This document shows, in pieces, positions 1-64,000 of a stretch of DNA of 64,000 nucleotides. A program made the translations under genes and the position numbers. The stretch is from a virus (Duplodnaviria > Caudoviricetes). The notes below the pieces were generated by a model. The model saw nothing but the letters and a program-made list of their open reading frames with translations. It searched no databases and had not been told where the DNA came from. Where the stretch lies: IMG/VR virus record IMGVR_UViG_3300017691_000006, positions 12,751-76,750 of that record. The stretch is one strand, 5' to 3'. Numbering within the stretch: position 1 is the first letter of the stretch; every line of letters begins with the position of its first letter.

Positions 1-61
1 GGCGCGAGGTCGTGCGGAGCACGTAGCCCATATCGAAGGGCGGCGGAGTATCTTCTGCCAT
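1..61 (-). CDS. 5' end of a gene running off the left edge (MAEDTPPPFDMGYVLRTTSR...), by position probably a tail assembly chaperone
   Basis: ATG at 61-59 preceded by AGGA; follows tail tube gene and tRNA; truncated by window. Confidence 0.4.
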   Translation of the reverse strand, partial: MAEDTPPPFDMGYVLRTTSR

Positions 62-78
62 GATTTCCTGTGTGATGT

Positions 79-152
79 TGGCGAGTCGGCCAGGTGTCGA
101 ACCTGGGTCGTCGGTTTTGGAGACCGATGCTCTACCGTTGAGCTACCTACCC
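79..152 (-). tRNA. tRNA-Trp (anticodon CCA), with encoded 3' CCA
   Basis: Reverse complement folds as a cloverleaf: GGGTAGG/CCGACTC acceptor stem (one mismatch), D arm GCTC-AACGGTA-GAGC, anticodon arm TCGGT-CTCCAAA-ACCGA, T arm CCAGG-TTCGACA-CCTGG, ends GCCA. Confidence 0.93.
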
Positions 153-187
153 GAGGGTGGGAGGGACCGGAGCCCCTCCCGTGAGCC

Positions 188-790
188 TTAGCTCGTGAAC
201 GGGCCGAAGAACGAGCCCTGCATCGACAGCGTGAGCGCCGCCGTGTTGGCGTCGGTCAGCTGCGGGTTGACCTGCAGCGCCTCGACCTTGCCGACCCAGA
301 AGAACTGCGAGTTCTGCGTGGTGCCGAGACCAGTCGAGCTCGACGCGAACGCCGTCGCGGTGGTGCCGGTGGGCGGCGAGTTCAGGAGCGAGAAGCGGAA
401 CACGCGCGAGACGGCGTCGTTGACCATCGGCGCGAGCAGCTGACCGGCGACGTCCTTCGCCCAGTCGGCAGCGATGTAGTTCAGCGTCAGCTCCAGCGAG
501 GGAGCGTCGGCCTGGCCCTGAATCTGCGACGAGGTCGCCTGACCGTAGGCCGGGACGTTGACGATGTTCGCGGGTACGCCCATCGCGGGGAACTCGCGGA
601 CGTTCTTCACGCGGATGAACGCGCCGGCAGCGCGGGTGCCGCCCGTGGTGTTGATCTCCGAGGCGAAGAGCGCCTGGAAAGCAGCCGCCGTGTTGAGCGC
701 TGCGAGGGCGGTCGGCGTGAGCTCGGCCACCGGGGTTGCGATGGACAGGTCCGAGTAGTTACCCGAACCGATCGAAGCGATATGTGCCAT
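188..790 (-). CDS. major tail tube protein
   Basis: 200 aa, beta-rich; segment RVKNVREFPAMGVPANIVNVPAYGQ...QIQGQADAPSLELTLNY resembles siphovirus tail tube proteins; synteny after neck genes. Confidence 0.75.
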   Translation of the reverse strand: MAHIASIGSGNYSDLSIATPVAELTPTALAALNTAAAFQALFASEINTTGGTRAAGAFIRVKNVREFPAMGVPANIVNVPAYGQATSSQIQGQADAPSLELTLNYIAADWAKDVAGQLLAPMVNDAVSRVFRFSLLNSPPTGTTATAFASSSTGLGTTQNSQFFWVGKVEALQVNPQLTDANTAALTLSMQGSFFGPFTS

Positions 791-791
791 T

Positions 792-1203
792 CTAGTTACT
801 TACTCCGTAGAGGTTGAAAGGTACCGTGTACTGAGACCGGGTGAGGGAGGGGTTCGCCTTGTCGGCGCCTCTCCCCTGCAGCGTGGAGCCCTTGAACTCC
901 AAGCTGAGTCCTGCTGACAGCTGCACCGTCTTGAAGTGCATGTACTTGTCCAGGACGTCGGCGATAGCGAGGGCTCGGGCTGGACCCTCACCGTCGGCCG
1001 TGTAGATGTCTAAGATACAGATGCCAGATACGGAGACCTTGTTCAGCCCCTTCGCCGAGGGGATGACAGATACGCGTACGTACTCCTTGCTCGCCCTGTC
1101 CGGGACAACGTCCTGGGGGAAGGCGGGAATGTTCTCGGCCAGCCACGGGGCTGATCCGAAGATGGAGTTGACGGCGTCCTGCGCCTGCGTGTAGCGACCC
1201 AAC
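792..1203 (-). CDS. putative tail terminator / tail completion protein
   Basis: Synteny just upstream of tail tube; likely TTG start at 1203 after GGAGG (ORF track extends to 1238); YVRVSVIP...GICILDIYT pattern. Confidence 0.6.
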
Positions 1204-1557
1204 CTACGCCTCCCTGAACAGCTTGACCATCCAGACACGTCCGGACTCGTGCAGCCTTTCGCCGAGCTTCCAGTCGAAGCCCTCGAACTTGACGCTGTCG
1301 TACGAGTTCAGGTCGCCGACCTCGGAAGCCTTGAGCAGCACGGTCTTGACGATCGTGTTGGTGCCCTTGGCAGGCTTCTCGGTCTCGACGACGACCAGCT
1401 TGACGGCGATGGGGGCGAGCGACGTTGACGTCGTCTTGCCCGCGTTCCAGTCGAAGCCGGTGGACGTGCGCTTGGTGAAGGTCGCCTCGACGGCCAGGTC
1501 CTTCACCTTGTTGAAGGCGTTGGACACTTGCTTGTCAATGAGCGACCTGTAGCTCAC
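1204..1557 (-). CDS. putative head closure / head-tail joining protein
   Basis: 117 aa beta-rich protein in the neck gene position between adaptor and terminator. Confidence 0.55.
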   Translation of the reverse strand: MSYRSLIDKQVSNAFNKVKDLAVEATFTKRTSTGFDWNAGKTTSTSLAPIAVKLVVVETEKPAKGTNTIVKTVLLKASEVGDLNSYDSVKFEGFDWKLGERLHESGRVWMVKLFREA

Positions 1558-2030
1558 CAGGCTCTCCAGACTGTGCGACCGCCGCCGTTGCGCAGCAGGG
1601 GTCGCAGGTTACGCTTGACCTGGGACGGGATCACCGAGGCGTTCCTCAGCTTCTTCAGCAGGATCGGGCCGAGGCTCAGGTCCTCGACCGTACCCGTGTC
1701 GTCCAGCAGGCCGTCGTTGTTCAGCAGGTGGTAGGCCAGCTCGCAGGTGGCGTTCGCAACCCTGTCCGGGATGCTGTCCGTGCGGACGAGCCTTCCTAGG
1801 CGGGGGTCGAAGAACACCACGCGGCGGGGCCACGCTAGGGACTGGGTCTCCGAGACGGCGTACCCCTCCCACTCCAGGGAGTCCAGCAGCAGGGTGGCCG
1901 TAGCCAAGGCCCTGGAACGCTGGTCCTCCGACGCCTCCTCCCAAGCGGCAGCGTCGAGCCGCAGCGCGAAGTACGCCACAGCATCGGCGACCGTCACGTA
2001 GGTGTTGGTGCCCTTGGTCAGGGTAGCCAT
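1554..2030 (-). CDS. head-tail adaptor (DnaT-like phage family)
   Basis: N-terminal TNTYVTVADAVAYF...AW...RALATAT motif typical of this family; directly downstream of major capsid gene. Confidence 0.7.
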   Translation of the reverse strand: MATLTKGTNTYVTVADAVAYFALRLDAAAWEEASEDQRSRALATATLLLDSLEWEGYAVSETQSLAWPRRVVFFDPRLGRLVRTDSIPDRVANATCELAYHLLNNDGLLDDTGTVEDLSLGPILLKKLRNASVIPSQVKRNLRPLLRNGGGRTVWRAW

Positions 2031-2043
2031 GTCTCAGGCCTCC

Positions 2044-3231
2044 TTACGCGTGGAAGATCGGCAGGATGCCCAGCTGGAGAGCCGAGTTGGTCTTGCGCTG
2101 CCACACGCCGCGAACGTTCGCGATGTTGGCGTCGACCATGTTCACGGCCTTGCGGAGCGTGCCGGCGTCCATGACCGAGGCGTAGTCCGCGTCGGACGGG
2201 AAAGCCTCTTCCGGGCCAGCCCAGGTGTAGCCAGCCGGGTGAGCCACGTAGCCCCAGCGATGCCAGATCTCGGCGACGCCGGTACCCTTGTACGACGCCT
2301 CACGGTTGTCCACGCCGACCGGGTTCGGGATCGCCAGCTGCTCCATGGCGATCGCGCCGGGGAGGATGACGTACGAGACGTACTGGCCGACGAGGTCGAC
2401 GCCGGCGCCAACGTTGATCTTGGTGATCTCCGCCGGGCTGAGGTCCATGCTCGTGCGGGTCATGAGCAAGCGGAACTTGCCCTGGAAGATCGTGGTGAAC
2501 TCGATGTTGCCGTCCACGACCTTGTCCTGGTCGACGAGGTTCGCCGAGCGCAGCGACGCCATGACCGCGGGGTCGATGACGAGGTACAGGTACTCGGGCT
2601 CGTAGTCCTTCCAGGCCATGCCGACTGCCTTCAGGAAGGCCTCCGCGCGCTGTGCGCCCTGCGAAGTGGTCGTGGGAGCGCCGACCATCTGGGCAGCACC
2701 CAGGTCGACGTAGAAGCCGTAGCGGCGGTCGGTCGGGTCGTTGTAGAAGGTCTGACCGCCCAGGCCGGTCTGGCCCGAGCCGGTGGCGGTACCGTTGAGC
2801 AGCTCCGAGATGGCGACGCCCTTGAGGATCGAGCGGACGGCCGAGTCCTCGTCGAGGGCGCGGTGCTCACCGAACGACTTGCCCATCTGGACGAGGTCGT
2901 CGGTCTTCGTGATCAGCTCGGTCAGGTTGCGCTTCTTCGCGCCCCAGGTGCGGACCGTCTTGATGTACTGCGAGTAGTCGCTGGAGAAGTCGTTGTACGC
3001 GCCGTCCGAGGCGTCGGTGATCGACGCGACGTTGATGACGGGGTTCATCGGCTTGAACCAGCGCATCTGACCGACGAACGTCTCCGTGTTCTTGTCGATC
3101 ATGGGGTTGCCGCCCACGATCGCCGTGGTCGACAGTCGCTTGGCGTTGGTGTACGCCTCATCGCTGTACGCGGTGAGGGTCTCCTGCAGGACGAAGTTCG
3201 TCGCGCCTGCCGGGATTACGGGTGCGGGCAT
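2044..3231 (-). CDS. major capsid protein
   Basis: 395 aa, strongly biased codon usage, follows scaffold gene, precedes neck genes. Confidence 0.8.
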   Translation of the reverse strand: MPAPVIPAGATNFVLQETLTAYSDEAYTNAKRLSTTAIVGGNPMIDKNTETFVGQMRWFKPMNPVINVASITDASDGAYNDFSSDYSQYIKTVRTWGAKKRNLTELITKTDDLVQMGKSFGEHRALDEDSAVRSILKGVAISELLNGTATGSGQTGLGGQTFYNDPTDRRYGFYVDLGAAQMVGAPTTTSQGAQRAEAFLKAVGMAWKDYEPEYLYLVIDPAVMASLRSANLVDQDKVVDGNIEFTTIFQGKFRLLMTRTSMDLSPAEITKINVGAGVDLVGQYVSYVILPGAIAMEQLAIPNPVGVDNREASYKGTGVAEIWHRWGYVAHPAGYTWAGPEEAFPSDADYASVMDAGTLRKAVNMVDANIANVRGVWQRKTNSALQLGILPIFHA

Positions 3232-3246
3232 TCAGTTGTCCTTGTG

Positions 3247-3939
3247 TTATCCGCGCGCGGGCTTGCCGGCGAGGATGTTGCGCATGACCTCGGAAGGGTC
3301 GACGTCGAAGATTGACTTGGGCTTCTGCTGGGTACCCGGTGCCGGGTTCAGCGGGGCGTCTCCGCCCGTGCCGGTGGAACGCTTCGGCTTGAGGAGGAAC
3401 TGGTTGTCCGCGTCCTCGAAGAACGCCTTGGCGTGGTCGGCGATGCTCTTACCCTCGCGGGATACCCAGACACCGTTGGCGTCCTTGACCAGGTCAGTGG
3501 TGATGTCCTTGACGGCCATCGCGCGTGCCTTGGCGTTCCGGAACTCGTAGGTCGCGAGCGCGTCGCTCACGTCACGGTCACGGGTCAGGCCCACGTTCGC
3601 CTTGGTAAGCTCCTTCATCTGATTCTGGAGGTCCTCCAGCTCTCGTGCGTGAGCTTCCTTTTCCTGTCCTGCGTCGCGGAGACGCGCGGTCTCTCGGTCT
3701 CGCTCCAGCTTCTCCAGCTCCTTCGTGCGGGCCTCGGCCGCGTCCTTCGCCTCGTAGGCGGAGTTCAGACGCGCCTTGATCGGAGCCAACGCTGCGGCGA
3801 CTGCCTTCTCGATGTCGGTGCGGTTGTCTTCCGCCGGCTCGATCGGGGTGCCGTCCTCGTTCTTCGTGGGGTCGAAGTCCGGGTTGTCGATCATCTGGCC
3901 CTCGTTGTCGGGGTCCGGAATCTGCTTGGGGTTCGGCAT
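3247..3939 (-). CDS. capsid scaffolding protein
   Basis: Acidic Pro-rich N-terminus, long coiled coil, Gly/Thr C-terminal STGTGG; probable ATG at 3939 after AGAGGA (ORF track starts at 4047). Confidence 0.7.
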   Translation of the reverse strand: MPNPKQIPDPDNEGQMIDNPDFDPTKNEDGTPIEPAEDNRTDIEKAVAAALAPIKARLNSAYEAKDAAEARTKELEKLERDRETARLRDAGQEKEAHARELEDLQNQMKELTKANVGLTRDRDVSDALATYEFRNAKARAMAVKDITTDLVKDANGVWVSREGKSIADHAKAFFEDADNQFLLKPKRSTGTGGDAPLNPAPGTQQKPKSIFDVDPSEVMRNILAGKPARG

Positions 3940-4051
3940 TGTTGGTATCTTCCTCTGAGCACAGCTCAATTGCGGCAGGGGCCACAGACCTCTACCAAAT
4001 GGAATGTCGGTGTGGGCCGCTGGGAGTACAACTCCTTTACAGCCCATACCT

Positions 4052-4071
4052 GGGTTAATTCAACGGGTTGG
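4052..4071 (-). promoter_or_regulatory. class A conserved motif, copy 1 (CCAACCCGTTGAATTAACCC)
   Basis: 20-bp motif repeated 6 times with one variable base; here immediately after the MuF-RNAP stop and upstream of scaffold/capsid. Confidence 0.8.
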
Positions 4072-4073
4072 CG

Positions 4074-7000
4074 TCAACCTACCCCGTACCATCCGTAATT
4101 CTGCTCGAAGTCGTAAGGGACCTCCTCCCTCACGTCGTCTTGCGTCAGGATGTCGTCCTCCGTCATCACCTTGCCGCCGACCACGGACCTGCCCGCAACG
4201 GGTATCAGGCCAGTGTCGATAGCTTCATCTAAGTACCTCTGGTATATCTCCTCGGGCAGTCCGCGACCCTTCATCTCGTCCAGGGTCATCTTTACCACGT
4301 TCTTGTCCAGCGTCTCTGCGTAAATCTCTCGGAGAGCCGAGCGACCGGGCAGCAGGTCGGCGATGTTGGTGAAGAACGCGTCGTGGATGGTGCTCGTGGC
4401 TACGCCCACGCGCTTGCCCCACTGGTGGAACTTCTTCACGATCACGGCGTCGTTGGAGTGGTTACCGTTCACGGCGAAGGCGGTGCGTGCCTTCGTGGGG
4501 TCGGCGATGTCGTTGATGGTACCAGCCTTGTTAAGGGTCTGGTCCCACCAGCTGGCCTCGGACTTCTGCGGGATCATCAGGATGTTGGTGACCCAGTTAC
4601 CCTCCTTGTCCTTGTAGACCAGTCTCTCCTCGAACGTCTGGGTGAAGTTCTGCTCGATCACCTTGCCGTCGAAGTTGACCCACGGGGCTCGAGTCCAGCT
4701 GCCCGGGACGGCGTTCTTGTCCTTGTACAGCACGTTGACCTCGGTCGCCTTCGTCAGGTCCTTGAGGGCCGTGATGCCGGTGTACTTCTCCAAGATGTCC
4801 GGGGCGTACCCCAGGTCCAGCTTGAAGAGCCGCTTACCCACGGTCCTGGTCTCGGGAGCCTGGGTGCCGTGCAGCAGCGTGTACAGCCCGGAGTCGGGCT
4901 TCCAGTCGTAGAAGTACTTCTCCAGCAGCTGCTCGGTCAGCGGGGTGCGCGCTGGCAGCCCCAGCATCTTGGACACGGCTGGAGGCAGGGTGTAACCCTT
5001 CTTGTAGTCACCTCGCAGGGCGAAGGAGGCCACGGACTTCCAGTCCAGCTCCGCGTTCGACGGCTTGGCGTTCCCGAGGAACTCGCCGGCCAGTCGCCCG
5101 AAGAAGCGGGTGAAGTCCTTGAGGATGGGGACCTGCTCCGCCAGGTGCTCGCTCATGATCTTGGCGATGCCCTGGAAGTCGGCGGGGGTCACGATCCGCT
5201 CGTACTGCTGGCTCAGCTTGTCCACGAGGTCGCGGGTGGCCGGGTCCAGGAAGTACAGCTGCTCCATGATCTCGTCGCCGGGGTCCTGCCCCTTGTTGAA
5301 GATGTCGCGCACGTTGGCACGCAGACCTCGGAGCTTCTCAGCACCGTCCGCGTCGTAGCGCTCCACCCTGGCGATGCGGGCGTCTATCTCGTTGAGCACC
5401 TTCTGCCGGTCGGAGGCGGTGACCACCAGCGTTCCGGAGTCCTTGCCCAGCACCTTGCCGAGCTTGCCCTCTACGTTGAGGATGCCCGTCTTCTCGCCCG
5501 CGCCGTAGAACGTGACCATGTTCTGTGCCTTAGCGGCCTTCTGCAGGTCCTTGAGCTTGAGGCCCAGCTTCTCGTTCAGCACCTTGAAGCGAGGGTCGTT
5601 GTAGGTGGCTGCCGCGATCTCGTCGTACAGGCGTCGCTTCTGCGTCGTCGGCACCACGTTGGACAGCGAGGCCAGCTGCTTGTTCCTCGTCGTGAGGGCG
5701 ATGATCTGTGCCCCCGAGGACGAGGCGTCCTGCTCCATGGCTAGCGCGGTCATGTAGTCGTCCAGCTTGTACAGGTTCGACTTCTCGAAGTTGCCGCGCA
5801 GGTGCTTGTTGAGCTTGGCCATCTCGATGGCGAACCGGAAGAACTTGCCCAGCTCCTCGCCGTCCACCTCGGCCACCACCGGGCTCTCCAGCACGAAGCG
5901 GAGGTCCGACGGCTTGGAGGAGATCATGGCCTCGCCTATCTCCACCAGCTCCGCCCTCCAGGCCTCGGCGATCCGCTGGCGACCCACGAAGGTGAGGCCG
6001 TCGTGGCGTCCCTCGAAGTAGTCGCTGAGGCCACCGAGGAAGGAGCCGATCTGGTCGGTGAGGGCGTAGTAGCCGTCCACCCCCAGGGGCTTCTCCACCG
6101 AGGTGTTGAGGAACGGGCGGAAGCTCTCGCCCGACTGCGGGCTGATGAGGCCACGGTCGTAGACGCGGGCGCGGTGGTCGATGAACGGGTGGTTGCTGAA
6201 CGCGACCTCCCTGCCCCTCAGCCACTGCATGGACTTGAACCGCTCGTAGGCGTCGCCGCGCGACGTGATGTACTTGCGGTAGTGGTTGAGCTCGTCGTAC
6301 TTCTTCGCGCTACCGCGGTCGTCGCGGAAGTACAGCAGCTTCTCGATGAAGTCGTAGAAGTCGGGGTCGATCTTGTACTGGGTCTGAGCGGCCCAGTTGA
6401 GCGCGTCCGACAGGCTCTTGTCCACGAACTCGACGGGGAAGTCGGAGAACGAGGAGGTCGAGGTGATCGGGATGCGGGTGTCGTAGTAGCCCAGCCCCTT
6501 CTTCACGAAGTAGGTCTTGTACCCCTCGCGCACCAGCAGCCGGTTGGACTCGTCGGTGACGGCCACGCGCAGCCCGAGCTCGATCTTGCGGTTGAGCTTG
6601 GAGTACTCTAGGATACGCGGGTCCACGACCTTGATGTAGTACGACAGCGTGTCGTAGTACGGGCCGAAGTAGGCTCCCGAGAGACGAGAGCGCATCCGTC
6701 GCTTCTGGACGGCGAACGCGTCGATCTCGAACAGGTGGCCGGCGTTCTTCTCCAGCAGCTTGAGCCCCAGGTTGTACCACTCCTTCCGCGTGCCGTTCAT
6801 GTTGGCGGCGTTGAAGAGGTCGCGACCCAGGGAGACGGCGACGCTGTCCCGGTCGGGGCTGTCTGCCATGCCCAGCCGCTGGGCGAACCGCTGGTAGAAC
6901 TCGCTGATCTGCTGCTCGGTCAGTCGGCTCCTGATCTTCTTGGGGATGTTCAGGTCGAGGATGTCACGGAGCTCGTTGGCGAGCTTGGGTGCCATGCTGT

Positions 7001-8744
7001 CGTCCCAGAGGTTCTTCCTCACGATGTTCGGGATGAAGTCTCGGGCCAGCTCGTCCAGCTGCGTCTCGCCCAGCACGGGGTCCACGTAGGCGTCCTTGGT
7101 CAGCTTGCGCAGCACGTCCTTGTCCTTGCGCAGCTGCGTCTCGATCGCGTCCGAGATGTTCATCACGTCGAACTTGATCTGGCTGTTCAGGACCGCCTTG
7201 AGGTTGCCCCAGGGCTCGCCGTTCCTGCGGAAGCGACCGATAGTGACGCGGAGGTTCTCGACCACCACGGCTCGCTCGTTCATGCCCATCTTTAGGGCCA
7301 GCGAGTCGTCCAGCTGGTTGATGAACTCCTTGTCCTGCTTGAGCAGGTCCGTGCTCTCGTCCACGCGCCTGAGGGCGCCCATGTAGACGTCCTGGTTGGG
7401 CTGGTAGACGCGCACGTCGTCGTAGCGCTGCGTCAGCGGGTTGTAGCGACGCTGGTCCTCGGTCGGAGGGGTCGTCAGCACCCGGTTGCGGGTGTTGCGC
7501 TTGTTGTGCAGCAGCGTGCCACGGTAAGAGGTGATGGACAGGTTGCCGTTCAGGTCGCCCGCCTGCAGGAGGTAGTAGTCCTGGAGCGTCTTCTGCATCC
7601 GGTACAGGTCCTCCGGCATGGAGGCTCCCAGCTGCATCGCGTCGAGGCGGGCCTTGGCGTTGGCGAACTTGCGGGTGTCGCCGGGGATGACGTAGTCGCT
7701 GTCGGTGAGCTGCCTGAGCTCCTTGATGCCGAGCGAGTTGCCCTCCGGGTTCGTGAACTTGTCTACGGTGAGCTCGCCCGAGTTGAGCATGCCCACCTGC
7801 TTGTAGTCGCCTAGGTGCCTGAGCTGAACGTCCAGCGGCTGTCGGAGCAGCCAGTCGTTGTAGCTCTCCCTGAGAGGGGTCTGCCCGTCGTAGAACGCCT
7901 TCTGGGCGTCCGTCAGGCCGTTGAGGTTGCGCCGACGCACCTCGCCGAGGCCCTCCAGCTTGCCGACGTCCTCCCAGCTCTTGAACACCGGGACAGTAGT
8001 GCTCCGGCAGTTCCAGTGAGCCGGAGGTAGGTGAGAGACATCACCGACAGGGTATATCTGACCGTCTCGGTGGGCGCAGATAGGGGTGGTACGGGAGTCG
8101 AGCACAGCCACGTACTGGTAGCCATCGATAGCCTTCGCGTTGGCCTCGTACACGGCGTGGTCTGCCTGCGCGTGCACCGAGGTGACGGCGGTCACGACCA
8201 AGGCCCTGGACTGCAGGCGCGTGATCTTGTTGACGTTGTTGCGGCGCAGGTCCAGCGCCATCTGCTCTACCGTGTCGCCGCGAGCGATGCCTGCCCGGAT
8301 GAGCAGGTCGATACGCTTGCGCTCGTTGGCGGAAACGTTCGACCACCCCGAAGCCAGGGTGGTCTCTCCGTAGAGCGGTCGCTCCAGCACGATCTCCTCC
8401 GCCACGCGGCGTACGGGTCGCTGGGTGCGCCATATCTTGCCCATCGTGTTCTCGACGGACTGGTAGGCGAAGGAGAGCTGGTCGGACACGAGGTCCAGCA
8501 GCGAGCGGCGCGACAGGGAGAAAGTCTCCTCGTGCGTGCGCATCAGCTCCTGGTCCACGGCCTCCCGCAAGCGCAGGAGACCCTTGGTGGAGGTCTCCGC
8601 GCCCCGGACCAGCTCGTCCAGCCGCTCCTCGTGGCCGTCAAGCACCAGGCTCACCTTGCCGTTCACACGCCGCTCGTACAGCCGTACCATGGCCGCGCGG
8701 TCGACGATCTTGTCGTAAAGTTGAGTGTTGGCGTTGTCGGCCAT
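4074..8744 (-). CDS. MuF/SPP1-gp7-like head morphogenesis domain fused to a T7-like single-subunit RNA polymerase (putative virion RNAP)
   Basis: MuF signature GYQYVAVLDSRTTPIC...PPAHWNCRST near aa 205-250; RNAP motifs IDHRARVY, EQDASSSGAQ (A), KAQNMVTFYG (B), HSNDA and TIHDAF (C); lies between portal and scaffold. Confidence 0.9.
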   Translation of the reverse strand: MADNANTQLYDKIVDRAAMVRLYERRVNGKVSLVLDGHEERLDELVRGAETSTKGLLRLREAVDQELMRTHEETFSLSRRSLLDLVSDQLSFAYQSVENTMGKIWRTQRPVRRVAEEIVLERPLYGETTLASGWSNVSANERKRIDLLIRAGIARGDTVEQMALDLRRNNVNKITRLQSRALVVTAVTSVHAQADHAVYEANAKAIDGYQYVAVLDSRTTPICAHRDGQIYPVGDVSHLPPAHWNCRSTTVPVFKSWEDVGKLEGLGEVRRRNLNGLTDAQKAFYDGQTPLRESYNDWLLRQPLDVQLRHLGDYKQVGMLNSGELTVDKFTNPEGNSLGIKELRQLTDSDYVIPGDTRKFANAKARLDAMQLGASMPEDLYRMQKTLQDYYLLQAGDLNGNLSITSYRGTLLHNKRNTRNRVLTTPPTEDQRRYNPLTQRYDDVRVYQPNQDVYMGALRRVDESTDLLKQDKEFINQLDDSLALKMGMNERAVVVENLRVTIGRFRRNGEPWGNLKAVLNSQIKFDVMNISDAIETQLRKDKDVLRKLTKDAYVDPVLGETQLDELARDFIPNIVRKNLWDDSMAPKLANELRDILDLNIPKKIRSRLTEQQISEFYQRFAQRLGMADSPDRDSVAVSLGRDLFNAANMNGTRKEWYNLGLKLLEKNAGHLFEIDAFAVQKRRMRSRLSGAYFGPYYDTLSYYIKVVDPRILEYSKLNRKIELGLRVAVTDESNRLLVREGYKTYFVKKGLGYYDTRIPITSTSSFSDFPVEFVDKSLSDALNWAAQTQYKIDPDFYDFIEKLLYFRDDRGSAKKYDELNHYRKYITSRGDAYERFKSMQWLRGREVAFSNHPFIDHRARVYDRGLISPQSGESFRPFLNTSVEKPLGVDGYYALTDQIGSFLGGLSDYFEGRHDGLTFVGRQRIAEAWRAELVEIGEAMISSKPSDLRFVLESPVVAEVDGEELGKFFRFAIEMAKLNKHLRGNFEKSNLYKLDDYMTALAMEQDASSSGAQIIALTTRNKQLASLSNVVPTTQKRRLYDEIAAATYNDPRFKVLNEKLGLKLKDLQKAAKAQNMVTFYGAGEKTGILNVEGKLGKVLGKDSGTLVVTASDRQKVLNEIDARIARVERYDADGAEKLRGLRANVRDIFNKGQDPGDEIMEQLYFLDPATRDLVDKLSQQYERIVTPADFQGIAKIMSEHLAEQVPILKDFTRFFGRLAGEFLGNAKPSNAELDWKSVASFALRGDYKKGYTLPPAVSKMLGLPARTPLTEQLLEKYFYDWKPDSGLYTLLHGTQAPETRTVGKRLFKLDLGYAPDILEKYTGITALKDLTKATEVNVLYKDKNAVPGSWTRAPWVNFDGKVIEQNFTQTFEERLVYKDKEGNWVTNILMIPQKSEASWWDQTLNKAGTINDIADPTKARTAFAVNGNHSNDAVIVKKFHQWGKRVGVATSTIHDAFFTNIADLLPGRSALREIYAETLDKNVVKMTLDEMKGRGLPEEIYQRYLDEAIDTGLIPVAGRSVVGGKVMTEDDILTQDDVREEVPYDFEQNYGWYGVG

Positions 8745-8771
8745 CGTTCTAGTCGTCCTTGGTTGGGAGCC

Positions 8772-9059
8772 TCACAGCTGCGAGCTCCTGTGTGCGTAGG
8801 CCTCCAGACCCCACAGCTTGCGCATGGCGTCGTCCCGAGCGAACTTCTCGCCCACGGCCTTGTCGAAGTTCTCCACGCTGATGCAGGCGCTCTCGCCCGT
8901 CACCGTGAAGCCGTTGCGCGTGGTCAGCACGCAGATGGTGAGCGTCTTGTACACGTGGAAGTACGTGTCCACGATCGCGGCCTCGACGTCGGCCAGCGTG
9001 ATGCGCTTGGCGACGGCGACCGATGCGGCGAGCTCCTCGCCTGCCTGTAACGTGCTCAT
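8772..9059 (-). CDS. phage Gp49/gp66-family protein
   Basis: LTICVLTTRNGFTVTGESACIS.ENFD.AVGEKFA.DDA..KLWGLEAY is the characteristic family pattern. Confidence 0.8.
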   Translation of the reverse strand: MSTLQAGEELAASVAVAKRITLADVEAAIVDTYFHVYKTLTICVLTTRNGFTVTGESACISVENFDKAVGEKFARDDAMRKLWGLEAYAHRSSQL

Positions 9060-9496
9060 GCCTGCTTGTCCTCCTTAGCTGGCGAATGGAAACCGATCAC
9101 CCCCTTCCCGTTGTCCGCAGACTTCTTGACTACCGAATAACCGAGCTCGCGCATGGCGTGCTCAACGATGTGGTCCAGCAAGTAGGCCTCAGCCTCCATA
9201 CTCGGGTTCTGCTCGCCGATGGTGCGCCAGATGAGCTGCACCGCGTGCATGCTCTCGTGAGCGATCACCGCCGCCGGGCAGACGTCCTCGTCCTCGTGCA
9301 TGTCCTCCGGGAAGGCCAGGAGCACGTAGGTGCCCTCCGGCGTCCCGTAGAAGACGGTGGTGGCGTAGCTGTCCTCGAGAGGGTTAGCCACGGGTAGGTC
9401 GTTCTTCCGCTGGAAGCGCTTGATGGCGGCGGGCGAGTCGGTCACGCCGACCAGCACCGGATACATCAGCCCCTTCAGCCAGGCTATCTTGTTCAT
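9056..9496 (-). CDS. small HExxH putative zinc metallopeptidase-like protein
   Basis: VIAHESMHAV followed by EAEAY; paralogous to 60528..60881. Confidence 0.55.
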   Translation of the reverse strand: MNKIAWLKGLMYPVLVGVTDSPAAIKRFQRKNDLPVANPLEDSYATTVFYGTPEGTYVLLAFPEDMHEDEDVCPAAVIAHESMHAVQLIWRTIGEQNPSMEAEAYLLDHIVEHAMRELGYSVVKKSADNGKGVIGFHSPAKEDKQA

Positions 9497-11184
9497 TTCG
9501 GTGGTGGCTTCTTGTCCTTAGACTTGTCCCCGCCCTGGAGCTTGGACTTCATCTGGGTTGCGAAGTTGTCCTGCTGCTGGTCGTTCTGCTCGCGCAGCCC
9601 CACGACCGTCTCGTCCGCGTTGATCTCCTTCTGACCCTCCTCGTCGTTGTAGTCGGGGGCCAGCATGTCGTTCTGCTTCAGGATGAGCAGCCACGCCGTG
9701 CGGGGGATCAAACCGTTCTGGTACCACTCGGTCGCCAGCCTCAGCCAGTCCGCGCCCTGCGGCACGGGGTTGAAGTCTGAAGACAGCTCGAAGTCGATCT
9801 CCGAGGGCTTGAGCTCCAAGTCGTAGTGCCAGTTCACCATGAAGCAGATGACCGCCCGCATGGTGTTGGAGACCTTGGTGTTCAGGGCACCCAGCTGTGC
9901 CGTCTGCGTCGCGTTCCTCAGCTCCAGCGCCACGCCAGACTGGTCGCCCGTCTCCGGGGCCAGCATGCGCACGCCTAGCTTCGCGATCTCCTCGTAACCG
10001 GCGGCGATCGCCAGCTCCATGTCCTTGAGCGCCTCGGTGGGCGTCTTGAGGACGTCTGCCGTGTCGCCCTGCTCCAGGTGGAGCCAGGTGCCGAGACCGC
10101 CCTCCACGACCTCGTCGAACTTATCGTCGGACATGTTCGAGGAGATGACGGGCGTGTAGGTCGCCGCGCCGTACATGAGGTGGTTGCGGCGGGAGATCTT
10201 GTTGTAGAGCGCGATCTCCTTGTTCACGATCGCCATGAGCATGGGCTCGTCGCGGTCGATGGAGCCGTTCAGGGGCCAGGCGGGGATGATGTCGATCTCC
10301 TCGTCCCTGATCTTGACCGGGACGGTGTCGACCAGCTGGAAGACCGGCTCTCCGCCGAACTTGACCTGCTTCTGCCCGCCGACGATCTCCACCGAGTCGG
10401 TGCTGTCGTCGACCTTGAAGATGCGCACGCGGTACTTGCCCCGCTGGTCCAGCTCGTGGACCCACACGGTGGGCACGTACTTGGGGTGGAACTCGTGCTT
10501 GTCGTTGTCGTAGACCTCGGTGTGGCCCTTGACGATGACGCGGTCCAGCACGGTCCTGCCCTTGGCGTCGGTGCGGGTGCGCGTGTTGATGACGCTCTCG
10601 CCCGCCACCAGGACGGGGTACGGCCTGGGCTCCTCGCCCTCCTCGTACTCCTCGTCCTCGCCGACCTTGGGGTAGTCCACGAACAGCCAGGGAGCGGAGG
10701 TCTGCACCTCCTCCCACAGGGCGTCGTCCAGGAAGGCTGACAGCGCGCTGTCGTCCTTGCCGAACTCGTGGATGATCCAGCGGGCGGCGTCCTCCTGCTG
10801 CTCCTGCGGCATCGAGTCCGGGAACTTGATCGTGGGCTGCTTGCGCAGGAGACCGCCGACCAAGGTCTTGGCGAACTGGGAGGTGATGCCGGGCAGCTCA
10901 GCCTCGGCCTTGTAGAAGGCGTACTGGTCCTGCCGCATGGAGGGCGAGAAGGGGATCAGCAGGTTGGTGAAGCCCACCGTGTCCAGGTGAGAGTCGTAGT
11001 CCTTGACAAACTGCTCGCCCCTGCACACGGCCCTGCTCTTGCGCCACACGCCCACCAGGGACGCGTAGGCGGCGGAGGGGTCGGCCACCGTCTTCACCGT
11101 CTCGTGGGCGTTCGACGTCACCGCCGTCGCCTGGCGAGGTGCGAAGCCAGCGCCCTTTAGGCTCTCGTAGGTGGCCTCGTCCAC
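9493..11184 (-). CDS. portal protein (DUF4055-type)
   Basis: 563 aa between terminase cluster and MuF/scaffold/capsid; TGDQSGVALELR motif typical of portals. Confidence 0.8.
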   Translation of the reverse strand: MDEATYESLKGAGFAPRQATAVTSNAHETVKTVADPSAAYASLVGVWRKSRAVCRGEQFVKDYDSHLDTVGFTNLLIPFSPSMRQDQYAFYKAEAELPGITSQFAKTLVGGLLRKQPTIKFPDSMPQEQQEDAARWIIHEFGKDDSALSAFLDDALWEEVQTSAPWLFVDYPKVGEDEEYEEGEEPRPYPVLVAGESVINTRTRTDAKGRTVLDRVIVKGHTEVYDNDKHEFHPKYVPTVWVHELDQRGKYRVRIFKVDDSTDSVEIVGGQKQVKFGGEPVFQLVDTVPVKIRDEEIDIIPAWPLNGSIDRDEPMLMAIVNKEIALYNKISRRNHLMYGAATYTPVISSNMSDDKFDEVVEGGLGTWLHLEQGDTADVLKTPTEALKDMELAIAAGYEEIAKLGVRMLAPETGDQSGVALELRNATQTAQLGALNTKVSNTMRAVICFMVNWHYDLELKPSEIDFELSSDFNPVPQGADWLRLATEWYQNGLIPRTAWLLILKQNDMLAPDYNDEEGQKEINADETVVGLREQNDQQQDNFATQMKSKLQGGDKSKDKKPPPK

Positions 11185-11187
11185 GGG

Positions 11188-11385
11188 TTAGCCCCGGAGG
11201 CGCGCGTTGAACTCTGCGCGCGTGCCCTCGAAGGTCTCGCGGGTCGAGTAGTTGGTACCCACGATCGTGTCGGGGTCGTCCTCGTGCTCGACCAGCGACC
11301 AGTCGCTCGGGCAGCGGCCCTTGAACTGCTCCACCGGCGTCTGCTCGGGGGTAACGGTCTCGGTCTTGTCGAAGATGTCGGCCAT
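11188..11385 (-). CDS. hypothetical protein
   Basis: 65 aa, RBS AAGGA upstream, typical codon bias. Confidence 0.6.
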   Translation of the reverse strand: MADIFDKTETVTPEQTPVEQFKGRCPSDWSLVEHEDDPDTIVGTNYSTRETFEGTRAEFNARLRG

Positions 11386-11400
11386 GGTATTCTTTCCTTG

Positions 11401-12639
11401 TTATGCGAAGAGTATCGTACCGACCAGCAGCGAGGCCGTGGCGGGTAGGGCGGTGTTGTCCAGGTCGGCGGGCAGGGTCGTCACGGCGTAGGTGATGCCC
11501 GTGCTGAACGCGAACCCGTACTGGTCGAAGATGTCCGCGAAGTTCACGAACCCACCGGCGGGGATGGGCAGCTGGAACAGCGGGACCGTGGTACCGAGGG
11601 TGACGCCGCCCGTTGAGGTCGCGTTGAAGAACTTCATGTACAGCGGGGCGGTGTGCGTGTTGTGGACTATGCCTCCCACGATGCGCCCGATGCTGGACTT
11701 GATGTTGTTCAGGTTCGTCGTGCTCGCGACCGTGTTGACCTTGTGGTACTGGCTGCCGTTGCTGCCCGTGGTCACGCGCGCGTCGGTGACGTTGACGTTC
11801 GTGTTGCCGCCGACCACGTTGACGGGAACGCTGGCGGCGCCGGAGGAGTTGCCTCGGCCACCGCCCACCTCGACCTGCAGCTCCTGCACGTCCATCGACA
11901 GGATGCGCTGTACGGTCAGCTGCGCGTTGGTGGTCGCCGCCGTGTTGCGCACCCAGATGAAGGGAGCGTAGCGCTTGGCGTGCGAGGGCACCATGCTGTT
12001 GATGCGGCCCACGTTGGCCGACCGTGCACCGCCGCTGTTCGCGGGGTTGTGCGAGTAGACCACGTCCTCGGGCCTGACCTCGATGGCCGACTCGATGTTG
12101 CCGTTCGAGCCGTTCTGACCTCCGAAGTTGACCTGGGTGCTGGTGGGGTTGCCTCCCGACAGCGTCTCCAGGATCGTGTTCGTGGTCGACGTGCCGTTGA
12201 GCAGCATCGCGCAGAAGTTGTTCGGGAAGTTCGTCAGGTTCGGGTTGGCGACCATGTTGCCCGCCGCGTCCACCTCCAGGTAGCCCATGCGGACCTCCTG
12301 GTTGGCGTTCCTCGCAGACAGCGACCAGGTGATGGTCAGGTTCTGCGGGATGGTGCAGATGTGCCTGCCGACCAGCAGCATCTCGTTGCCCGAGGCTGTG
12401 CCGGTGTTGATCAGCAGGGCGGAGCCGGTCTCCTGGATGGTGACGGAGCCCACGTTGCGGACCACGTTCCAGTTCTCGGCGATGGCAGCCAGGGTGGCCG
12501 CTCCGGCCGCGAGGTTGGGGCCCGAGAAGCCGTCGCTCCACTTGGTCATGGTCGTGCCGATCTGCGTGACCCGGCTCAGGTCGGGCAGCTGGACGGTGGA
12601 GTCGAGAGCCAGCCCGCCCAGGATGTTAACTAGGCTCAT
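11401..12639 (-). CDS. putative virion fibre/decoration protein, beta-rich
   Basis: 412 aa rich in G/N/T/S/V and poor in charged residues; in the late operon. Confidence 0.5.
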   Translation of the reverse strand: MSLVNILGGLALDSTVQLPDLSRVTQIGTTMTKWSDGFSGPNLAAGAATLAAIAENWNVVRNVGSVTIQETGSALLINTGTASGNEMLLVGRHICTIPQNLTITWSLSARNANQEVRMGYLEVDAAGNMVANPNLTNFPNNFCAMLLNGTSTTNTILETLSGGNPTSTQVNFGGQNGSNGNIESAIEVRPEDVVYSHNPANSGGARSANVGRINSMVPSHAKRYAPFIWVRNTAATTNAQLTVQRILSMDVQELQVEVGGGRGNSSGAASVPVNVVGGNTNVNVTDARVTTGSNGSQYHKVNTVASTTNLNNIKSSIGRIVGGIVHNTHTAPLYMKFFNATSTGGVTLGTTVPLFQLPIPAGGFVNFADIFDQYGFAFSTGITYAVTTLPADLDNTALPATASLLVGTILFA

Positions 12640-12640
12640 G

Positions 12641-12847
12641 TCAGTTGCCGTCCTCTATCCAGATGGTTACCTTGCCCGCCTGCCCGTCCACGTTGGTCTG
12701 GATCCACAGGTAGGGCTGCGTCTGCCCGGTGGGCTGCGCGTCGCTGATGAACACGTTGTTCAGCAGCTTGAAGTTGGCGTCGAGCTCGCCGAAGGTCAGC
12801 GGACCTCCCTTCGTGGCCCGTAGCGTGGGGTACTGTGCTAGTGCCAT
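12641..12847 (-). CDS. small putative virion protein with fibre N-terminal-like motif
   Basis: LRATKGGPLTFGELDANF resembles the LRxxKGxPLTxxExDxNF motif at the start of many phage fibre proteins. Confidence 0.5.
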   Translation of the reverse strand: MALAQYPTLRATKGGPLTFGELDANFKLLNNVFISDAQPTGQTQPYLWIQTNVDGQAGKVTIWIEDGN

Positions 12848-12850
12848 GCG

Positions 12851-13048
12851 TCAGGTGCTCGCGTAGTTGTTGGGGAGCCAGTAGTTGAAGCCCACGTACA
12901 GCGCGTTGTTGGGGGCCGGCCTGTCCCAGAAGCCGTTCTCCGTGTGGTAGCCGCCCTCCTCCACGTCGGGTGCGACGGTCACCGCCAGCGGCGTGGGGAA
13001 GCCGTAGGTCTCCAGCGGCTCGGGCGATCCCTTGGTCTTGATCGCCAC
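12851..13048 (-). CDS. hypothetical protein (late operon)
   Basis: 65 aa ORF with typical codon bias. Confidence 0.55.
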   Translation of the reverse strand: MAIKTKGSPEPLETYGFPTPLAVTVAPDVEEGGYHTENGFWDRPAPNNALYVGFNYWLPNNYAST

Positions 13049-13051
13049 GGC

Positions 13052-13636
13052 TCAGGTCACGCCGTCGGTGGGCGAGAACTGCAGCTCCACCATGCCTCGC
13101 ACCGGCTTCCAGGTCTGCTGGTACGCGCCGAGGGTCTCGGAGCAGCGCAGCTCGAAGAAGCCGTACACGTGGTTGGCGGTGGAGGGCTTCTGCGCCCAGT
13201 CGCTCCCCAGCGCCGAGGGGAAGCGTACGTAGATGCGCTGCAGCGTCGTGGGTCGCCACAGGTTGGGCAGCGAGGTGGGCGGCGTCGTGGACTGGTACTG
13301 CGCGCCCTGGTAGAGCTCGTAGTAGCCTCCCTGGTACGCCACCAGGTCTCCCCTGCTGTAGTTGGTGGTGCCCGACCAGTTGCCCATGTTCGGGGGAACT
13401 CGGGTGGTCAGCACGGTGGTCTTGCCCCCAGCCAGCACGTTGCCGGGAGGGGAGTCCTGGTTGGCCACGTTCTGAGCCTCCACGACCACGGCCCTCAGCG
13501 TCAGCTGCGCGGCGTCGTTGTAGAAGTTCAGGTCGACCGGGTACTCGATCTGCTCGCCCTTGACGAAGGAGAACAGGACCGAGCCGGCGTCCGTGATCGG
13601 GTCCAGGCTGGGGTCCGTTATCTTAGCTCGCGCCAT
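13052..13636 (-). CDS. putative virion protein with a CBM5/12-like carbohydrate-binding motif
   Basis: WSGTTNYSRGDLVAYQGGYYEL matches the W..Y..GD.V.Y.G..Y pattern. Confidence 0.55.
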   Translation of the reverse strand: MARAKITDPSLDPITDAGSVLFSFVKGEQIEYPVDLNFYNDAAQLTLRAVVVEAQNVANQDSPPGNVLAGGKTTVLTTRVPPNMGNWSGTTNYSRGDLVAYQGGYYELYQGAQYQSTTPPTSLPNLWRPTTLQRIYVRFPSALGSDWAQKPSTANHVYGFFELRCSETLGAYQQTWKPVRGMVELQFSPTDGVT

Positions 13637-14033
13637 AGGCCCTCACCACGTTGTTGATGTCCAGGCCGGTGTGCGACCCGTCCACCCTCTGCTCGGCCTC
13701 GTGTTGGCGTCGCTTGATGGCGTTCGTGTGCTCCAGCGTGAAGTCGTAGATCAGGAGCACCATCTGCGCCCCCAGGTCCACGAGGTTGCCGTTCATGAGC
13801 CTGACCGGGTGCGACCAGGTCTTGCTGTCACCGGCTCTGATGGCGCCCACCGCTCCCCGGTACAGGTCGAGCTGACCCTCCCTGTCCAGGCATATGTCCC
13901 CGTAGGGGGAGTCGTAGGAGCCGTAGGTCTGCGTCAGGAAGTGCGCCCTGAGGCGGGCCTTAGCGTCAGCTCGGAGCATGGGCAGGTCGTCCAGCTCCGG
14001 GAATAGGCTGTACTGCATCTCACCTCCTGTCAC
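13623..14033 (-). CDS. hypothetical protein
   Basis: 136 aa GTG-start ORF filling the gap; typical codon bias. Confidence 0.55.
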   Translation of the reverse strand: MTGGEMQYSLFPELDDLPMLRADAKARLRAHFLTQTYGSYDSPYGDICLDREGQLDLYRGAVGAIRAGDSKTWSHPVRLMNGNLVDLGAQMVLLIYDFTLEHTNAIKRRQHEAEQRVDGSHTGLDINNVVRAYGAS

Positions 14034-14034
14034 T

Positions 14035-14361
14035 TTACTTGTCCTGCTTCTTGTCCAGCTTCCCGTCGATGCGCTCGAGGGTGGTGGCCACGCCGGCGAA
14101 CAGCTCCTTGAGCTCCGCCTTGGTGACGTACTGCTTCGCGAGCAGGACCTCCAGCGAGGAGAGGCGTGCCAGCTGGGCCAGCACCTCGTCCTGTGCCTTG
14201 TCGATCGTCGTCTTGGGCACGTATGTCTGGGCGACGTGGAGCTCGAGCTTGTCGACCTTCTCCTTCGTCGCCCTCAGGTCGGCCCACACCGTCTTGACCC
14301 ACCAGCTGAGCATGGTGATCACGATGGTGAGGACCAGACCGAGTACTTTCTCTAGGTCCAT
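14035..14361 (-). CDS. single-TM coiled-coil protein (MDLEKVLGLVLTIV...)
   Basis: ATG at 14361 overlaps terL stop (ATGA); N-terminal hydrophobic helix; internally repeated xxxYVxK motif. Confidence 0.65.
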   Translation of the reverse strand: MDLEKVLGLVLTIVITMLSWWVKTVWADLRATKEKVDKLELHVAQTYVPKTTIDKAQDEVLAQLARLSSLEVLLAKQYVTKAELKELFAGVATTLERIDGKLDKKQDK

Positions 14362-15716
14362 CAGAAGTTGAATCCCCTGGCCGTAGCCTTCTTGGCGCTC
14401 CTTATCGGCGCAAGGTAATCTGCTGCATACCGGACACCGTCGGAGTGATGCTCCACGCCCTCGCTCTTGTCGATGGTCGCCGTGTTCGGGTTGTTGTCCA
14501 CCCACTTGGTGCGCTCCATCGAGGTGATGGTGTTCTTGCAGCGCGGGTGGAAGTACATGGAGACCTTCCCGTCGGCCGTCTTGAGCGCCGCGTTGACCGC
14601 GTTGACGCTGTCGACCATGGGAGGGGCCTTGCTGTGCGCCAGGCAGCGTATGCCGTGGCTCTCCAGGATGGCGAAGTCGGTGACGCCCACCGTGGCCGAG
14701 GTCTTGCGCGCCCTGCCGCTCGGGTCGGGGTACGCGAAGATCCTGTGACCCCTGTACCGCGTCTTGAGCGCGATGGCCAGGGTCTCGGTGTCGGGGTGGC
14801 CGTGCATCTCGTCCAGGAAGTGGAACACCTTGCCCCTGCGGGCGAAGATGCTGGACGCCTGGATGCCGACGTTGAAGTCGATCGCCACGTGCACGTCCTC
14901 TCCGTCCACCTTCGTGGGGGAGGAGGGCTTGGCGAAGTCGGGCAGGTCGTGGACCACGTGCTCCTTGCGGTCGAAGCAGTAGAACACGTTGTTGCCCGAG
15001 TCCTTGAACTGAGCCAGGTACTCGGCGGCGAACGACCTGTCGTCCACCGTCGCCCTCAGCGCCTCTATCTCCTTGGGGTCCAGGTAGGGCGAGCCCAGGT
15101 AGTCGTAGTGGTACGACTTCCAGTTCTCGGGGTCCAGGTCCTGCATGTTGTACAGGTCGTAGAAGAAGTCGTAGCCGTTCGGTGTCGAGGCTATCAGCGC
15201 CCTGCCCGGCGACCTCGCGCCGTAGCGCCTGGCGTTCTCGGGGCTCCAGCGGGTCGAGATGCAGGGCCGGATGACGCTGTCCCAGGCCTTCTTCGGCTCG
15301 ATGCCCCTCGTGCAGGTCGTCACCTCGTCCCAGGCCACGAAGTAGTAGCCCTTGCCGCGCATTCGCTCGACCGCCTCGTAGGACAGCAGCCTGAGCTCCA
15401 CGTTGTTGGGCATGACGAACCTCGCCTGGTCCTGGGAGGACTTGATGGCGTACTGCTCGAAGCCCATGTCGTAGGCCAGCACGGGGTAGTAGATGTCCGT
15501 CACCTGGTCGTAGGTCGGGGCCACGATGGCGACGCGCTTGTTGGGCACCCAGGCGGGCAGCTCCATCAGCTCGAAGGTCGCGGTGGCGGCGGCGGTCGCC
15601 AGGAAGTAGCTCTTGCCCCAGCCGCGCGCGCAGCACACCGTGATGAAGCGGTGCTTGAGGTCGATGAACATGTCCTCGTAGGCCTCGGTCTGGCCCTCGT
15701 GCAGGTGTATCGCCAC
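14361..15716 (-). CDS. terL: terminase large subunit
   Basis: Walker A CARGWGKS, Walker B FVAWDE, IASTPNG motif, RNase H-like VAIDFN and C-terminal HHSDGVRY. Confidence 0.93.
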   Translation of the reverse strand: MAIHLHEGQTEAYEDMFIDLKHRFITVCCARGWGKSYFLATAAATATFELMELPAWVPNKRVAIVAPTYDQVTDIYYPVLAYDMGFEQYAIKSSQDQARFVMPNNVELRLLSYEAVERMRGKGYYFVAWDEVTTCTRGIEPKKAWDSVIRPCISTRWSPENARRYGARSPGRALIASTPNGYDFFYDLYNMQDLDPENWKSYHYDYLGSPYLDPKEIEALRATVDDRSFAAEYLAQFKDSGNNVFYCFDRKEHVVHDLPDFAKPSSPTKVDGEDVHVAIDFNVGIQASSIFARRGKVFHFLDEMHGHPDTETLAIALKTRYRGHRIFAYPDPSGRARKTSATVGVTDFAILESHGIRCLAHSKAPPMVDSVNAVNAALKTADGKVSMYFHPRCKNTITSMERTKWVDNNPNTATIDKSEGVEHHSDGVRYAADYLAPIRSAKKATARGFNF

Positions 15717-15717
15717 C

Positions 15718-15819
15718 TCAGTCGCTCGCGAACAGCAGGTACAGCAGGAACACCAGCAGGGCCAGCGGGTAGTGGGTGAACAGCATGCAGAACAGCACGA
15801 CCATGAGCACCGTGTCCAT
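15718..15819 (-). CDS. 33-aa hydrophobic micropeptide (MDTVLMVVLFCMLF...)
   Basis: ATG at 15819 after GAGGA; almost entirely hydrophobic. Confidence 0.5.
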   Translation of the reverse strand: MDTVLMVVLFCMLFTHYPLALLVFLLYLLFASD

Positions 15820-15953
15820 TACTCTATATCCTCTTGTATGTGGTTGTCCAGCGGGACGTAGAGCACGTCGTCGTCCCTGAGCTGGAAGGGGTAGCAGTCG
15901 CGAGGGGCGTCGGCCACGGGCACCCAGCAGGTACCCTCCAGCGCGTAGGTCAT
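15819..15953 (-). CDS. 44-aa hypothetical protein (MTYALEGTCW...)
   Basis: ATG overlaps stop of upstream gene (ATGA) after GGAGG; below the ORF-track cutoff. Confidence 0.5.
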   Translation of the reverse strand: MTYALEGTCWVPVADAPRDCYPFQLRDDDVLYVPLDNHIQEDIE

Positions 15954-16390
15954 CCCTCCACCACCTGATCGTCCTCCTCGCGGTCACCCGTGTGGTAGAC
16001 GGCTCCCTTCTTCGTGGTGTGAACGACGAACGCGGGCATCCTCTTGTCCTCCACCACCGTGGTCTCGGGAACGCGACCGTACCCGTACCTCAGCAGCTTG
16101 TCGCTGATGTTCATCTTCTTGTCCAGCAGCTTGTCCAGGTTGTCCGGGTACCACGCCATCTCCAGACCCTTGGTCGTGAAGCGGATGATCTCCCTGTCCC
16201 TGTACTTGTACTCTAGTTGGATCAGCGCCTCGACCTCACGGTACAGCACCACCAGCTCCTGTATGGGGTCGAAGCTGAGCTGAGCCAGTCGTTCCTTGGA
16301 GCGGGCAGACCCAGCGTGCATACGCTTCTGGGCTGTCAGCTGGTTGTCGTGAAGGCGAGGTTGCTCGATCACGCGCTTTGCGTCTGTCAC
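15950..16390 (-). CDS. putative terminase small subunit
   Basis: 146 aa helical protein, first gene of late operon, shortly upstream of terL. Confidence 0.55.
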   Translation of the reverse strand: MTDAKRVIEQPRLHDNQLTAQKRMHAGSARSKERLAQLSFDPIQELVVLYREVEALIQLEYKYRDREIIRFTTKGLEMAWYPDNLDKLLDKKMNISDKLLRYGYGRVPETTVVEDKRMPAFVVHTTKKGAVYHTGDREEDDQVVEG

Positions 16391-16698
16391 GGCTACACCT
16401 CTGAGACTGCGGGCACAAAACTCCTTGAGAGCGCATCCCCGCTGTGTTAGTATCGTTAATCTAACGGCCTCGGTGCAAGCCGCGTGTGGCTGACCCCAGC
16501 GTGCGGTCCCGTCGCTCTCCTCCCTATGTACGATCCGTGGACCCTCTCGGGTACGATCCCTCAGCGAGAGGGTGCTGACCCAGGGTACCCTCCCCTAGCC
16601 TCCTCTATCAGTATATAGATATATTATATATTTGTTATACCCTATACCTACCCTACCCAGAGGGGGATAGAGGGGCCTTACGGCCGGGAGGCGGCTCA

Positions 16699-16718
16699 GG
16701 GTTAATTTAACGGGTTGG
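16699..16718 (-). promoter_or_regulatory. class A conserved motif, copy 2
   Basis: GGGTTAATTTAACGGGTTGG on plus strand, at the head of the terminase/late operon. Confidence 0.8.
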
Positions 16719-16765
16719 GCCCTAAGGCGCGAGGTTGACAGTGCGTTGCTCTGAGGTATATAGCC

Positions 16766-16845
16766 AAAAAATAAATAAGGTAGGAGCCCCTCCGGGCACA
16801 CCATTCCAGCCCGCGAGGGACCAGAACGATGTGCCCGGAGGGGCT
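16766..16845 (-). terminator. long hairpin followed by a U-rich tract, ending the accessory operon
   Basis: Perfect 16-bp inverted repeat 16785-16800/16830-16845, then TTATTTATTTTTT on the minus strand. Confidence 0.65.
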
Positions 16846-16849
16846 GAGG

Positions 16850-17089
16850 TCAGATCATAGAGTGGTAGGTGCCCACCAAGCAGCCTAGGAAGCCCTTGAC
16901 GAAGTCCTCGTTGACGCTGAAGCCGTTGGTGTCGGCCGACTTGGCGTAGAAGCTGCAGTCGGTGCCGTGCCAGACGCACTCCACGGATACTTGGCCGTTG
17001 GGGCTGCTGATCTTGTAGCGACCAGGCGCCTTGCGACCGTTCTCCAGCCAGTTGTTCATGGCGTGGAGCTTGATGTCGTTAAGCCTCAC
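16850..17089 (-). CDS. hypothetical protein
   Basis: 79 aa GTG-start ORF, coupled to upstream gene. Confidence 0.55.
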   Translation of the reverse strand: MRLNDIKLHAMNNWLENGRKAPGRYKISSPNGQVSVECVWHGTDCSFYAKSADTNGFSVNEDFVKGFLGCLVGTYHSMI

Positions 17090-17256
17090 CGCAGCTCCAC
17101 CTTAACGCAGCCGTAGCGCTTGTAGTTGCGCGCGGCCGTGTAGATGGTCTTGAACAGGCTGTTGCCGTCGTACAGCTTCTCGTAGTGGTAGATGCCCTCG
17201 GGCCAGAGCGTCGTCTTCTCGTCTGTCCAGCCCCACACCTGGTGCTTCCAGCCCAT
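17086..17256 (-). CDS. hypothetical protein (MGWKHQVWGW...)
   Basis: ATG at 17256 overlaps upstream stop. Confidence 0.55.
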   Translation of the reverse strand: MGWKHQVWGWTDEKTTLWPEGIYHYEKLYDGNSLFKTIYTAARNYKRYGCVKVELR

Positions 17257-17714
17257 CAGTGACCTCCCGCGGTCAGCAGCTCGAGCCGCTCGTCGAGAGC
17301 CCACTCGTACAGTCGCATGGCGTCCGCCTGGCGCTCCATCAGCATCTGCATCTCGCCGCTCACGAGGGTCTCGGCCTTGGTGGCCAGGAACTCCTCCAGG
17401 CGCTTGATGTTTTCTCGCAGCGCTGTTTGTTCGTCGTGGACCCGCTCGTAGAACGTGGTCTCGGCCTTCTCCGAGAACAGCTTGTCGAACAGGGCTCGGG
17501 CGAACACGGCGAGCGACTCGTCGGGCAGCTTGACGATCATGTCGCCGTCCTTGACGCGGGCGCCCTTGAGGAAGGTGTGGCCCTCGTCGTTCAACGTGAG
17601 CTCCTTCGCTACGACGGCCTGGATGACCCAGCGAGGGAGGGCGATGGTGTCCTCGCCGAAGTTGTCTCGGTGCTCGAAGGCTTCGACCTCGGTCTGGTTC
17701 AGCAGGTACTTCAT
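17256..17714 (-). CDS. hypothetical protein with crAss001_48-like C-terminal helix pair
   Basis: ERVHDEQTALRENIKRLEEFL...LMERQADAMRLYEWALDERL pattern recognised by eye. Confidence 0.5.
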   Translation of the reverse strand: MKYLLNQTEVEAFEHRDNFGEDTIALPRWVIQAVVAKELTLNDEGHTFLKGARVKDGDMIVKLPDESLAVFARALFDKLFSEKAETTFYERVHDEQTALRENIKRLEEFLATKAETLVSGEMQMLMERQADAMRLYEWALDERLELLTAGGH

Positions 17715-17724
17715 TGTTTTCTCC

Positions 17725-17946
17725 TCAGTTCACGAACGGGTGCCGCAGGCGACCCTCCTTGTCGAAGCAGAGCTTGCTCGGGCTGCCCTTACCGTTGTAC
17801 ACGATCTCGCCGCCCAGTTTCAGACAGTTGGTGTTCCACTGCACTCGGCGGCGCTCCTCCTCCTTGATCTGCTTCTCCCAATCGGCACAGCCGACCGTGA
17901 CGAAGCTACATGCAAGGACGAGGGCGAACGTCAGCAGCTGGCGCAT
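17725..17946 (-). CDS. putative lipoprotein
   Basis: Hydrophobic signal then VTVGC lipobox-like; two further Cys. Confidence 0.55.
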   Translation of the reverse strand: MRQLLTFALVLACSFVTVGCADWEKQIKEEERRRVQWNTNCLKLGGEIVYNGKGSPSKLCFDKEGRLRHPFVN

Positions 17947-18151
17947 CCAGCATCTCCTTCTTGTTGGTTGCCATGCGAACGAACTCGAGCAGGTGGTCCC
18001 TGTCGCAGTACTCGTTGCCCGTGTACCTGCACTTGTACAGCTTGTAGACCCCGAGACCGATCTCCCAGGCGATGACCTGGGCCATCGTGATCTCCGAGGC
18101 TGTCAGCTTGAGGTTGTCGAACTCCTGCTTGCTGCGGAATACGTAGATCAA
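17906..18151 (-). CDS. hypothetical protein
   Basis: Probable TTG start at 18151 after GAGG; typical codon bias. Confidence 0.5.
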   Translation of the reverse strand: MIYVFRSKQEFDNLKLTASEITMAQVIAWEIGLGVYKLYKCRYTGNEYCDRDHLLEFVRMATNKKEMLDAPAADVRPRPCM

Positions 18152-18282
18152 TGGATCACCTCGTCTGCCAGGTAGCACATGCCGACGATCGTGACGGCTA
18201 GGAGCGCCATGACCAGCCCGACGAAGATCATGATCTCCATGAAGTGAGCCGTAGCGTAGATTATCTCGAGTAGTTTCGACAT
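18148..18282 (-). CDS. 44-aa membrane micropeptide (MSKLLEIIYATAHF...)
   Basis: Read manually; one hydrophobic helix; not in ORF track. Confidence 0.5.
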   Translation of the reverse strand: MSKLLEIIYATAHFMEIMIFVGLVMALLAVTIVGMCYLADEVIH

Positions 18283-18386
18283 TCTTCTCTCTTGAGTTTG
18301 ATGTGGACGTAGGTGGCCACGGCCGACGAGACCGTGACCGCTGCTACAAGACCCACGCCCAGGGTGAGCGCGAGGTCGGCTATCAA
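18261..18386 (-). CDS. 41-aa membrane micropeptide (MIADLALTLGVGLV...)
   Basis: TTG start overlaps previous stop; one hydrophobic helix. Confidence 0.45.
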   Translation of the reverse strand: MIADLALTLGVGLVAAVTVSSAVATYVHIKLKREECRNYSR

Positions 18387-18484
18387 CCGGTCAGCTTGCC
18401 GATCGTCGCGGAGATGGTGCCGATCAGCACCGCCCCGACGACCGTGAGCGAGAGCACGGTCCCGAAGAACAGCGTGAGGCTCAC
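18383..18484 (-). CDS. 33-aa membrane micropeptide (MSLTLFFGTVLSL...)
   Basis: GTG overlaps previous stop (GTGA); hydrophobic. Confidence 0.5.
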   Translation of the reverse strand: MSLTLFFGTVLSLTVVGAVLIGTISATIGKLTG

Positions 18485-18669
18485 GACCAGATGAGCCCCA
18501 GGGCCGACGCGGCCACGGAGCCGGCCAGCAGGTAGATGCTCAGGCCGGCGACGTTCTGGCCCAGCGAGATGGTGTCTCGGTTGTAGGACTGCGAGACCAC
18601 CATGCCGCCGAAGATGCCCAGGCAGGACAGCACGGCGAACGTGAGGCTGATGCAGACGAAGGTGGTCAT
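18481..18669 (-). CDS. 62-aa two-TM membrane protein
   Basis: RBS AAGGAG; two hydrophobic helices. Confidence 0.65.
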   Translation of the reverse strand: MTTFVCISLTFAVLSCLGIFGGMVVSQSYNRDTISLGQNVAGLSIYLLAGSVAASALGLIWS

Positions 18670-18680
18670 GTTGTTACTCC

Positions 18681-18848
18681 TTATGACTTTGCGATTGCGT
18701 AGAGGCCCATCGAGACGACGGACACGGTCAGGAGACCCATGCCGAGCATGCCCATGGCCTTGCCGGTGGTGCCCATGAAGTCTTGGGTCGCGTCGACGAT
18801 GAAGCCCGCCACGAAGGTGCCGACCGACAGCAGGGCCACGACCAGCAT
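18681..18848 (-). CDS. 55-aa two-TM membrane peptide (MLVVALLSVGTF...)
   Basis: Read manually; two hydrophobic helices; typical codon bias. Confidence 0.55.
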   Translation of the reverse strand: MLVVALLSVGTFVAGFIVDATQDFMGTTGKAMGMLGMGLLTVSVVSMGLYAIAKS

Positions 18849-18870
18849 GATTTTGATAAACAGAGGAATG

Positions 18871-19098
18871 TCAGCGGTCCTTGAGCGCGAGGAACGCCTG
18901 AGCGTTCTCGATGAGGTGGTTGAAGGTGTCGGCGGAGAGGTCGAGCTGCCTGTTCTCGGGCATGCGCGAGTGCAGGGTACCCGGCCTCGGCGACTTGTCG
19001 ATGATGCGGTAGGTCACCTCACCGGCGATGTTCGTGTCACAGACGACCTTGAGCTTGTCGGTCTCGGCGACGGTGGAGCGGCTTGATCGGATGTCCAT
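18871..19098 (-). CDS. hypothetical protein
   Basis: 75 aa, coupled to upstream gene. Confidence 0.55.
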   Translation of the reverse strand: MDIRSSRSTVAETDKLKVVCDTNIAGEVTYRIIDKSPRPGTLHSRMPENRQLDLSADTFNHLIENAQAFLALKDR

Positions 19099-19352
19099 TA
19101 CCAGCGCTTCCCCTTGAAGGTCTCGAACTTGCGGTTGTAGAGCTCGTGCACGGCGTCAGTGGTGCAGAGGTCGGCGCTCTCGCTCAGCTTCTTGGCCTCC
19201 TCGATACGCGCCTTGAACTGCGCGATGTCGTGCTCGCTCTCGGCGATCGAGTCCTCGCACTGGCGAACCAGACTCACGAGGTTCATCATGTTGGAGTTGT
19301 GCAGGGACTCGGTCTTCTCCTGCATGAGCTCGTCGAAGGTCTTCATTGCCAT
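19098..19352 (-). CDS. hypothetical coiled-coil protein
   Basis: 84 aa, typical codon bias. Confidence 0.55.
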   Translation of the reverse strand: MAMKTFDELMQEKTESLHNSNMMNLVSLVRQCEDSIAESEHDIAQFKARIEEAKKLSESADLCTTDAVHELYNRKFETFKGKRW

Positions 19353-19354
19353 GT

Positions 19355-19837
19355 TCAGTTACCTGCCTGCAGCTTGCGGTACGAGTGGAAGACGCCGTTC
19401 GCGTCGGGCGCGACGACGAAGTTGCCCCGGTGGGCCTTGAGGAAGCCGTTGAGCTTGGCGACGATGGCGGTCAGCTCGCCGTTCGCCGTGACCTTGTCGA
19501 TGATCGGGTTGGTCTCGGTCTCCGACGGGATCGCCGGCTTCTCGGCCACGTAGGCCTTGACGTTGATCTCCAGCTGGCGTCCGGGGAGCGGCATGCCCTC
19601 GACGCGCTCCATGCGGACGAGCAGCAGCTGCAGCCGGATCGACTTGGGCAGCGTGACGATGTGGCGGTCGATCGTGTCCTTGTACTGGATCGCGATCTTG
19701 CCGCCCGGCGACGGGATCAGCACGATGCTCTCGCCCTGCAGCGTGACGTCGACGTAGTCGGGGCGACCCAGCTGCTCGACGTCGTTGTCGGTGAGGGTCA
19801 GGTAGGAGGACTTGTCGGTGACGGTGATGTAGCTCAT
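19355..19837 (-). CDS. hypothetical protein (MSYITVTDK...)
   Basis: Probable ATG at 19837 after GAGAG; ORF track extends to 19999. Confidence 0.55.
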   Translation of the reverse strand: MSYITVTDKSSYLTLTDNDVEQLGRPDYVDVTLQGESIVLIPSPGGKIAIQYKDTIDRHIVTLPKSIRLQLLLVRMERVEGMPLPGRQLEINVKAYVAEKPAIPSETETNPIIDKVTANGELTAIVAKLNGFLKAHRGNFVVAPDANGVFHSYRKLQAGN

Positions 19838-19859
19838 GTGTTCTCTCTCTCGATGTAGT

Positions 19860-20174
19860 TCAGGCGAGCGCGACGGAGACGGGCACTCCGTCCTCGAGCT
19901 GCACCTTGACGCAGACGGCGCTGCCGGCGACGAAGCCCTCGAGCTCGCTCTTCTCGACCTTGTTCTCGGCGCGCAGGCCGGTGAGCCTGAAGTTGGCAAA
20001 CCTGTTCGGCGTCGTGATGTAGCCGTTGGCAGGGTCGATGAGCACCAGGTCGTTGCTGACCGACGGGTCGCGCTCGCTGCGCAGCACCTCCGCCACGACG
20101 CGGCCGTTCTCGATGGTGCCGATGACCTTAACGTTGTACTTACCGATTACGATCGGCTTGCGAATGTTGATCAA
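19860..20174 (-). CDS. hypothetical protein
   Basis: 104 aa TTG start, typical codon bias. Confidence 0.55.
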   Translation of the reverse strand: MINIRKPIVIGKYNVKVIGTIENGRVVAEVLRSERDPSVSNDLVLIDPANGYITTPNRFANFRLTGLRAENKVEKSELEGFVAGSAVCVKVQLEDGVPVSVALA

Positions 20175-20417
20175 GGGGTTGGTCTTCCTGTGCGTAGAGT
20201 TTGCCGCGCGAGAGCACCACCCAGCCGCCCTGGGGCACGATGGCGCTCTCTACAGCGGATAGCCGGATGGCTGCCTGACCTGGTCGCGTGACGGACTCGT
20301 GCACCCTCGCGTCCTCGGCGAGCCACGCGGGCCACACGGACTTGTCCATGTTGTTTACTTGGTAAGCTTGCATACCAGGTCTCCTGTGAGGGCCATCGCA
20401 CGGCCCTCGGGTTGTCG

Positions 20418-20804
20418 TCAGTCGAGCGCGGCGAGCTGCAGCTTGAGCTCCTCGACCGAGGCGCCGGAGAGCTTCTCGTCCTCCTTGTTCTCGATCAAGC
20501 GCATGATCTTGTCGCGCTTCTCCTTGTTCTCGCGGCGCTCGGTGGCCTTCTTGGCCTCCTCCTGCTTGACCTCGATGATGCGCTTGACGACCTCGAGCCG
20601 GGTCTTGAGGTCCGGGTCGGCGGTCGCCGTCTGCACGAGCGACTCGGTCTCGGTCGCCTTGATGTCGGCCAGCAGCACGGTGCCGATGGCGTTGAGGCTC
20701 GTGTCGCCGAGGATCGGCAGCGACCACAGCTGCTCGACGGTGAGCTGGCCCTTGTTGGAGTCGAAGCGGAGCTTCTTGCGGGTGACGGTCTCGAATGCGT
20801 TCAT
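20418..20804 (-). CDS. conserved phage hypothetical protein, coiled-coil C-terminus
   Basis: R.KLRF.S.KG.LTVEQLW.LP motif; RBS AAGGGA. Confidence 0.65.
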   Translation of the reverse strand: MNAFETVTRKKLRFDSNKGQLTVEQLWSLPILGDTSLNAIGTVLLADIKATETESLVQTATADPDLKTRLEVVKRIIEVKQEEAKKATERRENKEKRDKIMRLIENKEDEKLSGASVEELKLQLAALD

Positions 20805-20829
20805 GGTAGTCTGTATCCCTTCTTGGTTG

Positions 20830-22821
20830 TTACATCTTCACCCGGTACGGGCGACCGTCGGCGACCACCTCGAAGGTGGCCGAGTTCGTGGAGGAGAAGC
20901 CGACGCCCGCCAGCTGGTCCTCCGTGGGCTCGCACTTGGTCTTGGAGCCCAGCACCTCCAGCACCTTGCGGTGCTCCTGCAGCTCCGGCCGCAGCGCCTC
21001 GTTGAAGAAGCCGCGGACGGGGTCGGGCGACCTGCAGTCCTTGAGCATCAGGAACAGGTGCTTGTTGCCCTGCTGCCGCGACTGCTCCCAGTAGTTGGGC
21101 GAGAGCAGCACGGTCTCGACGGGCACGCGCTCGCCGAGCTTGACGCCCCACTTCTCGCCGCCTCGCATGGAGCCCTCGCGGACGAGCTTGGACTTCTCGA
21201 CGTTGACGACCTCGCCGTCGCGCACGGTGACCAGCAGGTAGGTGTTCTTGCCGCGCACCTCCTGGTCGAAGTGGAACTGGCGCACGACGCCCTTGTTCTC
21301 CAGCTCCAGCGTGAAGCCGAAGTCCTTGCCCTCGCGCTGCTTGTACTGGTTCACCTGCACCTGGTACGTGCCGTCCCGCAGGTTGAAGCGGGTGTAGGAC
21401 ACGTTCTCGACGGCGTCCCGCACCGGTTGCGACACGTTCATGTCGACGTCGAGCTTGCCGGCCTTGTTGCCGTGGTAGACGACGTGGCCGGTGGGCTCCG
21501 TGACCCAGATGTCGAGGTCGTCCAGGTTGAACCAAGCCAGCGAGATGCGGAGGGCGGCGTTCGTGACGTTACCGCCCTTAGCCTCCACCCGGTTCCTGAT
21601 GCTGGCGTCCGCGACGTCGCCGTCGTAGGACCATGCGAAGTCGTTGCCCCACGAGAAGAGCCCGCCCGAGGCCTCGTCCTGCGCCGCCGTCAGGGCGACG
21701 AAGTTGGTCGAGTTCTCGGGACGGACCACGGCCTCTAGCTTGCGGGTGCCCGGCAGCACCTCGCTCAGGAACGTCTGCACCGGGATGTCGGTGAACGCCT
21801 GGGGCAGCTTGTCGCCCTTGCCGACCGAGGTCCCCAGGATGTCCGACAGGCTCTCGGCGCCCTTCATGCGGTCGCGGACGTCGTTGTCCACGAACAGCAC
21901 GTCGTTCACGTTGAGGTCGTCGGGCCGCGCCATGCGGCGACGGATCGCCCCGCCCAGGCCGAGCTCCTCCAGCTTCTTGGAGGCGTTCTCGACCATCTGC
22001 GCCGAGATCGGGGCGCTGGTACGGCGGTAGTTGTCGGGAGCCACCTTGCTCTCGAACGAGGCCACGGCCCTCTCCAGCAGAACGTCGTTCGACAGGTCGA
22101 CGACGAGGGTGCCGATCGCCGTGTTGCGGAAGCGGGTCGCGGGCTGGTGCAGGTTGCCCCAGATGAAGTCCTCGCTGCGGCCCGACTCGGACCAGAGGTT
22201 CTTCAGCTTGAGGAAGTCTGCAACCGCCTTGCGATGCTCCTCACCGCGGTAGAGCTGCTTGCCGTCGATGAGCTCGAGCACGGTCTCCAGCGAGCCCGTG
22301 AGCAGCTCCTTGAGGCCGCGCTGCAGGACCTGGTAGGTCGAGTTGAGCTCGCCCGCCTTCTTGTCCGGCGTGAGCGAGAAGTGACGGTCCTCGACGCGGC
22401 CGTGGAAGTGGTGGAACTTCCGGTCGCTCTTGTCGTCGAAGTTGCTCTCGGTGCCGAACGAGCGCTCCTTGCTACGGAACACGCCGACGATCGGCGCGGC
22501 CATCAGCAGGTCGTGCAGCTTCTTGGCCACGACCTCGTACGCGTAGTAGCTGACCATGGCGTCGCCGAGGTCCCAGCAGGTCGTGCGGTTGCCCGCGCTG
22601 TCGACGGCCACCAGCGAGCCGAGGCGTCGCAGGTACTGCTTGCAGCAGTTGCAGTCGTGCTCGGTGCGCTCACGGAACAGCGGGTTGGTGCCGTCCGGGA
22701 ACGCGGCGAGGTAGTGGTCGAACACGTCGACGTCGAGGCGCACGACGAACAGCTCGCTCGTCTTGGCCATGTCGTTGTACTTGGTGTGGACGCGGTCTGC
22801 GAATGACTTGAAGTCGGACAT
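20830..22821 (-). CDS. large conserved phage protein with HDCNCC motif and YfaP/DUF2135-like domain
   Basis: 663 aa; TEHDCNCCKQY near N-terminus; ISLAWFNLDDLDIWVTEP...LDVDMN resembles YfaP-type domains. Confidence 0.6.
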   Translation of the reverse strand: MSDFKSFADRVHTKYNDMAKTSELFVVRLDVDVFDHYLAAFPDGTNPLFRERTEHDCNCCKQYLRRLGSLVAVDSAGNRTTCWDLGDAMVSYYAYEVVAKKLHDLLMAAPIVGVFRSKERSFGTESNFDDKSDRKFHHFHGRVEDRHFSLTPDKKAGELNSTYQVLQRGLKELLTGSLETVLELIDGKQLYRGEEHRKAVADFLKLKNLWSESGRSEDFIWGNLHQPATRFRNTAIGTLVVDLSNDVLLERAVASFESKVAPDNYRRTSAPISAQMVENASKKLEELGLGGAIRRRMARPDDLNVNDVLFVDNDVRDRMKGAESLSDILGTSVGKGDKLPQAFTDIPVQTFLSEVLPGTRKLEAVVRPENSTNFVALTAAQDEASGGLFSWGNDFAWSYDGDVADASIRNRVEAKGGNVTNAALRISLAWFNLDDLDIWVTEPTGHVVYHGNKAGKLDVDMNVSQPVRDAVENVSYTRFNLRDGTYQVQVNQYKQREGKDFGFTLELENKGVVRQFHFDQEVRGKNTYLLVTVRDGEVVNVEKSKLVREGSMRGGEKWGVKLGERVPVETVLLSPNYWEQSRQQGNKHLFLMLKDCRSPDPVRGFFNEALRPELQEHRKVLEVLGSKTKCEPTEDQLAGVGFSSTNSATFEVVADGRPYRVKM

Positions 22822-22832
22822 TGACTTTCTCC

Positions 22833-23087
22833 TCAGAGGTGGTGTTGTGGTGTGGTCAGGGTGATCACGAGCTGGTGCCTGTGCGTCTTCCTGAAGCTCA
22901 GCTTCGTGAAGCGCCAGTGCCAGCCCTCCCGCTGCGTGTCCTTGCCCGTACCTACGTGGTACAGGCCGACGACGCCGGGTATCTTCCAGGAGCGGCGGGT
23001 CGCCCAGCCGTTGGTCCCGCCGTTGCGGGTGTAGACGATAGCGCCGAACAGCCGCCTGTGGCCCGCGTCGACGCGCTTGTTCTCCAC
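22833..23087 (-). CDS. hypothetical basic protein
   Basis: 84 aa GTG start. Confidence 0.5.
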   Translation of the reverse strand: MENKRVDAGHRRLFGAIVYTRNGGTNGWATRRSWKIPGVVGLYHVGTGKDTQREGWHWRFTKLSFRKTHRHQLVITLTTPQHHL

Positions 23088-23136
23088 GCGCTTGTAGAGG
23101 CCGAAGAACCTCTCTGTCTCGTCGAAGTCGTAGATG

Positions 23137-23295
23137 TTACTTCTCCTTCTTCCGGAACACGCCGAGCACGGTTATCCGCGTCAGCCTGCGTACGTCGAGT
23201 ACAGCCAAGTAGGCCTCCTCGCGGGTCATCCAGTGCGCTGAGCACCAGTACCCCACGTGCTCGCTGTAGTAGGCGAGCTTGCAGTCCTCTTTCAC
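23137..23295 (-). CDS. 52-aa hypothetical protein
   Basis: GTG overlaps upstream stop (GTGA) after GGAGG. Confidence 0.45.
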   Translation of the reverse strand: MKEDCKLAYYSEHVGYWCSAHWMTREEAYLAVLDVRRLTRITVLGVFRKKEK

Positions 23296-23978
23296 CAGCC
23301 CTCCATCGGGAACTCGAGGTACACCTGCGCCTGCTGGCGTATCTCGTTGGTGATGCGGTCGACGCGGTCGGTGTTGCGCGAGACGCGGCCGAACCAGCGC
23401 CAGCCGGAGCCCACCGCTTTGGTACCCTGGTGAAAGGCCTGCCAGTCGAAGAACACCAGCGACCTGTCGGGCACGGGTGACCTCTCCATCTTGCCCGCCT
23501 CGATGGCGGCGACCACCTCCGCGTGCCACTTGCGGTAGATGAGCTCGCCCTCCGACGGTATCTCCAGCTCGATCTCGCCCAGGGCGAAGTCGGTAGGCGC
23601 GACGTCGGCGTTGACGAGGCCGAGGATGTGCTCGCTCTTGTAGCGCGGGTTACGGTAATCGGGCTGGCCCGCCGTGGCGAAGTGCTGGCCCACCGGGATA
23701 GGAGGCCGTGGCACGTCGTCGTGGTGGTACCCTGGGATGGCCGGGTACCAGCCGGGCATGAGCATGTGCACTCGGCTGTCGAACACGCAGTTCTGGTGTG
23801 TCCAGCTGCGCGGCAGGGCGTCGACGAAGCTGCGCGTGATCGGACCTCCGTGCTGGTAGGCGAAGCTGATGTCGCAGTTGAAGAACATGGGCTCGTCCTT
23901 CACGCGCTCGTTGCCGACCTCCTGCGCGAAAGGGCGGAGGACCATGGCGTCGGAGCTGATCTTGATGGTGTCTACCAT
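23292..23978 (-). CDS. putative 2-oxoglutarate/Fe(II) dioxygenase-like (DSBH) protein
   Basis: GYHHDD (HxD) and distal FHQG...WRWFGR (H and R ligands); probable ATG at 23978 after AGAGG. Confidence 0.6.
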   Translation of the reverse strand: MVDTIKISSDAMVLRPFAQEVGNERVKDEPMFFNCDISFAYQHGGPITRSFVDALPRSWTHQNCVFDSRVHMLMPGWYPAIPGYHHDDVPRPPIPVGQHFATAGQPDYRNPRYKSEHILGLVNADVAPTDFALGEIELEIPSEGELIYRKWHAEVVAAIEAGKMERSPVPDRSLVFFDWQAFHQGTKAVGSGWRWFGRVSRNTDRVDRITNEIRQQAQVYLEFPMEGW

Positions 23979-23994
23979 TCTGTACCTCTTGGTG

Positions 23995-24225
23995 CTAGGG
24001 GTTGAGTCTGTAGCCGACGACGTTGCCGGCCTCGAAGCGTTCCAGGCAGCGCTCAGCCGCCTCCTTCGTAACGTAGTACTCGGAGTCGCGGGAGCCCGGC
24101 TCGTCGCCGAACTCACCATGGTAGACGGTACCCACGTACCATCCTGCAGGTGACTTCATGACCTGCAGCTCGCTGTAGTTAGGCTCGCCCTCGGGGTGTA
24201 CCTTGGACGCCTGCAGCGACCTCAC
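23995..24225 (-). CDS. conserved small phage protein
   Basis: LQVMKSPAGWYVGT...PGSRDSEYY motif. Confidence 0.6.
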   Translation of the reverse strand: MRSLQASKVHPEGEPNYSELQVMKSPAGWYVGTVYHGEFGDEPGSRDSEYYVTKEAAERCLERFEAGNVVGYRLNP

Positions 24226-24770
24226 AGGCCGGCCTCCTTCTTGAATGCCCTGACCGCTTCTACAGCGGTCTCTACGCCGCAGTGGGTGCGGGTAAGGGCT
24301 ACAGCGAATATTTTAGCGATCTGCTCAAGCTGAACGTTATCGTAAACGGGCTTCTCGGGCGCGTCGCAGTCCTCTACCTCGGGGGCGAGTCGAGCGTAGA
24401 GCATCTCGAGCTCCTCGGCCATCACGCGGCACTTGTCGTAGTGGCTCTCGATGTAGGGCAGCCGCTCGCCGGGCTGGCGGTTCTTTGGCATGTCGCCGTA
24501 GCGCTTGAGGGCGGAGATGAACTCCTCGATGCGCGGGCGGTCGAGCGTCGCGATGAGCTCGATGCGGGCCGTGTCGCCGTTGAGGTTCCTGCGCTCCGCT
24601 GCGTAGTAGTTGGCTGCTCCCGGTGACTCGAACTTCACCATGTTGGTGAAGCCGCCGTAGGTGTCGTCCAGTACCAGGTAGATGCCGTCGTTGTAGGCGC
24701 TGATGTGGCCGTTCTTGTCGGCCTGGGTGTTCACGACGCGGACGGTGTTGAATCGCTTGAAGTCTTGCAC
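24222..24770 (-). CDS. hypothetical protein
   Basis: 182 aa, GTG start after GAGGAG. Confidence 0.55.
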   Translation of the reverse strand: MQDFKRFNTVRVVNTQADKNGHISAYNDGIYLVLDDTYGGFTNMVKFESPGAANYYAAERRNLNGDTARIELIATLDRPRIEEFISALKRYGDMPKNRQPGERLPYIESHYDKCRVMAEELEMLYARLAPEVEDCDAPEKPVYDNVQLEQIAKIFAVALTRTHCGVETAVEAVRAFKKEAGL

Positions 24771-24824
24771 GGGGTCTCTCCTCGGGTGGGTTAGGGCCTA
24801 CCAAGCCAGCAGGCCCTGGGGGTG

Positions 24825-25334
24825 TCAGACGCGCGGTCGGGGGTGGCGAGTCATGGGTGCGCCCGTGCGGCGCTCCTGCGTACCTATCGCTGGCACAGGA
24901 GCTGGTACGGGTGTGCGGTCGATGAGGCGAGAGTGGTCGAGCCAGCCGGCGTCGGCCTGCTTGAACGCCTTAGCGTCGTGTCTCGGCGTGACGATCACCA
25001 TCAGGCAGCCGTTGAGCGTTATGGAGCGGGCCGTGACCGTGCCCACGATGCCCGTGATCTTGTCCTCGACCAGCTGCCCCAGGTCAACCTTGAAGGGCAG
25101 CTCGGCTTGCGGCAGGAGGTCGCACAGCTCCTCGTCTACGACCTCCATGGCGTAGTGATCAAAGCCGATCCGCTCCGGCACGGTCCCGCCGTCCGTGACC
25201 TTGGGTTGCACGATGAGGTGTACGGAGCCGTTGTGCAGCTCGGTGAAGGACTCGAGGATACCCTCCAGCCCGGTGATCTTGTCGCGAACCTTCTGGCCGC
25301 GCTTGAACCCGCTCGGGATTGTGAAGTCTACCAT
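24825..25334 (-). CDS. protein with two tandem copies of a small beta-barrel-like domain
   Basis: GQKVRDKITGLEG...LHNG..LIVQP repeated as GQLVEDKITGIVG...LNG..VIVTP; probable ATG at 25334. Confidence 0.6.
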   Translation of the reverse strand: MVDFTIPSGFKRGQKVRDKITGLEGILESFTELHNGSVHLIVQPKVTDGGTVPERIGFDHYAMEVVDEELCDLLPQAELPFKVDLGQLVEDKITGIVGTVTARSITLNGCLMVIVTPRHDAKAFKQADAGWLDHSRLIDRTPVPAPVPAIGTQERRTGAPMTRHPRPRV

Positions 25335-25338
25335 GTCG

Positions 25339-25764
25339 CTATTCCTCTTGGATGTTGATGAACTCACGGGCGAACGCCTGCAGCGCCGCCATGTACTCCT
25401 TGTCGTTCCATATCCTGCAGATGCCGCTGGTGTGCGGGAGCAGCAGGACGTTGTCTACTACGTCTCCTATCTTCATGTTGCGAAACTTCACGGGCATGGC
25501 TCGGTTGGCCGAGATACCCATGACCAGGAATGGGTGCATGCCCGACCGGTTGTAGTACCGGCTGACGCGCTCCCTGACGTGGGTGCGGGTCGTGGGCGTC
25601 TTCCCCTCCTCGACGGCGTTCATGCGGGTCGTCCCCGCCCTGTACTCGTCGGACGACATGCCCAGCAAGGCCGCGAGGCGCTTGCCGGACATGCTGTCGT
25701 CGGGGTCCAGGGGAGAGGACGGGTCGGTGTTGGGACCGGGCCGCTCCCCCAGCACGTAGATCAC
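25339..25764 (-). CDS. minimal uracil-DNA-glycosylase-superfamily protein
   Basis: N-terminal VLGERPG and C-terminal LLPHTSG..RIWN match the two UDG-superfamily motifs; GTG at 25764 overlaps upstream stop. Confidence 0.6.
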   Translation of the reverse strand: MIYVLGERPGPNTDPSSPLDPDDSMSGKRLAALLGMSSDEYRAGTTRMNAVEEGKTPTTRTHVRERVSRYYNRSGMHPFLVMGISANRAMPVKFRNMKIGDVVDNVLLLPHTSGICRIWNDKEYMAALQAFAREFINIQEE

Positions 25765-26219
25765 CCCACGCAGACGTCGTTGACGCGCGGGGCGTAGCGG
25801 TGTTGGATCCACTCGTACTCGAAGCCCTGCGCCATCGCGAAGCCCACGGCGAGGCACCTGAACACCTCCCTGTCCCAGGTGGACGTGGGGCTCAGGCCGA
25901 GGTGGGCCGCGTCGTGCAGCACCTGCAGTCGGCTGAGGAACTCCTCCGACACGCCCTGCTTGGCGAGGCGCTCCGCCACGTCGGGGTTGTTCGCGAAGTA
26001 GGTGCCCACGCTGCCGTACAGCGTGCTGTCGTTGGCCAGCTCCGCCTCGGTGAGTAGCCAACCCACGGCGCAGTGCACGTTGGGCTCCTTGTCCAGCTTG
26101 TAGGCGCAGAGCATGTCCACGTGGTTGTAGCAGCGCTTGCCCTGCTGGATGATGCCGTAGACGGAGACCTTGAAGGCGTCCTCCTCGGACGCTACTTCCA
26201 GTTGTACGTTCTCTCGCAC
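25761..26219 (-). CDS. tandem paralog 3 of 3 (CAVGWLL family)
   Basis: Shares C.Y...CAVGWLLTE.E...FL.RLQ.LHD...FR..A.GFA.A.GF with the two upstream genes. Confidence 0.7.
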   Translation of the reverse strand: MRENVQLEVASEEDAFKVSVYGIIQQGKRCYNHVDMLCAYKLDKEPNVHCAVGWLLTEAELANDSTLYGSVGTYFANNPDVAERLAKQGVSEEFLSRLQVLHDAAHLGLSPTSTWDREVFRCLAVGFAMAQGFEYEWIQHRYAPRVNDVCVG

Positions 26220-26671
26220 TTGCGAAGCTCCTTGATTGGTGCTAGGTGTTCGTTGTCGATGAAGGGCCAGGAGCCCTCTGTGGTGAGCCAGGTGGTGGAG
26301 AAACCCATGGCTTGGGCGAAGCCGACGGCCTTCATTCGGAAGAAGTCGAAGTCGAACTCTAAGCCCTTGCTGTAGTCGGTACGGTCGTGAAGCTGCTGCA
26401 TACGGCTGAGGAACCGCATCCCGTCCTCACGAGACATGCCGGTTTGCTCCAGCAGCCTCTCACCCACCGCCGGGAACCTGGTGAACAGCTGTTCGACATC
26501 CATAGACTCTAGGCCTACGGTGGCCTTCGCCTCCTCTTCGGTCAGCAGCCAGCCGACCGCGCAGCGCTTGCCCTCCGGGTCCAGGTAGACGCAGGACGGG
26601 CCGTAGAAGGCCCTGCCGTTCTGCTTGAGGATGTTGTAGACCGCCTTGCGGAACAGGTTCTCGGCGCTCAT
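26192..26671 (-). CDS. tandem paralog 2 of 3 (MSAENLFRKAVYNILKQN...)
   Basis: ATG at 26671 overlaps upstream stop; same motifs. Confidence 0.7.
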   Translation of the reverse strand: MSAENLFRKAVYNILKQNGRAFYGPSCVYLDPEGKRCAVGWLLTEEEAKATVGLESMDVEQLFTRFPAVGERLLEQTGMSREDGMRFLSRMQQLHDRTDYSKGLEFDFDFFRMKAVGFAQAMGFSTTWLTTEGSWPFIDNEHLAPIKELRKCERTYNWK

Positions 26672-27114
26672 GCCTCGAATACCTTGTTCAGGGGCGGGTG
26701 GTCCTCGCCGTCGAAGTAAACGGAGATACCGGTCTCCAGCAGCCAGCCGGCTCCGAAGCCCATGGCCTGGGAGAAACCGTAGGCGCGCTGGCGGAAGGCG
26801 TCGCGGTCGAACGCCGTCATGTCGTCGTGAAGCGCCTGCAAACGTGACAAGAACTCCCTGTCGCTGCCCTTGTACTCCTCGTTCATGTCGACCTGCAGCC
26901 GATCGGCGACGGCGGGGAGGTGTTGCAGCAGCTTGACCGCTGTCATCGACGGCATGGTCTGGGTGACCAGCGCCTCCTCCTCCGTCAGCAGCCAGCCGAC
27001 CGCGCACCGGCGCTCGCCGTCCTTGTACACGCAGGAGCCCGTCTTGCCGACCGCGCGGGCGTTCTGCTTGAGGATGTTGTAGACGGCCTTGTTGAATACG
27101 AACTGTCTGTTCAT
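26668..27114 (-). CDS. tandem paralog 1 of 3 (MNRQFVFNKAVYNILKQN...)
   Basis: Same motifs; RBS AGGA. Confidence 0.7.
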   Translation of the reverse strand: MNRQFVFNKAVYNILKQNARAVGKTGSCVYKDGERRCAVGWLLTEEEALVTQTMPSMTAVKLLQHLPAVADRLQVDMNEEYKGSDREFLSRLQALHDDMTAFDRDAFRQRAYGFSQAMGFGAGWLLETGISVYFDGEDHPPLNKVFEA

Positions 27115-27297
27115 GGTGTTGTTCCTACTTGAGGGCGTTTGAGACGACGGCGTTGACGTACTGGCTCTCGCTGCTGCTGGCGACGAAGCGGGCGTTGGCC
27201 CAGCTCCGTAGGTCCTGCAGAGCCTGCTGCTGTCGCGCGTTGGTGGCGATGAGCTCGACGACGTCGACCTCGACCTCCTCGCTGGCGATCTTGACGA

Positions 27298-27687
27298 TCA
27301 CTGGGCGTTCTCGAGGATGTAGTCGCCGATCTCCTCGAAGCTCTTCTGCTCGTCGTCGTTCATGCGGACGAAAATCATCATCGAGAAGCCCATGTCCGTG
27401 AGCAGCTGGTCCACAGCGTTTGGGTCGGAAGCTTGCTCGCGGTGCGTGCGGTGCTGCACGACCACCGGCGCGCCGAGGTGTGACACAGCCAGCACGTCCA
27501 GGCAGCAGTGCGCGGTCGCCTTACCGTCCTCGGTGCGGTGACTGTTGTTCCAGTTGCCGCGATTCTGCTCGAACTTACCGCTCTTGAGGTCGGCAGCCCA
27601 CCTCTCCGCGATCTTGCGGCTCTCGGTCTTCGGCACGCAGCTGTCGATACGGAACCAAGCTGCGATCTTCTTGAGGATGTTCTTCAT
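27298..27687 (-). CDS. hypothetical protein, paralog of 29924..30223
   Basis: L.SG.F.Q...CCL.VL...MND....F.EI.DY.; probable ATG at 27687. Confidence 0.6.
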   Translation of the reverse strand: MKNILKKIAAWFRIDSCVPKTESRKIAERWAADLKSGKFEQNRGNWNNSHRTEDGKATAHCCLDVLAVSHLGAPVVVQHRTHREQASDPNAVDQLLTDMGFSMMIFVRMNDDEQKSFEEIGDYILENAQ

Positions 27688-27745
27688 GGGGTCTCGCTTG
27701 ATGAAGGGTTGCCCTCCCACGGGATTGCGAGAGGGCGTGTGGTCG

Positions 27746-27955
27746 TCAGGCCGGGGCCATCGTCTGTTGGGTGTCGCGGAACTTCTCGACAGCGTCGCTG
27801 GCGAAGCCCATCGGGTCGGGCATGTCCAGCTCGCCGGCGGTCAGCAGGGCGTTGTTGAACACCTGGCTCTCGATCTCCTTGATCTTGTTGTTGTTGAAGC
27901 GCCGGAACTCGTTGATGCCCCGGTCGAACGTCGCGCGGTCGTTGAAGTCGAACAT
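27746..27955 (-). CDS. hypothetical protein
   Basis: 69 aa, typical codon bias. Confidence 0.5.
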   Translation of the reverse strand: MFDFNDRATFDRGINEFRRFNNNKIKEIESQVFNNALLTAGELDMPDPMGFASDAVEKFRDTQQTMAPA

Positions 27956-27956
27956 G

Positions 27957-28550
27957 TCAGCGGCGACCCGACGAGAATGACGACGAGCGGAAGCTGCTCG
28001 ACGACGAGTACGAGGGGCGGCTGTACGACGAGGACGAGCGGTACGAGCTGGTGTAGCTCGGGCGGCTGTAGGTGGTCCGGGTCGTCGTGGTCGTGCGCGA
28101 GTAGGAGTTCGGCGTCACGACGCGCGAGGTGCTGCCGTCGCTGTTGAACCGCACCGTCGACGCCTTGTTGACGTAGGGGCTGCGGTAGGTGCTCGGGTTG
28201 GCGATGCGGGTCACCGAGCGGTACGAGGCCGGCGAGCGGTGGATGATCGTGGTCTTCTGCGACACGATCGTGCGGTAGTTCTGGCGGTAGTAGTCGTGGC
28301 GCACCGGCGGGCGGTAGCCGCTGTAGTTCGGCGTCGGCTGCAGGTAGGTCTGTCCCGAGCCCATGCGGCCGATCATGTAGCCGGCCATGCCGTAGAGCAG
28401 GTACTGGCTGACGTCGCCGCCCGCGTTGCTGTACTGGCGGCACTCCGCCGGGTTGGTCGCCGCTGCGCACTGGTCACCGCCGCCCATCTGCGGGCCGCAG
28501 GCGGTCAGGGTCAGGACGGAGGCGACGGCTGCGATGATGATCTTCTTCAT
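27957..28550 (-). CDS. lipoprotein with Ser/Arg/Tyr/Thr-rich low-complexity C-terminus
   Basis: MKKIIIAAVASVLTLTAC signal with lipobox; tail ends SYSRPSYSSSSSFRSSSFSSGRR. Confidence 0.7.
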   Translation of the reverse strand: MKKIIIAAVASVLTLTACGPQMGGGDQCAAATNPAECRQYSNAGGDVSQYLLYGMAGYMIGRMGSGQTYLQPTPNYSGYRPPVRHDYYRQNYRTIVSQKTTIIHRSPASYRSVTRIANPSTYRSPYVNKASTVRFNSDGSTSRVVTPNSYSRTTTTTRTTYSRPSYTSSYRSSSSYSRPSYSSSSSFRSSSFSSGRR

Positions 28551-28577
28551 GTGATGGTCTTCCTTGTAGCTTGAGGT

Positions 28578-29012
28578 TCAGAGGGCGATGATGCGCGGGT
28601 TGCAGACCCAGGGCTCAGCGCCGGGTCGATCGCACAGGTTCTGCAGTTGCAGCAGGATGCTCTCGGCGGTCTCGAGGTCGTACGCCTCGACGCCGTCGAT
28701 GTCGAAGTTCTTCTCGCGGGTGACGTCGTTCATCAGCGAGTAGTTGCACTCCATCGAGAAGCTGTAGGAGCAGGCCGCAGCGTATACCGTCTTCCCGTTT
28801 TCGGACTGGTCCGTGAAATTGGAGGCGACATCGGCGGCGACCAGGTACTTGTTGCTCTCGGAGTAGGGGATGTAGTCGGCCGCCGTGATGACGATCTCCT
28901 CGTGCTCCGAGACGACCTCGACGGGGTGGCGGCGAACGTACAGCCAGACGCCGACGAAGCCGAGAAACAGGAGCGCGGTGGCGAAGAGCATGATCAGAGT
29001 CTTTGCGTGCAT
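28578..29012 (-). CDS. membrane-anchored hypothetical protein
   Basis: N-terminal TM helix, four Cys. Confidence 0.55.
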   Translation of the reverse strand: MHAKTLIMLFATALLFLGFVGVWLYVRRHPVEVVSEHEEIVITAADYIPYSESNKYLVAADVASNFTDQSENGKTVYAAACSYSFSMECNYSLMNDVTREKNFDIDGVEAYDLETAESILLQLQNLCDRPGAEPWVCNPRIIAL

Positions 29013-29016
29013 GGTG

Positions 29017-29400
29017 TCAGTAGTCCTTGCGTGCGAGTTGGGTGTGGGTGTAGGAGCGGACGGCCCGCAGCACGAGTATCTCCTTGCCCGGCATGAGCTT
29101 GGCGATACGCTGTGCCTCGGCGTCGGCCTTGTCGAGGTTCGGCTGGCGAACCTTCGGCTTCTCGCCGTCGGGGTTGAACACGAAGTACGTGCCCTGGCCT
29201 CCGCGCGTCAGCACCTTGCGGGTAAACTCGTTGTTGACGTCGTAGAGCGTGGCGGAGAGGGTCCCGCCTCCGCCGTGTAGCGGCCAGCGCAGCTCGTGGT
29301 TGGGCGCGATCATCGGGTTCTTACGCAGGTCGTTGACCAGCTCGCCCAACAGGTCGTCGCCCACGAACAGCTTGTGGGTGATACTGAGGTTATGGTCCAT
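29017..29400 (-). CDS. hypothetical protein
   Basis: 127 aa, typical codon bias. Confidence 0.55.
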   Translation of the reverse strand: MDHNLSITHKLFVGDDLLGELVNDLRKNPMIAPNHELRWPLHGGGGTLSATLYDVNNEFTRKVLTRGGQGTYFVFNPDGEKPKVRQPNLDKADAEAQRIAKLMPGKEILVLRAVRSYTHTQLARKDY

Positions 29401-29921
29401 CAGAGCACCCAGTAGGCGACCGACTGCAGCACGAAGCCGGCCAGCAGGGTGTAGCGCACGATGTTGTGGTGCCGCAAGCTAACGTAGCGGCGGTGCCAGC
29501 CCTCGTGGTCGGTGACGCTGTCGAACTCGATCTCCGCCGAGTGCCGGTCGGCGTGGGCGACATGGACGGTCACGCCGTCGTGCAGCACGTGGTCGGAGCG
29601 GCGCTCGTAGGCGTCCCGGAAGTAGTCGCGCTCCTTGATGATCACCTCGGTCGCGGCTGCGGCGACCTTGATGCCCTGCGCCGCCTCGTCCAGGCGGAGC
29701 GTGGTCTGCGCGATGGCAGCGCCCATACGGTCGCGGTGCAGCTGGTAGGCCAGCGAGTTGATGCTGATGGACCGACCCATCTGGTCGATGAGCATGTAGG
29801 ACGGCACGCCGGTCTGCACCAGCTTGTCGTTGCTGTAGACGTTGTAGTGGCCCTTGTCGGCCTCCTCGATGCGCACGGTGATGTCGCCTGCGATCAGGTA
29901 GCGGGTGGTCTCACGGGTCAT
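29400..29921 (-). CDS. hypothetical protein with C-terminal hydrophobic anchor
   Basis: Probable ATG at 29921; ORF track extends to 30005. Confidence 0.5.
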   Translation of the reverse strand: MTRETTRYLIAGDITVRIEEADKGHYNVYSNDKLVQTGVPSYMLIDQMGRSISINSLAYQLHRDRMGAAIAQTTLRLDEAAQGIKVAAAATEVIIKERDYFRDAYERRSDHVLHDGVTVHVAHADRHSAEIEFDSVTDHEGWHRRYVSLRHHNIVRYTLLAGFVLQSVAYWVL

Positions 29922-29923
29922 GT

Positions 29924-30223
29924 TCAGAACTTTTCCTCTACGTAGTCCGCGATCTGGGCGAACGTGAGCTCGTCCCGATCGTTCAGGTGTATGATAGTCA
30001 TGCATTGTTCGAGGGTAAGGGATGTTTTCCGCAGCACGTCAGTCCAGTGAACCGGCATCATGCTGGCGCCCACCTGTACGAGAGGTTCGTTCAGGGTTAG
30101 CAGCAGTACGCCCAGCGCGCAGGCGCAGCTGCGGTTCTCGGGGTCGACGTAGATGCGTCGTATCTGCTTGTAGCGCCCCGAGCGAAGGTTGGTGAGGAAT
30201 GCGGCCTTCACGTGCGGTGGCAT
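29924..30223 (-). CDS. hypothetical protein, paralog of 27298..27687
   Basis: LRSGRYKQ...CALGVL...LND...TFAQIADYVE; RBS GAGGAG. Confidence 0.6.
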   Translation of the reverse strand: MPPHVKAAFLTNLRSGRYKQIRRIYVDPENRSCACALGVLLLTLNEPLVQVGASMMPVHWTDVLRKTSLTLEQCMTIIHLNDRDELTFAQIADYVEEKF

Positions 30224-30260
30224 GGTTTCTCCTCTCGGCCGTAAAAAGTTTAGGTGGGAG

Positions 30261-30287
30261 GGTCAGTTTAGCGTCGTGACCAGGACG
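30261..30287 (-). ncRNA. H-type pseudoknot element, copy 1
   Basis: RNA CGUC-CUGGUCAC-GACG-CUAAAC-UGACC; loop GGUCA pairs with UGACC. Confidence 0.7.
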
Positions 30288-30293
30288 TGTTCG

Positions 30294-30881
30294 TTACGCG
30301 GTGTGGTGCCGCTTGCTCGCGGCCTTCCTCGCGGCCTTGGCCTTGCGGCGGCGGTCCCGGCGGTTGCCGGTGAAGACCTGCTCCGGCTCCTCGCCGAAGG
30401 CGGCGGTGGTCGGCTCGTCCATGTCGGCGAACTCGACCTCGCGGTCGTCCTCGTCGGGCTCCAGCGAGACCATCTGGAGACGGAGCTCCTCCACCAGCTC
30501 GGGGCTGATGTTCATGCCGATCTGCTTGAGCTTGGTGTCGATGATCGCTCGCGCAACCTCGTGGCTGAGCGTCGGGTCCTTGAGCTGGTCAGCAGCGGAC
30601 GCGATGTGGAGGTCTGCGGGGACGAGACCAGCGGCCTCCATCTGCGCGCTGAACGGCTCCAGCTCACCCCTGTCGACCAGGAAGAGCTCAGCGCCCTCCG
30701 GCAGTGCGAGCGCCTCCTCGGAGGTCTCCACCTCGACCAGGCCGTCCTCGTTGTGCGTGCAGAGAGCGTACCACTTGTTCGAGAGACCCTCCTCGACCAG
30801 CTCCACGGTCGCTGCGGGCTTGCCCTTGGCGATCAGGAACAGGTTGGCGACGAGCGCGCTGTCGTAGTTCTTCATGTGCAT
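30294..30881 (-). CDS. acidic hypothetical protein with basic C-terminal tail
   Basis: About 195 aa; ends NRRDRRRKAKAARKAASKRHHTA. Confidence 0.6.
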   Translation of the reverse strand: MHMKNYDSALVANLFLIAKGKPAATVELVEEGLSNKWYALCTHNEDGLVEVETSEEALALPEGAELFLVDRGELEPFSAQMEAAGLVPADLHIASAADQLKDPTLSHEVARAIIDTKLKQIGMNISPELVEELRLQMVSLEPDEDDREVEFADMDEPTTAAFGEEPEQVFTGNRRDRRRKAKAARKAASKRHHTA

Positions 30882-30910
30882 TCTCACTTGAGGTTGTTAG
30901 TGGTGGGTCA

Positions 30911-30938
30911 AGCCAGTTTAGCGTCGTGGCTCAGGACG
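30911..30938 (-). ncRNA. H-type pseudoknot element, copy 2
   Basis: RNA CGUC-CUGAGCCAC-GACG-CUAAAC-UGGCU; AGCCA pairs with UGGCU. Confidence 0.7.
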
Positions 30939-31009
30939 TCACAGCCGTTTGCGTGCGGCATTTTACTCTGGTATCGTTTGGGGTTGTTGAACTTACTTCA
31001 TGATAACCT

Positions 31010-31045
31010 CCTAGGTGTTTCATATAAGATGCTCAGTTCTGCGCG
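31010..31045 (-). promoter_or_regulatory. class B conserved motif, divergent copy
   Basis: Plus strand CCTAGGTGTTTCATATAAGAT-10 nt-GCGCG, same spacing as the three closer copies. Confidence 0.6.
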
Positions 31046-31326
31046 AGCCACTCCTCGACGTGCTGGACCGACACGAGGCCGATCTTGCTGCCCATCAGCA
31101 CCCCGTTCTTGAACAGGTACAGGGTGGGCACGGCCCGGAGCTCCAGCTCCTTGGCCACCAGCGCGTTCTCGGTGACGTCGCAGACGAGCACGTCCTCGCG
31201 GTCGGACAGGCGTTCACCCATCTCGACCGCCAGGTTGGACCAGTCGGTGCGGCAAAGCAGCATCACCCTCCCCGCGCGCTGCTTCACCTTCGCCTCGAAG
31301 TTGGCGTCCGTTACGGCCTCAGGCAC
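31033..31326 (-). CDS. thioredoxin-fold protein lacking CxxC
   Basis: AVTDANFEAKV start, VCDVTEN..VAKELELRAVPTLYLFKNG cis-Pro motif; WCxxC replaced by CRTDWSN. Confidence 0.65.
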   Translation of the reverse strand: MPEAVTDANFEAKVKQRAGRVMLLCRTDWSNLAVEMGERLSDREDVLVCDVTENALVAKELELRAVPTLYLFKNGVLMGSKIGLVSVQHVEEWLAQN

Positions 31327-31645
31327 TCAGCCGCACCTGCACGGGAGCGGACATCTCGCGGATGTCCAGCTCCGCCTCGATGGCGTGCTTGAAGTGTACG
31401 CCGTGCACCGTGATGCGGTAGACCTCGGGACCGACCTCCTTGATGAGGCCGTACTTCAGCAGCTCCTGGATGGAGCGCGCCGACGGGGTGTTAGCCATGA
31501 CGAGCTTCTTCTCGCCGGTCGCCAGCACGTCCTTCTGGAGGTCAGTCACCGTGAAGGGCTTGTTGATGGGAGCCCTGCTCAAGCACAACATCGTGCCTAA
31601 GCTAACCTTGTTGATCAATGCGTGGAAACCGGTAAGCATATTCAT
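31319..31645 (-). CDS. hypothetical protein, possibly winged-helix
   Basis: SIQELLKYGLIKEVGPEVYRIT pattern; probable ATG at 31645. Confidence 0.45.
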   Translation of the reverse strand: MNMLTGFHALINKVSLGTMLCLSRAPINKPFTVTDLQKDVLATGEKKLVMANTPSARSIQELLKYGLIKEVGPEVYRITVHGVHFKHAIEAELDIREMSAPVQVRLSA

Positions 31646-31658
31646 ATCTCCTCTTGGA

Positions 31659-31961
31659 TCAATCGACCTCAATGATGAGGTTCTCGTGGCCATGTTTGTG
31701 GAGGTAGGCCACCCTGTCCTCGTAGCTCATGTTGTCGAGCTCGGCCTGGTTGGACCGTCGAACGAAGGCGTTGACTTGTTTCTCTGCGAAGGCGTTCACC
31801 ATCCGCTGCAGGTCCTGGGGCATGCCGCCCCGGATGATCTGCTCCATCACGTCCTGGCTGATGTCGTCCCGCGCGTGAAGGCTCACGTTCGGTGCGATCA
31901 TGCCGCGGACTCTCTCCTCTACCTCAACTGCCTGTCTGTTCAACATACCACCCCACTCCAC
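31659..31961 (-). CDS. hypothetical protein
   Basis: About 95-100 aa. Confidence 0.5.
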   Translation of the reverse strand: MEWGGMLNRQAVEVEERVRGMIAPNVSLHARDDISQDVMEQIIRGGMPQDLQRMVNAFAEKQVNAFVRRSNQAELDNMSYEDRVAYLHKHGHENLIIEVD

Positions 31962-32026
31962 TCAGTTTGTTGTTGCTGCGGTTGTACTTGCACTATCCCA
32001 CTTGGGCTTTGTCCTTTCATATGGTG

Positions 32027-32287
32027 TTACTGCAGCATATGCAGCTGCGACTCGGCCCGCATGCGCAGGTCGAGAACGGACTCCACCTCCGACGCCTCGC
32101 GGCTCGGGGTCGAGATGTTGAGCACGGGAGGGCCTGCGGGCTTGTGGTCGACCTGCTGGTCGCCCTCGCTCGCCGTGCGTGTCTTGGTGAACTGGTCGAG
32201 CTGCAGCTCAGCTACAACTCCGTTGATGGCGACGACCGCGCCGGGATCGAATTGTTCGAGAAGGTGAATCAGCTGGTGGTTGCGCAT
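32027..32287 (-). CDS. hypothetical protein
   Basis: 86 aa, ATG after CAGG. Confidence 0.45.
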   Translation of the reverse strand: MRNHQLIHLLEQFDPGAVVAINGVVAELQLDQFTKTRTASEGDQQVDHKPAGPPVLNISTPSREASEVESVLDLRMRAESQLHMLQ

Positions 32288-32300
32288 GTTGCCTGCATTT

Positions 32301-32332
32301 AAAAGGGAGTGACACCCGAAGGCATCACTCCC
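32301..32332 (-). terminator. intrinsic terminator
   Basis: GGGAGTGATGCC-TTCG-GGTGTCACTCCC-TTTT. Confidence 0.8.
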
Positions 32333-32342
32333 GTAGTTGTCG

Positions 32343-32630
32343 TCAGAGCGTCTCGAACACCGCCTCGAGCTCGTCCTTGAGCGGGTGGTCCGCTGCGACG
32401 GCTGCGCGCTGGAACACGTCGCGTCGCTCCTCGGAGCCCTCGACCCAGGGCACCAGCACGGACATGATCGAGGCGACGTCGCTCGCCCTATTCTCCGGGT
32501 GGTCCCGGAAGTGACGCGTCATCACGGTCACGGCGTTCTCGCCGGCGTCGGAGACCACGGCCTCGTCCACCTTCGGCGACACCGCCGCGTCGTCGATCAC
32601 GATGTCGTTCGCGTCGTTTTCATCGGCCAT
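32343..32630 (-). CDS. acidic hypothetical protein
   Basis: 95 aa, RBS GAGGA. Confidence 0.6.
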   Translation of the reverse strand: MADENDANDIVIDDAAVSPKVDEAVVSDAGENAVTVMTRHFRDHPENRASDVASIMSVLVPWVEGSEERRDVFQRAAVAADHPLKDELEAVFETL

Positions 32631-32871
32631 TCTTCTTGTCTTCCTCTTCGAGTAGCTTCCTGAGGTCCTCGTAGCCGCCGACGTGGCGACCTCCCATGAA
32701 GACCTGTGGTACGGTGGTGAAGCCGGCGCCTACCAGGAACTCCTTGAACTTGGAGTCCTGGCTGTAGTTGAACAAGCCGACACCCACACCGCGGCTAAGC
32801 AGAAGGTCCTTAGCCCTGTCACACCACTCACAGTTGTCGCGGGTGACAATCACGGCACAGTTGTTATTCAT
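32620..32871 (-). CDS. glutaredoxin (NrdH/Grx-like)
   Basis: CEWC active site, TVPQVF, GGYEDL; probable ATG at 32871. Confidence 0.85.
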   Translation of the reverse strand: MNNNCAVIVTRDNCEWCDRAKDLLLSRGVGVGLFNYSQDSKFKEFLVGAGFTTVPQVFMGGRHVGGYEDLRKLLEEEDKKNGR

Positions 32872-33089
32872 TTTCGAGCAGTTCCTGCAGTGTTCGTCGA
32901 GGCCGTACTCGCGGAGTCCGCATGGTCCACAGGCCATACTTGTTTGCCCTCCTTGATGTCGAAGATGGTCGCGCCCTCCCTCAGCGCCTTGGCGTACGAG
33001 AGGGCGGCGCAGTACAGTTTGAATGCCGTTTGGCCGTAGGTCCAGTCGTCGTCGTGTCCGGAGACGCGGTAACGGTTAACCTTGAACAA
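32868..33089 (-). CDS. hypothetical protein
   Basis: Probable TTG at 33089 after GAGAGG. Confidence 0.4.
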   Translation of the reverse strand: MFKVNRYRVSGHDDDWTYGQTAFKLYCAALSYAKALREGATIFDIKEGKQVWPVDHADSASTASTNTAGTARK

Positions 33090-33582
33090 GCGGCCTCTCC
33101 CTGAACTTCTCCCACAGGGGCCACAGGTCGACGACCTGGACACCCTGCTCGCGAGCGTAGCGTACGGTGTACTCGGAGCCGCCGGTGCCGCTCGATAGCG
33201 ACAGCAGCTTCTGGCTCTCGTCGACCATCTGCCGGTTGCGCTTGAGGTACGCGTCGTCGGTGAAGGTGGGCGACGTCACCGTCACCGTCTCGCACCTAGC
33301 CAGCAGCCGCCTGTAGCGCGTCTGCGCGTCGGCTGGCCAGTGGCGCTCCTGCCCCTCGAACGGCACCCTGGCGTGCACGGGGATACCCAGGACGACGCAA
33401 GCGTCGCACACCGCCTGGTCCCAGCCCTGCGCCATGCCTTGCACGACGTGGAACGCCGTGTCCTGCTCGGCGACCTCGTTGTTGAGGATCAGCCGCGCGA
33501 AGGCGTACAGCTTGTTGCGGCCCTCGATGGAGTAGCCGCCCAGCTTCTCGGGCCTGTGACCCGTCACGGAGAGGCGCATCAT
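33076..33582 (-). CDS. SLOG-superfamily protein (YspA/DUF2493-like)
   Basis: VTGHRPEKL, GMAQGWD, VPFEGQE..W, YLKRNRQMVD.S, SGGSEYTVRYA motifs. Confidence 0.8.
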   Translation of the reverse strand: MMRLSVTGHRPEKLGGYSIEGRNKLYAFARLILNNEVAEQDTAFHVVQGMAQGWDQAVCDACVVLGIPVHARVPFEGQERHWPADAQTRYRRLLARCETVTVTSPTFTDDAYLKRNRQMVDESQKLLSLSSGTGGSEYTVRYAREQGVQVVDLWPLWEKFRERPLVQG

Positions 33583-33782
33583 GTGCGCTTCTGCCTCACG
33601 CCGCCGGGAACGCACCGGTCGATGCGCTCCTTGAGGTCGTCGTAGGTGATGTTCACCATCAGCGACTTGCCGGAGACCATCGTGATCTCGCAGTCGGTGG
33701 CGCCGGGATAGATGAACTCGACGTTGTCGAAGTTCACCATCGTCATCTTGCCGGTGTAGCGGAGGGGTAGCTCAATTACCAT
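33579..33782 (-). CDS. hypothetical protein
   Basis: 67 aa. Confidence 0.5.
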   Translation of the reverse strand: MVIELPLRYTGKMTMVNFDNVEFIYPGATDCEITMVSGKSLMVNITYDDLKERIDRCVPGGVRQKRT

Positions 33783-33966
33783 CGTAGATGCACTCCATGC
33801 TCATGAAGTGGCGGTACAGCATGATCATCTTGCCGCCGTGGAACAGACGGAGCACGCCCCTGTCGTCGCAGCCGTGGTTGTCGACAGTGTGCTCGGTGAC
33901 GCGGTTCTCGTGGGTGACCTTCACCTTGTAGGGCTTGGTCTCGCGGATCATGATATTCAAGCTCAT
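33772..33966 (-). CDS. hypothetical protein
   Basis: 64 aa, ATGA overlap. Confidence 0.5.
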   Translation of the reverse strand: MSLNIMIRETKPYKVKVTHENRVTEHTVDNHGCDDRGVLRLFHGGKMIMLYRHFMSMECIYDGN

Positions 33967-34670
33967 AGGAAGATGTCCTTGGCACTTACCTTGGCAGACA
34001 CAGGTTGCTTCTGAGCGACCGGCTCGGGCTGCCGTACCGGCTCCTTCGGGGTGAAGAAGCTCATGTCCAGGTCGCTGTAGTCGACGGTGGCCGCCACCGC
34101 CTTCTTGACCTCCTTGTACGCGATCACCCAGTCGGGCTGCGCGCGGTTGGTCCAGTTGTTGCCGTTGATCTTCTCGGCCAGGTAGTAGGCCCGGTACGCC
34201 TGCATCGTGTTCTCCCGGTCCATCGGGTCACGCTTGTAGACGTCCGGCACGCATGCTTTCGGCGTCGTGTGGTTGAGGATGACGAACTTGCTCAACCAGT
34301 ACTTCATGGCGGGCACGATCACTCGCGCTCGCTCGAACTTGTCCGGGTTGCCTGGGTAGCGATAGTCGTACTCGTTGACCATCGCTCGGAGGTGGTCCAC
34401 CAGCCAGCTCACGTTCCCGAGGCCCTCGTTCAGCCAGAGGGCGGCGGGGTGGTTGGCGTGGGACAGCCCCGTCCAGGGCACGTCCGGAGCCTTGTCGGGC
34501 ACCAGGTCGGTCTCCACGAACTGGTGCGTCTCGTCGTCGTGCGGGCCGGTGTATCGGCTGGCCCACACGGACAGCAGCTGGCACGATTCGGATATCATTT
34601 TGATGATATGCCGGTCATGCAGCGCGATAGCTGCTTTTGCAGGGTCTTTATCGACGTAGAATATATTCAC
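33963..34670 (-). CDS. pyrimidine-dimer DNA glycosylase-like protein (DenV-related)
   Basis: MNIF.VD.DP..AA..L.D.H..KM..E..QLLS and H.NHP...W signature. Confidence 0.8.
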   Translation of the reverse strand: MNIFYVDKDPAKAAIALHDRHIIKMISESCQLLSVWASRYTGPHDDETHQFVETDLVPDKAPDVPWTGLSHANHPAALWLNEGLGNVSWLVDHLRAMVNEYDYRYPGNPDKFERARVIVPAMKYWLSKFVILNHTTPKACVPDVYKRDPMDRENTMQAYRAYYLAEKINGNNWTNRAQPDWVIAYKEVKKAVAATVDYSDLDMSFFTPKEPVRQPEPVAQKQPVSAKVSAKDIFL

Positions 34671-35173
34671 AGGCCAAGTAGCTCCATCTGGCTGGCTTTG
34701 GCTTTACTGTAAGCTGCCTCAGCCTCCTCGGGCGTGTTGAAGTGCCCGAGATTCTTCTTTTGGAAAGTTGCGCGCCACTTGGCTGTAGAGGGTACGAAGG
34801 ACACACCTAGTATTCCGGTGAGACTGTCCTTGTGAGCAACCACGTTGAGCATGTTGCCAGCTCTCGTGACCAACCGCAGGTTCTCAATGCGGTTGTTGCT
34901 CTTGTTTTGATCTATATGATCTATGTCCATCCCTGCAGGGATAGGTCCGTTGTGCATTATCCAGACCAGCTGGTGCACTCTGAACTTCTTACCCAGCAGG
35001 GTGGTCTGTACGTAGCCTTGCCCGTCGTCGCTGCCTACCCGGCTACCAACCTTAACACGATTACTGGTAGACACGAGCCAGAACAGCTCTCCTTCCTTGT
35101 ACTCAAAGAAGTAGGCTAGGTCCTCAGGGCTGAACTGCACCCTGGGGCGGCACGTGGTTGTTGTGGTATTCAC
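34667..35173 (-). mobile_element. free-standing HNH homing endonuclease with C-terminal AP2-like DNA-binding region
   Basis: HQLVWIMHNG...DIDHIDQNKSNNRIENLRLVT; KWRATF..LGHFNT.EEA..AY; codon usage visibly less GC-biased than neighbours. Confidence 0.88.
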
Positions 35174-35690
35174 TGCTGTGCACCGGGCCGTCCTTCGTGT
35201 GGAAGAACCACGCCTTCTCCTTGCGGAGGGTGGCGAACAGCGAGAGGCAGTCCTTGGACGTGTACACGATCGCGTGCACGGACTCGGCGCTGCGGAGGAC
35301 GACGTCGCCCGCGCTGCGCCACTCGGTCGAGATCAGCTTGTTGGTGCCGGCCTCGTACATCGCCTCGCAGTACTTGCCGCGCACCACCAGCGTGGCGTTG
35401 GACCACGGGTGGCAGTGCGGGTCGTCCGCGTCGCTTCGGGCGTACTCGTGCAGGTAGACGTTCTCCAGCTCGGAGTGCATCCACCCGGAGAAGCCCAGCT
35501 GCTTCGCGGGGTCGTCGTAGATCGGGACGACGGCCTTTCGGGCCAGCATCCAGCGGTTGATGTACGCCGAACCGTTGCGCATGATCGGCTGGTTCGGCGC
35601 GCGGTCCCGCATGACGGCCTCGCAGGCGGAGCGGATCAGTCCCGTCAGCTCGGGCGTCACCGCTTGCGGCAGGTAGCGGAAGTCATTCAT
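35124..35690 (-). CDS. cupin-fold protein
   Basis: YLHEY..SD.DDPHCHPW..ATLVVRGKY.E and VHAIV motifs. Confidence 0.65.
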   Translation of the reverse strand: MNDFRYLPQAVTPELTGLIRSACEAVMRDRAPNQPIMRNGSAYINRWMLARKAVVPIYDDPAKQLGFSGWMHSELENVYLHEYARSDADDPHCHPWSNATLVVRGKYCEAMYEAGTNKLISTEWRSAGDVVLRSAESVHAIVYTSKDCLSLFATLRKEKAWFFHTKDGPVHSSEYHNNHVPPQGAVQP

Positions 35691-36021
35691 TGTCGTTCTT
35701 CTCGCGCTTGATCTTCTTGAACTCGAGGCGACGGTCCCGGTCGTACTCCTCGTTGCTGATCAGGTTCGCGGCCATCTCCCTGACGGTCTCCGGGTCCCGC
35801 TTGAGGGCGGGAGGGAGGCTGTCCGGGTCCGGGTGCTCGATGACCTTGAGCGGGTGCTCGGCCAGGATGGCGTCGCGGGCACGGCGCTGCACCTGGTTGT
35901 CGGTGGACAGGAAGTAGTTGTCGAACTTGTCCTTGCCCGGCTTGTCGTCGTGGAGCTTGCGCGTGTTGGACACGATCTTGTCCGAGATGTCGCGCAGCTC
36001 CTGCATGTGGTCTTCCTGCAT
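35683..36021 (-). CDS. hypothetical protein
   Basis: 112 aa, typical codon bias. Confidence 0.55.
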   Translation of the reverse strand: MQEDHMQELRDISDKIVSNTRKLHDDKPGKDKFDNYFLSTDNQVQRRARDAILAEHPLKVIEHPDPDSLPPALKRDPETVREMAANLISNEEYDRDRRLEFKKIKREKNDNE

Positions 36022-36249
36022 CTAGCCCTTCCTGTAGCGTTCGGACGCACGTCCCTTGAAGGTGTTCTTGTACTCGCGCTCGAAGTCCGCAGGAGACATC
36101 TCGAAGTGCCTGAAGTACGGCCTCATCGGCGGGTGCCAGCCCTCTGCGCGGCCCTTGAGCGGGCTGACAGCTGGACCGCTGGGCTTCACCTTGGCGAGAC
36201 GCTCCGCCAGCATGACGTCCTGCATGCAGTACCGCATGATGTCCTGCAT
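36022..36249 (-). CDS. hypothetical protein
   Basis: 75 aa. Confidence 0.45.
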   Translation of the reverse strand: MQDIMRYCMQDVMLAERLAKVKPSGPAVSPLKGRAEGWHPPMRPYFRHFEMSPADFEREYKNTFKGRASERYRKG

Positions 36250-36299
36250 GTGGGACTTACCGCCCCCGCGAGGCTGGTAGAGGATCTCCGAGCAGGGGC

Positions 36300-36596
36300 T
36301 CAGAACGTGTAGTAGCTGCCCCCGAAAGGGTCGTTCGTCCGGAGTGCCTCCTCTGCCTTGTTGAGGGCAGCGTCGACCTCTGCCTGGCTCTCCAGGCTCC
36401 TGTCGTCTCCGGCGAAGTTGTCGAGCGCCATGCGTGCCTGTACCAGCTTGGCAGCGGCCTCCTGCGCGTCGATAGCGGCCTTGTCGAGCGCCTCGATCTT
36501 CGCGATCAAGGTCTCGCGCTTGCCTGCCAGCTGCTGCGCGCGCTGCTTGAGCTTCGCAATGTTGTTCTCGTCACGGACTTCCTGGTAGATGCTCAT
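36300..36596 (-). CDS. coiled-coil hypothetical protein
   Basis: 98 aa, RBS AGAGGA. Confidence 0.6.
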   Translation of the reverse strand: MSIYQEVRDENNIAKLKQRAQQLAGKRETLIAKIEALDKAAIDAQEAAAKLVQARMALDNFAGDDRSLESQAEVDAALNKAEEALRTNDPFGGSYYTF

Positions 36597-36617
36597 GGTG
36601 TAGTTCCTCTGGTTGCA

Positions 36618-36657
36618 AATTTAAAGCCCACCCCGCCGGTTAGGGCAGAGTGGGCTT
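36618..36657 (-). terminator. probable intrinsic terminator
   Basis: AAGCCCACTCTGCC-loop-GGCGGGGTGGGCTT followed by TAAATTT. Confidence 0.6.
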
Positions 36658-36761
36658 AGAGCGCGGTACGGGCGCACCGTGTGGTAGACGCGTAGATCAA
36701 CCTTGCTGGTGTCGTTTAGTGCGCGGCCTGCTAGTGCGACGCACCCTTACGGGGCATGGTG

Positions 36762-36790
36762 GTGCAGTTTATAGTCATGCTCCAGGACTA
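36762..36790 (-). ncRNA. H-type pseudoknot element, copy 3 (variant)
   Basis: RNA UAGUC-CUGGAGCAU-GACUA-UAAAC-UGCAC; stem 1 covaries. Confidence 0.6.
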
Positions 36791-36798
36791 ACTCGGGC

Positions 36799-37389
36799 TT
36801 AGCCCTGCGCTTCGGCAGCGGCTTCCTTCTCGGCCTTCTGCGCCGCCATCTTCTGGCGGTACGCCTCCAGGCCGGCGGCTGCCTGCGGCGAGACCTCGCG
36901 CTTCGGCTTGCCCGCGTCGAACGACGTCAGGATGGCGTCCTTGTTCGCGTAGACGAGCTCGGCGAGCTTCTCGTTGCCCTCGGCGACCTCGGTCAGCGCT
37001 GCGGTCGCTGCGGCGCTCTGCTCCTCGTCCGTCATGCGCTTGACCGACGGCCAGCGGAACGACGCCTTGAACGCGTCGACGTTGTCCACGACGAACGCGG
37101 CCTGGCGGTCGCCGGCGAGGGTCGTCGCGATGTAGTCGAGCGCCTTGGTGAGCGCGGTGTTCTCGGACTTGGTGACGCGCTTGATCTTGCCGGTCTCGAG
37201 TGCGACCTCGACCTTCTCGCGGTTCTCGACCAACCAGTTGGCGATCTTCTCGTTCGCCTCACCGGCGGGCAGTGCAGCGCGCAACGCCGCGACGATCTGC
37301 GGGCGACGCTGGTAGTCCTGGGCCTCGGCCTTGGTCTCGAAATAGATGCCGTCGACGACGTAAACGGGCTTCAGTTCGTTCGATGCCAT
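36799..37389 (-). CDS. helical hypothetical protein behind two class A motifs
   Basis: 196 aa (MASNELKPV...), very strong codon bias suggesting high expression. Confidence 0.65.
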   Translation of the reverse strand: MASNELKPVYVVDGIYFETKAEAQDYQRRPQIVAALRAALPAGEANEKIANWLVENREKVEVALETGKIKRVTKSENTALTKALDYIATTLAGDRQAAFVVDNVDAFKASFRWPSVKRMTDEEQSAAATAALTEVAEGNEKLAELVYANKDAILTSFDAGKPKREVSPQAAAGLEAYRQKMAAQKAEKEAAAEAQG

Positions 37390-37438
37390 GTGAATCAAAT
37401 CTCTCTCAGATGCGGGCCGCAGGTGCGCGACCCTTTCA

Positions 37439-37458
37439 GGGTTAATTTAACGGGTTGG
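37439..37458 (-). promoter_or_regulatory. class A conserved motif, copy 3
   Basis: GGGTTAATTTAACGGGTTGG. Confidence 0.8.
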
Positions 37459-37485
37459 GGTGCCCGTCGCTCAGCCCTGTGAACA

Positions 37486-37505
37486 GGGTTAATTTAACGG
37501 GTTGG
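37486..37505 (-). promoter_or_regulatory. class A conserved motif, copy 4
   Basis: GGGTTAATTTAACGGGTTGG, 47 bp from copy 3. Confidence 0.8.
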
Positions 37506-37655
37506 GCTGGCTGACGGGAGCGGGCGGGTGCCCGCAGAGTGCCGCTTCTGGCACGCCTCTGGCTCGCTCGGCAACGCCGCGCTTGGGGGTGGGCCTCGGT
37601 GACCCCGGCGCGACTCGGCGCTGCCCCGCTCCAACGCGGAACGGGGCGTAACCGA

Positions 37656-38036
37656 TCAGTCGACCTCGACCCTACCGTCGACGGCGTTCTGCTCGATGTA
37701 GCGACGCTGGGCCTTCTTCACGAGGCCGACGCGGTGCTGTCGAGCGAAGTCGTAAACGTTCTGGGGGCTGCCGTACTGGCAAGTGGGAACGAATTCCTTG
37801 ATGAACTCCCAGATGCACTGCAGGCGAGCCTCCTCCAGCGGCGTCTTCGGTGCCGAGAACGTGGCGTCCAGGTCGCCGCAGAGAAGGTGGTAGAGCCAGG
37901 ACTTCTCGTCGACGACGCCCTCGGTGAGGTAGTCGGTCAACAGGCCTCGGACGTGCAGGGGCACGACGAGACCGGAGGAGCTCTGCCAGCCCATGAAGAG
38001 CTTGCCCCAGGCGAGACGGTGGAGTGGGTTCGACAT
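37656..38036 (-). CDS. hypothetical protein (MSNPLHRLAWG...)
   Basis: Probable ATG at 38036 after AAGGA. Confidence 0.55.
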   Translation of the reverse strand: MSNPLHRLAWGKLFMGWQSSSGLVVPLHVRGLLTDYLTEGVVDEKSWLYHLLCGDLDATFSAPKTPLEEARLQCIWEFIKEFVPTCQYGSPQNVYDFARQHRVGLVKKAQRRYIEQNAVDGRVEVD

Positions 38037-38046
38037 GTCGGTGTCC

Positions 38047-38370
38047 TTACTGTTGTTGTCGGGGTTTGTGGGTCGCCTCGAAGTCTTCGAGACGTTTCTT
38101 GTATTCCAACACCTTCTCTCGCCAGCGTTGCGGCGACATAGGCATTGCCTTCTGCTCCTCCGTCTCCGGAGGGTAGTTCTGGTCTTCCATGAACCGGCTG
38201 TACACGCGCATGGACTGGAACAAAAACGCCATGCCCATGCCGTCATCCCGGTCGAAGAAGCCGGAGACGAAGCCGGCCTCAGTGTTGTAGGTCGGCTGAG
38301 CTGCCTTACGCGCCTCCAAGCGTCGCGCATCGGCTAGCGTAGGCTGTCGTACCAGTTCTTGCTTCTTCAC
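38047..38370 (-). CDS. hypothetical protein
   Basis: 107 aa GTG start. Confidence 0.5.
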   Translation of the reverse strand: MKKQELVRQPTLADARRLEARKAAQPTYNTEAGFVSGFFDRDDGMGMAFLFQSMRVYSRFMEDQNYPPETEEQKAMPMSPQRWREKVLEYKKRLEDFEATHKPRQQQ

Positions 38371-38572
38371 AGAATACCTCGGGTCGGATGAGGCCGCAGA
38401 TCAGGCCGTCGAGCAGCCACTGACCCCAGCCAAGTTTGATGAGAGTCTCGCAGCCCCACCGCAAGCCGCCGCTGTCGGGCATGTAGCGGTAGTTGAACCA
38501 GAAGTCTGCGGGACGGTCGCAGTGTCGCGCGACGAAGTTGTAGATCGTCTCGCGCTCGTTGCGCTTGTTCAA
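38306..38572 (-). CDS. hypothetical protein
   Basis: 88 aa TTG start after AGAGG. Confidence 0.45.
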   Translation of the reverse strand: MNKRNERETIYNFVARHCDRPADFWFNYRYMPDSGGLRWGCETLIKLGWGQWLLDGLICGLIRPEVFCEEARTGTTAYASRCATLGGA

Positions 38573-38790
38573 GCCTCTACCTCCTCCAGCAGGTCGAGTG
38601 GGTGCTCCACCGCCTTCTTGATGTACGAGCCGTCGCTGTTGAACGTCTCGAGCCTCTTGTTGACGACGACGATGAACTTGGTGTCGTCCGAGACCTTGGT
38701 GAAGTTGCGCCTGCCACCGACAGAGAAGGAGCGCTGGACGAGTCCAACGCCCCCGGACCGTGTGCGGTAGGACTTACCTACCTGCAGCAC
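38569..38790 (-). CDS. small hypothetical protein
   Basis: 73 aa; LQVGKSYRTRSG...FNSDG..HPLDLLEE pattern. Confidence 0.55.
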   Translation of the reverse strand: MLQVGKSYRTRSGGVGLVQRSFSVGGRRNFTKVSDDTKFIVVVNKRLETFNSDGSYIKKAVEHPLDLLEEVEA

Positions 38791-39165
38791 TTACTTGGTC
38801 TTGGTGGCGGCGCGTGCGCCGACCGCGATGTCGTGCGCGGCCTGGGCGCGCTTGATCAGGTTGCCCTCTAGCTTGATGATCTCGTCGAGGGCGTCGCGGT
38901 ACAGGTTGCCGCGATCGCGCAGCGAGTTCACCGCGTTGCGGAAGTCGGTCGTGACGCGGCTGTGCTCGGTACGCTCACGGTCGATGCTGGCGAGCAGGTT
39001 GTCGTGCTGCAGCTGCCACGCGTTGGACCGCTTAGCGCTGGCCTCGGCGTTCTGGCGCAGCGACGTGTTCAGGTCACGCAGGTCTGCCAGGCGGTTCATC
39101 TGGCGCGTGATGGTGATCGCCGCACCGATGAGAAGGGCGGCGAGCAGGATGAGAGTGAAGGTCAT
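38791..39165 (-). CDS. N-terminal TM plus coiled-coil protein
   Basis: MTFTLILLAALLIGAAITIT then heptads; topology resembles an i-spanin but it is outside the lysis cassette. Confidence 0.5.
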   Translation of the reverse strand: MTFTLILLAALLIGAAITITRQMNRLADLRDLNTSLRQNAEASAKRSNAWQLQHDNLLASIDRERTEHSRVTTDFRNAVNSLRDRGNLYRDALDEIIKLEGNLIKRAQAAHDIAVGARAATKTK

Positions 39166-39166
39166 G

Positions 39167-40150
39167 TTATTCGAATACCTTGTCGATGAGTTGTGCAACG
39201 TAGGTGGCGTCCGGCGTGCCCTTGTGCTTGGACAGCTCGGACAGGAGCTGGGACATGTAGGCCTGGTCGACCCCGATCAGCTGCTCTCGCAGCACGAGCG
39301 GGTCCTTGAGGTCGATGGCGTTGAGCTGCCAGATGATCTTGAGCATCTGACCTGCTGTGATCCGCCAGCCGCGAGCGATGAACTTGCGGGTGCGGAACAG
39401 GGAAGCGATGGGGTACAGCGAGCCCTTGTACACGAGCGTCTTCGAGAGCAAGGCCTCCATGGCCTCCTCGCTGATCGACACCTTACCCGTGGCGTGGTCG
39501 TAGTAGCCCATCGCGTGGGCGAAGTCGTAGTTGCGGTGCAGCTCGGCCGGCTCGCCGTAGAACCGGATGATAAGCTGCACGCGGTCGGAGAGGGTCACGG
39601 CGTTCTCGGACATGAACACCGGGCGGTACTTGCCCTTCTTCTTGACCTCCTCCACCGCTGCCTCCGCGAGGTCGCCCTTGTCGAGGACCTCCTCGGGCAG
39701 GACACCGAACACGCCGTCGATGAACTCAGCGGACGCTTCCGGCGGCTGGCTCTCGAAATAGGTGTAGTCTGGCGTGTCGTTGTTCTCGCCGGCGACGCCA
39801 GCGGACTGCATCCAGATGACGATCCTGGGCTCTTCCTCGCCTAGGATATTGGTGCGTACAATCTCCTTAACTGTCGGAGAATAGCCTCGTACCTTTGTTC
39901 GACAGTCGGATACCTCGTTGAACTTACGTACGTAGTAATGAGCAACTGCGAGTGTTGTGTCCTTAGTACGAAAATAAACATCGTAGTCGTTGACCTCCTC
40001 TCCCAACATCATGGAGGCTACGCAACCGCCCGTAACGATGATGTCGCGAGCCATCGCCTCGCGGACCGCTTGGTCGTCGATAGTCTCCAGGAGGCTGTTG
40101 ATTTTCTTTTTGATGACGGCAGCGATGGTGCTCCGCTTCATTCCAGCCAT
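39167..40150 (-). CDS. Pol-beta-superfamily nucleotidyltransferase (CCA/poly(A)-polymerase-like head)
   Basis: IVTGGCVASMMLGEEVNDYDVYF (hG[GS]...DxD) and YDFAHAM downstream. Confidence 0.7.
   Translation of the reverse strand: MAGMKRSTIAAVIKKKINSLLETIDDQAVREAMARDIIVTGGCVASMMLGEEVNDYDVYFRTKDTTLAVAHYYVRKFNEVSDCRTKVRGYSPTVKEIVRTNILGEEEPRIVIWMQSAGVAGENNDTPDYTYFESQPPEASAEFIDGVFGVLPEEVLDKGDLAEAAVEEVKKKGKYRPVFMSENAVTLSDRVQLIIRFYGEPAELHRNYDFAHAMGYYDHATGKVSISEEAMEALLSKTLVYKGSLYPIASLFRTRKFIARGWRITAGQMLKIIWQLNAIDLKDPLVLREQLIGVDQAYMSQLLSELSKHKGTPDATYVAQLIDKVFE
39841..39981 (-). CDS. candidate overprinted 46-aa ORF inside the nucleotidyltransferase gene (+1 frame)
   Basis: ATG 12 nt after AGGAGG; ORF limits match an AT-rich codon patch in the host gene. 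Confidence 0.4.
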   Translation of the reverse strand: MFIFVLRTQHSQLLITTYVSSTRYPTVEQRYEAILRQLRRLYAPIS

Positions 40151-40158
40151 AGTCAGAG

Positions 40159-40410
40159 TTACCCTTGCTTGGGGATTACGAACAACAGCCTCGGCACCGT
40201 CACGCGGACGTTGCGGGGGCTGTAGCGGCGTTGCCTAGGGTGCCCCCAGTAGGCAGTAGTGTCGCTGTGAGGCTGCGGGACAGCGCTCAGCAGCACGTCC
40301 TTCTCGTTCACCTCGAGGACCGTGCGTCGCGTGAACTTGCACTGGCTAGCGCTGGTGGCCTGGACCACCTCGTCGCCGACCTTGATCTCAGTGCCCTCGA
40401 AGTCCTTCAC
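40159..40410 (-). CDS. hypothetical protein
   Basis: 83 aa GTG start. Confidence 0.5.
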   Translation of the reverse strand: MKDFEGTEIKVGDEVVQATSASQCKFTRRTVLEVNEKDVLLSAVPQPHSDTTAYWGHPRQRRYSPRNVRVTVPRLLFVIPKQG

Positions 40411-40661
40411 TGCTTCTTCTCCTTCGGTCTGCCGTCCGGGAACTCCCAGCGCACGCAGACGTCGTAGTCGTGCGCCGGTACCACGTTCGGTATCTGGCTT
40501 ATGATGGTCACTGTACCACCCGGTCCCGCGCCGTAGATGGGTATCATCTCTACGTACTCGGGAGCCGTACGCGTCTCAGAGGCGAGGCACTTGCCCCGGT
40601 CCACGCACCCACCCGCGACCAACAGCAGGAGGGGCATAAGGAATAGCTTCTTCATGTTCAC
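40407..40661 (-). CDS. putative lipoprotein
   Basis: MKKLFLMPLLLLVAGGC lipobox-like. Confidence 0.55.
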   Translation of the reverse strand: MNMKKLFLMPLLLLVAGGCVDRGKCLASETRTAPEYVEMIPIYGAGPGGTVTIISQIPNVVPAHDYDVCVRWEFPDGRPKEKKQ

Positions 40662-41566
40662 AGGTCCATCTTGTCGCGGAAGCCGAGCGCGCGAGCCTGA
40701 CGCAGCTCGTCCTTCGCGCCGTGCGGGAAGTGGCGGGCCTTGAGTATCTTGCCCTTGTCGCGCGGCCAGTTGTCCCAGATGTCCTGGAGCTGGTCGTGAT
40801 TGAACTGGCCGGGAGCGACGCTGATCTCTCGGCCGTTGTAGATGCCTCGGAACTTGCCTACGGTACCCATCGGCACGAGGCCTTCCTTGGCGGTGGAACG
40901 CTTGGCTTGCCCGAGTGCGCCGCGCTCCTGCACGTTGCTGTTGTGCATGCGCTCGATGAGACCGCTGAGCTCGACCTCGACGTCCTCCTCACGCTTGAGC
41001 TTGAAGACGATGCCCTGGTTCACCGTGCCGCGACCCTGCTTGTAGGGAGACAGCGGGTTGCTCAGCATCACGCCCTCGAAGCCCTGCTCCAGGAACTCGG
41101 CCTCGGCGGCGAGCAGGTCGTCCATGTTGTAGACCGGCTGGTGCTGGACCAGCTCGGCACCCTTCGGCAGCTCCAACATACCCAGCGCCTCCAGTCGGCG
41201 GAAGTACTCCTTGCCGATGAAGTCCGGGTGGAAGTAGTCGAAGATGTGAAAGCCGAGGTCACCGGGGTTGCTGAACGCCATGACGTGCGACTGCGTCAGG
41301 TTGTAGACGTCGGGCGCTGCGGCGGGGCCAGCCACGGCCTCGCCGTCGCAGTAGGCCAGGTGTCCGAACTCGCCCTGCAGCTGGTAGCTGCGGAGCGGGT
41401 CGCCCTTGCGGGACAGGCAGAGACCCTCCTGGACCATACAGCGGATGCCGTCGATCTTGGGGCTGAGCAGCCAGCCAGCCTCCTTGAACCCCTTCTCGAC
41501 CCGCTCGAAGTACGCGGGGTTGCCGTTGGGGCTGAAAGTCGGGGCGAGTTGGGGCTTGATCAGCAT
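40658..41566 (-). CDS. ATP-dependent DNA ligase
   Basis: Motif I SPKIDGIRC, motif III CDGE, IIIa FHIFD, IV FEGVML, V KLK. Confidence 0.92.
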   Translation of the reverse strand: MLIKPQLAPTFSPNGNPAYFERVEKGFKEAGWLLSPKIDGIRCMVQEGLCLSRKGDPLRSYQLQGEFGHLAYCDGEAVAGPAAAPDVYNLTQSHVMAFSNPGDLGFHIFDYFHPDFIGKEYFRRLEALGMLELPKGAELVQHQPVYNMDDLLAAEAEFLEQGFEGVMLSNPLSPYKQGRGTVNQGIVFKLKREEDVEVELSGLIERMHNSNVQERGALGQAKRSTAKEGLVPMGTVGKFRGIYNGREISVAPGQFNHDQLQDIWDNWPRDKGKILKARHFPHGAKDELRQARALGFRDKMDL

Positions 41567-42009
41567 CAGGTGCGATCCTTCGCGTCGCCTGCGGTGGTGC
41601 CCATCATGAAGGCGTCGTTGCCCCGCTTGAGGGCGCTCTGCAGCTCCAAGAAGCCGCTCTCGTAGTTGGTGTAGGTCTTGCCGACGTACTCCTGATAGAA
41701 GTGGTCGAAGGCGAAGACGACGAACACGCGCGAGTCCACCGTGAATCGACTGTACATGAGCAGCGGCCGACTGACGTTCGATACCAGCGGAAGCTTGGCT
41801 AACCAGCGGCGCATGTCGAGTGCGCTGAGGAACTCGCGCAGCAGGAGCTTGTAGCCCCGGTTGTGGTGGTAAACCGCTGCGTAGGCCGGCTTGTTCGGGG
41901 ACTTGTAGTGGGTGGCTGCCCAGCGCTTCTTGGCCGGCTGCTCCGCCGCGAGGGTGTTCATCTGCTCTTCAACTTGAGCTTCGGTAGGTACGGTCTTGGC
42001 TTGCATCAC
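41566..42009 (-). CDS. hypothetical protein
   Basis: Probable GTG at 42009 overlapping upstream stop. Confidence 0.5.
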   Translation of the reverse strand: MMQAKTVPTEAQVEEQMNTLAAEQPAKKRWAATHYKSPNKPAYAAVYHHNRGYKLLLREFLSALDMRRWLAKLPLVSNVSRPLLMYSRFTVDSRVFVVFAFDHFYQEYVGKTYTNYESGFLELQSALKRGNDAFMMGTTAGDAKDRT

Positions 42010-42356
42010 TTGATCTCCCGAATCATCTTGACGTTGCACTCCTTGTACATCGCCTGTCGTTTCTGTAGTGTCTTGAAGTAGCGGCGGTAGCGCTGTCGCA
42101 TGTTACGGCACCGCCAGTGGAAGGGTGCCGTGCCCGCGCTCGCTTGTCCGTCGGGCCACTCCATGAAGATCATCAGCCCGGACGAGAACTCTTCGTCCGA
42201 GAAATGCTTGGTGTTGTACTGCTGTGCGCCGACGAAAACCTTGTCGCCGCACTCCTTCTGGCGCTTGCCGAACCACTTGGCGTCATTCTTCCGGTCGAAG
42301 GGTGTGACCTTGACTTCGCCGGATTTGTCTTTGTGAACGACGTAATATGCTGACAT
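42006..42356 (-). CDS. hypothetical basic protein
   Basis: 116 aa, RBS GAGG. Confidence 0.55.
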   Translation of the reverse strand: MSAYYVVHKDKSGEVKVTPFDRKNDAKWFGKRQKECGDKVFVGAQQYNTKHFSDEEFSSGLMIFMEWPDGQASAGTAPFHWRCRNMRQRYRRYFKTLQKRQAMYKECNVKMIREIK

Positions 42357-42364
42357 TGTGCCTC

Positions 42365-42395
42365 AAATAAAAGGGGAGAGGCCTGAGCCCCTCCC
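42365..42395 (-). terminator. intrinsic terminator after the RNR operon
   Basis: GGGAGGGG-CTCAGG-CCTCTCCC-CTTTTATTT. Confidence 0.75.
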
Positions 42396-42401
42396 GGTTA
42401 G

Positions 42402-42749
42402 TCACTTGTTCTTCTGCTGGTGGTCCATCGCCTCGTGCATCATATTCCGCAGACGCTCGAAGTCCGAGTTGTCGAATCGGATGATGTCGTCGAAGGTCAC
42501 CGGCTCCCCGTCTACGCGCAGGGCGCGCTGCAGGAAGCGGGCGTTCCGGTGGTTGCCGGGGTTCGTGGCGATGACCACGTCCTCGTAGGTGAGGCGGTAA
42601 AGGATTGCCTCACGACCGTCCCGCAGGTAGATCGCGCCGATGATGTTCAGGCGCATTGTGTCCAGAGGCGGGAAGAGGCGGTCCAGCAGACTGTCTTTGC
42701 TCTTGTGGTACTTGAGCCGTAGGATCGGCCGGTTAGGTGTCTTGTCCAT
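42402..42749 (-). CDS. hypothetical protein (MDKTPNRP...)
   Basis: Probable ATG at 42749. Confidence 0.5.
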   Translation of the reverse strand: MDKTPNRPILRLKYHKSKDSLLDRLFPPLDTMRLNIIGAIYLRDGREAILYRLTYEDVVIATNPGNHRNARFLQRALRVDGEPVTFDDIIRFDNSDFERLRNMMHEAMDHQQKNK

Positions 42750-42759
42750 GCGTGGTCTC

Positions 42760-44682
42760 TCAGCGGACAGGGCAGGCGCCTCCAGCGCACTCGTCGATGC
42801 CCTCGAACTCGGCGGAGTCGATGGACGTGATGAGCTGCGTCGTCGCCTGCAGGTCCAGGTACTGTTGTTCGGTGATCTCCTCGTAGGGAGCCTGGTCGAA
42901 GCCGTGGCCACTGTGCAGCAGGAACGAGAGGCTCTTGTGCACGGTGCGGTAGTTCTTGGCCAGGTACTCCTTGATCTCGGGGAGCTCCTCGAGGCGGTAG
43001 TATACGGTACAGCTAACGCTGTTGTCCGACCACACGGTCTGGAGATGTTCGATCACCTTGAGCTGGTCGATCGCCGTCATGTCCGCGGCCAACCGGGCGT
43101 TCTCCGGGTAGGCGTACGGGAAGGTGGCGATCATCGAGCCGTAGTCGTTGCTCTTGTCGAAGTTGCGCTTGTACTCGACCGGATACCCGTGGTCCTTGAT
43201 GACCTGGATCAGCGGGTGGTCGGATGCGACGGTAATACGCCGGTACATGAAGCGGGCGTAGCCTGGGTGACAGCCGGGCAGCACGCCTGGCAGCAACGAC
43301 AGCGTGCCCGAAGGCTTCACCGTCGTGAGCTTGACGCTTACGTTCCACTTCTTGATCTGCGAGTAGGCCTCGTCGAACTGGCGCAGGTGGTCGTAGGCCG
43401 GGTCGCACCAGCCCATCTGCTCCGGCGTGCACTGTAGCCAGCCGGTGACGCCGATGCCCATGCGCATGTTCTTGTGCACGATCTCCTGCGTGTCGCGGTT
43501 GTGGCACGGCAGCGCGAGCGAGTGCTTGTTGATGCGGTACACGAGCTCCAGGATGTCGAGGAACTCGTAGTACGACGTCACGTTGGGAAGGAAGATCTCC
43601 GCCAAGCAGCACGTCTCCTTGCTGGCGAGCGACTGCTCCGCGCAGGGGTTGTAGCCCTCGACGTCGGGGTCGGGGTACTCGGTCTCGCCCAGCCGACCGA
43701 TCTTGCGGCTGAGCTCCAGGTTGATGAGGCCGTACGGCTCGCCCTTGCCCTCGTAGCCGTCCCAGAAGTAGTCGTGGAGCTCGGAGATGTCCGAGGCCAC
43801 CACGCTGTTGTTCGAGAGGGCGCGCCACTTCGGGATGTTGCCGAGGTCCCAGCGCTTGGCCAGGAGGTACTCGACGTCGTCGGGGTCGCCGATCGCGATC
43901 TCCGCCGACCGACGCACGTTGCCGGCGACGATGATGTACGCGATGATGTTCATGATGTCGAGGGCGTCGATCGGCCTGATCTGCTTGCCCGCGCGTCGGA
44001 TGAGGATCTTGCTGATCTCGGCGATGCCGTAGACCAGGTCCTCGGGTCCGCTCGCGGTGCCGCCGAAGCCCTTGATCGGCGTGCCCTTGCCACGGACAGC
44101 GCCGGTGTAGTACGTGAAGGTGCCCTTGTCCTCGTGGTCGGAGAGGAACGCGGCCTTGAGGGTCTTGCCCAGGAACTTGACCCAGCCCTCGCGGCTGTCG
44201 GGGATGATGAAGTCAGCGCCCGCGTCCTCGACGCGCGTGGGCGCCTTGAACCAGGTCTTCACCGTGGGGAGCTTGTCGACGTGCTTCTTCTGGATGTTGA
44301 AGCCGACGCCCGAGCCGAGCGCCAGCATGTCCATAGCCCAGCAGAAGGGCCGGACGGGCTCGTCGACTACGGTGAACGCGCAGTTCTGGAGGCTGGCCAA
44401 GCCGAGCTTGCCGACGGTGCCGGTGCCCAGCTGCCACAGGAAGCGGCCAGCTACCGAGCACTTGAGGCTCAGCATGTAGTAGCGGAGGCGGTCCTCCTCC
44501 TCGCGCGTGAAGCCCACCTTGAGCTGTTCTCGGCAAGCGGTGATCACCCGCTCGACGGTATCGGGAAACTCCTCCGTGCGCCCGGTCTCGTTACCGTTCT
44601 CGTCCAGGATGGGACGCGAGTAGGTGCGCTTGTAGGTCAGGTAGCCGACCGACGACCACGGAGTTTTTACGTCATAGCTCAT
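42760..44682 (-). CDS. nrdJ: class II (adenosylcobalamin-dependent) ribonucleotide reductase, monomeric type
   Basis: AGRFLW, LQNCAF, NVRRSAEI, active site NPCAEQ, TTVKPSGT, C-terminal ECAGGACPVR; no beta subunit gene seen. Confidence 0.9.
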   Translation of the reverse strand: MSYDVKTPWSSVGYLTYKRTYSRPILDENGNETGRTEEFPDTVERVITACREQLKVGFTREEEDRLRYYMLSLKCSVAGRFLWQLGTGTVGKLGLASLQNCAFTVVDEPVRPFCWAMDMLALGSGVGFNIQKKHVDKLPTVKTWFKAPTRVEDAGADFIIPDSREGWVKFLGKTLKAAFLSDHEDKGTFTYYTGAVRGKGTPIKGFGGTASGPEDLVYGIAEISKILIRRAGKQIRPIDALDIMNIIAYIIVAGNVRRSAEIAIGDPDDVEYLLAKRWDLGNIPKWRALSNNSVVASDISELHDYFWDGYEGKGEPYGLINLELSRKIGRLGETEYPDPDVEGYNPCAEQSLASKETCCLAEIFLPNVTSYYEFLDILELVYRINKHSLALPCHNRDTQEIVHKNMRMGIGVTGWLQCTPEQMGWCDPAYDHLRQFDEAYSQIKKWNVSVKLTTVKPSGTLSLLPGVLPGCHPGYARFMYRRITVASDHPLIQVIKDHGYPVEYKRNFDKSNDYGSMIATFPYAYPENARLAADMTAIDQLKVIEHLQTVWSDNSVSCTVYYRLEELPEIKEYLAKNYRTVHKSLSFLLHSGHGFDQAPYEEITEQQYLDLQATTQLITSIDSAEFEGIDECAGGACPVR

Positions 44683-44685
44683 ATG

Positions 44686-46416
44686 TTACTTTTTCGCCCA
44701 AGTTGATTCAACAGGTCCGAACGACTCTTCCTCGTCGTCCATCGAGTCCACGTCAGCTGCGTGGAGACGGCCAGTATCGTGGTCGTAGATCGCGCCCGTA
44801 ACCCGGCCCGTGAGGCCGGTGGTGCGCGCCTTGAGCACAGCCATCTTGATCGTGTTTCTTGCCTTCTCCTCCTTCGCGTTCAGGTTACGTGCGAACGCGA
44901 TGATGTCGAAGCAGATCTGCTTGATCGAGCCGGAGCCCTTGATGTCGTCCAGGGTGGGCAGCTTGCCCTCCTCGAACGATACGGCGCCGGAGCCCACCTT
45001 ACGTAGGTGGCTGACCAGACCGATCCACACCGGGTACCGCTTGACGATACTCAGCAGGTCGTTCATGATCTTGTCTTGGGCCTCGTTGCCCTGCAGCTTC
45101 TCAACACCCTCCGACACGAGGATGGTGATGTGGTCGATGATGATGTACTTGCAGCCCATGAGGCACATGTACTCGATCTTGTCGATGATCGAGGTATCGT
45201 TCATGCTGCCCTGGTGGTCGAGCATCATGATGCGCTCTGGCTCGTCGTCCGTGCCGAACAGCTCGTCGAAGCCACGCTCGAGCTCCTCGAACGCCATCTC
45301 CTCCTTCGCCGTGTTGCGGCTGAGCTGCATGCCCGACAGGCGTCGAGCCTCTGCCTCGGGCGACTCCTCCAGCGCACAGATGCCGATCTTGTCCTCGGGC
45401 GCTGCGGCGCGCTTGATCTCCAGCACGATCTCGCGCAGGAGGGTGGACTTGCCGGAGCCGGTGCCCGAGGTCAGCAGCGTGATCTCGCCGAAGCGCATGC
45501 CCTTGAGCTTGCTGTTCACGCCCTCCATGCACGCCGGGTAGGGCAGCGCGGAGACCGAGTTCAGCAGACGCATGCGCTCCTTGAGGACCGCGCGCGTGAG
45601 GATGCCGCCGGGGGTGGCGGGCATGGCGTCGAAGATCACCTGCGTGATCGCCTTGATGCCGGGCACCTCGGTCGAGCGCAGCAGCGTCTCGTTGGCGTCC
45701 TTGAAGGTCTGGTGCTTCGCCAGCTTGACCTTGTCGTAGCCGATCATCTTGGTAGCCTTCTCGGCTGCCTCCCTGCCCGGCTCGTCGTTGTCGAACCAGA
45801 GGATGACCTCGCCGAAGGACCTGATCCACTCGCGGTTCATCGCGATGAGTTTCAGGTTGGCGCTGCTGCCCATCGTGACGACGGGGTAGATCTTGTTCCA
45901 GGTCTTGCGGCTGGCGTAGGCCACCGCCATCGCGTCGGGCTCGCCCTCAGTGATGATCAGCCGCTTGCCGCCGCCGTTGAACTTGTCTTGACCGAACAGC
46001 CGCTCCTGGCTGCCGACCTGGAAGAAGTCCTTGTCGTGGACCTTGCGCACGTTGTAGGCGTTGTCGCCGTACGGGTAGTAGTGCGTGTCGATGTCGCCCT
46101 TGGTGTCGAACGAGACCCTGACCTCGAAGAACTCGGCGATGTCGCGCGGGATACCCCGCTCTCGAAAGCCTCGCATCTGGAAGGTCTTGACCTCCTCTAC
46201 CGTCAGCTTCTTCGCCACCGGAGCGAAGTCATCGTCGTCGTCGCGCACCCTGGGTTTTACCTCGATTGTACCTGCTGCGTCCACTTGGCGCTTGGTGAAG
46301 TTTTCCTTGCACGAGAAGCAGAAGGCGCTCCCGTCCTCGTACAGAGCCATCGCGTTCGATGACTTACAGAAGTCTTGATCTAGACAGGGGTTCTTGTACT
46401 TGACAATTGTACCCAA
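44686..46416 (-). CDS. T7 gp4-like primase-helicase
   Basis: N-terminal Cys4 zinc finger (CLDQDFC...CFSC), TOPRIM ITEGEPDA and WFDND, Walker A SGTGSGKS, IIIDHI, VSHLR, GSGSIKQ. Confidence 0.93.
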   Translation of the reverse strand: MGTIVKYKNPCLDQDFCKSSNAMALYEDGSAFCFSCKENFTKRQVDAAGTIEVKPRVRDDDDDFAPVAKKLTVEEVKTFQMRGFRERGIPRDIAEFFEVRVSFDTKGDIDTHYYPYGDNAYNVRKVHDKDFFQVGSQERLFGQDKFNGGGKRLIITEGEPDAMAVAYASRKTWNKIYPVVTMGSSANLKLIAMNREWIRSFGEVILWFDNDEPGREAAEKATKMIGYDKVKLAKHQTFKDANETLLRSTEVPGIKAITQVIFDAMPATPGGILTRAVLKERMRLLNSVSALPYPACMEGVNSKLKGMRFGEITLLTSGTGSGKSTLLREIVLEIKRAAAPEDKIGICALEESPEAEARRLSGMQLSRNTAKEEMAFEELERGFDELFGTDDEPERIMMLDHQGSMNDTSIIDKIEYMCLMGCKYIIIDHITILVSEGVEKLQGNEAQDKIMNDLLSIVKRYPVWIGLVSHLRKVGSGAVSFEEGKLPTLDDIKGSGSIKQICFDIIAFARNLNAKEEKARNTIKMAVLKARTTGLTGRVTGAIYDHDTGRLHAADVDSMDDEEESFGPVESTWAKK

Positions 46417-46417
46417 G

Positions 46418-46915
46418 TTACTCTTCGAAGGTTTCCATGTTCATAACGCGCTCCAGTCTGTCTTTGTGTCTGTCGGTCACGTCCTCGCTGACGTTCCACG
46501 TGACCTCTTCGATTCGCTTGTTGTACCAGGTCTCGCCGAACGGAGCCTTGACCTGCACGAGGCCCCAGGTCTCCGCCCAGCCAACCGCCCCCTTGAACCT
46601 GTATTGCTCGAGAACGATCGCGTCGAACTCGCTCCAGGGGCGGTGCTGCAGGATGGTCTTGATCGTGTTGCTGGAGCTCTTGTACGTCTTCCAGTCGCTC
46701 TCCTTGAAGCCCGCACCCGTGGTGAAGAACTTCTTGCCCATGTAGAAGCGCCCCAGGACGTTGTCCCTGAGCACGTACACGAAGCCGGAGTGCTTGCCTC
46801 CCAGCTGTTCCGGGAAGGACCAGTGACCGTTAGGCCGGAGGTGCGCCGGGAGCCGCGCCGCGTTTCCGCCTGTTGCGGCGCCCAGGTCGATCGACGCTGC
46901 GCTTATCGTTACCAT
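46418..46915 (-). CDS. GIY-YIG endonuclease
   Basis: GFVY.L...RFYMGKK and WKTYKSSS; probable ATG at 46915. Confidence 0.75.
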   Translation of the reverse strand: MVTISAASIDLGAATGGNAARLPAHLRPNGHWSFPEQLGGKHSGFVYVLRDNVLGRFYMGKKFFTTGAGFKESDWKTYKSSSNTIKTILQHRPWSEFDAIVLEQYRFKGAVGWAETWGLVQVKAPFGETWYNKRIEEVTWNVSEDVTDRHKDRLERVMNMETFEE

Positions 46916-47099
46916 TGTTCCACCTGTGTACGAGGGCCTCGGCGCAGCGCGCCCTCGACTGTGGTGTCGATCCCGCGTCCACCGGCCCGAACATGAAGAG
47001 CGAGCAGCTGGTACAGGATATGTACGGCGCACCAGACGCCGTGCGGCCGGTTGTGATTGTATCGCGGTTACATACGCGACAGTTTCTTAGGTTGAGCAA
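46830..47099 (-). CDS. Lar-like (restriction alleviation) zinc-finger protein
   Basis: TTG start at 47099; CRVC...YISCTSC...ALVHRWN pattern. Confidence 0.5.
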   Translation of the reverse strand: MLNLRNCRVCNRDTITTGRTASGAPYISCTSCSLFMFGPVDAGSTPQSRARCAEALVHRWNNGNDKRSVDRPGRRNRRKRGAAPGAPPA

Positions 47100-47932
47100 G
47101 CCAGTATCTCCTGCGCGATGGGCCAATCTTCGAGGTCGAACCAGTCGTTCTCGTGGCGCATGATGTGGATCAACTTGCCGTTCGCCAGCAGCTGGTTGTG
47201 CCACTGATCCTGGTAGTGCCGTATGTACATGTCGACCACGGCGTACTGGTACTCTTCTACGGTCGTGCAAGCGGCCAGCGCCTTCTGCGCCTTGACGGGA
47301 CCGATGCCGACGATGCCAGGGATGTTGTCGATCTGGTCGCCCTGGATCAGCTGCTCGTAGTACAGCCGGAGCGCCGCCGCCTCGTCGACGTCGGTGAACT
47401 CCTCCTTCTTGATGTTGTAGTGCTTGCCGGGGATACACAGCAGGTCCTTGTCGATGGACGCCACCACGTACTCCTGGCCGCACGCCCTCGCCTCGTTCGC
47501 CCAGATGCGGATGAGGTCGTCTGCCTCGCAGCCGACTGAGGGGATGGCCAAGCCACCTTTCACGGCGAGCTGCCTGATGGTCGGAACCAGCTGGGACATC
47601 TCGCTCGGCTTGTAGGCTCGGCTCTTCTGCTGCTTGTACATGGGGTACATCTTGGCCCGGAAGTTGCCCGGACCCTGCACCGCCATGACGTACTCGTCGC
47701 AGAAACAGGCATCCACGAGGTCCGGCAGCTTCCTCTCGAAGCGCTGCCAGGTCTGCATCAGATACTCTGCGTTTTCCTCTTGGGTGTAGGTCTTGACGCG
47801 GGGTGTCGCCTTGCCCGTTTCCGGGTCGATGTCGAACACCCTCTGTCCATGTGCATCGACGTTGTACTCCCAGCGGGGCTCGAACGAGCGGTACGCCAGG
47901 ACGTCACCGTCGATAATGCACAGTCTGCTCAC
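47087..47932 (-). CDS. 5'-3' exonuclease (T7 gp6/FEN-like)
   Basis: IIDGDVLAY, NFR..YP.YK, EADDL, SIDKDL, GDQIDNIPGIVGIGPVKA; probable GTG at 47932. Confidence 0.9.
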   Translation of the reverse strand: MSRLCIIDGDVLAYRSFEPRWEYNVDAHGQRVFDIDPETGKATPRVKTYTQEENAEYLMQTWQRFERKLPDLVDACFCDEYVMAVQGPGNFRAKMYPMYKQQKSRAYKPSEMSQLVPTIRQLAVKGGLAIPSVGCEADDLIRIWANEARACGQEYVVASIDKDLLCIPGKHYNIKKEEFTDVDEAAALRLYYEQLIQGDQIDNIPGIVGIGPVKAQKALAACTTVEEYQYAVVDMYIRHYQDQWHNQLLANGKLIHIMRHENDWFDLEDWPIAQEILACST

Positions 47933-48027
47933 GCGGGGCTGAGGTCGTCGTCGTCGAATGCCCGCACGATGGCCCATATCACGCCGATGGCCAATGCCAT
48001 CAGCAGCAGCTGTTGTTCAGGCGTCAT
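47929..48027 (-). CDS. 32-aa membrane micropeptide (MTPEQQLLLMALAIG...)
   Basis: Read manually; TM helix with acidic tail; stop overlaps exonuclease start. Confidence 0.45.
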   Translation of the reverse strand: MTPEQQLLLMALAIGVIWAIVRAFDDDDLSPA

Positions 48028-48269
48028 AGGATTACCCTTATCTCTCTGAGGCCGAGGCGCTGGGCGAGCTCCTGCACCACGGCGATGTCTTCCATTTGGT
48101 GGTAGTCGTTGATGTAGAACACCCGCGCGCCGGGACGGTTCACACCCCGCATCTGTCTGCCGGAGTAGATGTGCCGTGCGTTGCGCGGGTCCATGTTGAA
48201 CACCTGCAGGAACGATTGGTAGAGGTGGCGGTTGCGAGCCACCACGTAGAACAGCTCAGTGGATGTCAT
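48024..48269 (-). CDS. hypothetical protein
   Basis: Probable ATG at 48269. Confidence 0.5.
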   Translation of the reverse strand: MTSTELFYVVARNRHLYQSFLQVFNMDPRNARHIYSGRQMRGVNRPGARVFYINDYHQMEDIAVVQELAQRLGLREIRVIL

Positions 48270-50238
48270 ACCATGATCTTCCGAGTTTCGCCTCACCACC
48301 GTCCATGATGGTGACGCCGAACATCGCCGGGCCGTCCTTGAAGCACTGGCGACCGATCTTGCCGGCCTCCTCAGCGAACTCGTCCGGGACCATGAAGTCC
48401 AACTCGTCGTGCATGAACACGCAGGGGATGTATGGGATGCCAGCCGCCTCCAGCCGCTCCATCAGGAGCATGCAGGCTGCCGAGCACGTGATCTTCTCGC
48501 AGGACTGCAGCAGGTACACCAGCAGCTTGTGGAAGCTGTCGACGTACACCCTGTTGCCCGCGAGAGAGGGTATCCAGCCCTCGCCGTACTTCTTCGAGGC
48601 ACCGTAGAGGTTCTCGAGCTTGTCCATCAGCGCCTTGAAACCGGGCACCGACTTCGTGAAGCCGTTCTTGAGCTTGTTGCCGTTGGCCGCGTCCTGCGCG
48701 CTGAACACGTAGGACCACAGCTTCTTGCCGGAGGCGCCGAACAGGAACGCGTAGAGGATGCGCTTAGCCGCCGCGCGCTTCACAGCCGCCAGCGCCTTCT
48801 TCGCACCCTCGGAGCCGCCCCTGAGGTACTCCTCCTTGGAGCCGTAGTTGCTCCAGAGCTTCTCGTCGACCTGAGCCTTCCCGGTCTTGATGATGTAGGC
48901 GTCCCACGACGTGCCCATGGCGGTCAACACCTTGTCCAGCAGTTGGCCGTTGAAGGTGTGGATGTCGCCGTTGATAAGCGTGTCGGTGAACGCCGCGTTG
49001 TCCAGGAAGTGAGCTAGGCCGCGCGCCTGGTTGGACGCGGAGTCGCAGCCGATCAGGGTCCAGCCCGGCAGGGTGCCGAAGAGCTCGCGCATCTCCTTGC
49101 CGTACTTGGAGTCGCCCGAAGGGACGTTCACGATGATGCTGTGTGTGGCGCGCATGGACGGCGTGCCGATCGTCTTGCAGGTGCCGTGCAGCAGCCCCTT
49201 GTCGTCCGTGGCCTCGATCCAGCCCTTGAGGACGCCGTAGCGGCTGCCTGCGGTGAGGTAGTCCTTGTACAGCTTGCCGTCGCCGCCCAGGAACTCCAGG
49301 GAGTCCTCGGTGATCTTCGGCGACGTCTCGCGCTTCTTCTTCGTCTCGGGGTCCCAGACCGAGTTGTACTCGGTGGGCTCCCATCCGTTCCGGAACAGGA
49401 ACGTCTTCACGTCGTCGCTTGAGGAGAGCTTTAGCGGCTTCACCTCGACCCGGTGGAACGGACCCGCGACGGGTCGCTCCTCCAGGCCCGCGAGCGGGTC
49501 CACACCGAACCAGTTGGCGGTGTGGGAGTCGTACAGCCCGCTCTTGACCCACTTGGGATTCTTCGCGACGTACTCGCCCTTCTCCCTGTCCTTGTGCACC
49601 ACCTTGTAGCCGAGCCTGTGCTCGAGCTCGTCCGTCACCGACGCGAGCTCCGCCTCCAGCACGACCTTGAGCTGCTCAGCCTTGTCCAGGTTGAACGGCC
49701 AGCCGTGCTCGAAGGCCATGCGGCACCACCTTGCCACCGCGTGCTCGCAGCGCATGTAGTCCCGCATCAGCGGGTTCTTGCCGATCAGGGACTTGAACTC
49801 CAGCACGAGCTCCTCGTACACGAGGGCGGTCAGACGCACGTCCTGCAAGCAGTAGTGCTTCATCTCCTCCGAGTACTTCGAGAAGTCGTGGAAGTCGCCC
49901 TTGGGGTAGTTGAGGTGTCTGCCCCAGGCCGCGAGACCGTGACCCTGGTCGCCGAAGCGACGGTAGTCCAGCACGCGGCTCATGATGATCGTGTCGTGGA
50001 TGGTGCACGTCTTCGGGGCCTCCCACCCGAAGAGCTTCTTGAGGACGTAGAGGTCGTAGTCCATGATGTTGTGGCCTACGAGCAGGGTCGCCTGGTTGAA
50101 GGTCTCCTGCCAAGACAGGTCGCCCTCCAGCCAGTAGTACATCTTCTTCTCGTCGATGTTCCACGCCGCCAGGATCCACATGCGGGATACCTTGCGGTGC
50201 AGATCATCGCCTTCGATGTCGAATACCCAGCGGCTCAA
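48256..50238 (-). CDS. family A DNA polymerase with 3'-5' exonuclease (T7-like)
   Basis: Exo I FDIEGD, Exo II GHNIMDYD, Exo III YCLQDV; motif A IGCDSASNQAR, motif B AKRILYAFLFG, motif C MHDE. Confidence 0.95.
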   Translation of the reverse strand: MSRWVFDIEGDDLHRKVSRMWILAAWNIDEKKMYYWLEGDLSWQETFNQATLLVGHNIMDYDLYVLKKLFGWEAPKTCTIHDTIIMSRVLDYRRFGDQGHGLAAWGRHLNYPKGDFHDFSKYSEEMKHYCLQDVRLTALVYEELVLEFKSLIGKNPLMRDYMRCEHAVARWCRMAFEHGWPFNLDKAEQLKVVLEAELASVTDELEHRLGYKVVHKDREKGEYVAKNPKWVKSGLYDSHTANWFGVDPLAGLEERPVAGPFHRVEVKPLKLSSSDDVKTFLFRNGWEPTEYNSVWDPETKKKRETSPKITEDSLEFLGGDGKLYKDYLTAGSRYGVLKGWIEATDDKGLLHGTCKTIGTPSMRATHSIIVNVPSGDSKYGKEMRELFGTLPGWTLIGCDSASNQARGLAHFLDNAAFTDTLINGDIHTFNGQLLDKVLTAMGTSWDAYIIKTGKAQVDEKLWSNYGSKEEYLRGGSEGAKKALAAVKRAAAKRILYAFLFGASGKKLWSYVFSAQDAANGNKLKNGFTKSVPGFKALMDKLENLYGASKKYGEGWIPSLAGNRVYVDSFHKLLVYLLQSCEKITCSAACMLLMERLEAAGIPYIPCVFMHDELDFMVPDEFAEEAGKIGRQCFKDGPAMFGVTIMDGGEAKLGRSWYDIH

Positions 50239-50241
50239 GGA

Positions 50242-50862
50242 TCAGCGCGCCAGGATAGCGTCGACGTCGGCGGTGCGGATCGGCTGGTAGCCGTTCTTGG
50301 CGAACGCCGTGGCGAACTTGACGTACCAGAGGTACTTCACCTGCTCCTGCAGCTCGTCGTCCTTGCGGCCGAGTCGCGACTGGTAGCGGCTAGCCAGCAG
50401 CATGATCGCGTGGTAGAAGGCCTTGGGGTTGGCCCGCCAGAACGGCTCCAGCTGGTTCGCCTCCAGCCACTCCAGGCTGACGCCCAGACCCTCCAGGTAG
50501 CCCTTGTAGTGGGCGGCGCTGCCCTGGTTGCTGTACGCCGCCTCCATGAAGTCGGTCCGGATCGTCTCGTCCATCTCAAGAGGCGGAAGGGCGAGACCCG
50601 CCTCGGAAGCTGCTTCTGCCTCGTCGTCATTCGCGAGCGAGTAGTCGGGCACGACCGGGCTGAAGCGGTCGAAGGACGTGCGCCAGGTGGCGAACTCGTC
50701 GTGCGTGTTGAAGGTTCGCGCGTAGCGTCCGTCGTCGAACAGGTCGTAGACGCACGCGACGTCGCCGCGCTCGATGAAGTCGGACTCGTAGATTTGCTCG
50801 ATAGGTACGGGCTGCCCCGAACCGACCTCGGTGTTTGCTGCGCGATATTGGAAGCTGAACAT
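50242..50862 (-). CDS. DUF3310/gp1.7-like putative nucleotide kinase domain protein
   Basis: C-terminal AAHY...LE.L...RY.SRLGRKD...QVKYLWY resembles the DUF3310 pattern. Confidence 0.5.
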   Translation of the reverse strand: MFSFQYRAANTEVGSGQPVPIEQIYESDFIERGDVACVYDLFDDGRYARTFNTHDEFATWRTSFDRFSPVVPDYSLANDDEAEAASEAGLALPPLEMDETIRTDFMEAAYSNQGSAAHYKGYLEGLGVSLEWLEANQLEPFWRANPKAFYHAIMLLASRYQSRLGRKDDELQEQVKYLWYVKFATAFAKNGYQPIRTADVDAILAR

Positions 50863-50880
50863 CTTTATTCCCCGAAGCGT

Positions 50881-50918
50881 TTAAAGGGCACCTCTCGTAA
50901 CGCTTTGAGAGGTGCCCT
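50881..50918 (-). terminator. probable intrinsic terminator after SSB
   Basis: Perfect 12-bp stem AGGGCACCTCTC/GAGAGGTGCCCT then TTAAA. Confidence 0.65.
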
Positions 50919-50941
50919 GTTGAATCAGTTGATGGTTGAGA

Positions 50942-51544
50942 TCAGAAGATCTCGTCGGGGTCGATGTTCGCCGAGTGCGGGTTCGCAGCTGCAGCCGCCT
51001 GAGCGGGAGCAGGCTTCGGAGCCGGGGTCGCCTGAGCGCCGGGAGTCGCCTCCTCGGTCGGTGCCTCGACGCGGACGGTCGTGGCGGTGCCGAACTCGTC
51101 GCCCTCGTCGCGCACGCGCGGGACGTAGACGATGTGCGTGGTGAGCTGGACGCCCATGAGCACCGACGCCTTGCCGGACTGGCCGGACTCGCGGTCGGTG
51201 TAGTCGTACTGGAAGATTCGAATGTTCGCGATCGAGCCGTTGCCGATCGACTCGGGGTCAACGGGCTTCATGTCGCCGTCGATGAGGTCAGGCGCCTTGC
51301 CGTCCTCGCCGCTGGACTTCTTGGACTTCTTGCGCAGGTTCGCGCGGTAGTAGTCGATCGGCGCGTCCTCGTCCTGACGGACGGCGGTCACGCGGATGCC
51401 GAGCGCTCGCCACTCGTTCGCTTGGTCCTTGCTCTTGGTCCGGAGCTGGACTTCCCACGTGGGGTTCTCAGCGTTCACCTTCTTGCTGGGCTTCTCGGGA
51501 TTCAGCTTCGCGTACCAGATTTCGCAGTCACGGATAATGGCCAT
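50942..51544 (-). CDS. single-stranded DNA-binding protein (T7 gp2.5-like)
   Basis: OB-fold-like core, IGNGS.AN motif, acidic flexible tail ending in aromatic F (DPDEIF); upstream of DNA polymerase. Confidence 0.7.
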   Translation of the reverse strand: MAIIRDCEIWYAKLNPEKPSKKVNAENPTWEVQLRTKSKDQANEWRALGIRVTAVRQDEDAPIDYYRANLRKKSKKSSGEDGKAPDLIDGDMKPVDPESIGNGSIANIRIFQYDYTDRESGQSGKASVLMGVQLTTHIVYVPRVRDEGDEFGTATTVRVEAPTEEATPGAQATPAPKPAPAQAAAAANPHSANIDPDEIF

Positions 51545-51585
51545 TGTATACCTTCGTCGAGAATGAGTTGTTTGTGACCCTGTAA

Positions 51586-51605
51586 GGGTTAATTCAACGG
51601 GTTGG
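51586..51605 (-). promoter_or_regulatory. class A conserved motif, copy 5
   Basis: GGGTTAATTCAACGGGTTGG at the head of the SSB/replication operon. Confidence 0.8.
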
Positions 51606-51692
51606 AGGAACGTGAAAGTGTTTTCTCGACCTAGTGGTGCGTAGACTGTGTTGAAGGGGCGACCCTTGCCGGGAGCCGCCCCAGGTGCCGAC

Positions 51693-52259
51693 CTAGGCCA
51701 AGGCGAGACGCTCCTTAGCCGTCGTGCCGTGGCGCAGGAACTTGTGCTCGTCGGCTGTCAGCTGCTTGGCGTCGGGAATCTGGCGCTCGATGACGGTGCA
51801 GCTGATCGGCGACACGCGGCGGAAGGTCTTGAGCTCGCCGCGCATCGTGCGGGTCTCCACCTCCCCGTCACCTGCCTCGGTCAGCACGGCCTTGAGGTTG
51901 GGCACCTGCTCGACCAGCTCCCACGGCACGAAGTAGCCGGTACCGCCAGCGTCGCTGGTCGCCAGCATGAGAAAGGCCCAGTCCTGGCTCGGGAGCCGGT
52001 GGGCTGCGTCGAAGCCGGGCACGCCCTCCAGCACGCTGAGCTGCGTGTCGTCGGTAGCGGTAGAGTAGACGCCCTTCACCTCGCCGAGGTCGGACAGCTC
52101 CTGCACGATGCAGACGCCGCCGCCGAGCTCGTCCTCGAAGTTGAGGTCCAGCGGGTCGCCCACGTCGCTGTCCTGCAGCGCGGACCTGATCTCCAGGTAG
52201 AGCTCGTGCGGCACTGCCTGGACAGCCAGCATCTCCTTGAGGCTCTTGAATGTCAGCAT
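51693..52259 (-). CDS. acidic hypothetical protein downstream of RNAP
   Basis: 188 aa, RBS AGGAG. Confidence 0.6.
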   Translation of the reverse strand: MLTFKSLKEMLAVQAVPHELYLEIRSALQDSDVGDPLDLNFEDELGGGVCIVQELSDLGEVKGVYSTATDDTQLSVLEGVPGFDAAHRLPSQDWAFLMLATSDAGGTGYFVPWELVEQVPNLKAVLTEAGDGEVETRTMRGELKTFRRVSPISCTVIERQIPDAKQLTADEHKFLRHGTTAKERLALA

Positions 52260-52278
52260 CTAGTATTCTCCTTTTGGG

Positions 52279-54519
52279 TTAGACGAAACAGTAGTCGGAG
52301 TCCTTCACCAGCGTGATGTCGAGCGTGCCGAACTCGACCTGGCTGATGTCGCCCATGATGTCTTCCATGATGTTGCCGAGCGGGTCGGCGTCGTACAGCT
52401 CCACGAACGTGTCGCGGATCAGCTGGAAGAGCTCGGGCATGTCGGCCAGCAGGCAGCCGAACGAGTCGTGGATGGTAGTGATCGGGAAGTCTGCCTTGGC
52501 CACCGTGATGGTCAGGTGGGCGGCGTCGAGCGAGTGGATGGCGTTCGGCGAGGCGCCGGACACCTGCTTGCCCTTCGACGGCACCTGGTTCTCGATGAAG
52601 CAGATGGCGATCTGGTACGTGTTCGCGTAGTAGCCGGTGGACAGACGCTCGCCGACCGGCGGGCCGTACTGCACCCAGATCTTGCGCGACACGCCCTCGG
52701 TGTAGTACTGGACGACGGGGAAGTCGGTGACCGGCACGGTCCACGACAGGAACTCCCCGGCCTCCTCCGCCTCCCTGCCCGCGTTCTCGAACACGGACAG
52801 CAGCTGCATCGGGCGGCGGAGGCTGACCCGGCAGTCGTCGAACACGACGCGGCCTAGGTAAGAGCCCCACTTGTGCTCCATGAACAGGAGCTTGTCGATG
52901 CCGTGCTTCTTGGAGTCGTCGATCTGCTGCTGGCCCAGGCCGTACGGGGTGCCGCCGTAGGGCAGGGTCATGACGTTGCGCTTGACGATCTTGCGCCGCT
53001 CCTTGGCGTCCGTGACGGACAGCCAGTAGACGGGACTGGACAGGTCGCCGATGCGCTTGTGCATGTCCTTGTAGGCCCGGACCTCGTCGATGAGCATGCT
53101 GCGCTGCACGCTCTTCGGCTCGAGGTTCTGGATGGTCTTCTTGTACTGCACCAGCGTGTCGATGTAGGACACGCAGGCCTTGTAGTCCTCCGGCAAGTAC
53201 GCGGCGACCTCCAGCTGCAGCCGCTCCCACACGTGGTCGGCGACGTACTTGTAGAGGTCACCGGGCAGCTCGCTCGGCACCAGGTTGACGTGCGGCGCCG
53301 TCTCCTCGTCCCTGGTGAGCGCCGAGAGGTGCTGGCTGCCGTTGTTGGAGCCGTCGATGTACACCTCCAGCGAGGACTCGTAGTCGTAGTTCTCGTAGTC
53401 GCCGCCCTGCTGGGTCTGCCAGATACGGAGCTTCATCAGCTCGGTGCAGGCGGCAAGGAACTGCCAGGGCTTGTCGGCCTTCATCCAGCCCTGGTTCACG
53501 CGTGGCTGCTCGGCGTACGAGAGCAGGATGTCCTCGTGCTCCTTACACCACGCGTACCGATCCTTCAGAGGGATCTTGTCGGTCTTTGCCTTGTCTGGTC
53601 GACCAGCATCTCCTGCCCAATTCGAAGCAATGGAGACAAGGAGCCAGAAGAAACCAGGCTCGCCAATCCGCTTGCGATCTGCTCGGAGGAGAAGTCCCCT
53701 TGCCAGATCACTACCTTGCTCGTGGAGGTAGGCGGTGGTGGGGTACTTGCGCCCACGGAAGTCGAAGTAATAGAGATGGTAAAATCGTCGGCCAAGGAAC
53801 CGGCCAGCGATATCTCCAATCGCCTTCGCTTCTCTGAGCTTGGTGGCTCGGGCGTCTTTGCTAGACTGCTCCCAGATATCGCTGAAAGCATCTGTCTTGT
53901 TGCCCAGCGCCCAACGGTACGTTTGATAGATGTCTTGATTGACATTCCAACCAACCTCCTGTGCTTTGTTGAGACAAGCGAACAGCATCGGGTGCGTCTC
54001 GAGCGTGATCTTGTCGAGGACGTCCCTGCTGCCCGTCTTAACCATCGGCATCCCCGTGGCGTGCCTGGAGGTGGTCCAGGGCTCGTACGGGGTCACCGAC
54101 GGCAGCTTCTCGTTGGTCGAGGAGGTCACGGAGGACCACAGACCGACGATGCCGTCGTCGTCCACGAGTCGGACGATGTAGGCGGCGTGGCTCTTGTTGC
54201 CCTGACCGAGTATCACCTCGATCATCTGCAGCTTCTGGAAGGACCACAGCAGGAACGCGCCGGTCTTGGCGGCCAGGCTGGAGTCCCGCTTCTGCTTGAG
54301 CTTGGAGCGCACCGAGTGGCCCAGAGCAGCCACCATCTCCGAGAAGTAGATGGCGGTGCTGCCGAAGCCCTTCTTGACACGCGTGTACATGTACACGACC
54401 GAGATCACGGTGTCAAGGTATTCTTCCACTTGGAACTGCTTGAGGTACTTGAGCGGGTTGCGCGGCGAGACCTCAACCTCGAGCCGCTCCTCAATGCTCT
54501 TCTTCAGCTCAGCGCGCAT
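52279..54519 (-). CDS. T7-like single-subunit DNA-dependent RNA polymerase (746 aa)
   Basis: YYFDFRGRKY, KPWQFLA, IDGSNNGSQH (A), RKIVKRNVMTLPYG (B), PNAIHSLDAAHL and TIHDSF (C). Confidence 0.96.
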   Translation of the reverse strand: MRAELKKSIEERLEVEVSPRNPLKYLKQFQVEEYLDTVISVVYMYTRVKKGFGSTAIYFSEMVAALGHSVRSKLKQKRDSSLAAKTGAFLLWSFQKLQMIEVILGQGNKSHAAYIVRLVDDDGIVGLWSSVTSSTNEKLPSVTPYEPWTTSRHATGMPMVKTGSRDVLDKITLETHPMLFACLNKAQEVGWNVNQDIYQTYRWALGNKTDAFSDIWEQSSKDARATKLREAKAIGDIAGRFLGRRFYHLYYFDFRGRKYPTTAYLHEQGSDLARGLLLRADRKRIGEPGFFWLLVSIASNWAGDAGRPDKAKTDKIPLKDRYAWCKEHEDILLSYAEQPRVNQGWMKADKPWQFLAACTELMKLRIWQTQQGGDYENYDYESSLEVYIDGSNNGSQHLSALTRDEETAPHVNLVPSELPGDLYKYVADHVWERLQLEVAAYLPEDYKACVSYIDTLVQYKKTIQNLEPKSVQRSMLIDEVRAYKDMHKRIGDLSSPVYWLSVTDAKERRKIVKRNVMTLPYGGTPYGLGQQQIDDSKKHGIDKLLFMEHKWGSYLGRVVFDDCRVSLRRPMQLLSVFENAGREAEEAGEFLSWTVPVTDFPVVQYYTEGVSRKIWVQYGPPVGERLSTGYYANTYQIAICFIENQVPSKGKQVSGASPNAIHSLDAAHLTITVAKADFPITTIHDSFGCLLADMPELFQLIRDTFVELYDADPLGNIMEDIMGDISQVEFGTLDITLVKDSDYCFV
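53565..53945 (-). CDS. candidate overprinted 126-aa ORF inside the RNAP gene (+1 frame)
   Basis: ATG 9 nt after AGGAGG; stop-free for 126 codons; coincides with a sharp loss of GC3 bias in the RNAP frame. Confidence 0.55.
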   Translation of the reverse strand: MSIKTSIKRTVGRWATRQMLSAISGSSLAKTPEPPSSEKRRRLEISLAGSLADDFTISITSTSVGASTPPPPTSTSKVVIWQGDFSSEQIASGLASLVSSGSLSPLLRIGQEMLVDQTRQRPTRSL

Positions 54520-54666
54520 TCACTTCCTTTGGAGTAGGGACAGGACGGCTACGAGCGCGACGACGGAGCCGACGACTGCGGCAAGTTTCAGTGCCAGGGC
54601 GAACAGGATGATGAACACGAAGCCCTTGGCCAAGACATTACCGTTAGTCGACGAACTCTTTCTCAC
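54520..54666 (-). CDS. 48-aa membrane micropeptide (MRKSSSTNGNVLAKGFVF...)
   Basis: GTG after GAGGAG; stop abuts the RNAP ATG. Confidence 0.55.
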   Translation of the reverse strand: MRKSSSTNGNVLAKGFVFIILFALALKLAAVVGSVVALVAVLSLLQRK

Positions 54667-54684
54667 GCACGCTCCTCAATTATT

Positions 54685-54768
54685 TCAGTTGTGACACTTT
54701 CCGATGATGATCCCTAGGATCGTAATTAGCGCGCTGATGAGCAAGGGAGTGGCGTAGAGCACTTGCAT
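54685..54768 (-). CDS. 27-aa hydrophobic micropeptide (MQVLYATPLLISAL...)
   Basis: Read manually; single TM. Confidence 0.35.
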   Translation of the reverse strand: MQVLYATPLLISALITILGIIIGKCHN

Positions 54769-54790
54769 TAGGATACGGTGTGCGAGAGGG

Positions 54791-55150
54791 CTAGAGCAGC
54801 CCGTTCGCGTCGAGGAAGCCGACAGTTGCCATCACCAGGGCAAGACCGGGGCTGAGAGCCTGAGCTCCCGACTGCTGCGAGTGCTCGGCGTGCTTGACGA
54901 CGGCTTCTGCGGCCAGAACACCGGGCTCAGGAAACGTCGGCCGTAGCTCCCACAGAACGTCTGGGGGACAGACCGAGTACAGAAGGCGAAAAGCCTCGTC
55001 CAAGGAGCCGACGTAATCGGGGAGTAGGAAGGCCTTGAGGCCGGGGCGCCATGCATGGATTCTCTCGTTGATGTGTGTCGCGTCGTAGTGGCCCGTGACG
55101 CCTGCGGGCAGCTCGCTGAGGAAGGCGAGCAGCTCCTTCGTGTCAAGCAT
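54791..55150 (-). CDS. hypothetical protein
   Basis: 119 aa; DYVGSLDEAFRL...PD..W pattern. Confidence 0.55.
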   Translation of the reverse strand: MLDTKELLAFLSELPAGVTGHYDATHINERIHAWRPGLKAFLLPDYVGSLDEAFRLLYSVCPPDVLWELRPTFPEPGVLAAEAVVKHAEHSQQSGAQALSPGLALVMATVGFLDANGLL

Positions 55151-55556
55151 CCGTGAGGCTGTTCACGTTGAAGTCGTGGCCACGGTTGACAACCTCGTAG
55201 TCTGCCTCGGCCAGCAGGTCGACCTCGCCAGGGCCGGGGTTCGGCTTGGTGGTCGGCTTGCCGAACTGCTTGAGGCGGTTCTGGGCGCGCTGGCACTGGT
55301 TGCAGCTGACCGGGTCGTCGGTGCCGGCGAAGTCCTCGTTGGTCTGGAAGAAGTTGTGCTGCTTGCCGCACAGGTACGCCTCGCTGTCGTCCTCGTCGAC
55401 CGCGTGGGTGATCAGGAACTGGTTGAGGCCGACGCTCTCGACCGGCTGCTTGAGCTTCTTCGGCTTGTAGTCCGACTTGTAGCCCTCCTCGCCGCAGCCG
55501 GAGGCGGTCATCATCTGCGCCTGAACGGTGCCGGTAGCCTTGAAACGTGTCGACAT
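55143..55556 (-). CDS. hypothetical protein with Cys cluster
   Basis: 137 aa; YLCG...VSCNQC possible zinc site; RBS AGAGG. Confidence 0.6.
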   Translation of the reverse strand: MSTRFKATGTVQAQMMTASGCGEEGYKSDYKPKKLKQPVESVGLNQFLITHAVDEDDSEAYLCGKQHNFFQTNEDFAGTDDPVSCNQCQRAQNRLKQFGKPTTKPNPGPGEVDLLAEADYEVVNRGHDFNVNSLTDA

Positions 55557-55593
55557 GGTTGTACCTCTTAGCCGTAAAAAAGTTAGGTGTGGA

Positions 55594-55620
55594 GGCCAGT
55601 TTAACGTCGTAGCCAGGACG
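55594..55620 (-). ncRNA. H-type pseudoknot element, copy 4
   Basis: RNA CGUC-CUGGCUAC-GACG-UUAAAC-UGGCC. Confidence 0.7.
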
Positions 55621-55689
55621 TGCTCGAAGCCGAAAAATATTTTAGCGGAGAACGCCCACGAGGGGCGGCAGTAAAAATATTAGGTAGTA

Positions 55690-55716
55690 GGGCAGTTTTA
55701 CGACTTGCCCAGGTCG
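55690..55716 (-). ncRNA. H-type pseudoknot element, copy 5
   Basis: RNA CGAC-CUGGGCAA-GUCG-UAAAAC-UGCCC; both stems covary; contains the stop codon of the upstream gene. Confidence 0.7.
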
Positions 55717-55892
55717 CCCTTGAATCTCACGAATAGCAACCCTGCCAGCAGGACCGCCAGCCACTTGAAGAAGGAGAACGTACCTGCCGCGATCTTCACC
55801 GTCCCGGGAGGGAAGGCGAACAGCAGGTACACGAGCAGGGCGGCTCCGGACAGCTGTAGGCCGCCGGAGACGCTCTTGATCGCTGCCCTCAC
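55698..55892 (-). CDS. 64-aa two-TM membrane peptide
   Basis: GTG overlaps upstream stop; two hydrophobic helices. Confidence 0.55.
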   Translation of the reverse strand: MRAAIKSVSGGLQLSGAALLVYLLFAFPPGTVKIAAGTFSFFKWLAVLLAGLLFVRFKGDLGKS

Positions 55893-56092
55893 AGGTCCTC
55901 GAACGAGAAGACGACCTTGCCGGCCTTCTTGTTGGGGAGGCTCGCGATGCCCTTGCGGAACACGCCGAGCAGCGAGAGACCCTTCAGCCACACGAAGAGG
56001 CTGACCGCCGCCTTCGCCGAGACGAGCAGCATGCAGATCACCACGATGTAGGCAACGAGGTGTACGGTGTCAAAGAAACCGAGTCCGAACAT
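55889..56092 (-). CDS. 67-aa membrane peptide
   Basis: RBS GGAG; hydrophobic; directly behind a class B motif. Confidence 0.6.
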   Translation of the reverse strand: MFGLGFFDTVHLVAYIVVICMLLVSAKAAVSLFVWLKGLSLLGVFRKGIASLPNKKAGKVVFSFEDL

Positions 56093-56124
56093 TTCATTTC
56101 TCCGCTAAGAGTATTTCCGAGATA

Positions 56125-56162
56125 CCTAGGTGGATATCATATAAGATACCCGCTTTTGCGCG
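56125..56162 (-). promoter_or_regulatory. class B conserved motif
   Basis: Plus strand CCTAGGTGGATATCATATAAGATACCCGCTTTTGCGCG. Confidence 0.75.
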
Positions 56163-56165
56163 GTA

Positions 56166-56294
56166 TCAGTTGTTGTCGTTGGCCCGGTTCACCAGGTTCA
56201 CCGCACCGTTGATGATGTAACCGATCATGCGAATGATCGCCATGAAGCAGTAGATGGTGATGGTGAAGAAACCAGCGACGAGTGCTTCGAGCAT
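56166..56294 (-). CDS. 42-aa membrane micropeptide (MLEALVAGFFTITIYC...)
   Basis: ATG after AGGAG; behind a class B motif. Confidence 0.55.
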   Translation of the reverse strand: MLEALVAGFFTITIYCFMAIIRMIGYIINGAVNLVNRANDNN

Positions 56295-56313
56295 TTTATT
56301 TCTCCTGTTGATA

Positions 56314-56351
56314 CCTAGGGTGATATCATATAAGATACCCCTATTTGCGCG
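56314..56351 (-). promoter_or_regulatory. class B conserved motif
   Basis: Plus strand CCTAGGGTGATATCATATAAGATACCCCTATTTGCGCG. Confidence 0.75.
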
Positions 56352-56353
56352 TT

Positions 56354-56542
56354 TTAGAGGTGCTCCAGGATGTCCTTCACAGCGAAGGTTCTCACCGCGC
56401 GCTTGTCCACGTCGTAGGCGCGGAGCAGCCACTGCTTCTGGGGGTGGTACTTGTTTGAGCTCCACACCAGCGGGCGGTGGGCGTTGGGGACGACGTGCCG
56501 CACGGACACGTCTCCCTTGTAGTTCCGGTAGCGGAACCTCAT
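56354..56542 (-). CDS. stand-alone WYL-domain protein (62 aa)
   Basis: FRYRNYKG..S.RHVVP...WLLRAYDVDKRAVRTFAVKDI matches the WYL pattern; ATG at 56542 overlaps upstream stop. Confidence 0.7.
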   Translation of the reverse strand: MRFRYRNYKGDVSVRHVVPNAHRPLVWSSNKYHPQKQWLLRAYDVDKRAVRTFAVKDILEHL

Positions 56543-56691
56543 CGCTTGCGACGTTTCGCCTTCTTCTTCGCCCCGAACAGCAGCGCCTTCAGCCCGCTGG
56601 TCTTGGCCTTCTTCTTGCGGAGCTTCGCCTTCTTGGCCATCTCCGCGTGGGTGCCCTTCGGCACGTACGGTCTGTCCCATTTGTTTCCCAT
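56539..56691 (-). CDS. 50-aa Lys-rich basic peptide
   Basis: MGNKWDRPYVPKGTHAEMAKKAKLRKKKAKTSGLKALLFGAKKKAKRRKR; typical codon bias. Confidence 0.55.
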   Translation of the reverse strand: MGNKWDRPYVPKGTHAEMAKKAKLRKKKAKTSGLKALLFGAKKKAKRRKR

Positions 56692-56694
56692 CTC

Positions 56695-57039
56695 TCAATT
56701 ATCGGGCGTCGGGGTGTCCGTGCCCTCTGCTGCTGCGGCGTCGCTGAGCTGCTTGCTCTCGCCGCCCTGGTGCTCGCCGACGTTCAGGTCGGTCTGCTCC
56801 GTGTACTCGTCGTCTTCGGGTCGCATTTGCCATCCTTTCTCTGTCTGCTCGAACTTGCCGGACCTGACCAGCGCTCCGGCGATGCGCTTGCTCGTGAACT
56901 TGTTCTTGGGTAGCTTCTTACGCAGGGCGCTCAGCGATATAGCCGTCTGCCCAGCTGCAACCGCCACTGCCGTTGAGCAGATCAGCCTGTCGGTTTGCTT
57001 CTGCGACGAGCGCTGATGCGCGAGAACCGTGTAGGCCAT
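56695..57039 (-). CDS. hypothetical protein
   Basis: 114 aa, ATG after GGAG. Confidence 0.5.
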   Translation of the reverse strand: MAYTVLAHQRSSQKQTDRLICSTAVAVAAGQTAISLSALRKKLPKNKFTSKRIAGALVRSGKFEQTEKGWQMRPEDDEYTEQTDLNVGEHQGGESKQLSDAAAAEGTDTPTPDN

Positions 57040-57358
57040 CGTTCCACTCCCTCACCCAAACGTGCATGAACGCGAAGGCAGCCAGCGAGTGGCTGAATAT
57101 CCGCGTCTCAACGCAGTGCTCGGCGCCGCTCGCGTCCGCGAAGACGAAGCAGTGACCGTGCGCCCTTGACCACCCTCTTACGCTTCGAGCCACGAAGGGC
57201 CTTGGCAGGTTCCAGTACCGCAGCGTCTCCTCCTGCTGCCGGAGCTGCTGCCAGGCCTGCAGGGTCTCCGGCGTCAGCGTGTGCAGCAGGCCGAGGCCCT
57301 CGAGCCTTGGCAACGCCTCCAGGGCCAAAGAACGTAGGGCTGAGGTGGAGCTCATCAT
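56918..57358 (-). CDS. hypothetical protein
   Basis: Central part shows strong GC3 bias; overlaps both neighbours. Confidence 0.45.
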   Translation of the reverse strand: MMSSTSALRSLALEALPRLEGLGLLHTLTPETLQAWQQLRQQEETLRYWNLPRPFVARSVRGWSRAHGHCFVFADASGAEHCVETRIFSHSLAAFAFMHVWVREWNDGLHGSRASALVAEANRQADLLNGSGGCSWADGYIAERPA

Positions 57359-57746
57359 AGTAGTGGTTTCCGATCGGCTTGATGAACACGGGAGAGTCCT
57401 CGACCAGCCGGTGCGGCTGACCCATCTTCTCCGACGTGATGTTGAACTTCATGGCGGCTGCGGCCATGATGTCGATGCCCATGGCGGTGCAGAACATCTG
57501 CAGCGAGATGTAGCAGTCGCCCACCTCCTCCGCGATCTTCTGCATGACGTCTTCCTGCGTGAGGTCACGGTTGTCGTTGTAGCCGACGCGCAGCCGGTTC
57601 ATCTTCTTGTAGGCGTCGCTGAGCTCCCCGGACTCGCCGGCGAACTCCTGCAGCCACTCGCCCGGAGTCCAGTGCTCCAGAGGGCCGACGGCGTTGCCGC
57701 GTATGATGGTGGCCTGCTTGATGGTTGCGGGCGTGGTGTGGGTCAT
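57108..57746 (-). CDS. MazG-like nucleotide pyrophosphohydrolase
   Basis: FAGESGELSDAYKK...IAEEVGDCYISL...KFN EXXE motifs; last ~80 codons overlap the next gene and look non-coding. Confidence 0.75.
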   Translation of the reverse strand: MTHTTPATIKQATIIRGNAVGPLEHWTPGEWLQEFAGESGELSDAYKKMNRLRVGYNDNRDLTQEDVMQKIAEEVGDCYISLQMFCTAMGIDIMAAAAMKFNITSEKMGQPHRLVEDSPVFIKPIGNHYYDELHLSPTFFGPGGVAKARGPRPAAHADAGDPAGLAAAPAAGGDAAVLEPAKALRGSKRKRVVKGARSLLRLRGRERRRALR

Positions 57747-58339
57747 CGCATTAGCTCCTTTATCTGTTCGAGTCGCTTGAGTACGTAGTCTTCGTCGGGC
57801 TTGTCGTAGAGGCCGTCGAGCGAGGGCACCTCCTTGCCGTTGCCGAAGCGGAAGGCGAAGGTGTGTTCGTCGACCGGCACCTTGTCCTCGTGCTGGACCA
57901 GCAGCAGGACCGTCTGGGGGTCGTCGATCGAGATCGTGTGGATGTCGGTGTGGGCGCTGAAGTAGGACTTGTCACGCTCGTACTTGAACGCGCCCTTCTC
58001 CCGCATGGCCACCTCCCTGGCCCACTCGAAGCCGTCTCCGCCGTTGAGCGGGGTCATGTACCGGAACATCTGCGCGCGGTGCGTGCGCGGAGCCTCGGTG
58101 ACCAGCGGCGCGAGGTCGTAGGTGCGGTTCACCACGCTGCCGGCAAGGACGTGGGTGTAGAAGTCGTAGCGGTGGTCGTGCGGGACGACCGCCTCGGGCA
58201 GCTGCGATACCTCGCCCTCGAAGAAGTAGGCCTTGACGGTCAGCTGGGGCGACCGCGCCAGGCAGAGGTAGTCGAAGCCCTTGCAGTGGAAGTTGATGAA
58301 AGAGTTCTTCACGATGTCGTGCAGGTCGTCGTAGCGCAT
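57743..58339 (-). CDS. cupin-fold protein
   Basis: VVPHDHRYDFYTHVLAG and DIHTI metal-ligand motifs. Confidence 0.65.
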   Translation of the reverse strand: MRYDDLHDIVKNSFINFHCKGFDYLCLARSPQLTVKAYFFEGEVSQLPEAVVPHDHRYDFYTHVLAGSVVNRTYDLAPLVTEAPRTHRAQMFRYMTPLNGGDGFEWAREVAMREKGAFKYERDKSYFSAHTDIHTISIDDPQTVLLLVQHEDKVPVDEHTFAFRFGNGKEVPSLDGLYDKPDEDYVLKRLEQIKELMR

Positions 58340-58346
58340 TGTTACC

Positions 58347-58739
58347 TCAGAGCTGGATGCTGGCTGCCGACACCTTCGGGCCCTCGGGCTTCGGCGTCGG
58401 TACGTGGTCGGCGCTGACCTCCACCAGCTCGGGCTGGGGCAGCTGCGCCTCGTAGATCTTGTTGCGGCACGCCCAGATGGCGTCGTACAGGTGGACGCCG
58501 GTAGAGGACTGCGTGCCCTTCGGGTGCAGCATGGTCACCCTGAACATGCCGCGCGAGCTGTCCGGGTTCGGGGGCAGCACCTCGACCTTGGTCTCGAACG
58601 CCTCGGCGTGCATGCAGAGCTTCATCAGCGCCACCTCCAGCGCCTCCAGCTCCTCGCGTGTTGTGGGTATCGGCGCCTCGTTGAACAGCTGCCGCTCGCT
58701 CTTGAGCTGCGCCCTGATGCGCTCGTCTCTCTTGTTCAT
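58347..58739 (-). CDS. hypothetical protein
   Basis: 130 aa. Confidence 0.55.
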   Translation of the reverse strand: MNKRDERIRAQLKSERQLFNEAPIPTTREELEALEVALMKLCMHAEAFETKVEVLPPNPDSSRGMFRVTMLHPKGTQSSTGVHLYDAIWACRNKIYEAQLPQPELVEVSADHVPTPKPEGPKVSAASIQL

Positions 58740-58774
58740 GTCTTTGCTCTCGCCGAAAAGTAGTTAGGTGTGGA

Positions 58775-58801
58775 GGCCAGTTTAACGTCGTGGCCAGGAC
58801 G
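58775..58801 (-). ncRNA. H-type pseudoknot element, copy 6
   Basis: RNA CGUC-CUGGCCAC-GACG-UUAAAC-UGGCC. Confidence 0.7.
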
Positions 58802-58806
58802 GACTG

Positions 58807-59151
58807 CTACTGGTTGGCGGGAGCCGTGCGGAAGCTGAACTCCTCCGTGACCTTACCGTTGCACAGCCGCTCGATGCGCGAGGCGATCCTGCTGTTCGCC
58901 CGCTTCACGTACATGTTGTACTTGTCGTCGGCCTCGATCGAGTCGGGGTAGTGAACGACCATGGGCGGCGAGTTGTCGTTGAACACGACGCGGACGGCGT
59001 GGTCGTCCAGCCGCTCCAGCTGTTCCAGCAGGTTCTCCACCTCGTTGTCGAGAACGCTCTCGAGCGCGAGCAGGCCGTTGATGAGCTTCGTCAGCACCCA
59101 GATGGTACCGAGGAAGAGGTGGTAGAAGGTCTTGAGAAGGATCTTGTGCAT
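58807..59151 (-). CDS. hypothetical protein with N-terminal hydrophobic helix
   Basis: 114 aa. Confidence 0.55.
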   Translation of the reverse strand: MHKILLKTFYHLFLGTIWVLTKLINGLLALESVLDNEVENLLEQLERLDDHAVRVVFNDNSPPMVVHYPDSIEADDKYNMYVKRANSRIASRIERLCNGKVTEEFSFRTAPANQ

Positions 59152-59191
59152 GTTGACTCTCCGCTAGGGATGACTGTCGGGTTGGGTTGGT

Positions 59192-59542
59192 TCAGCGCAG
59201 CGATCGCGCCAGGCGGTCGGCAAAGGCCTTGTGCTCGGGGCACAGGTCCTTCGTCAGCTCGCGGTACTTCTGGATAACGAGGTAGTCGTCGCAGAGCTGG
59301 ACCATCACCGTCAGAGGCAGGCCCATCTCCGCCGCCGAGCGTGCGATCACGTCGGCGACGTGCTTGAGCTCGACCTTGCTTTCGATCTCGCCGTTCGCCT
59401 TGGCCTCCGCGCGTGCGGCCGAGCTAGCGGCCTTCTCCAGCAGGTCGAAGCCGAAGTCGTTCATGATAACGGCGATGGGGTGCTTTTCGAACGCCTTGCC
59501 GCCGGCGAATAGGTCGGCGAGGGTCTGTGCGAATACGATCAT
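59192..59542 (-). CDS. hypothetical protein (MIVFAQTL...)
   Basis: Probable ATG at 59542 after AAAGG. Confidence 0.5.
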   Translation of the reverse strand: MIVFAQTLADLFAGGKAFEKHPIAVIMNDFGFDLLEKAASSAARAEAKANGEIESKVELKHVADVIARSAAEMGLPLTVMVQLCDDYLVIQKYRELTKDLCPEHKAFADRLARSLR

Positions 59543-59556
59543 GGTGTTGTTACCTT

Positions 59557-59868
59557 TCACTTGTGGTTGATGGTCAGAGTTCTCTCGGAGCTGCGGTGTG
59601 GGTAGTGAACGTACCGCTTGTCTCCGATGAGGTCGTGAAGCTTCTTGTTGCTCTGCCGGAGCAGGAGCATGGGGACGGCGTACCAGCATCGGCAGCGGGT
59701 GAGCCTGAGCTCGCTGTCCAGCTCCTGCTTGCTGCGGACGATGTGCAGCTCGCTGACAGTGGTGAACAGCAGCGCGTAGTTGCCGCCCTCCAGCGTGTTC
59801 AAGAGGCGGTCCGCGCACACGCGGTGGAAGTGCTGCAGGAGCTCGTCCTGCTTGTAGAACTGCGTCAT
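59557..59868 (-). CDS. hypothetical protein
   Basis: 103 aa, RBS GGAG. Confidence 0.55.
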   Translation of the reverse strand: MTQFYKQDELLQHFHRVCADRLLNTLEGGNYALLFTTVSELHIVRSKQELDSELRLTRCRCWYAVPMLLLRQSNKKLHDLIGDKRYVHYPHRSSERTLTINHK

Positions 59869-59871
59869 GGC

Positions 59872-60447
59872 TCACTCCTTGCCGTCTGCTAGGGCAAATG
59901 CCTTGAGTACGTCAGCCCTGTCCTTCACCACCCACTCAGCGCGGTTAGGGCCTATAGATGGTAGCTTACCTACGGCCTCGCGAGCTTCCTCATCAGGTAG
60001 CGCGAGGTATTCTGCAACCTGCGCTCGCATTTCCAACAAGCGGAAGGCCGTCAGTTCGCCCACGAACGGCAGCCGTGCAAGGATGCGAACAGCCTCATTC
60101 CAGCGTGTGTAGCTGTCCTCCTCCTCTGGAGAAGAGAAGGCTGACGGCTCCCTGGGGACGAGCGCTAGGGCAGCTTGCACTTGCTCGCGCATTACCCACA
60201 GGGACCGCACCCAGTCAACGCGGAACTTTTCTGGCAAACCGTGCAGCAAGGCTAACCATCCCTCTGAGTAGTCCATCGATGCCGGTAGCTTGGCGTAGAG
60301 GTCAGTTATCTCTCTTCTGTAAGTTATTATAGTATTGACAGCAGTGCTGCCATTGATACCAGGCAACGCCTGTAGGGCGTCGTTGAGCACGGCCAACTCC
60401 TCGCCGCTGTACAGCGCGATAGTGGCCTTGACGTTGCGGAGCCTCAC
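59872..60447 (-). CDS. protein with two helix-hairpin-helix DNA-binding motifs, atypical codon usage
   Basis: LQALPGINGSTA and VGKLPSIGPNRA; probable GTG at 60447. Confidence 0.5.
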   Translation of the reverse strand: MRLRNVKATIALYSGEELAVLNDALQALPGINGSTAVNTIITYRREITDLYAKLPASMDYSEGWLALLHGLPEKFRVDWVRSLWVMREQVQAALALVPREPSAFSSPEEEDSYTRWNEAVRILARLPFVGELTAFRLLEMRAQVAEYLALPDEEAREAVGKLPSIGPNRAEWVVKDRADVLKAFALADGKE

Positions 60448-60527
60448 TTGCGGAACAGCCACTTGAAGACGTGGACCAGCACGAGGCACTTGATGAAGTC
60501 ACGGAACATAGTCATTCTCCTCTTGGG

Positions 60528-60881
60528 TTAGAACTTGTACTTACCAGTCGCTCGCATGAGCTTGTGGATGTGCCTGTACAGGTTGCCGACGGTGCAGGCC
60601 ACGGTCTCTTCGCCGGGATCGTCCTCACCGATGGCTTTCAGCAAGGCGACGGCGGCGTGGACGCACTCGTGCGCCAGCGTGGTCTGCAGCTCGAGGCCCC
60701 GCTGGGAGGCATCGATGTAGACCAGCAGCTGGCCGTCAAACAGCTTGTCGAAGACGCTGCCGTAGGGCGTACCATCCAGCGGCGGGAGGTCGTGCTTACG
60801 CATGAACTTGTTGAGCTTCTTAGCACTGGTGAACAGGCGGACAGATGCGCCGTCTGCCGAGACTAGCGTGATCTTTCGCAT
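60528..60881 (-). CDS. small HExxH putative zinc metallopeptidase-like protein
   Basis: TLAHECVHAA...IGEDDPGEE; paralog of 9056..9496; first gene after a class B motif. Confidence 0.6.
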   Translation of the reverse strand: MRKITLVSADGASVRLFTSAKKLNKFMRKHDLPPLDGTPYGSVFDKLFDGQLLVYIDASQRGLELQTTLAHECVHAAVALLKAIGEDDPGEETVACTVGNLYRHIHKLMRATGKYKF

Positions 60882-60890
60882 GGGTACTCC

Positions 60891-60921
60891 AAAATAAAGG
60901 GAGACCTCCGAAGAGATCTCC
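60891..60921 (-). terminator. intrinsic terminator after endolysin
   Basis: GGAGATCTC-TTCG-GAGGTCTCC-CTTTATTTT. Confidence 0.8.
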
Positions 60922-60957
60922 TAGGTGGATATCATATAAGATACCCGTTTTTGCGCG
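60920..60957 (-). promoter_or_regulatory. class B conserved motif at the start of the early region
   Basis: Plus strand CCTAGGTGGATATCATATAAGATACCCGTTTTTGCGCG. Confidence 0.75.
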
Positions 60958-61497
60958 CTACGCCTCGTTGGTAGAGAGCTTACCCTTGGCGCTGACGTGG
61001 TAGCGCTTCACCGAGGGCGGCAGCGCGGTCTTGAAGGCGGGGCGGCGAGCCTTGAACAGCCGGGACTTGGCGATGCGGGTCACGCACACCTTGTCGGACT
61101 GGTTGCCTCCCAGCACGTGGTAGGCGTCTGCGTCCTCTGCGACGTAGAAGCCGACGTGGCCACCGCCGTCGCGCTTGAAGGTCAGCAGGTCGCCCAGCTC
61201 CGGCGCTGCCTGCGCCGTACCGAACGTCGACCAGTTCAGCGCGTACAGCGGACCCTTGACCACCTCCTTGCCCGCGCGCTTGGAGACGATCGCGGCGAAC
61301 AGCCCGCACCAGGGTACGCTGTCGTCGGAGTACTTGTAGCCCAGCGCCGGGATGCCCAGCTCCGTGGCCCACGCCATGATGATGGGGTTGCTCTTCTTGC
61401 CGGGCGTCTCGACCGTGCCGTGGAGCTTGAGGGCCTCCTGCAGCAGCTTGGGGAGCGTGCCGAGGTCGTCCAGCCACTCGTAGCCGGGGACGCTCAC
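60958..61497 (-). CDS. putative endolysin, TIGR02594-family (NlpC/P60-CHAP-like Cys-His peptidase)
   Basis: NPIIMAWA, DDSVPWCGLF, GDLLTFKRDGGGHVGFY, VLGGNQSD. Confidence 0.8.
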   Translation of the reverse strand: MSVPGYEWLDDLGTLPKLLQEALKLHGTVETPGKKSNPIIMAWATELGIPALGYKYSDDSVPWCGLFAAIVSKRAGKEVVKGPLYALNWSTFGTAQAAPELGDLLTFKRDGGGHVGFYVAEDADAYHVLGGNQSDKVCVTRIAKSRLFKARRPAFKTALPPSVKRYHVSAKGKLSTNEA

Positions 61498-61661
61498 TTG
61501 CGCTTCTTCCCGGTGATCGCCTCGATGATGGCGGGCGCGTTCTCGGTCACGGTCGCCACGATGACCTGCTCCACCTTAGGCGTCGGGGTCGGCTGAGCCT
61601 TCGCGATCTTCGACAGCAGGAACGCCGTCGCCAGGTCCACCAGTACTTTTGGAATCTTCAC
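61494..61661 (-). CDS. 55-aa hypothetical protein in the lysis cassette
   Basis: GTG at 61661; stop overlaps endolysin start. Confidence 0.4.
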   Translation of the reverse strand: MKIPKVLVDLATAFLLSKIAKAQPTPTPKVEQVIVATVTENAPAIIEAITGKKRK

Positions 61662-61869
61662 TACGCTTCTCCTTGGCTGAGCCGAAGTAGTAGGTCACCA
61701 CCGTAGCCACGACCGTACCGAGCATGAAGCCCAGGATGGTGTCGGCGAATCGGACGGATGACTTCTCGATATGGATGAAGGTGATGCACGTGATGTACAC
61801 CGCCGAGAAGATCGACCAGAACACCGCGAGGAATGTCCTCACGGATAGGCGATCCAGGATAGTTGACAT
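61576..61869 (-). CDS. putative holin (two TM helices)
   Basis: Two hydrophobic segments, YYFGS and charged C-terminus; upstream of endolysin. Confidence 0.6.
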   Translation of the reverse strand: MSTILDRLSVRTFLAVFWSIFSAVYITCITFIHIEKSSVRFADTILGFMLGTVVATVVTYYFGSAKEKRSEDSKSTGGPGDGVPAVEDREGSADPDA

Positions 61870-61965
61870 CTGTACCCCTCTACCTTATAGTTATTCTCTT
61901 AGGGTCTCTATACCTACCCTCCCTCCCTCTATACTCCAGAGGGGCCTACGGCCGGGGGCGGCAAA

Positions 61966-61985
61966 GGGTTAATTTAACGGGTTGG
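61966..61985 (-). promoter_or_regulatory. class A conserved motif, copy 6
   Basis: GGGTTAATTTAACGGGTTGG at the head of the lysis cassette. Confidence 0.8.
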
Positions 61986-62048
61986 GCTAAGGCGACCCCG
62001 CACAGGCGTTAGTCCCGCGACGAGACCGCTATCGCTCACAAGCTGCGA

Positions 62049-62597
62049 CTAAGCAGGCTGGCCGCAGGGTGACCCCGACGGGGCGCGGCTACCCTGGGCA
62101 AGCGACCGGGCGCGAGGCCGCGTCTCGGGGCACCCCGCTTGCAGACGGTGATGGCGCGTGCGCCGGGTCAGGAAGCGCGAGCCGCGCCGCCACCCCGCCC
62201 TCTCCAGCAGCCTTGAGAAGACCTCGGACGAAGGCAGGATGCTGCTCGTGACGGCCACCTCGTACCCGAGGCGCTCGGCGTACTGGAACAGGTGCTCGTG
62301 AAATTCTACCAACGCTCTGGCGGCTCTGATGCCGGTCAGCTCGCTGTGGTAGTAGAGCTGGGTGAGCGCCCTCACGTCAGAGTGGTGCATGCCCGCCCCC
62401 TCGTGCGCGACCATCCAGCCCACCACCTCGCCCTCGAGCTCCATCACCCGGAAGTAGCGCATGTTGGCGAACGCCTCGAACGCTTGTGCGCAGGAGGCGT
62501 CGCTCACCGGGAAGTCAGGGTCGTTGTAGCGCTCGAACAGGCCCTGGCTTATGCGGCGGAGCGCCGGGAAGTCCGTGCGCCTGACCCCACGTATCAC
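62049..62597 (-). CDS. GNAT acetyltransferase-like protein
   Basis: MIRGVRRTDFP start, VMELEGEVVGWM, AARALV, LERAGW pattern; GTG at 62597 overlaps upstream stop. Confidence 0.55.
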   Translation of the reverse strand: MIRGVRRTDFPALRRISQGLFERYNDPDFPVSDASCAQAFEAFANMRYFRVMELEGEVVGWMVAHEGAGMHHSDVRALTQLYYHSELTGIRAARALVEFHEHLFQYAERLGYEVAVTSSILPSSEVFSRLLERAGWRRGSRFLTRRTRHHRLQAGCPETRPRARSLAQGSRAPSGSPCGQPA

Positions 62598-62866
62598 TCC
62601 TCGGTCGTCTCGGGCTGCGGGTCGACGATGCCGTAGGCCTGCTTCACGTTCTGCAGGTCGAAGCCGAAGGCCATGCCCACCGCGCCGCGCACGCGGTTCA
62701 GCAGCTGAGCAGCCGCGCTGTCCTGTCCGTACTCGGGCACGTCCGCTGCGATGGCGTCGAGCTTGGCGACGACGTCCTTGGCCACCGAGTCGATGGCCTT
62801 CACGGTAGCAACCTCCGAAGCGCGGATGGCTGCATAGTACTCGTTCAACTCTTCCTTGGTCAACAT
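62594..62866 (-). CDS. hypothetical protein
   Basis: 90 aa, RBS AGGA. Confidence 0.55.
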   Translation of the reverse strand: MLTKEELNEYYAAIRASEVATVKAIDSVAKDVVAKLDAIAADVPEYGQDSAAAQLLNRVRGAVGMAFGFDLQNVKQAYGIVDPQPETTEE

Positions 62867-62920
62867 GGTATTTTCCTATGATGTGAGGGAGGACGGGATT
62901 GCCCTCCCTCGTTGTTGAGC

Positions 62921-64000
62921 TCAAGGCTCGTAGGTGGTGATCTGCAGCTGCTCTACGACGACGTCGGCCTGGTAGGCCTTGCCCGTGACGCCTCCGTCGT
63001 AGAAGTCGTACACCCGCGCGCGCAGCTGGATCGGGTTCGTACCGCCGGTGGTGTCGGTGATCTCGATCGTCCCACTCGCAGACTTGCGCACGGTCGACGG
63101 CTCTCCCTCGTTCGCGACGCCGTTGTTGGCGCTCTCGTAGCGGTAGTTCCCGAGGGAGCCGGTGCCTAGCGTTGTCCAGGTGTTGTCGCTGTTCAGCCGC
63201 TCCAGCAGGAAGTTGGCCCTGGTGGCGCCGCCGTCAGCGTGGTTGGACCATCGGGTGCCCGTGAGCGAGAAGGCCAGGCTCGCCACGAAGTAGCGCGTTT
63301 TGCCGTTGGTCACGAACGGCCCCACGGCCACGGAGCTGTTGCCGTAGTCGTAGGTGGTCTTCTGGTTGCGGAGCTGGCCCTCGGCGATGCTGCCGTTGAA
63401 GAAGGCCTGCCCGTCGGTGCGGAGGTAGTACACGGCCTGGGCCTCGGTGCACTCGCCCACGCTGTTCTTGACCGGGCCGTACCACTCGATGAACTGGTTG
63501 GCCGAGCCGAAGCCCGTCCCGCTCACCTTCATGTGGGTGCCCGACTTCCAGATGATGCGACCTCCGCCGCCTACCAGGTCGTTGGCGATGGTGACGTTGC
63601 CGTTCTCCACTGTCAGGGCGGGGATCACCCTGCCGTCGGCCTTGTTCTTCAGCGCGATGGTCGTCGCCGTCAGCGACACGTTGGACGTGGGCTGGCCGGA
63701 GGCGTTGGTCGCCATGATCTCGACCGTGGCGTCCGCTCCCGGTACGGAGGCGGTCTTGCTGAAGTAGGCGGTCAGCTTGCCGTCGTGCGTGGCCACGGTG
63801 GTCTCCAGCGTGCCGACCTTGGCGCTGATGCCCGACACCTTGCCCGACTCCACCTCTGCGGTGGTCGCCGGCCTGATGCCGCACTTCTGCCAGATCGTGC
63901 GCAGGAAGCCCTGGTACCCGGCGAACCCGTCCCAGCCAGCCATCATGTAGAGCTGGATCTGACCCGTGTTGTTGCCGTTGTACACCAGCTTGGTGAAGCC
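62921..64000 (-). CDS. C-terminal part of tail tip / host-specificity protein (truncated at right edge)
   Basis: Frame open to the window edge; beta-rich G/T/N composition; SNVSLTATTIAL...ALTVENG resembles DUF1983-region tail-tip proteins. Confidence 0.6.
   Translation of the reverse strand, partial: GFTKLVYNGNNTGQIQLYMMAGWDGFAGYQGFLRTIWQKCGIRPATTAEVESGKVSGISAKVGTLETTVATHDGKLTAYFSKTASVPGADATVEIMATNASGQPTSNVSLTATTIALKNKADGRVIPALTVENGNVTIANDLVGGGGRIIWKSGTHMKVSGTGFGSANQFIEWYGPVKNSVGECTEAQAVYYLRTDGQAFFNGSIAEGQLRNQKTTYDYGNSSVAVGPFVTNGKTRYFVASLAFSLTGTRWSNHADGGATRANFLLERLNSDNTWTTLGTGSLGNYRYESANNGVANEGEPSTVRKSASGTIEITDTTGGTNPIQLRARVYDFYDGGVTGKAYQADVVVEQLQITTYEP

What the first reader, a model, noticed from the sequence alone, without database searches (positions are those of the whole stretch)
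4052..61985. Class A motif: six near-identical 20-mers heading major operons
Seen: GGGTTAATTYAACGGGTTGG (minus strand CCAACCCGTTRAATTAACCC) at 4052, 16699, 37439, 37486, 51586 and 61966. All are intergenic, in the same orientation, and upstream of scaffold/capsid, terminase, a highly biased 196-aa gene (twice), SSB/replication and holin/endolysin. Inference: phage RNAP promoter with a consensus unlike T7/SP6. The core GTTRA-A-TTAAC is quasi-palindromic, so an operator for a dimeric regulator is an alternative.
Basis: partly seen in the sequence, partly recalled or inferred. Interest (0 to 1): 0.8.

Follow-up and report, generated by a model that had tools for sequence, protein, structure and literature searches.

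The report
Promoter of the phage's own RNA polymerase
Six identical 20-base signals in this 77-kb tailed-phage genome are very probably the promoters read by the phage's own small T7-like RNA polymerase; the signal is shared by a large family of uncultured phages and I found no published description of it.

Summary
There are six exact copies, all on one strand and all between genes, and none elsewhere in the 76,750-bp genome. No copies are expected by chance.

Genes run on the minus strand, so the sense motif is CCAACCCGTTRAATTAACCC. Its core, A-N-CCCGTTAAATTAACCC-T, recurs at the same gene junctions in about 60 uncultured relatives with 38-63% GC. In the 57 loci around the polymerase gene it is 64 sense to 1 antisense.

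Conservation is asymmetric, which argues against a symmetric operator.

The key result is covariation. Changes at motif positions 1-5 go with changes in four residues (TGYY) of the free 746-aa T7-like RNA polymerase. These residues align to the T7 specificity loop. This happened in six independent lineages (Fisher 1.3e-6), and it is the top signal of 742 windows scanned.

By analogy with T7, transcription would start at A13 or A12. That is also where a covarying hairpin (ACCC-loop-GGGT) begins at 33 of 86 sites.

Verdict: a middle/late promoter of the phage's T7-like polymerase. It is a new member of a known kind. No 5' ends were mapped, so the start site and the hairpin's role are inferred.

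The parts
4052..4071 (-). Class A promoter before the scaffold and major head genes. The conserved 19-nt block is 4051-4069. Predicted start is A at 4055, giving a 116-nt leader to the scaffold ATG at 3939.
16699..16718 (-). Class A promoter of the 'leader type' (a C-rich box follows it), before the 146-aa gene and the large terminase. Predicted start is 16702, 312 nt before the GTG at 16390.
37439..37458 (-). Proximal copy of the tandem class A pair before the Ala/Glu-rich 196-aa gene. Predicted start is 37442, giving a 53-nt leader.
37486..37505 (-). Distal copy of the tandem class A pair. Predicted start is 37489.
51586..51605 (-). First class A promoter after the RNAP gene, before the gp2.5-type SSB and the replication genes. 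Predicted start is 51589, giving a 45-nt leader.
61966..61985 (-). Class A promoter of the 'leader type' before the holin-like and lysozyme-like genes. Predicted start is 61969, giving a 100-nt leader.
51577..51589 (-). Hairpin ACCCT-tac-AGGGT. Its 5' arm is the last bases of the motif.
37430..37442 (-). Hairpin ACCCT-gaa-AGGGT.
37475..37488 (-). Hairpin CCCTG-ttca-CAGGG.
4043..4054 (-). Hairpin CCCA-ggta-TGGG.
52279..54519 (-). Free 746-aa T7-like single-subunit RNA polymerase, the proposed reader of the motif. Residues 628-631 (TGYY) covary with the motif.
16764..16845 (-). A 27-bp-stem hairpin followed by a T-run (intrinsic-terminator-like), ending 46 nt upstream of the 16699 promoter (about 65 nt from the end of the stem). 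It closes the preceding transcription unit.
16453..16468 (-). Degenerate sense copy (GCCGTTAGATTAACGA, 4 mismatches to the core), 63 nt before the 146-aa gene. Possibly a weak second promoter.
50942..51544 (-). gp2.5-type SSB gene downstream of the 51586 promoter.
36799..37389 (-). Ala/Glu/Lys-rich 196-aa gene of unknown function behind the tandem promoters.
3247..3939 (-). Scaffold gene, with the start corrected by alignment to homologs.
61576..61869 (-). Holin-like 97-aa gene with two hydrophobic segments, first gene after the 61966 promoter.
4074..8744 (-). 1556-aa MuF head-protein / RNAP-domain fusion. This is the second polymerase and the rival reader of the motif.

Best explanation
The motif is the middle/late promoter of the phage's own free 746-aa T7-like single-subunit RNA polymerase.

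Shown by sequence analysis: a 19-bp asymmetric block (sense A-N-CCCGTTAAATTAACCC-T) stands in one orientation at the heads of five gene blocks: replication (SSB), an abundant 196-aa protein (two copies), packaging, head (scaffold/capsid) and lysis.

Inferred mechanism: early genes, including the polymerase gene, are transcribed from other signals (the class B and C elements). These would be read by the host polymerase or by the capsid-delivered MuF-RNAP. The new polymerase then binds the class A duplex. Its specificity loop would read the left part (positions 1-5, roughly -13 to -8). The AT-rich TAAATTA would melt. Transcription would start at A13 (or A12), so the RNA begins (A)ACCC.

At many sites these first bases are also the 5' arm of a short hairpin. 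This would put a stem-loop at the very 5' end of the mRNA, probably to protect it from degradation.

About a quarter of family sites, including 16699 and 61966 here, instead carry a C-rich box 7-12 nt downstream and a long leader. The role of that box is unknown.
For: (1) Six exact copies with 0 expected, all sense and all intergenic.
(2) The core is conserved in relatives of 38-63% GC at syntenic junctions before SSB, the 196-aa gene, the scaffold, the terminase block and lysis.
(3) In 57 loci the count is 64 sense to 1 antisense and none inside the RNAP gene. In 43 loci the nearest site lies 343-3734 nt after the RNAP stop. No site lies closer than 2.5 kb upstream of the RNAP start.
(4) The block has sharp edges (positions -1 to 17) and asymmetric conservation.
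(5) The 746-aa protein is a T7-like RNAP: Pfam RNA_pol E=9e-65, T7 RNAP in PDB E=5e-45, motifs DGSNNGSQH and HDSFG, and an alignable specificity loop.
(6) Covariation across 57 non-redundant lineages: 49 have a canonical loop ([ST]GY[YF]) with a canonical motif (CCGT at positions 2-5). Six have a changed loop with a changed motif, and three of these are confirmed at two sites per genome. Two lineages are discordant. Fisher p = 1.3e-6.
(7) Parsimony gives 6 independent origins, and each variant's nearest neighbours are canonical.
(8) A blind scan of all 742 four-residue windows of the RNAP ranks the two loop windows first (2.6e-5, against 0.009 for the next best).
(9) One variant lineage (L217) came from a later, separate data set and fitted the prediction.
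(10) A strong terminator-like hairpin plus T-run lies just upstream of site 16699.
(11) A hairpin starts at A13/C14 in 33 of 86 sites, against 4.0 +/- 1.9 in shuffles. Its stem extensions covary, and three cases have G-U pairs on the sense strand.
(12) The shortest distance from motif end to the SSB start codon is 29 nt, so the transcription start must lie in or just after the block.
Against: No transcript 5' ends and no biochemistry are available. The start site at A13/A12 rests on analogy with T7 RNAP-promoter contacts (established knowledge: R746, N748, R756 and Q758 contact -7 to -11) and on a pairwise alignment of moderate confidence in that loop.

A start with A followed by CCC is unusual for T7-group enzymes, which mostly start with G.

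The covariation was noticed first and then tested. After Bonferroni correction over 742 windows, the first data set gives about 0.02. No formal phylogenetic correction was made beyond counting origins by parsimony. Two lineages are discordant (L045, L055).

The MuF-fused RNAP could not be given the same covariation test, because its gene lies outside most fetched loci.

Some lineages replace the 3' ACCC by ATGA or ATCT, so that part is not strictly required.
Confidence: 0.8

Rival explanations
1. The motif is the promoter of the other polymerase, the 1556-aa MuF-RNAP fusion that is presumably packed in the capsid and injected.
For: The fusion carries an RNAP domain: phrog_414 E=1e-19 and Pfam RNA_pol E=1.5e-7. 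It is conserved in all full-length relatives. It is made late, so it could be present when late genes are read. It could not be tested for covariation here.
Against: Covariation singles out the specificity-loop region of the free 746-aa RNAP as the top signal of 742 windows. The fusion has no alignable specificity loop. The sites head middle and late operons and begin just after the free RNAP gene. An injected enzyme is expected, by analogy with N4, to serve early genes, where other conserved elements (class C) are found.
Confidence: 0.08
2. The motif is the binding site of another sequence-specific factor. That could be a DNA operator for a dimeric regulator, using the inner palindrome GTTAA-A-TTAAC. 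It could instead be an RNA-level box plus hairpin, read by a processing or antitermination protein in the way lambda boxA-boxB is read.
For: The inner 11-mer is palindromic (sequence). A conserved linear box directly followed by a short hairpin resembles nut sites in architecture (nut anatomy from established knowledge). Most early proteins have no recognisable family, so an unknown factor cannot be excluded.
Against: Conservation is asymmetric: the left half varies, the right half is invariant, and the flanks are unlike. Half-sites 6 bp apart are too close for typical helix-turn-helix dimers (general knowledge). The hairpin loop is not conserved, and the hairpin is absent from more than half of the sites. 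No sigma factor or regulator was recognised among the 28 proteins scanned with Pfam. This reading leaves covariation with the RNAP loop unexplained.
Confidence: 0.08
3. The motif is a sequence-specific pause or termination signal for a phage polymerase (like the T7 class II signal), closing the upstream unit rather than opening the downstream one.
For: The sites lie at the 3' ends of upstream operons as much as at the 5' ends of downstream ones. A tandem pair could give tighter termination.
Against: The scaffold and capsid genes have no other intergenic space for a promoter, because the motif fills the 134-nt gap after the MuF-RNAP gene. Site 16699 already has a hairpin plus T-run terminator upstream of it. 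Specificity-loop covariation is the hallmark of promoter recognition. Distances to downstream start codons are short and regular, 29-57 nt before SSB.
Confidence: 0.03

Closest known systems
T7/T3/SP6-group single-subunit RNAP promoters (class II/III)
   Same: One asymmetric block of about 19-23 bp in a single orientation. It heads the SSB, head and other middle/late genes and begins just after the RNAP gene. There is an AT-rich stretch before the presumed start. Recognition involves the specificity loop, shown here by covariation.
   Different: The sequence is unrelated in register. The predicted start is A followed by CCC rather than GGG. The enzyme is 746 aa rather than 883 aa. The genome is a 77-kb siphovirus with only six copies and a second, capsid-linked RNAP.
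Repeated motif of roseophage DSS3_VP1 (Naomviridae), ATAGGkTrCGTTAAAGAGGGGGA, found here and not described in its paper
   Same: It is sense-only, with about 13 copies. These include one before the SSB homolog and three in tandem before the portal gene. It shares the heptamer CGTTAAA. Its conserved 3' end (AGGGG) also forms the 5' arm of downstream hairpins. The genome architecture is the same, with a free RNAP (35% identity) and a large head-morphogenesis protein.
   Different: The flanks differ (GGGTG against CCC; a G-rich rather than C-rich 3' end). The specificity-loop sequence also differs. No promoter analysis appears in PMC8323127.
Phage N4 virion-RNAP hairpin promoters
   Same: A phage-coded single-subunit-type polymerase and a small hairpin next to the conserved sequence.
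   Different: As I recall them, N4 promoters need a 5-7-bp stem with a 3-nt loop and specific bases, upstream of +1, at early genes. Here the hairpin is present at only 33 of 86 sites, its loops vary from 3 to 5 nt with no conserved bases, it starts at the presumed +1, and the sites serve middle and late genes.
Lambda nut sites (boxA plus boxB hairpin)
   Same: A linear conserved box followed by a short CCCT...AGGG-type stem-loop.
   Different: The loop is not conserved. The element sits at operon heads, not inside transcripts downstream of a known promoter. It covaries with an RNAP rather than with an N-like protein.

Membership tests
T7-group single-subunit RNAP promoter | The genome encodes a T7-like single-subunit RNAP with catalytic motifs and a specificity loop | tested here: met
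   phrog_414 E=3e-114. Pfam RNA_pol E=9e-65. T7 RNAP 1aro/1cez E=5e-45 with DGSNNGSQH, HDSFG and an aligned loop.
T7-group single-subunit RNAP promoter | One conserved asymmetric block of about 17-23 bp, in a single orientation, intergenic, at the heads of gene blocks | tested here: met
   Six of six copies are sense and intergenic. The block is 19 nt with sharp edges. The count in relatives is 64 sense to 1 antisense.
T7-group single-subunit RNAP promoter | Copies begin after the RNAP gene and do not drive it | tested here: met
   The nearest site lies a median of 884 nt after the RNAP stop in 43 loci, and none lies within 2.5 kb upstream. The 61966 site follows tail genes (Pfam Phage_Tail_Tip), so it heads the last late block.
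T7-group single-subunit RNAP promoter | Base-specific recognition by the specificity loop (promoter and loop change together) | tested here: met
   Counts are 49 canonical/canonical, 6 variant/variant and 2 discordant, p = 1.3e-6. There are 6 independent origins. The loop windows rank 1-2 of 742.
T7-group single-subunit RNAP promoter | AT-rich -4 to -1, purine at +1, conservation ending near +6 | tested here: inconclusive
   This fits if +1 is A13 or A12: ATTA would precede the start and conservation ends at T17. The start site itself is inferred, not mapped.
T7-group single-subunit RNAP promoter | RNAP-dependent initiation at the site | not testable with these tools
   This needs run-off transcription or 5'-end mapping.
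N4 virion-RNAP hairpin promoter | An obligatory DNA hairpin with a short conserved loop at every promoter, upstream of +1, at early genes | tested here: not met
   The hairpin is present at 33 of 86 sites, loops are variable, and the sites lie before middle and late genes.
Operator of a dimeric regulator | Two-fold symmetric conservation of half-sites | tested here: not met
   A7, A8 and A9 vary (G, G, C/T), while their symmetry partners T10 and T11 are invariant. The flanks are asymmetric.
Lambda-type nut site | A conserved boxB loop read by an N-type protein, located inside a transcript | tested here: not met
   Loop sequences differ between sites and genomes, and the hairpin is absent at most sites.

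The most novel reading that the evidence does not exclude
The promoter hard-wires mRNA 5'-end protection. Its own first transcribed bases (ACCC) are kept both as the initiation sequence and as the 5' arm of a stem-loop that begins at nucleotide +1. Every strong transcript is therefore born with a terminal hairpin. The sites that lack this hairpin have a C-rich box and a long AT-rich, repeat-bearing leader instead. Those sites may use the same promoter for another purpose, such as transcription-activated replication or packaging in the manner of T7, or masking of the holin ribosome-binding site.
Probability: 0.3. Interest if true: 0.6.

Novelty: new member of a known kind. Interest (0 to 1): 0.45.

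Why it matters
It gives the transcription map of a large, globally distributed but almost wholly uncultured group of about 75-80-kb siphoviruses, distant kin of the dU-containing Naomviridae. The map has an early block without the signal, then five middle/late units headed by it.

It assigns the signal to one of the two phage polymerases, which makes the two-polymerase cascade testable.

It also offers a compact 746-aa polymerase with a 19-bp promoter. Nature has already produced at least six loop/promoter variants, which are ready candidates for orthogonal expression pairs.

The motif can serve as a marker for finding and orienting genomes of this family in metagenomes.

Tried and rejected
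- Megablast of 25 kb against cultured phages found no match. Relatives had to be found by protein.
- Rfam and tRNA scans found only a tRNA-Trp and nothing at the sites.
- A literature search for the motif string returned no papers. The Naomviridae papers contain no promoter analysis.
- The 10-base identity with the T3 promoter was rejected as homology, because nothing is conserved at the T3 spacing.
- A start at the GGG of the hairpin's 3' arm was rejected. Its distance from the motif varies by 4-9 nt, and more than half of the sites lack it.
- An antisense promoter (reading GGGTTAATTTAAC|GGG) was rejected. There are no genes on that strand, and the covarying bases would then fall at the start site, not under the specificity loop.
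- MFE folds of six 'leader-type' downstream regions gave no shared structure.
- The consensus terminator scan missed the long-loop hairpin before site 16699, which was found by folding.
- Sequence and profile searches did not name the SSB. Only the fold search did.
- The scan of bacterial genomes gave 9 hits in 596 Gb, about the chance level. Several hits lie on short MAG contigs (10-74 kb) that may be phage DNA; one has the same length as a viral contig of this family. The motif is therefore not a host element.
- Within-genome variation at position 9 (A/C/T) showed no clean link to the polymerase.
Full report
**Observation**

Six copies lie on the + strand at 4052, 16699, 37439, 37486, 51586 and 61966. 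There are no further matches with up to three mismatches, and none are expected in shuffled sequence. The window is bases 12751-76750 of a 76,750-bp virus record rated 97% complete, and the rest of the record has no copy. Third-position GC shows that nearly all genes run on the minus strand. The motif is therefore in sense orientation and reads CCAACCCGTTRAATTAACCC.

**The genome**

This is a siphovirus-type genome. Identified parts are:
- a 3246-aa tape measure protein
- portal, large terminase, scaffold and major head protein
- a T7-type replication set: family A DNA polymerase, primase/helicase, 5'-3' exonuclease, ligase and ribonucleotide reductase
- a free 746-aa T7-like RNA polymerase
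- a 1556-aa protein that joins a MuF head domain to a diverged RNAP domain

The 200-aa gene after 51586 has no Pfam or PHROG hit. An AlphaFold model built on 22 homologs (pLDDT 85) matches DUF2815, T7 gp2.5 and the Enc34 SSB at E about 1e-5. Nearly all its homologs end in Phe or Tyr, as gp2.5 does. The scaffold gene really starts at 3939, so that site has a 116-nt leader. The protein upstream of site 61966 is tail-tip-like. The lysis block is therefore the last late unit, and the contig ends are arbitrary.

**Relatives**

The nearest cultured phages are the roseophages DSS3_VP1 and DSS3_PM1 (Naomviridae), with RNAP 35% identical. IMG/VR and JGI metagenomes hold many closer, uncultured relatives with RNAP 50-72% identical and genomes of about 70-82 kb.

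The core CCCGTTAAATTAACCC is found in almost all of them, including genomes of 38-48% GC against 63% here. Whole-genome comparison with four relatives shows the sites at the same junctions: before SSB, before the Ala/Glu-rich gene (often in tandem), before the scaffold, before the terminase block and before lysis.

In the 57 loci around the RNAP gene:
- there are 64 sense copies and 1 antisense copy
- none lies inside the RNAP gene
- in 43 loci the nearest copy lies 343-3734 nt (median 884) after the RNAP stop
- none lies within 2.5 kb upstream of the RNAP start

A scan of 596 Gb of bacterial genomes gave only 9 hits, about the chance number. Several lie on short MAG contigs (10-74 kb) that may be phage DNA, and one has the same length as a viral contig of this family. 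The motif is thus a phage-family signal, kept under strong selection through large shifts in base composition.

**Anatomy**

Eighty-six non-identical sites define a block with sharp edges: A at -1 (82 of 86), a weakly constrained base, the 16-mer, and T at 17 (59 of 86). Nothing is conserved beyond these edges.

The inner GTTAA-A-TTAAC is palindromic, but it is not conserved symmetrically. A7, A8 and A9 change to G, G and C/T in 6-15 sites, while T10-C16 are essentially invariant. This asymmetry, the unlike flanks and the strict orientation argue against a two-fold symmetric operator.

Two downstream types exist.
- In 33 of 86 sites a hairpin starts at A13 or C14: (A)CCC, a 3-5-nt loop, GGG(T). 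Shuffled downstream sequence gives 4.0 +/- 1.9 such sites. The stem extension covaries (CCCT/AGGG, CCCA/TGGG, CCCTCA/TGAGGG, CCCTG/CAGGG, CCCG/CGGG). Three stems use G-U on the sense strand, which favours an RNA or sense-strand structure.
- In 22 of 86 sites a C-rich box (CCYCCC) starts 7-12 nt after the motif and is followed by AT-rich sequence. A control window gives 3 such sites. Sites 16699 and 61966 are of this type.

**Which polymerase**

The 746-aa enzyme aligns to T7 RNAP through the palm and the specificity loop. Its R-L-S-TGYY-AN-T-Y-Q corresponds to T7 R746-L-N748-LMFL-GQF-R756-L-Q758.

Among the relatives, the few lineages whose motif differs at positions 1-5 are the same lineages whose loop differs at TGYY:

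| Lineage | Loop | Motif start | Sites seen |
|---|---|---|---|
| L037 | TGHY | GCTG | 2 |
| L067 | TNYF | GCTG | 2 |
| L058 | CNHY | GCTGG | 1 |
| L049 | TGRY | CTGG | 1 |
| L073 | SGYS | CCCTG | 2 |

A scan of every four-residue window of the polymerase, run without regard to the loop, ranks the two loop windows first, at 2.6e-5 against 0.009 for the next best. A later, separate set from metagenomes added 15 canonical-loop lineages, all with canonical CCGT. It also added one new variant lineage, L217, with TGHY and AATG at two sites.

In all 57 non-redundant lineages the counts are 49 canonical/canonical, 6 variant/variant and 1 + 1 discordant, Fisher 1.3e-6. On the RNAP tree the six variants are six separate origins, each with canonical nearest neighbours.

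The MuF-fused polymerase shares only the catalytic motifs with the free enzyme. It has no alignable specificity loop.

I therefore assign the motif to the free 746-aa polymerase. I could not run the same test on the fused enzyme, because its gene lies outside most fetched loci.

**Start site and mechanism (inferred)**

In T7 the specificity loop reads about -11 to -7 (established knowledge). If motif positions 1-5 occupy that region, +1 falls at about position 12-15. The only purines there are A12 and A13.

This places ATTA or TTA just upstream of the start, much like the T7 TATA. It also ends conservation at about +5 or +6, as in T7.

It makes the RNA begin (A)ACCC, which is exactly where the covarying hairpin begins. 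The transcript would then carry a stem-loop at its very 5' end. I propose this acts as a stabiliser, and that is a guess.

The start must in any case lie in or just after the block, because the shortest distance to the SSB start codon is 29 nt including the ribosome-binding site.

Upstream of site 16699 a 27-bp stem followed by a T-run closes the preceding unit. That is the terminator-then-promoter layout expected at an operon boundary.

**Comparison with the known**

The architecture is that of T7-group promoters, but the sequence is new. No paper in the searchable library holds the motif string.

DSS3_VP1 has its own sense-only repeat, ATAGGkTrCGTTAAAGAGGGGGA, in about 13 copies. These include one before its SSB homolog and three before the portal gene. 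It shares CGTTAAA with the motif here and is likewise followed by hairpins built on its conserved 3' end. This repeat is not discussed in that phage's paper. Lineages with RNAP about 45% identical lack the motif and presumably have their own.

N4-type hairpin promoters and lambda nut sites resemble the box-plus-hairpin layout but fail their defining features (see the membership table).

**Limits**

No RNA data exist for this uncultured phage. The covariation was seen first and then tested. The window scan, the later data set and the six independent origins reduce the risk of a false signal but do not remove it.

**Verdict**

The motif is a new member of a known kind, of moderate interest.

Noticed in passing
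window 56125-56165, 56314-56354, 60920-60960 (minus strand): The 'class C' element (sense ACGCGCAAA-N6-GGTATCTTATATGATATC) is also conserved, sense only, in relatives G001-G005 despite 40-63% GC. It opens the early region just after the lysis genes. It is a candidate early promoter for the injected MuF-RNAP or for the host polymerase.
   Followed up: partly
window 30238-30287, 55571-55620, 55667-55716, 58752-58801 (minus strand); two more copies at sense genome coordinates 33074 and 33724: The 'class B' element contains a 5-bp stem around the loop CGACGTTAAAC, with compensatory changes between copies (GGCCA/TGGCC, GGGCA/TGCCC, GGTCA/TGACC). It sits 20-30 nt before start codons, twice in tandem upstream of the RNAP gene. 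It is poorly conserved in relatives.
   Followed up: partly
window 16391-16698 (minus strand): A 312-nt non-coding leader follows promoter 16699. It contains the C-rich box, the most AT-rich tract of this GC-rich genome, short G-rich repeats (TAGGG / AGAGG types) and a degenerate second motif at 16453-16468. Similar repeat-bearing leaders follow the equivalent sites in relatives. This could be a pac site or an origin region.
   Followed up: partly
window 61869-61965 (minus strand): In the 100-nt leader before the holin-like gene, the C-rich box (CCCCTCT) is complementary to the gene's ribosome-binding region (AGAGGGG), and the MFE fold pairs the 5' end with that region. This may be translational masking of the holin.
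   Followed up: no
window 4074-8744 (minus strand): A single 1556-aa ORF joins a MuF/SPP1-gp7 head domain (residues about 1-350) to a diverged single-subunit RNAP domain (residues about 850-1500). It is conserved at 57-71% identity in relatives, and DSS3_VP1 has a large 'head morphogenesis' protein at the equivalent position.
   Followed up: partly
L129/L130 (DSS3_VP1, NC_055826.1), e.g. 2336, 7411, 19205, 19240, 19329, 29399, 45929, 46554: The cultured roseophage DSS3_VP1 carries about 13 sense-strand copies of ATAGGkTrCGTTAAAGAGGGGGA at gene-block heads. This is a likely promoter of its own RNAP, not reported in its paper.
   Followed up: partly
L057, L061-L065, L067, L070, L073, L075, L076 (RNAP match spans of about 2.75-3.3 kb against 2.24 kb): The RNAP gene of several relatives is interrupted by an insertion of about 0.5-1 kb (intron or intein).
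   Followed up: no
L059 at 24 and 13401; also L055, L057, L038: Some lineages carry motif copies whose 3' end is ATGA or ATCT instead of ACCC, with the rest intact. The first transcribed bases are therefore not strictly fixed.
   Followed up: no
L007:1817-11557 (genome 1817-11557, minus strand; outside the window): The tape measure protein is 3246 aa, which implies an unusually long tail. It has an SLT lytic transglycosylase domain near residue 2700.
   Followed up: no
window 44700-44715 (minus strand): A weak sense-strand look-alike (CCTGTTGAATCAACTT, 5 mismatches) lies at the end of the primase/helicase gene, 17 nt before the ribonucleotide reductase start codon. It could be chance.
   Followed up: no

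Follow-up and report, generated by a model that had tools for sequence, protein, structure and literature searches.

A MuF-type head protein fused to a complete T7-like RNA polymerase in a siphophage family: a candidate virion RNA polymerase

Results

The head module encodes a MuF-RNA polymerase fusion

The DNA analysed here (the window, 64,000 nucleotides) belongs to a 76.8-kb phage genome that has nearly all of its genes on one strand. The head module holds, in this order, genes for a portal protein, a 146-aa ORF, a 95-aa ORF, a MuF-RNA polymerase (RNAP) fusion, a scaffolding protein and the major capsid protein. The features of this region are as follows:

2044..3231, minus strand: major capsid protein (phrog_247, E 4e-16)
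3247..3939, minus strand: scaffolding protein (phrog_206), its start probably the ATG after a conserved hairpin and RBS
4074..8744, minus strand: MuF-RNAP fusion gene (P0001), a single ORF of 1556 aa with Pfam PF04233 and PF00940 above cut-offs
4077..7064, minus strand: within the fusion, complete single-subunit RNAP module, aa 561-1556 (structural alignment to T7 RNAP)
7065..7700, minus strand: within the fusion, flexible linker (aa 349-359) and helical domain without a family match (aa 360-560; AlphaFold models)
7701..8744, minus strand: within the fusion, MuF / SPP1 gp7-type minor head part, aa 1-348 (phrog_241, Pfam MuF, AlphaFold model)
8772..9059, minus strand: 95-aa ORF directly upstream of the fusion, N4 gp49 / Sf6 gp66 family (PF13876, E 3.3e-21; phrog_322)
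9493..11184, minus strand: portal protein, 563 aa (phrog_145, E 2e-51)
14361..15716, minus strand: terminase large subunit (phrog_2, E 2.5e-32)

An earlier note on this DNA had described an uninterrupted 1556-aa ORF at 4074-8744 and named no strand; the same coordinates were recovered, on the minus strand. The ORF starts with ATG and carries a coding signature (GC3 0.92 vs GC2 0.38, in a genome of 63% GC). The gene order proposed in that note (portal, fusion, scaffold, capsid) was right as to the head-module setting and the scaffold and capsid genes downstream, but the portal is separated from the fusion by the two small ORFs (146 and 95 aa). Pfam and PHROG scans of the head-module ORFs returned no prohead protease. 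The fusion is a late head-module gene, encoded among the late/structural genes, and lies downstream of a conserved motif at 16699 (class B, described below).

The MuF domain of the fusion is the only one in the genome. Phage_Mu_F (PF04233) matched aa 145-250 (E 3.7e-15, 57.1 bits, cut-off 29.6) over profile positions 3-111 of 112, and phrog_241 (head morphogenesis) matched aa 1-347 (E 9e-64). The previously noticed signature YVAVLDSRTTPIC...PPAHWNCRST was located at aa 211-249, and residues D216, C223, P240-P241, H243 and C246-R247-S248 were invariant in 26 family members, down to 21% identity. In the AlphaFold model of the MuF part (pLDDT 86.8), a long helical hairpin leads into the MuF core, and a disordered stretch at aa 349-359 marks a break. 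The helical domain that comes next (aa 360-560) falls outside the structural alignment to T7 RNAP and, like the linker, had no match in Pfam, PHROG, Atlas or PDB; an Atlas feature search of aa 345-565 gave nothing usable, and the N-terminal 560 aa searched against the PDB gave nothing at E 0.001 or better. An unassigned stretch in the middle of the protein, put at about 550 aa in the earlier note, does exist but covers only about 210 aa, as aa 561-850 are the RNAP N-terminal domain in the structure model.

The polymerase part is predicted to be complete and T7-like

The RNA_pol profile (PF00940) matched the fusion with E 1.5e-7 (31.1 bits, cut-off 22), and phrog_414 (RNAP) matched with E 1e-19. 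The two-part layout suspected beforehand was borne out both by Pfam mapping, with the MuF profile on the N-terminus and the RNA_pol profile on the C-terminal part, and by structure prediction, in which AlphaFold gave a T7-like polymerase fold. All four polymerase motifs picked out by eye were located: DASSSG (aa 1006-1011), KAQNMVTFYG (1072-1081), HSNDA (1429-1433) and TIHDAF (1452-1457). The catalytic set comprises D1006 (motif A), K1072 and Y1080 (motif B), H1429 and D1432, D1455 (motif C), and D856 and R860 (T/DxxGR). D1455 and D856/R860 align to T7 D812 and D421/R425 (numbering read from the alignment), and D1006, K1072 and Y1080 presumably correspond to T7 D537, K631 and Y639. D1006, K1072, Y1080, D1455 and R860 were invariant or nearly so among 26-30 family members, in which mean column identity was 27-28%, and PF00940 was matched by 21/26 members (best E 1e-25).

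VIA-align placed residues 162-1157 of the AlphaFold model (pLDDT 80.5) on T7 RNAP residues 34-883 with a Z score of 25.9, and Foldseek matched the model to T7 RNAP with E 1.7e-17 and probability 1.0. Mitochondrial RNAPs scored Z 23-25.6, and the N4 virion RNAP (vRNAP) scored 14.9 (3c2p) and 12.7 (9pnr); the fusion polymerase is not nearer to the N4 mini-vRNAP than to other single-subunit RNAPs. The T7/mitochondrial enzymes are the best structural match over nearly the entire enzyme, including the N-terminal domain, and share its catalytic motifs. However, T7 RNAP is a free early protein that is not virion-associated, its identity to the fusion is about 13-19% in structural alignments, and phmmer against T7 RNAP in the PDB reached only E 0.05. 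The module exceeds T7 RNAP in length by about 110 aa, and insertions modelled with low confidence fall at aa 1233-1347. The fusion RNAP gene of EBPR siphovirus 1 is interrupted precisely at motif B by a group I intron bearing a homing endonuclease; such introns typically target essential active sites, which speaks against an inactive RNAP. The fusion is one polypeptide, a MuF-type minor head protein joined to a complete T7/mitochondrial-type RNAP, and the polymerase, judged by its predicted fold and conserved catalytic residues, is apparently active.

The fusion is conserved in a large phage family

A database search for the same architecture, a check proposed in the earlier note, found full-length homologues in at least 419 protein clusters and 170 IMG/VR contigs, as well as in the cultured Naomviridae. 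The RNAP part had 157 matches among 1.84 billion representative proteins, and all of the long ones carry an N-terminal extension. MuF was kept in 26/26 family members examined, and distant members (24-29% identity) keep the order terminase-portal-fusion-scaffold-capsid. The fusion appears from these comparisons to be obligate for the lineage, and its MuF and RNAP domains are both genuine and both under purifying selection across a large phage family. An assembly artefact was rejected as the origin of the fusion, since an architecture of about 1540-1560 aa recurs in hundreds of independent contigs. Longer relatives (1626-1775 aa) were considered as candidates for inteins, but their inserts have no intein Pfam matches or boundary residues and are loop insertions. 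Megablast of window positions 1-20000 found no near-identical phage genomes.

The Naomviridae phages DSS3_VP1 and DSS3_PM1 share the fusion (31% identity, 92% coverage), synteny, a second RNAP and related motif classes. Their fusion gene is annotated only as head morphogenesis or minor head protein-like, and the searched papers on these two phages never mention an RNA polymerase. Naomviridae have dU-DNA, whereas the present genome has neither known dU-pathway enzyme family; a tie between the fusion and dU-DNA was rejected, with no Dcd (PF00383) or Dtm (PF12917) match in the genome. Pelagibacter phage Kolga encodes a 633-aa head morphogenesis protein, with a MuF-matched part of about 340 aa and no polymerase, and a separate T7-like RNAP. 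It was considered as a fusion-free control and set aside as too divergent, neither of the motif classes described below being recognisable in it, so that a co-occurrence test in the style of that for phage P23-45 was not reproduced. The literature search found no publication describing a MuF-RNAP fusion; the design is apparently without prior description in the literature found, and known only as a head-protein annotation.

A second polymerase gene and two conserved intergenic motif classes

A conventional T7-like RNAP gene, termed RNAP2, lies at the end of the early region. RNAP2 is present in this genome, in 7/7 near-complete relatives and in DSS3_VP1. A recent duplication was rejected as the source of the two polymerases, which are alignable at motifs A and C only. 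Two strand-specific intergenic motif classes, B and C, are conserved in each of the seven near-complete relatives that were compared (35-63% GC). The consensus of class C is GCGsAAA-N5-GGTATCTTATAT, and that of class B is CCCGTTAAATTAACCC. RNAP2 and the motif copies are located as follows:

52279..54519, minus strand: RNAP2, 746 aa (PF00940, E 4e-66; phrog_414, E 3e-114)
60932..60956, minus strand: class C copy 1 (GCGCAAAAACGG-GTATCTTATATGA), opening the early region, immediately past the lysis cassette
56326..56350, minus strand: class C copy 2, 1.8 kb upstream of the RNAP2 gene
56137..56161, minus strand: class C copy 3
31020..31044, minus strand: class C copy 4, divergent (GCATCTTATATGA)
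4052..4071, minus strand: class B (CCAACCCGTTGAATTAACCC), 3 nt past the fusion stop codon, ahead of scaffold/capsid
16699..16718, minus strand: class B, ahead of the terminase/portal/MuF-RNAP block
37439-37458 and 37486-37505, minus strand: class B, two in tandem
51586..51605, minus strand: class B, just downstream of RNAP2, ahead of the replication genes
61966..61985, minus strand: class B, ahead of the lysis cassette (lysozyme 60958-61497)

The four class C copies compare with 0.00 expected. The class is absent from the structural region and its copies lie almost only upstream of RNAP2, at a distance of about 1-6 kb in all eight clade genomes (this one and the seven relatives); in DSS3_VP1 a recognisable C-like motif, GGCATCTATAATGA, precedes the RNAP gene by about 6 kb. 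The last bases of class C are TATGAT, and those of the DSS3_VP1 version are a perfect TATAAT. A relaxed sigma-70 consensus scan flagged no C site, which weakened the reading of class C as an ordinary sigma-70 promoter; a consensus scan gave two other sigma-70-like sites on the coding strand of the early region. A variable hairpin directly follows class C in 13/15 copies, beginning within the last bases of the motif, and may be likened to the 5' stem-loops of T7-type transcripts. Several relatives have a terminator-like hairpin with a T-run ahead of those C copies that lie upstream of RNAP2.

Class B has 6 copies (0.00 expected), all on the coding strand, and 2-7 copies in each of five relatives. 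Its sites stand at the front of the replication, packaging, scaffold/capsid and lysis blocks. The position directly after the fusion stop codon is kept in about 50 relatives. A further site falls within about 1-3 kb after the RNAP2 gene, a position kept in four relatives (G001-G003 and G005), and this arrangement mirrors that of T7 gene 1 and its first phage promoters. A 50-nt repeat present in four copies (motif A) was considered as a third promoter class and rejected, since pairing in an H-type pseudoknot holds in 36/36 cells, with compensatory changes; it looks like a 5'-UTR RNA element.

Discussion

A proposed polymerase relay

The earlier note had suggested that MuF serves as a packaging and delivery tag for an RNAP that transcribes early genes. 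Our favoured reading, which we consider fairly probable, is that MuF-RNAP is injected with the DNA and reads class C, that RNAP2 reads class B, and that this relay starts without host RNAP. The MuF part would dock on the portal while the procapsid assembles, in the manner of SPP1 gp7, and a few MuF-RNAP copies would thereby be enclosed per capsid and exit with the DNA at infection. Once in the cell, they would initiate at the class C promoters heading the early region, the probable start being the G that follows. One early product would be RNAP2 (746 aa), which would read the class B promoters, including that of the block holding the MuF-RNAP gene, and the two-polymerase relay would then need no host RNA polymerase to begin. 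Packaging, ejection, early transcription by MuF-RNAP and the promoter assignment are what we infer here. The early role is made more plausible by the presence of a second RNAP and of two promoter-like motif classes laid out early-to-late, and the two conserved classes match the two conserved polymerases in number. Pairing C with the fusion and B with RNAP2 is favoured on grounds of position and analogy. That the whole siphophage family, cultured Naomviridae included, is transcriptionally self-sufficient, with one or two MuF-borne RNAPs starting at class C, RNAP2 at class B and host RNAP never required, is put forward more tentatively.

Several observations weigh against the relay. The cargo extends about 1200 aa beyond MuF, far above the toxin cargos in published surveys (PMC5512222, PMC5576092), and is assumed to need unfolding for passage through the siphovirus tail. 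The TATGAT/TATAAT end of class C leaves room for recognition by host RNAP, on its own or together with a phage factor, and one class B site lies upstream of the entire early region, ahead of the lysis genes.

Comparison with known systems

The pattern of a late structural RNAP gene and a separate early-region RNAP gene is that of N4 and P23-45. For N4 it has been demonstrated by experiment that gp50, a late-encoded virion protein with a T7-family RNAP domain, is injected to transcribe the early genes, including that of a second RNAP (PMC4496689, PMC13434306, PMC5512222). N4 gp50 is a podovirus protein of about 3500 aa that lacks MuF and has its own regions for injection (N-terminal) and encapsidation (C-terminal), whereas the fusion has 1556 aa, with MuF at its N-terminus and nothing C-terminal of the polymerase, and it matched no N4-type PHROG. 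The early promoters of N4 are DNA hairpins. In P23-45, gp96 is a virion RNAP on the tail tape measure that transcribes the pre-early genes, including that of a second, non-virion RNAP, gp64; the two enzymes use two distinct promoter motifs, and the late genes use host RNAP (PMC10770324). P23-45 resembles the present phage as a siphovirus with an RNAP fused to a virion structural protein and a second RNAP in the early region, but its RNAPs are of the two-barrel (cellular) type and the carrier is the tape measure, where here the RNAP is T7-type and the carrier a head/portal protein. The claim of a route distinct from N4 holds for the carrier and for the fold, which is nearer T7 than N4, but an RNAP fused to a structural protein in a siphovirus virion has a precedent in P23-45 (PMC10770324).

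MuF proteins are known to carry C-terminal effectors at a portal-adjacent position, predicted to be packaged and delivered; the cargos named are of toxin/nuclease type (ADP-ribosyltransferases, RNases, RelA/SpoT), mostly in temperate phages, and neither survey mentions an RNA polymerase cargo (PMC5576092, PMC5512222). Iyer et al. described virion RNAP modules as confined to N4-like phages (PMC5512222). SPP1 gp7 is portal-bound in the procapsid interior in 1-2 copies and supports the initiation of infection (PMC6316719, PMC5576092). The fusion shares with gp7 the PF04233 family, a slot after the portal gene and a head module in which the scans gave no protease; gp7, however, is a single domain with no enzymatic cargo.

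Alternative readings

Host RNAP might read class C in the manner of T7 early promoters, with packaged MuF-RNAP serving genome pull-in, replication priming or short pre-early transcription. We regard this as unlikely. RNAP2 does occupy the position of T7 gene 1, upstream of which the T7 promoters are host promoters, and the -10-like end of class C (TATGAT, or TATAAT in DSS3_VP1) and the two other sigma-70-like sites on the early-region coding strand agree with it. However, the invariant block of 13-14 nt and the upstream GCGsAAA, seen across phages of 35-63% GC, go far beyond a -10 hexamer, class C has no TTGACA-like -35, and the strongly conserved fusion polymerase would be left with no conserved motif class of its own.

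The assignment might also be reversed, with MuF-RNAP recognising class B at entry and again late when newly made, and RNAP2 recognising class C. The TATAT tract directly before G in class C is like the TATA/+1 G of the T7 family, of which RNAP2 is a mainstream enzyme, and a fusion gene within a class B unit would allow self-amplification. Against this, replication and late genes would hang on one or two injected molecules until late, and class C lies almost only upstream of the gene of RNAP2 itself and is absent from the structural region. Every genome does have a class B site ahead of its early region, as a reversed assignment would have it, but this site is accounted for by the lysis cassette that it heads, and the reversal seems rather improbable.

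It is very doubtful that the fusion is not ejected at all and instead acts late or at the procapsid portal, linking transcription or a pausing polymerase to packaging and the processing of concatemers as T7 RNAP does, or as a tethered late cytoplasmic polymerase. Its gene is expressed with the late genes, and T7 RNAP has a role in DNA maturation; however, MuF fusions are generally taken as delivered cargo, SPP1 gp7 acts at the start of infection, and free RNAP2 is already available for intracellular transcription. A relic polymerase part, inactive and kept only as a bulky appendage of MuF with a structural or DNA-binding role, would fit the very divergent sequence (phmmer E 0.05 against T7 RNAP in the PDB) but is extremely improbable given catalytic residues and surrounding motifs all conserved down to about 21% identity, a full predicted T7 fold and the motif-B group I intron with its homing endonuclease in EBPR siphovirus 1.

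Implications

Virion-packaged RNAPs allow a phage to start its programme independently of the host enzyme and are, to our knowledge, found in few lineages (N4-like, crAss-like and jumbo phages and Thermus phage P23-45), each with its own delivery. If the favoured relay is correct, MuF-RNAP would represent a third, independently evolved way to package a virion RNAP and the first known MuF delivery of a template-directed polymerase, a new delivery solution in the commonest phage morphotype, and the MuF cargo slot known for toxins could hold an enzyme of about 1000 aa. The fusion family is abundant in metagenomes but annotated only as 'head morphogenesis protein', so that its transcription strategy is at present invisible in databases. 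Cultured members exist in DSS3_VP1 and DSS3_PM1 on Ruegeria pomeroyi, candidate promoters for both polymerases are now defined, and two new orthogonal polymerase-promoter pairs could be useful tools.

The assemblies of the relatives are circularly permuted and begin at different points, and two carry a terminal-repeat classification; the early region does not have to adjoin a genome end.

A single late gene encodes a MuF head protein and a T7-type RNA polymerase

The source record is a 76,750 bp IMG/VR virus, judged 97% complete, of which the window covers bases 12751-76750. A gene map built from GC3 placed essentially every gene on the minus strand. In the order of transcription, small early genes are followed by RNAP2 (a second, conventional T7-like RNA polymerase), DNA polymerase A, primase/helicase and ribonucleotide reductase, and then by many small genes, terminase, portal, ORFs of 146 aa and 95 aa, and the gene encoding MuF fused to a single-subunit RNAP (the fusion). 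Downstream of the fusion lie scaffold, major capsid protein, head-tail adaptor and tail genes, a 3246-aa ORF outside the window, a tail-tip fibre gene and lysozyme; in this order the late region continues circularly into the lysis cassette, which adjoins the early region.

Main genes (window coordinates, strand, product)
4074-8744, minus, MuF-RNAP fusion, 1556 aa, single ORF
9493-11184, minus, portal
14361-15716, minus, terminase
52279-54519, minus, RNAP2, 746-aa T7-like RNAP
60958-61497, lysozyme
62921-63985, tail-tip fibre

The fusion is the genome's sole MuF homologue, and no prohead protease was found among the head-module ORFs scanned. The earlier note had described one uninterrupted ORF in the order portal, fusion, scaffold, capsid; the single ORF and the order both hold, whereas direct adjacency to portal does not, as the 146-aa and 95-aa ORFs lie between. 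GC content of 0.92 at third and 0.38 at second codon positions is a coding signature for a 63% GC genome. In Pfam, Phage_Mu_F matched aa 145-250 (E 3.7e-15) and RNA_pol (PF00940) matched the C-terminal half (E 1.5e-7), each exceeding its curated cut-off; PHROGs agreed with this domain assignment, phrog_241 'head morphogenesis' spanning aa 1-347 (E 9e-64) and phrog_414 RNAP also matching (E 1e-19). The motifs quoted previously were all found at their residues. Among PDB sequences, T7 RNAP was the sole match, a weak one (E 0.05) whose aligned part includes the T/DxxGR motif and motif C. The protein belongs to the MuF family and to the single-subunit RNAP family, and its MuF plus T7-type RNAP architecture is virtually certain.

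Structure models

Two AlphaFold models of the fusion were built from alignments of 30 family members. In the model of the N-terminal part (aa 1-560; pLDDT 86.8), a long hairpin of helices and the MuF core are followed by a disordered break (aa 349-359) and a separate helical domain that extends to ~aa 550; a PDB search at E 0.001 gave no match for this part. The C-terminal model (aa 400-1556; pLDDT 80.5, pTM 0.75) matched T7 RNAP and mitochondrial RNAPs in Foldseek (E ~1e-17). In VIA-align, aa 561-1556 superposed on T7 RNAP residues 34-883 with Z 25.9, compared with 23-25.6 for yeast/human mitochondrial RNAPs, 15.4 for N4 RNAPII, 14.9 for N4 mini-vRNAP and 12.7 for full N4 gp50. From this coverage and ranking, the polymerase is complete, including its N-terminal domain, and T7/mitochondrial-like rather than N4-vRNAP-like. 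The structure prediction that had been proposed as a check thus returned a T7-type fold. Of the ~550 aa previously left without assignment, ~210 aa stay so and the remainder does not, as the model places the RNAP from aa 561.

Distribution and conservation of the fusion

A search for the same architecture, also proposed earlier, found it in two public phage groups and widely in metagenomes. By tblastn, the full architecture occurs in public phage genomes only in EBPR siphovirus 1 (54.5% identity) and the Naomviridae roseophages DSS3_VP1 and DSS3_PM1 (31% identity, 92% coverage); the roseophage gene carries the annotation 'head morphogenesis' or 'minor head protein-like'. The fusion is common in metagenomes: at least 419 clusters (90% identity) match its polymerase part, nearly all with 1520-1570 aa, both Pfam domains and contigs up to 65-90 kb, and relatives are encoded on 170 IMG/VR stretches. 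A HMMER pass over 1.84 billion representatives matched 157 proteins and no more; all long proteins among the matches listed have the N-terminal extension, and no ordinary 800-900-aa T7-like RNAP is among the 150 listed. Judged by these matches, the polymerase lineage seems to exist solely as a fusion.

MuF is kept in 26/26 diverse members (mean column identity 27%), in which the catalytic D of motif A, K and Y of motif B, D of motif C, R of T/DxxGR and the MuF signature residues are invariant or nearly so, and members at 24-29% identity retain the order terminase-portal-fusion-scaffold-capsid. The fusion is a genuine, conserved MuF protein with an active-looking T7-type RNAP, and its gene belongs to the late head genes. 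In EBPR siphovirus 1, an insert (11176-11402 and gp48) carrying an HNH endonuclease splits the gene exactly within motif B, after KAQNMV; it matches the group I intron model (Rfam RF00028) at 40.5 bits, E 1e-8, under the Rfam gathering score.

RNAP2 and two classes of promoter-like motif

RNAP2 (PF00940, E 4e-66), which matches 2706 phage records, belongs to the mainstream of the T7 family and has only motifs A and C in common with the fusion. It accompanies the fusion in 7/7 near-complete relatives examined and in DSS3_VP1. The seven relatives have 35-48% GC, with identities of 56-64% for RNAP2 and 58-65% for the fusion (computed for five, G001-G005).

Class B (CCAACCCGTTRAATTAACCC) has six copies in the window (0.00 expected), every one intergenic and on the coding strand. 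Copies precede the lysis cassette, replication genes (just after RNAP2), a small-gene block (tandem pair), the terminase-portal-fusion block and scaffold/capsid, the last lying 3 nt past the fusion's stop codon. The 15-nt core occurs 2-7 times per genome in five relatives, nearly always on the coding strand, and directly 3' of the fusion gene in ~50 independent contigs; DSS3_VP1 has seven copies of a B-like GGGTGCGTTAAAGAGG. One sub-type has a C-rich extension (..GCCGCC(C/T)CCC..) after the motif and mostly heads lysis and terminase blocks, and another has a hairpin after the motif and heads replication and scaffold blocks (sites at window 61966-62010 and 16699-16745; G001:42066, G002:33572, G003:16808/38999/65977, G004:31285, G005:41846). 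By analogy with T7 class II and class III, these may mark two temporal classes.

Class C (GCGsAAA, ~5 nt, then GGTATCTTATATGAT) has four copies in the window (0.00 expected), and each of the eight clade genomes (our own and seven relatives) has it ~1-6 kb upstream of RNAP2; a recognisable version, GAAAACTAAGGCATCTATAATGA, lies in two copies ~6 kb upstream of the DSS3_VP1 RNAP gene. In 13/15 copies a variable hairpin starts inside the motif's final three bases, and in several relatives the copies upstream of RNAP2 are preceded by a terminator-like hairpin and T-run. In the window, a strong hairpin and T-run of this kind (60900-60921, minus) follows class C copy 1 at a distance of 11 nt; its counterpart is upstream of the motif in several relatives.

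Proposed mechanism and comparison with known virion polymerases

The phage combines the fusion with RNAP2 and with two motif classes that are conserved, strand-specific and placed at the heads of operons. One or two copies of SPP1 gp7, which binds the portal, are enclosed in the procapsid, and the protein helps infection to begin (PMC6316719, PMC5576092); MuF carries effector cargos in other proteins (PMC5512222); on these grounds the fusion is probably packaged and delivered. Once in the cell, its polymerase would read class C, so that RNAP2 is expressed, and RNAP2 would read class B, as we infer from the layout and from analogy with N4 and Thermus phage P23-45 (PMC10770324). The assignment of the two classes could be reversed between the enzymes. 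Alternatively, host RNAP might read class C, the end of which is -10-like; a scan with a relaxed sigma-70 consensus flagged none of the class C sites. We hold the full mechanism, from delivery through class C and RNAP2 to class B, with moderate confidence; its main uncertainties are these two alternatives and the presumed exit of so long a protein (1556 aa) through the tail of a siphovirus.

The route had been proposed to be distinct from that of N4, and the fusion indeed falls outside the N4 gp50 family, from which it differs in size, flanking regions and fold proximity. By analogy its mode of action is probably that of N4 gp50 and P23-45 gp96, and its own feature is the head/portal MuF carrier with a T7-like polymerase type. 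Iyer et al. (PMC5512222) regarded virion RNAP modules as confined to N4-like phages. No description of this combination was found in the searchable literature; the virion-RNAP principle is known from gp50 and gp96.

Other RNA elements and genome features

A ~50-nt repeat (window 30261-30284, 55594-55617, 55690-55713 and 58775-58798, all minus) ends ~24 nt ahead of start codons, and five relatives showed no such repeat. It forms an H-type pseudoknot (S1 CGUC/GACG, S2 GGCCA/UGGCC) in which 36/36 cells pair, with compensatory changes in two pairs; this perfect pairing led us to reject a third promoter class, and the repeat appears to be an RNA element, a candidate 5'-UTR regulatory RNA. A conserved-sequence hairpin, UGAG(U/C)UGU(A/G)CUCA, stands directly before the scaffold gene RBS in 6/6 genomes (our own and G001-G005), and some genomes have a second UUGUA-loop hairpin upstream of it (window ~3956-3968 and 4023-4035, minus; just upstream of the scaffold gene in G001-G005). 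As its sequence is essentially confined to this site within each genome, it may act as a translational operator controlling scaffold/capsid expression.

The 95-aa ORF directly upstream of the fusion (8772-9059, minus) matches PF13876 (N4 gp49 / Sf6 gp66 family; E 3e-21); in N4, gene 49 adjoins the vRNAP gene 50, a likeness that may be coincidental. The 3246-aa ORF occupies genome bases 1817-11557 (window coordinates -10933 to -1193, minus), and in DSS3_VP1 there is likewise a giant 'virion structural protein' of ~2575 aa. A tRNA gene lies in the tail-gene region (82-152, minus; Rfam RF00005, 61.7 bits). Segments 26519-26655 and 26962-27098, 443 nt apart, are 88-89% identical, which suggests tandem paralogous small genes. 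Three independent near-complete assemblies of relatives (G004, G006 and G007), two of them classed with direct terminal repeats, begin 1-2 kb upstream of portal. These start points may be true genome ends lying between terminase and portal; the early region would then be in mid-genome.
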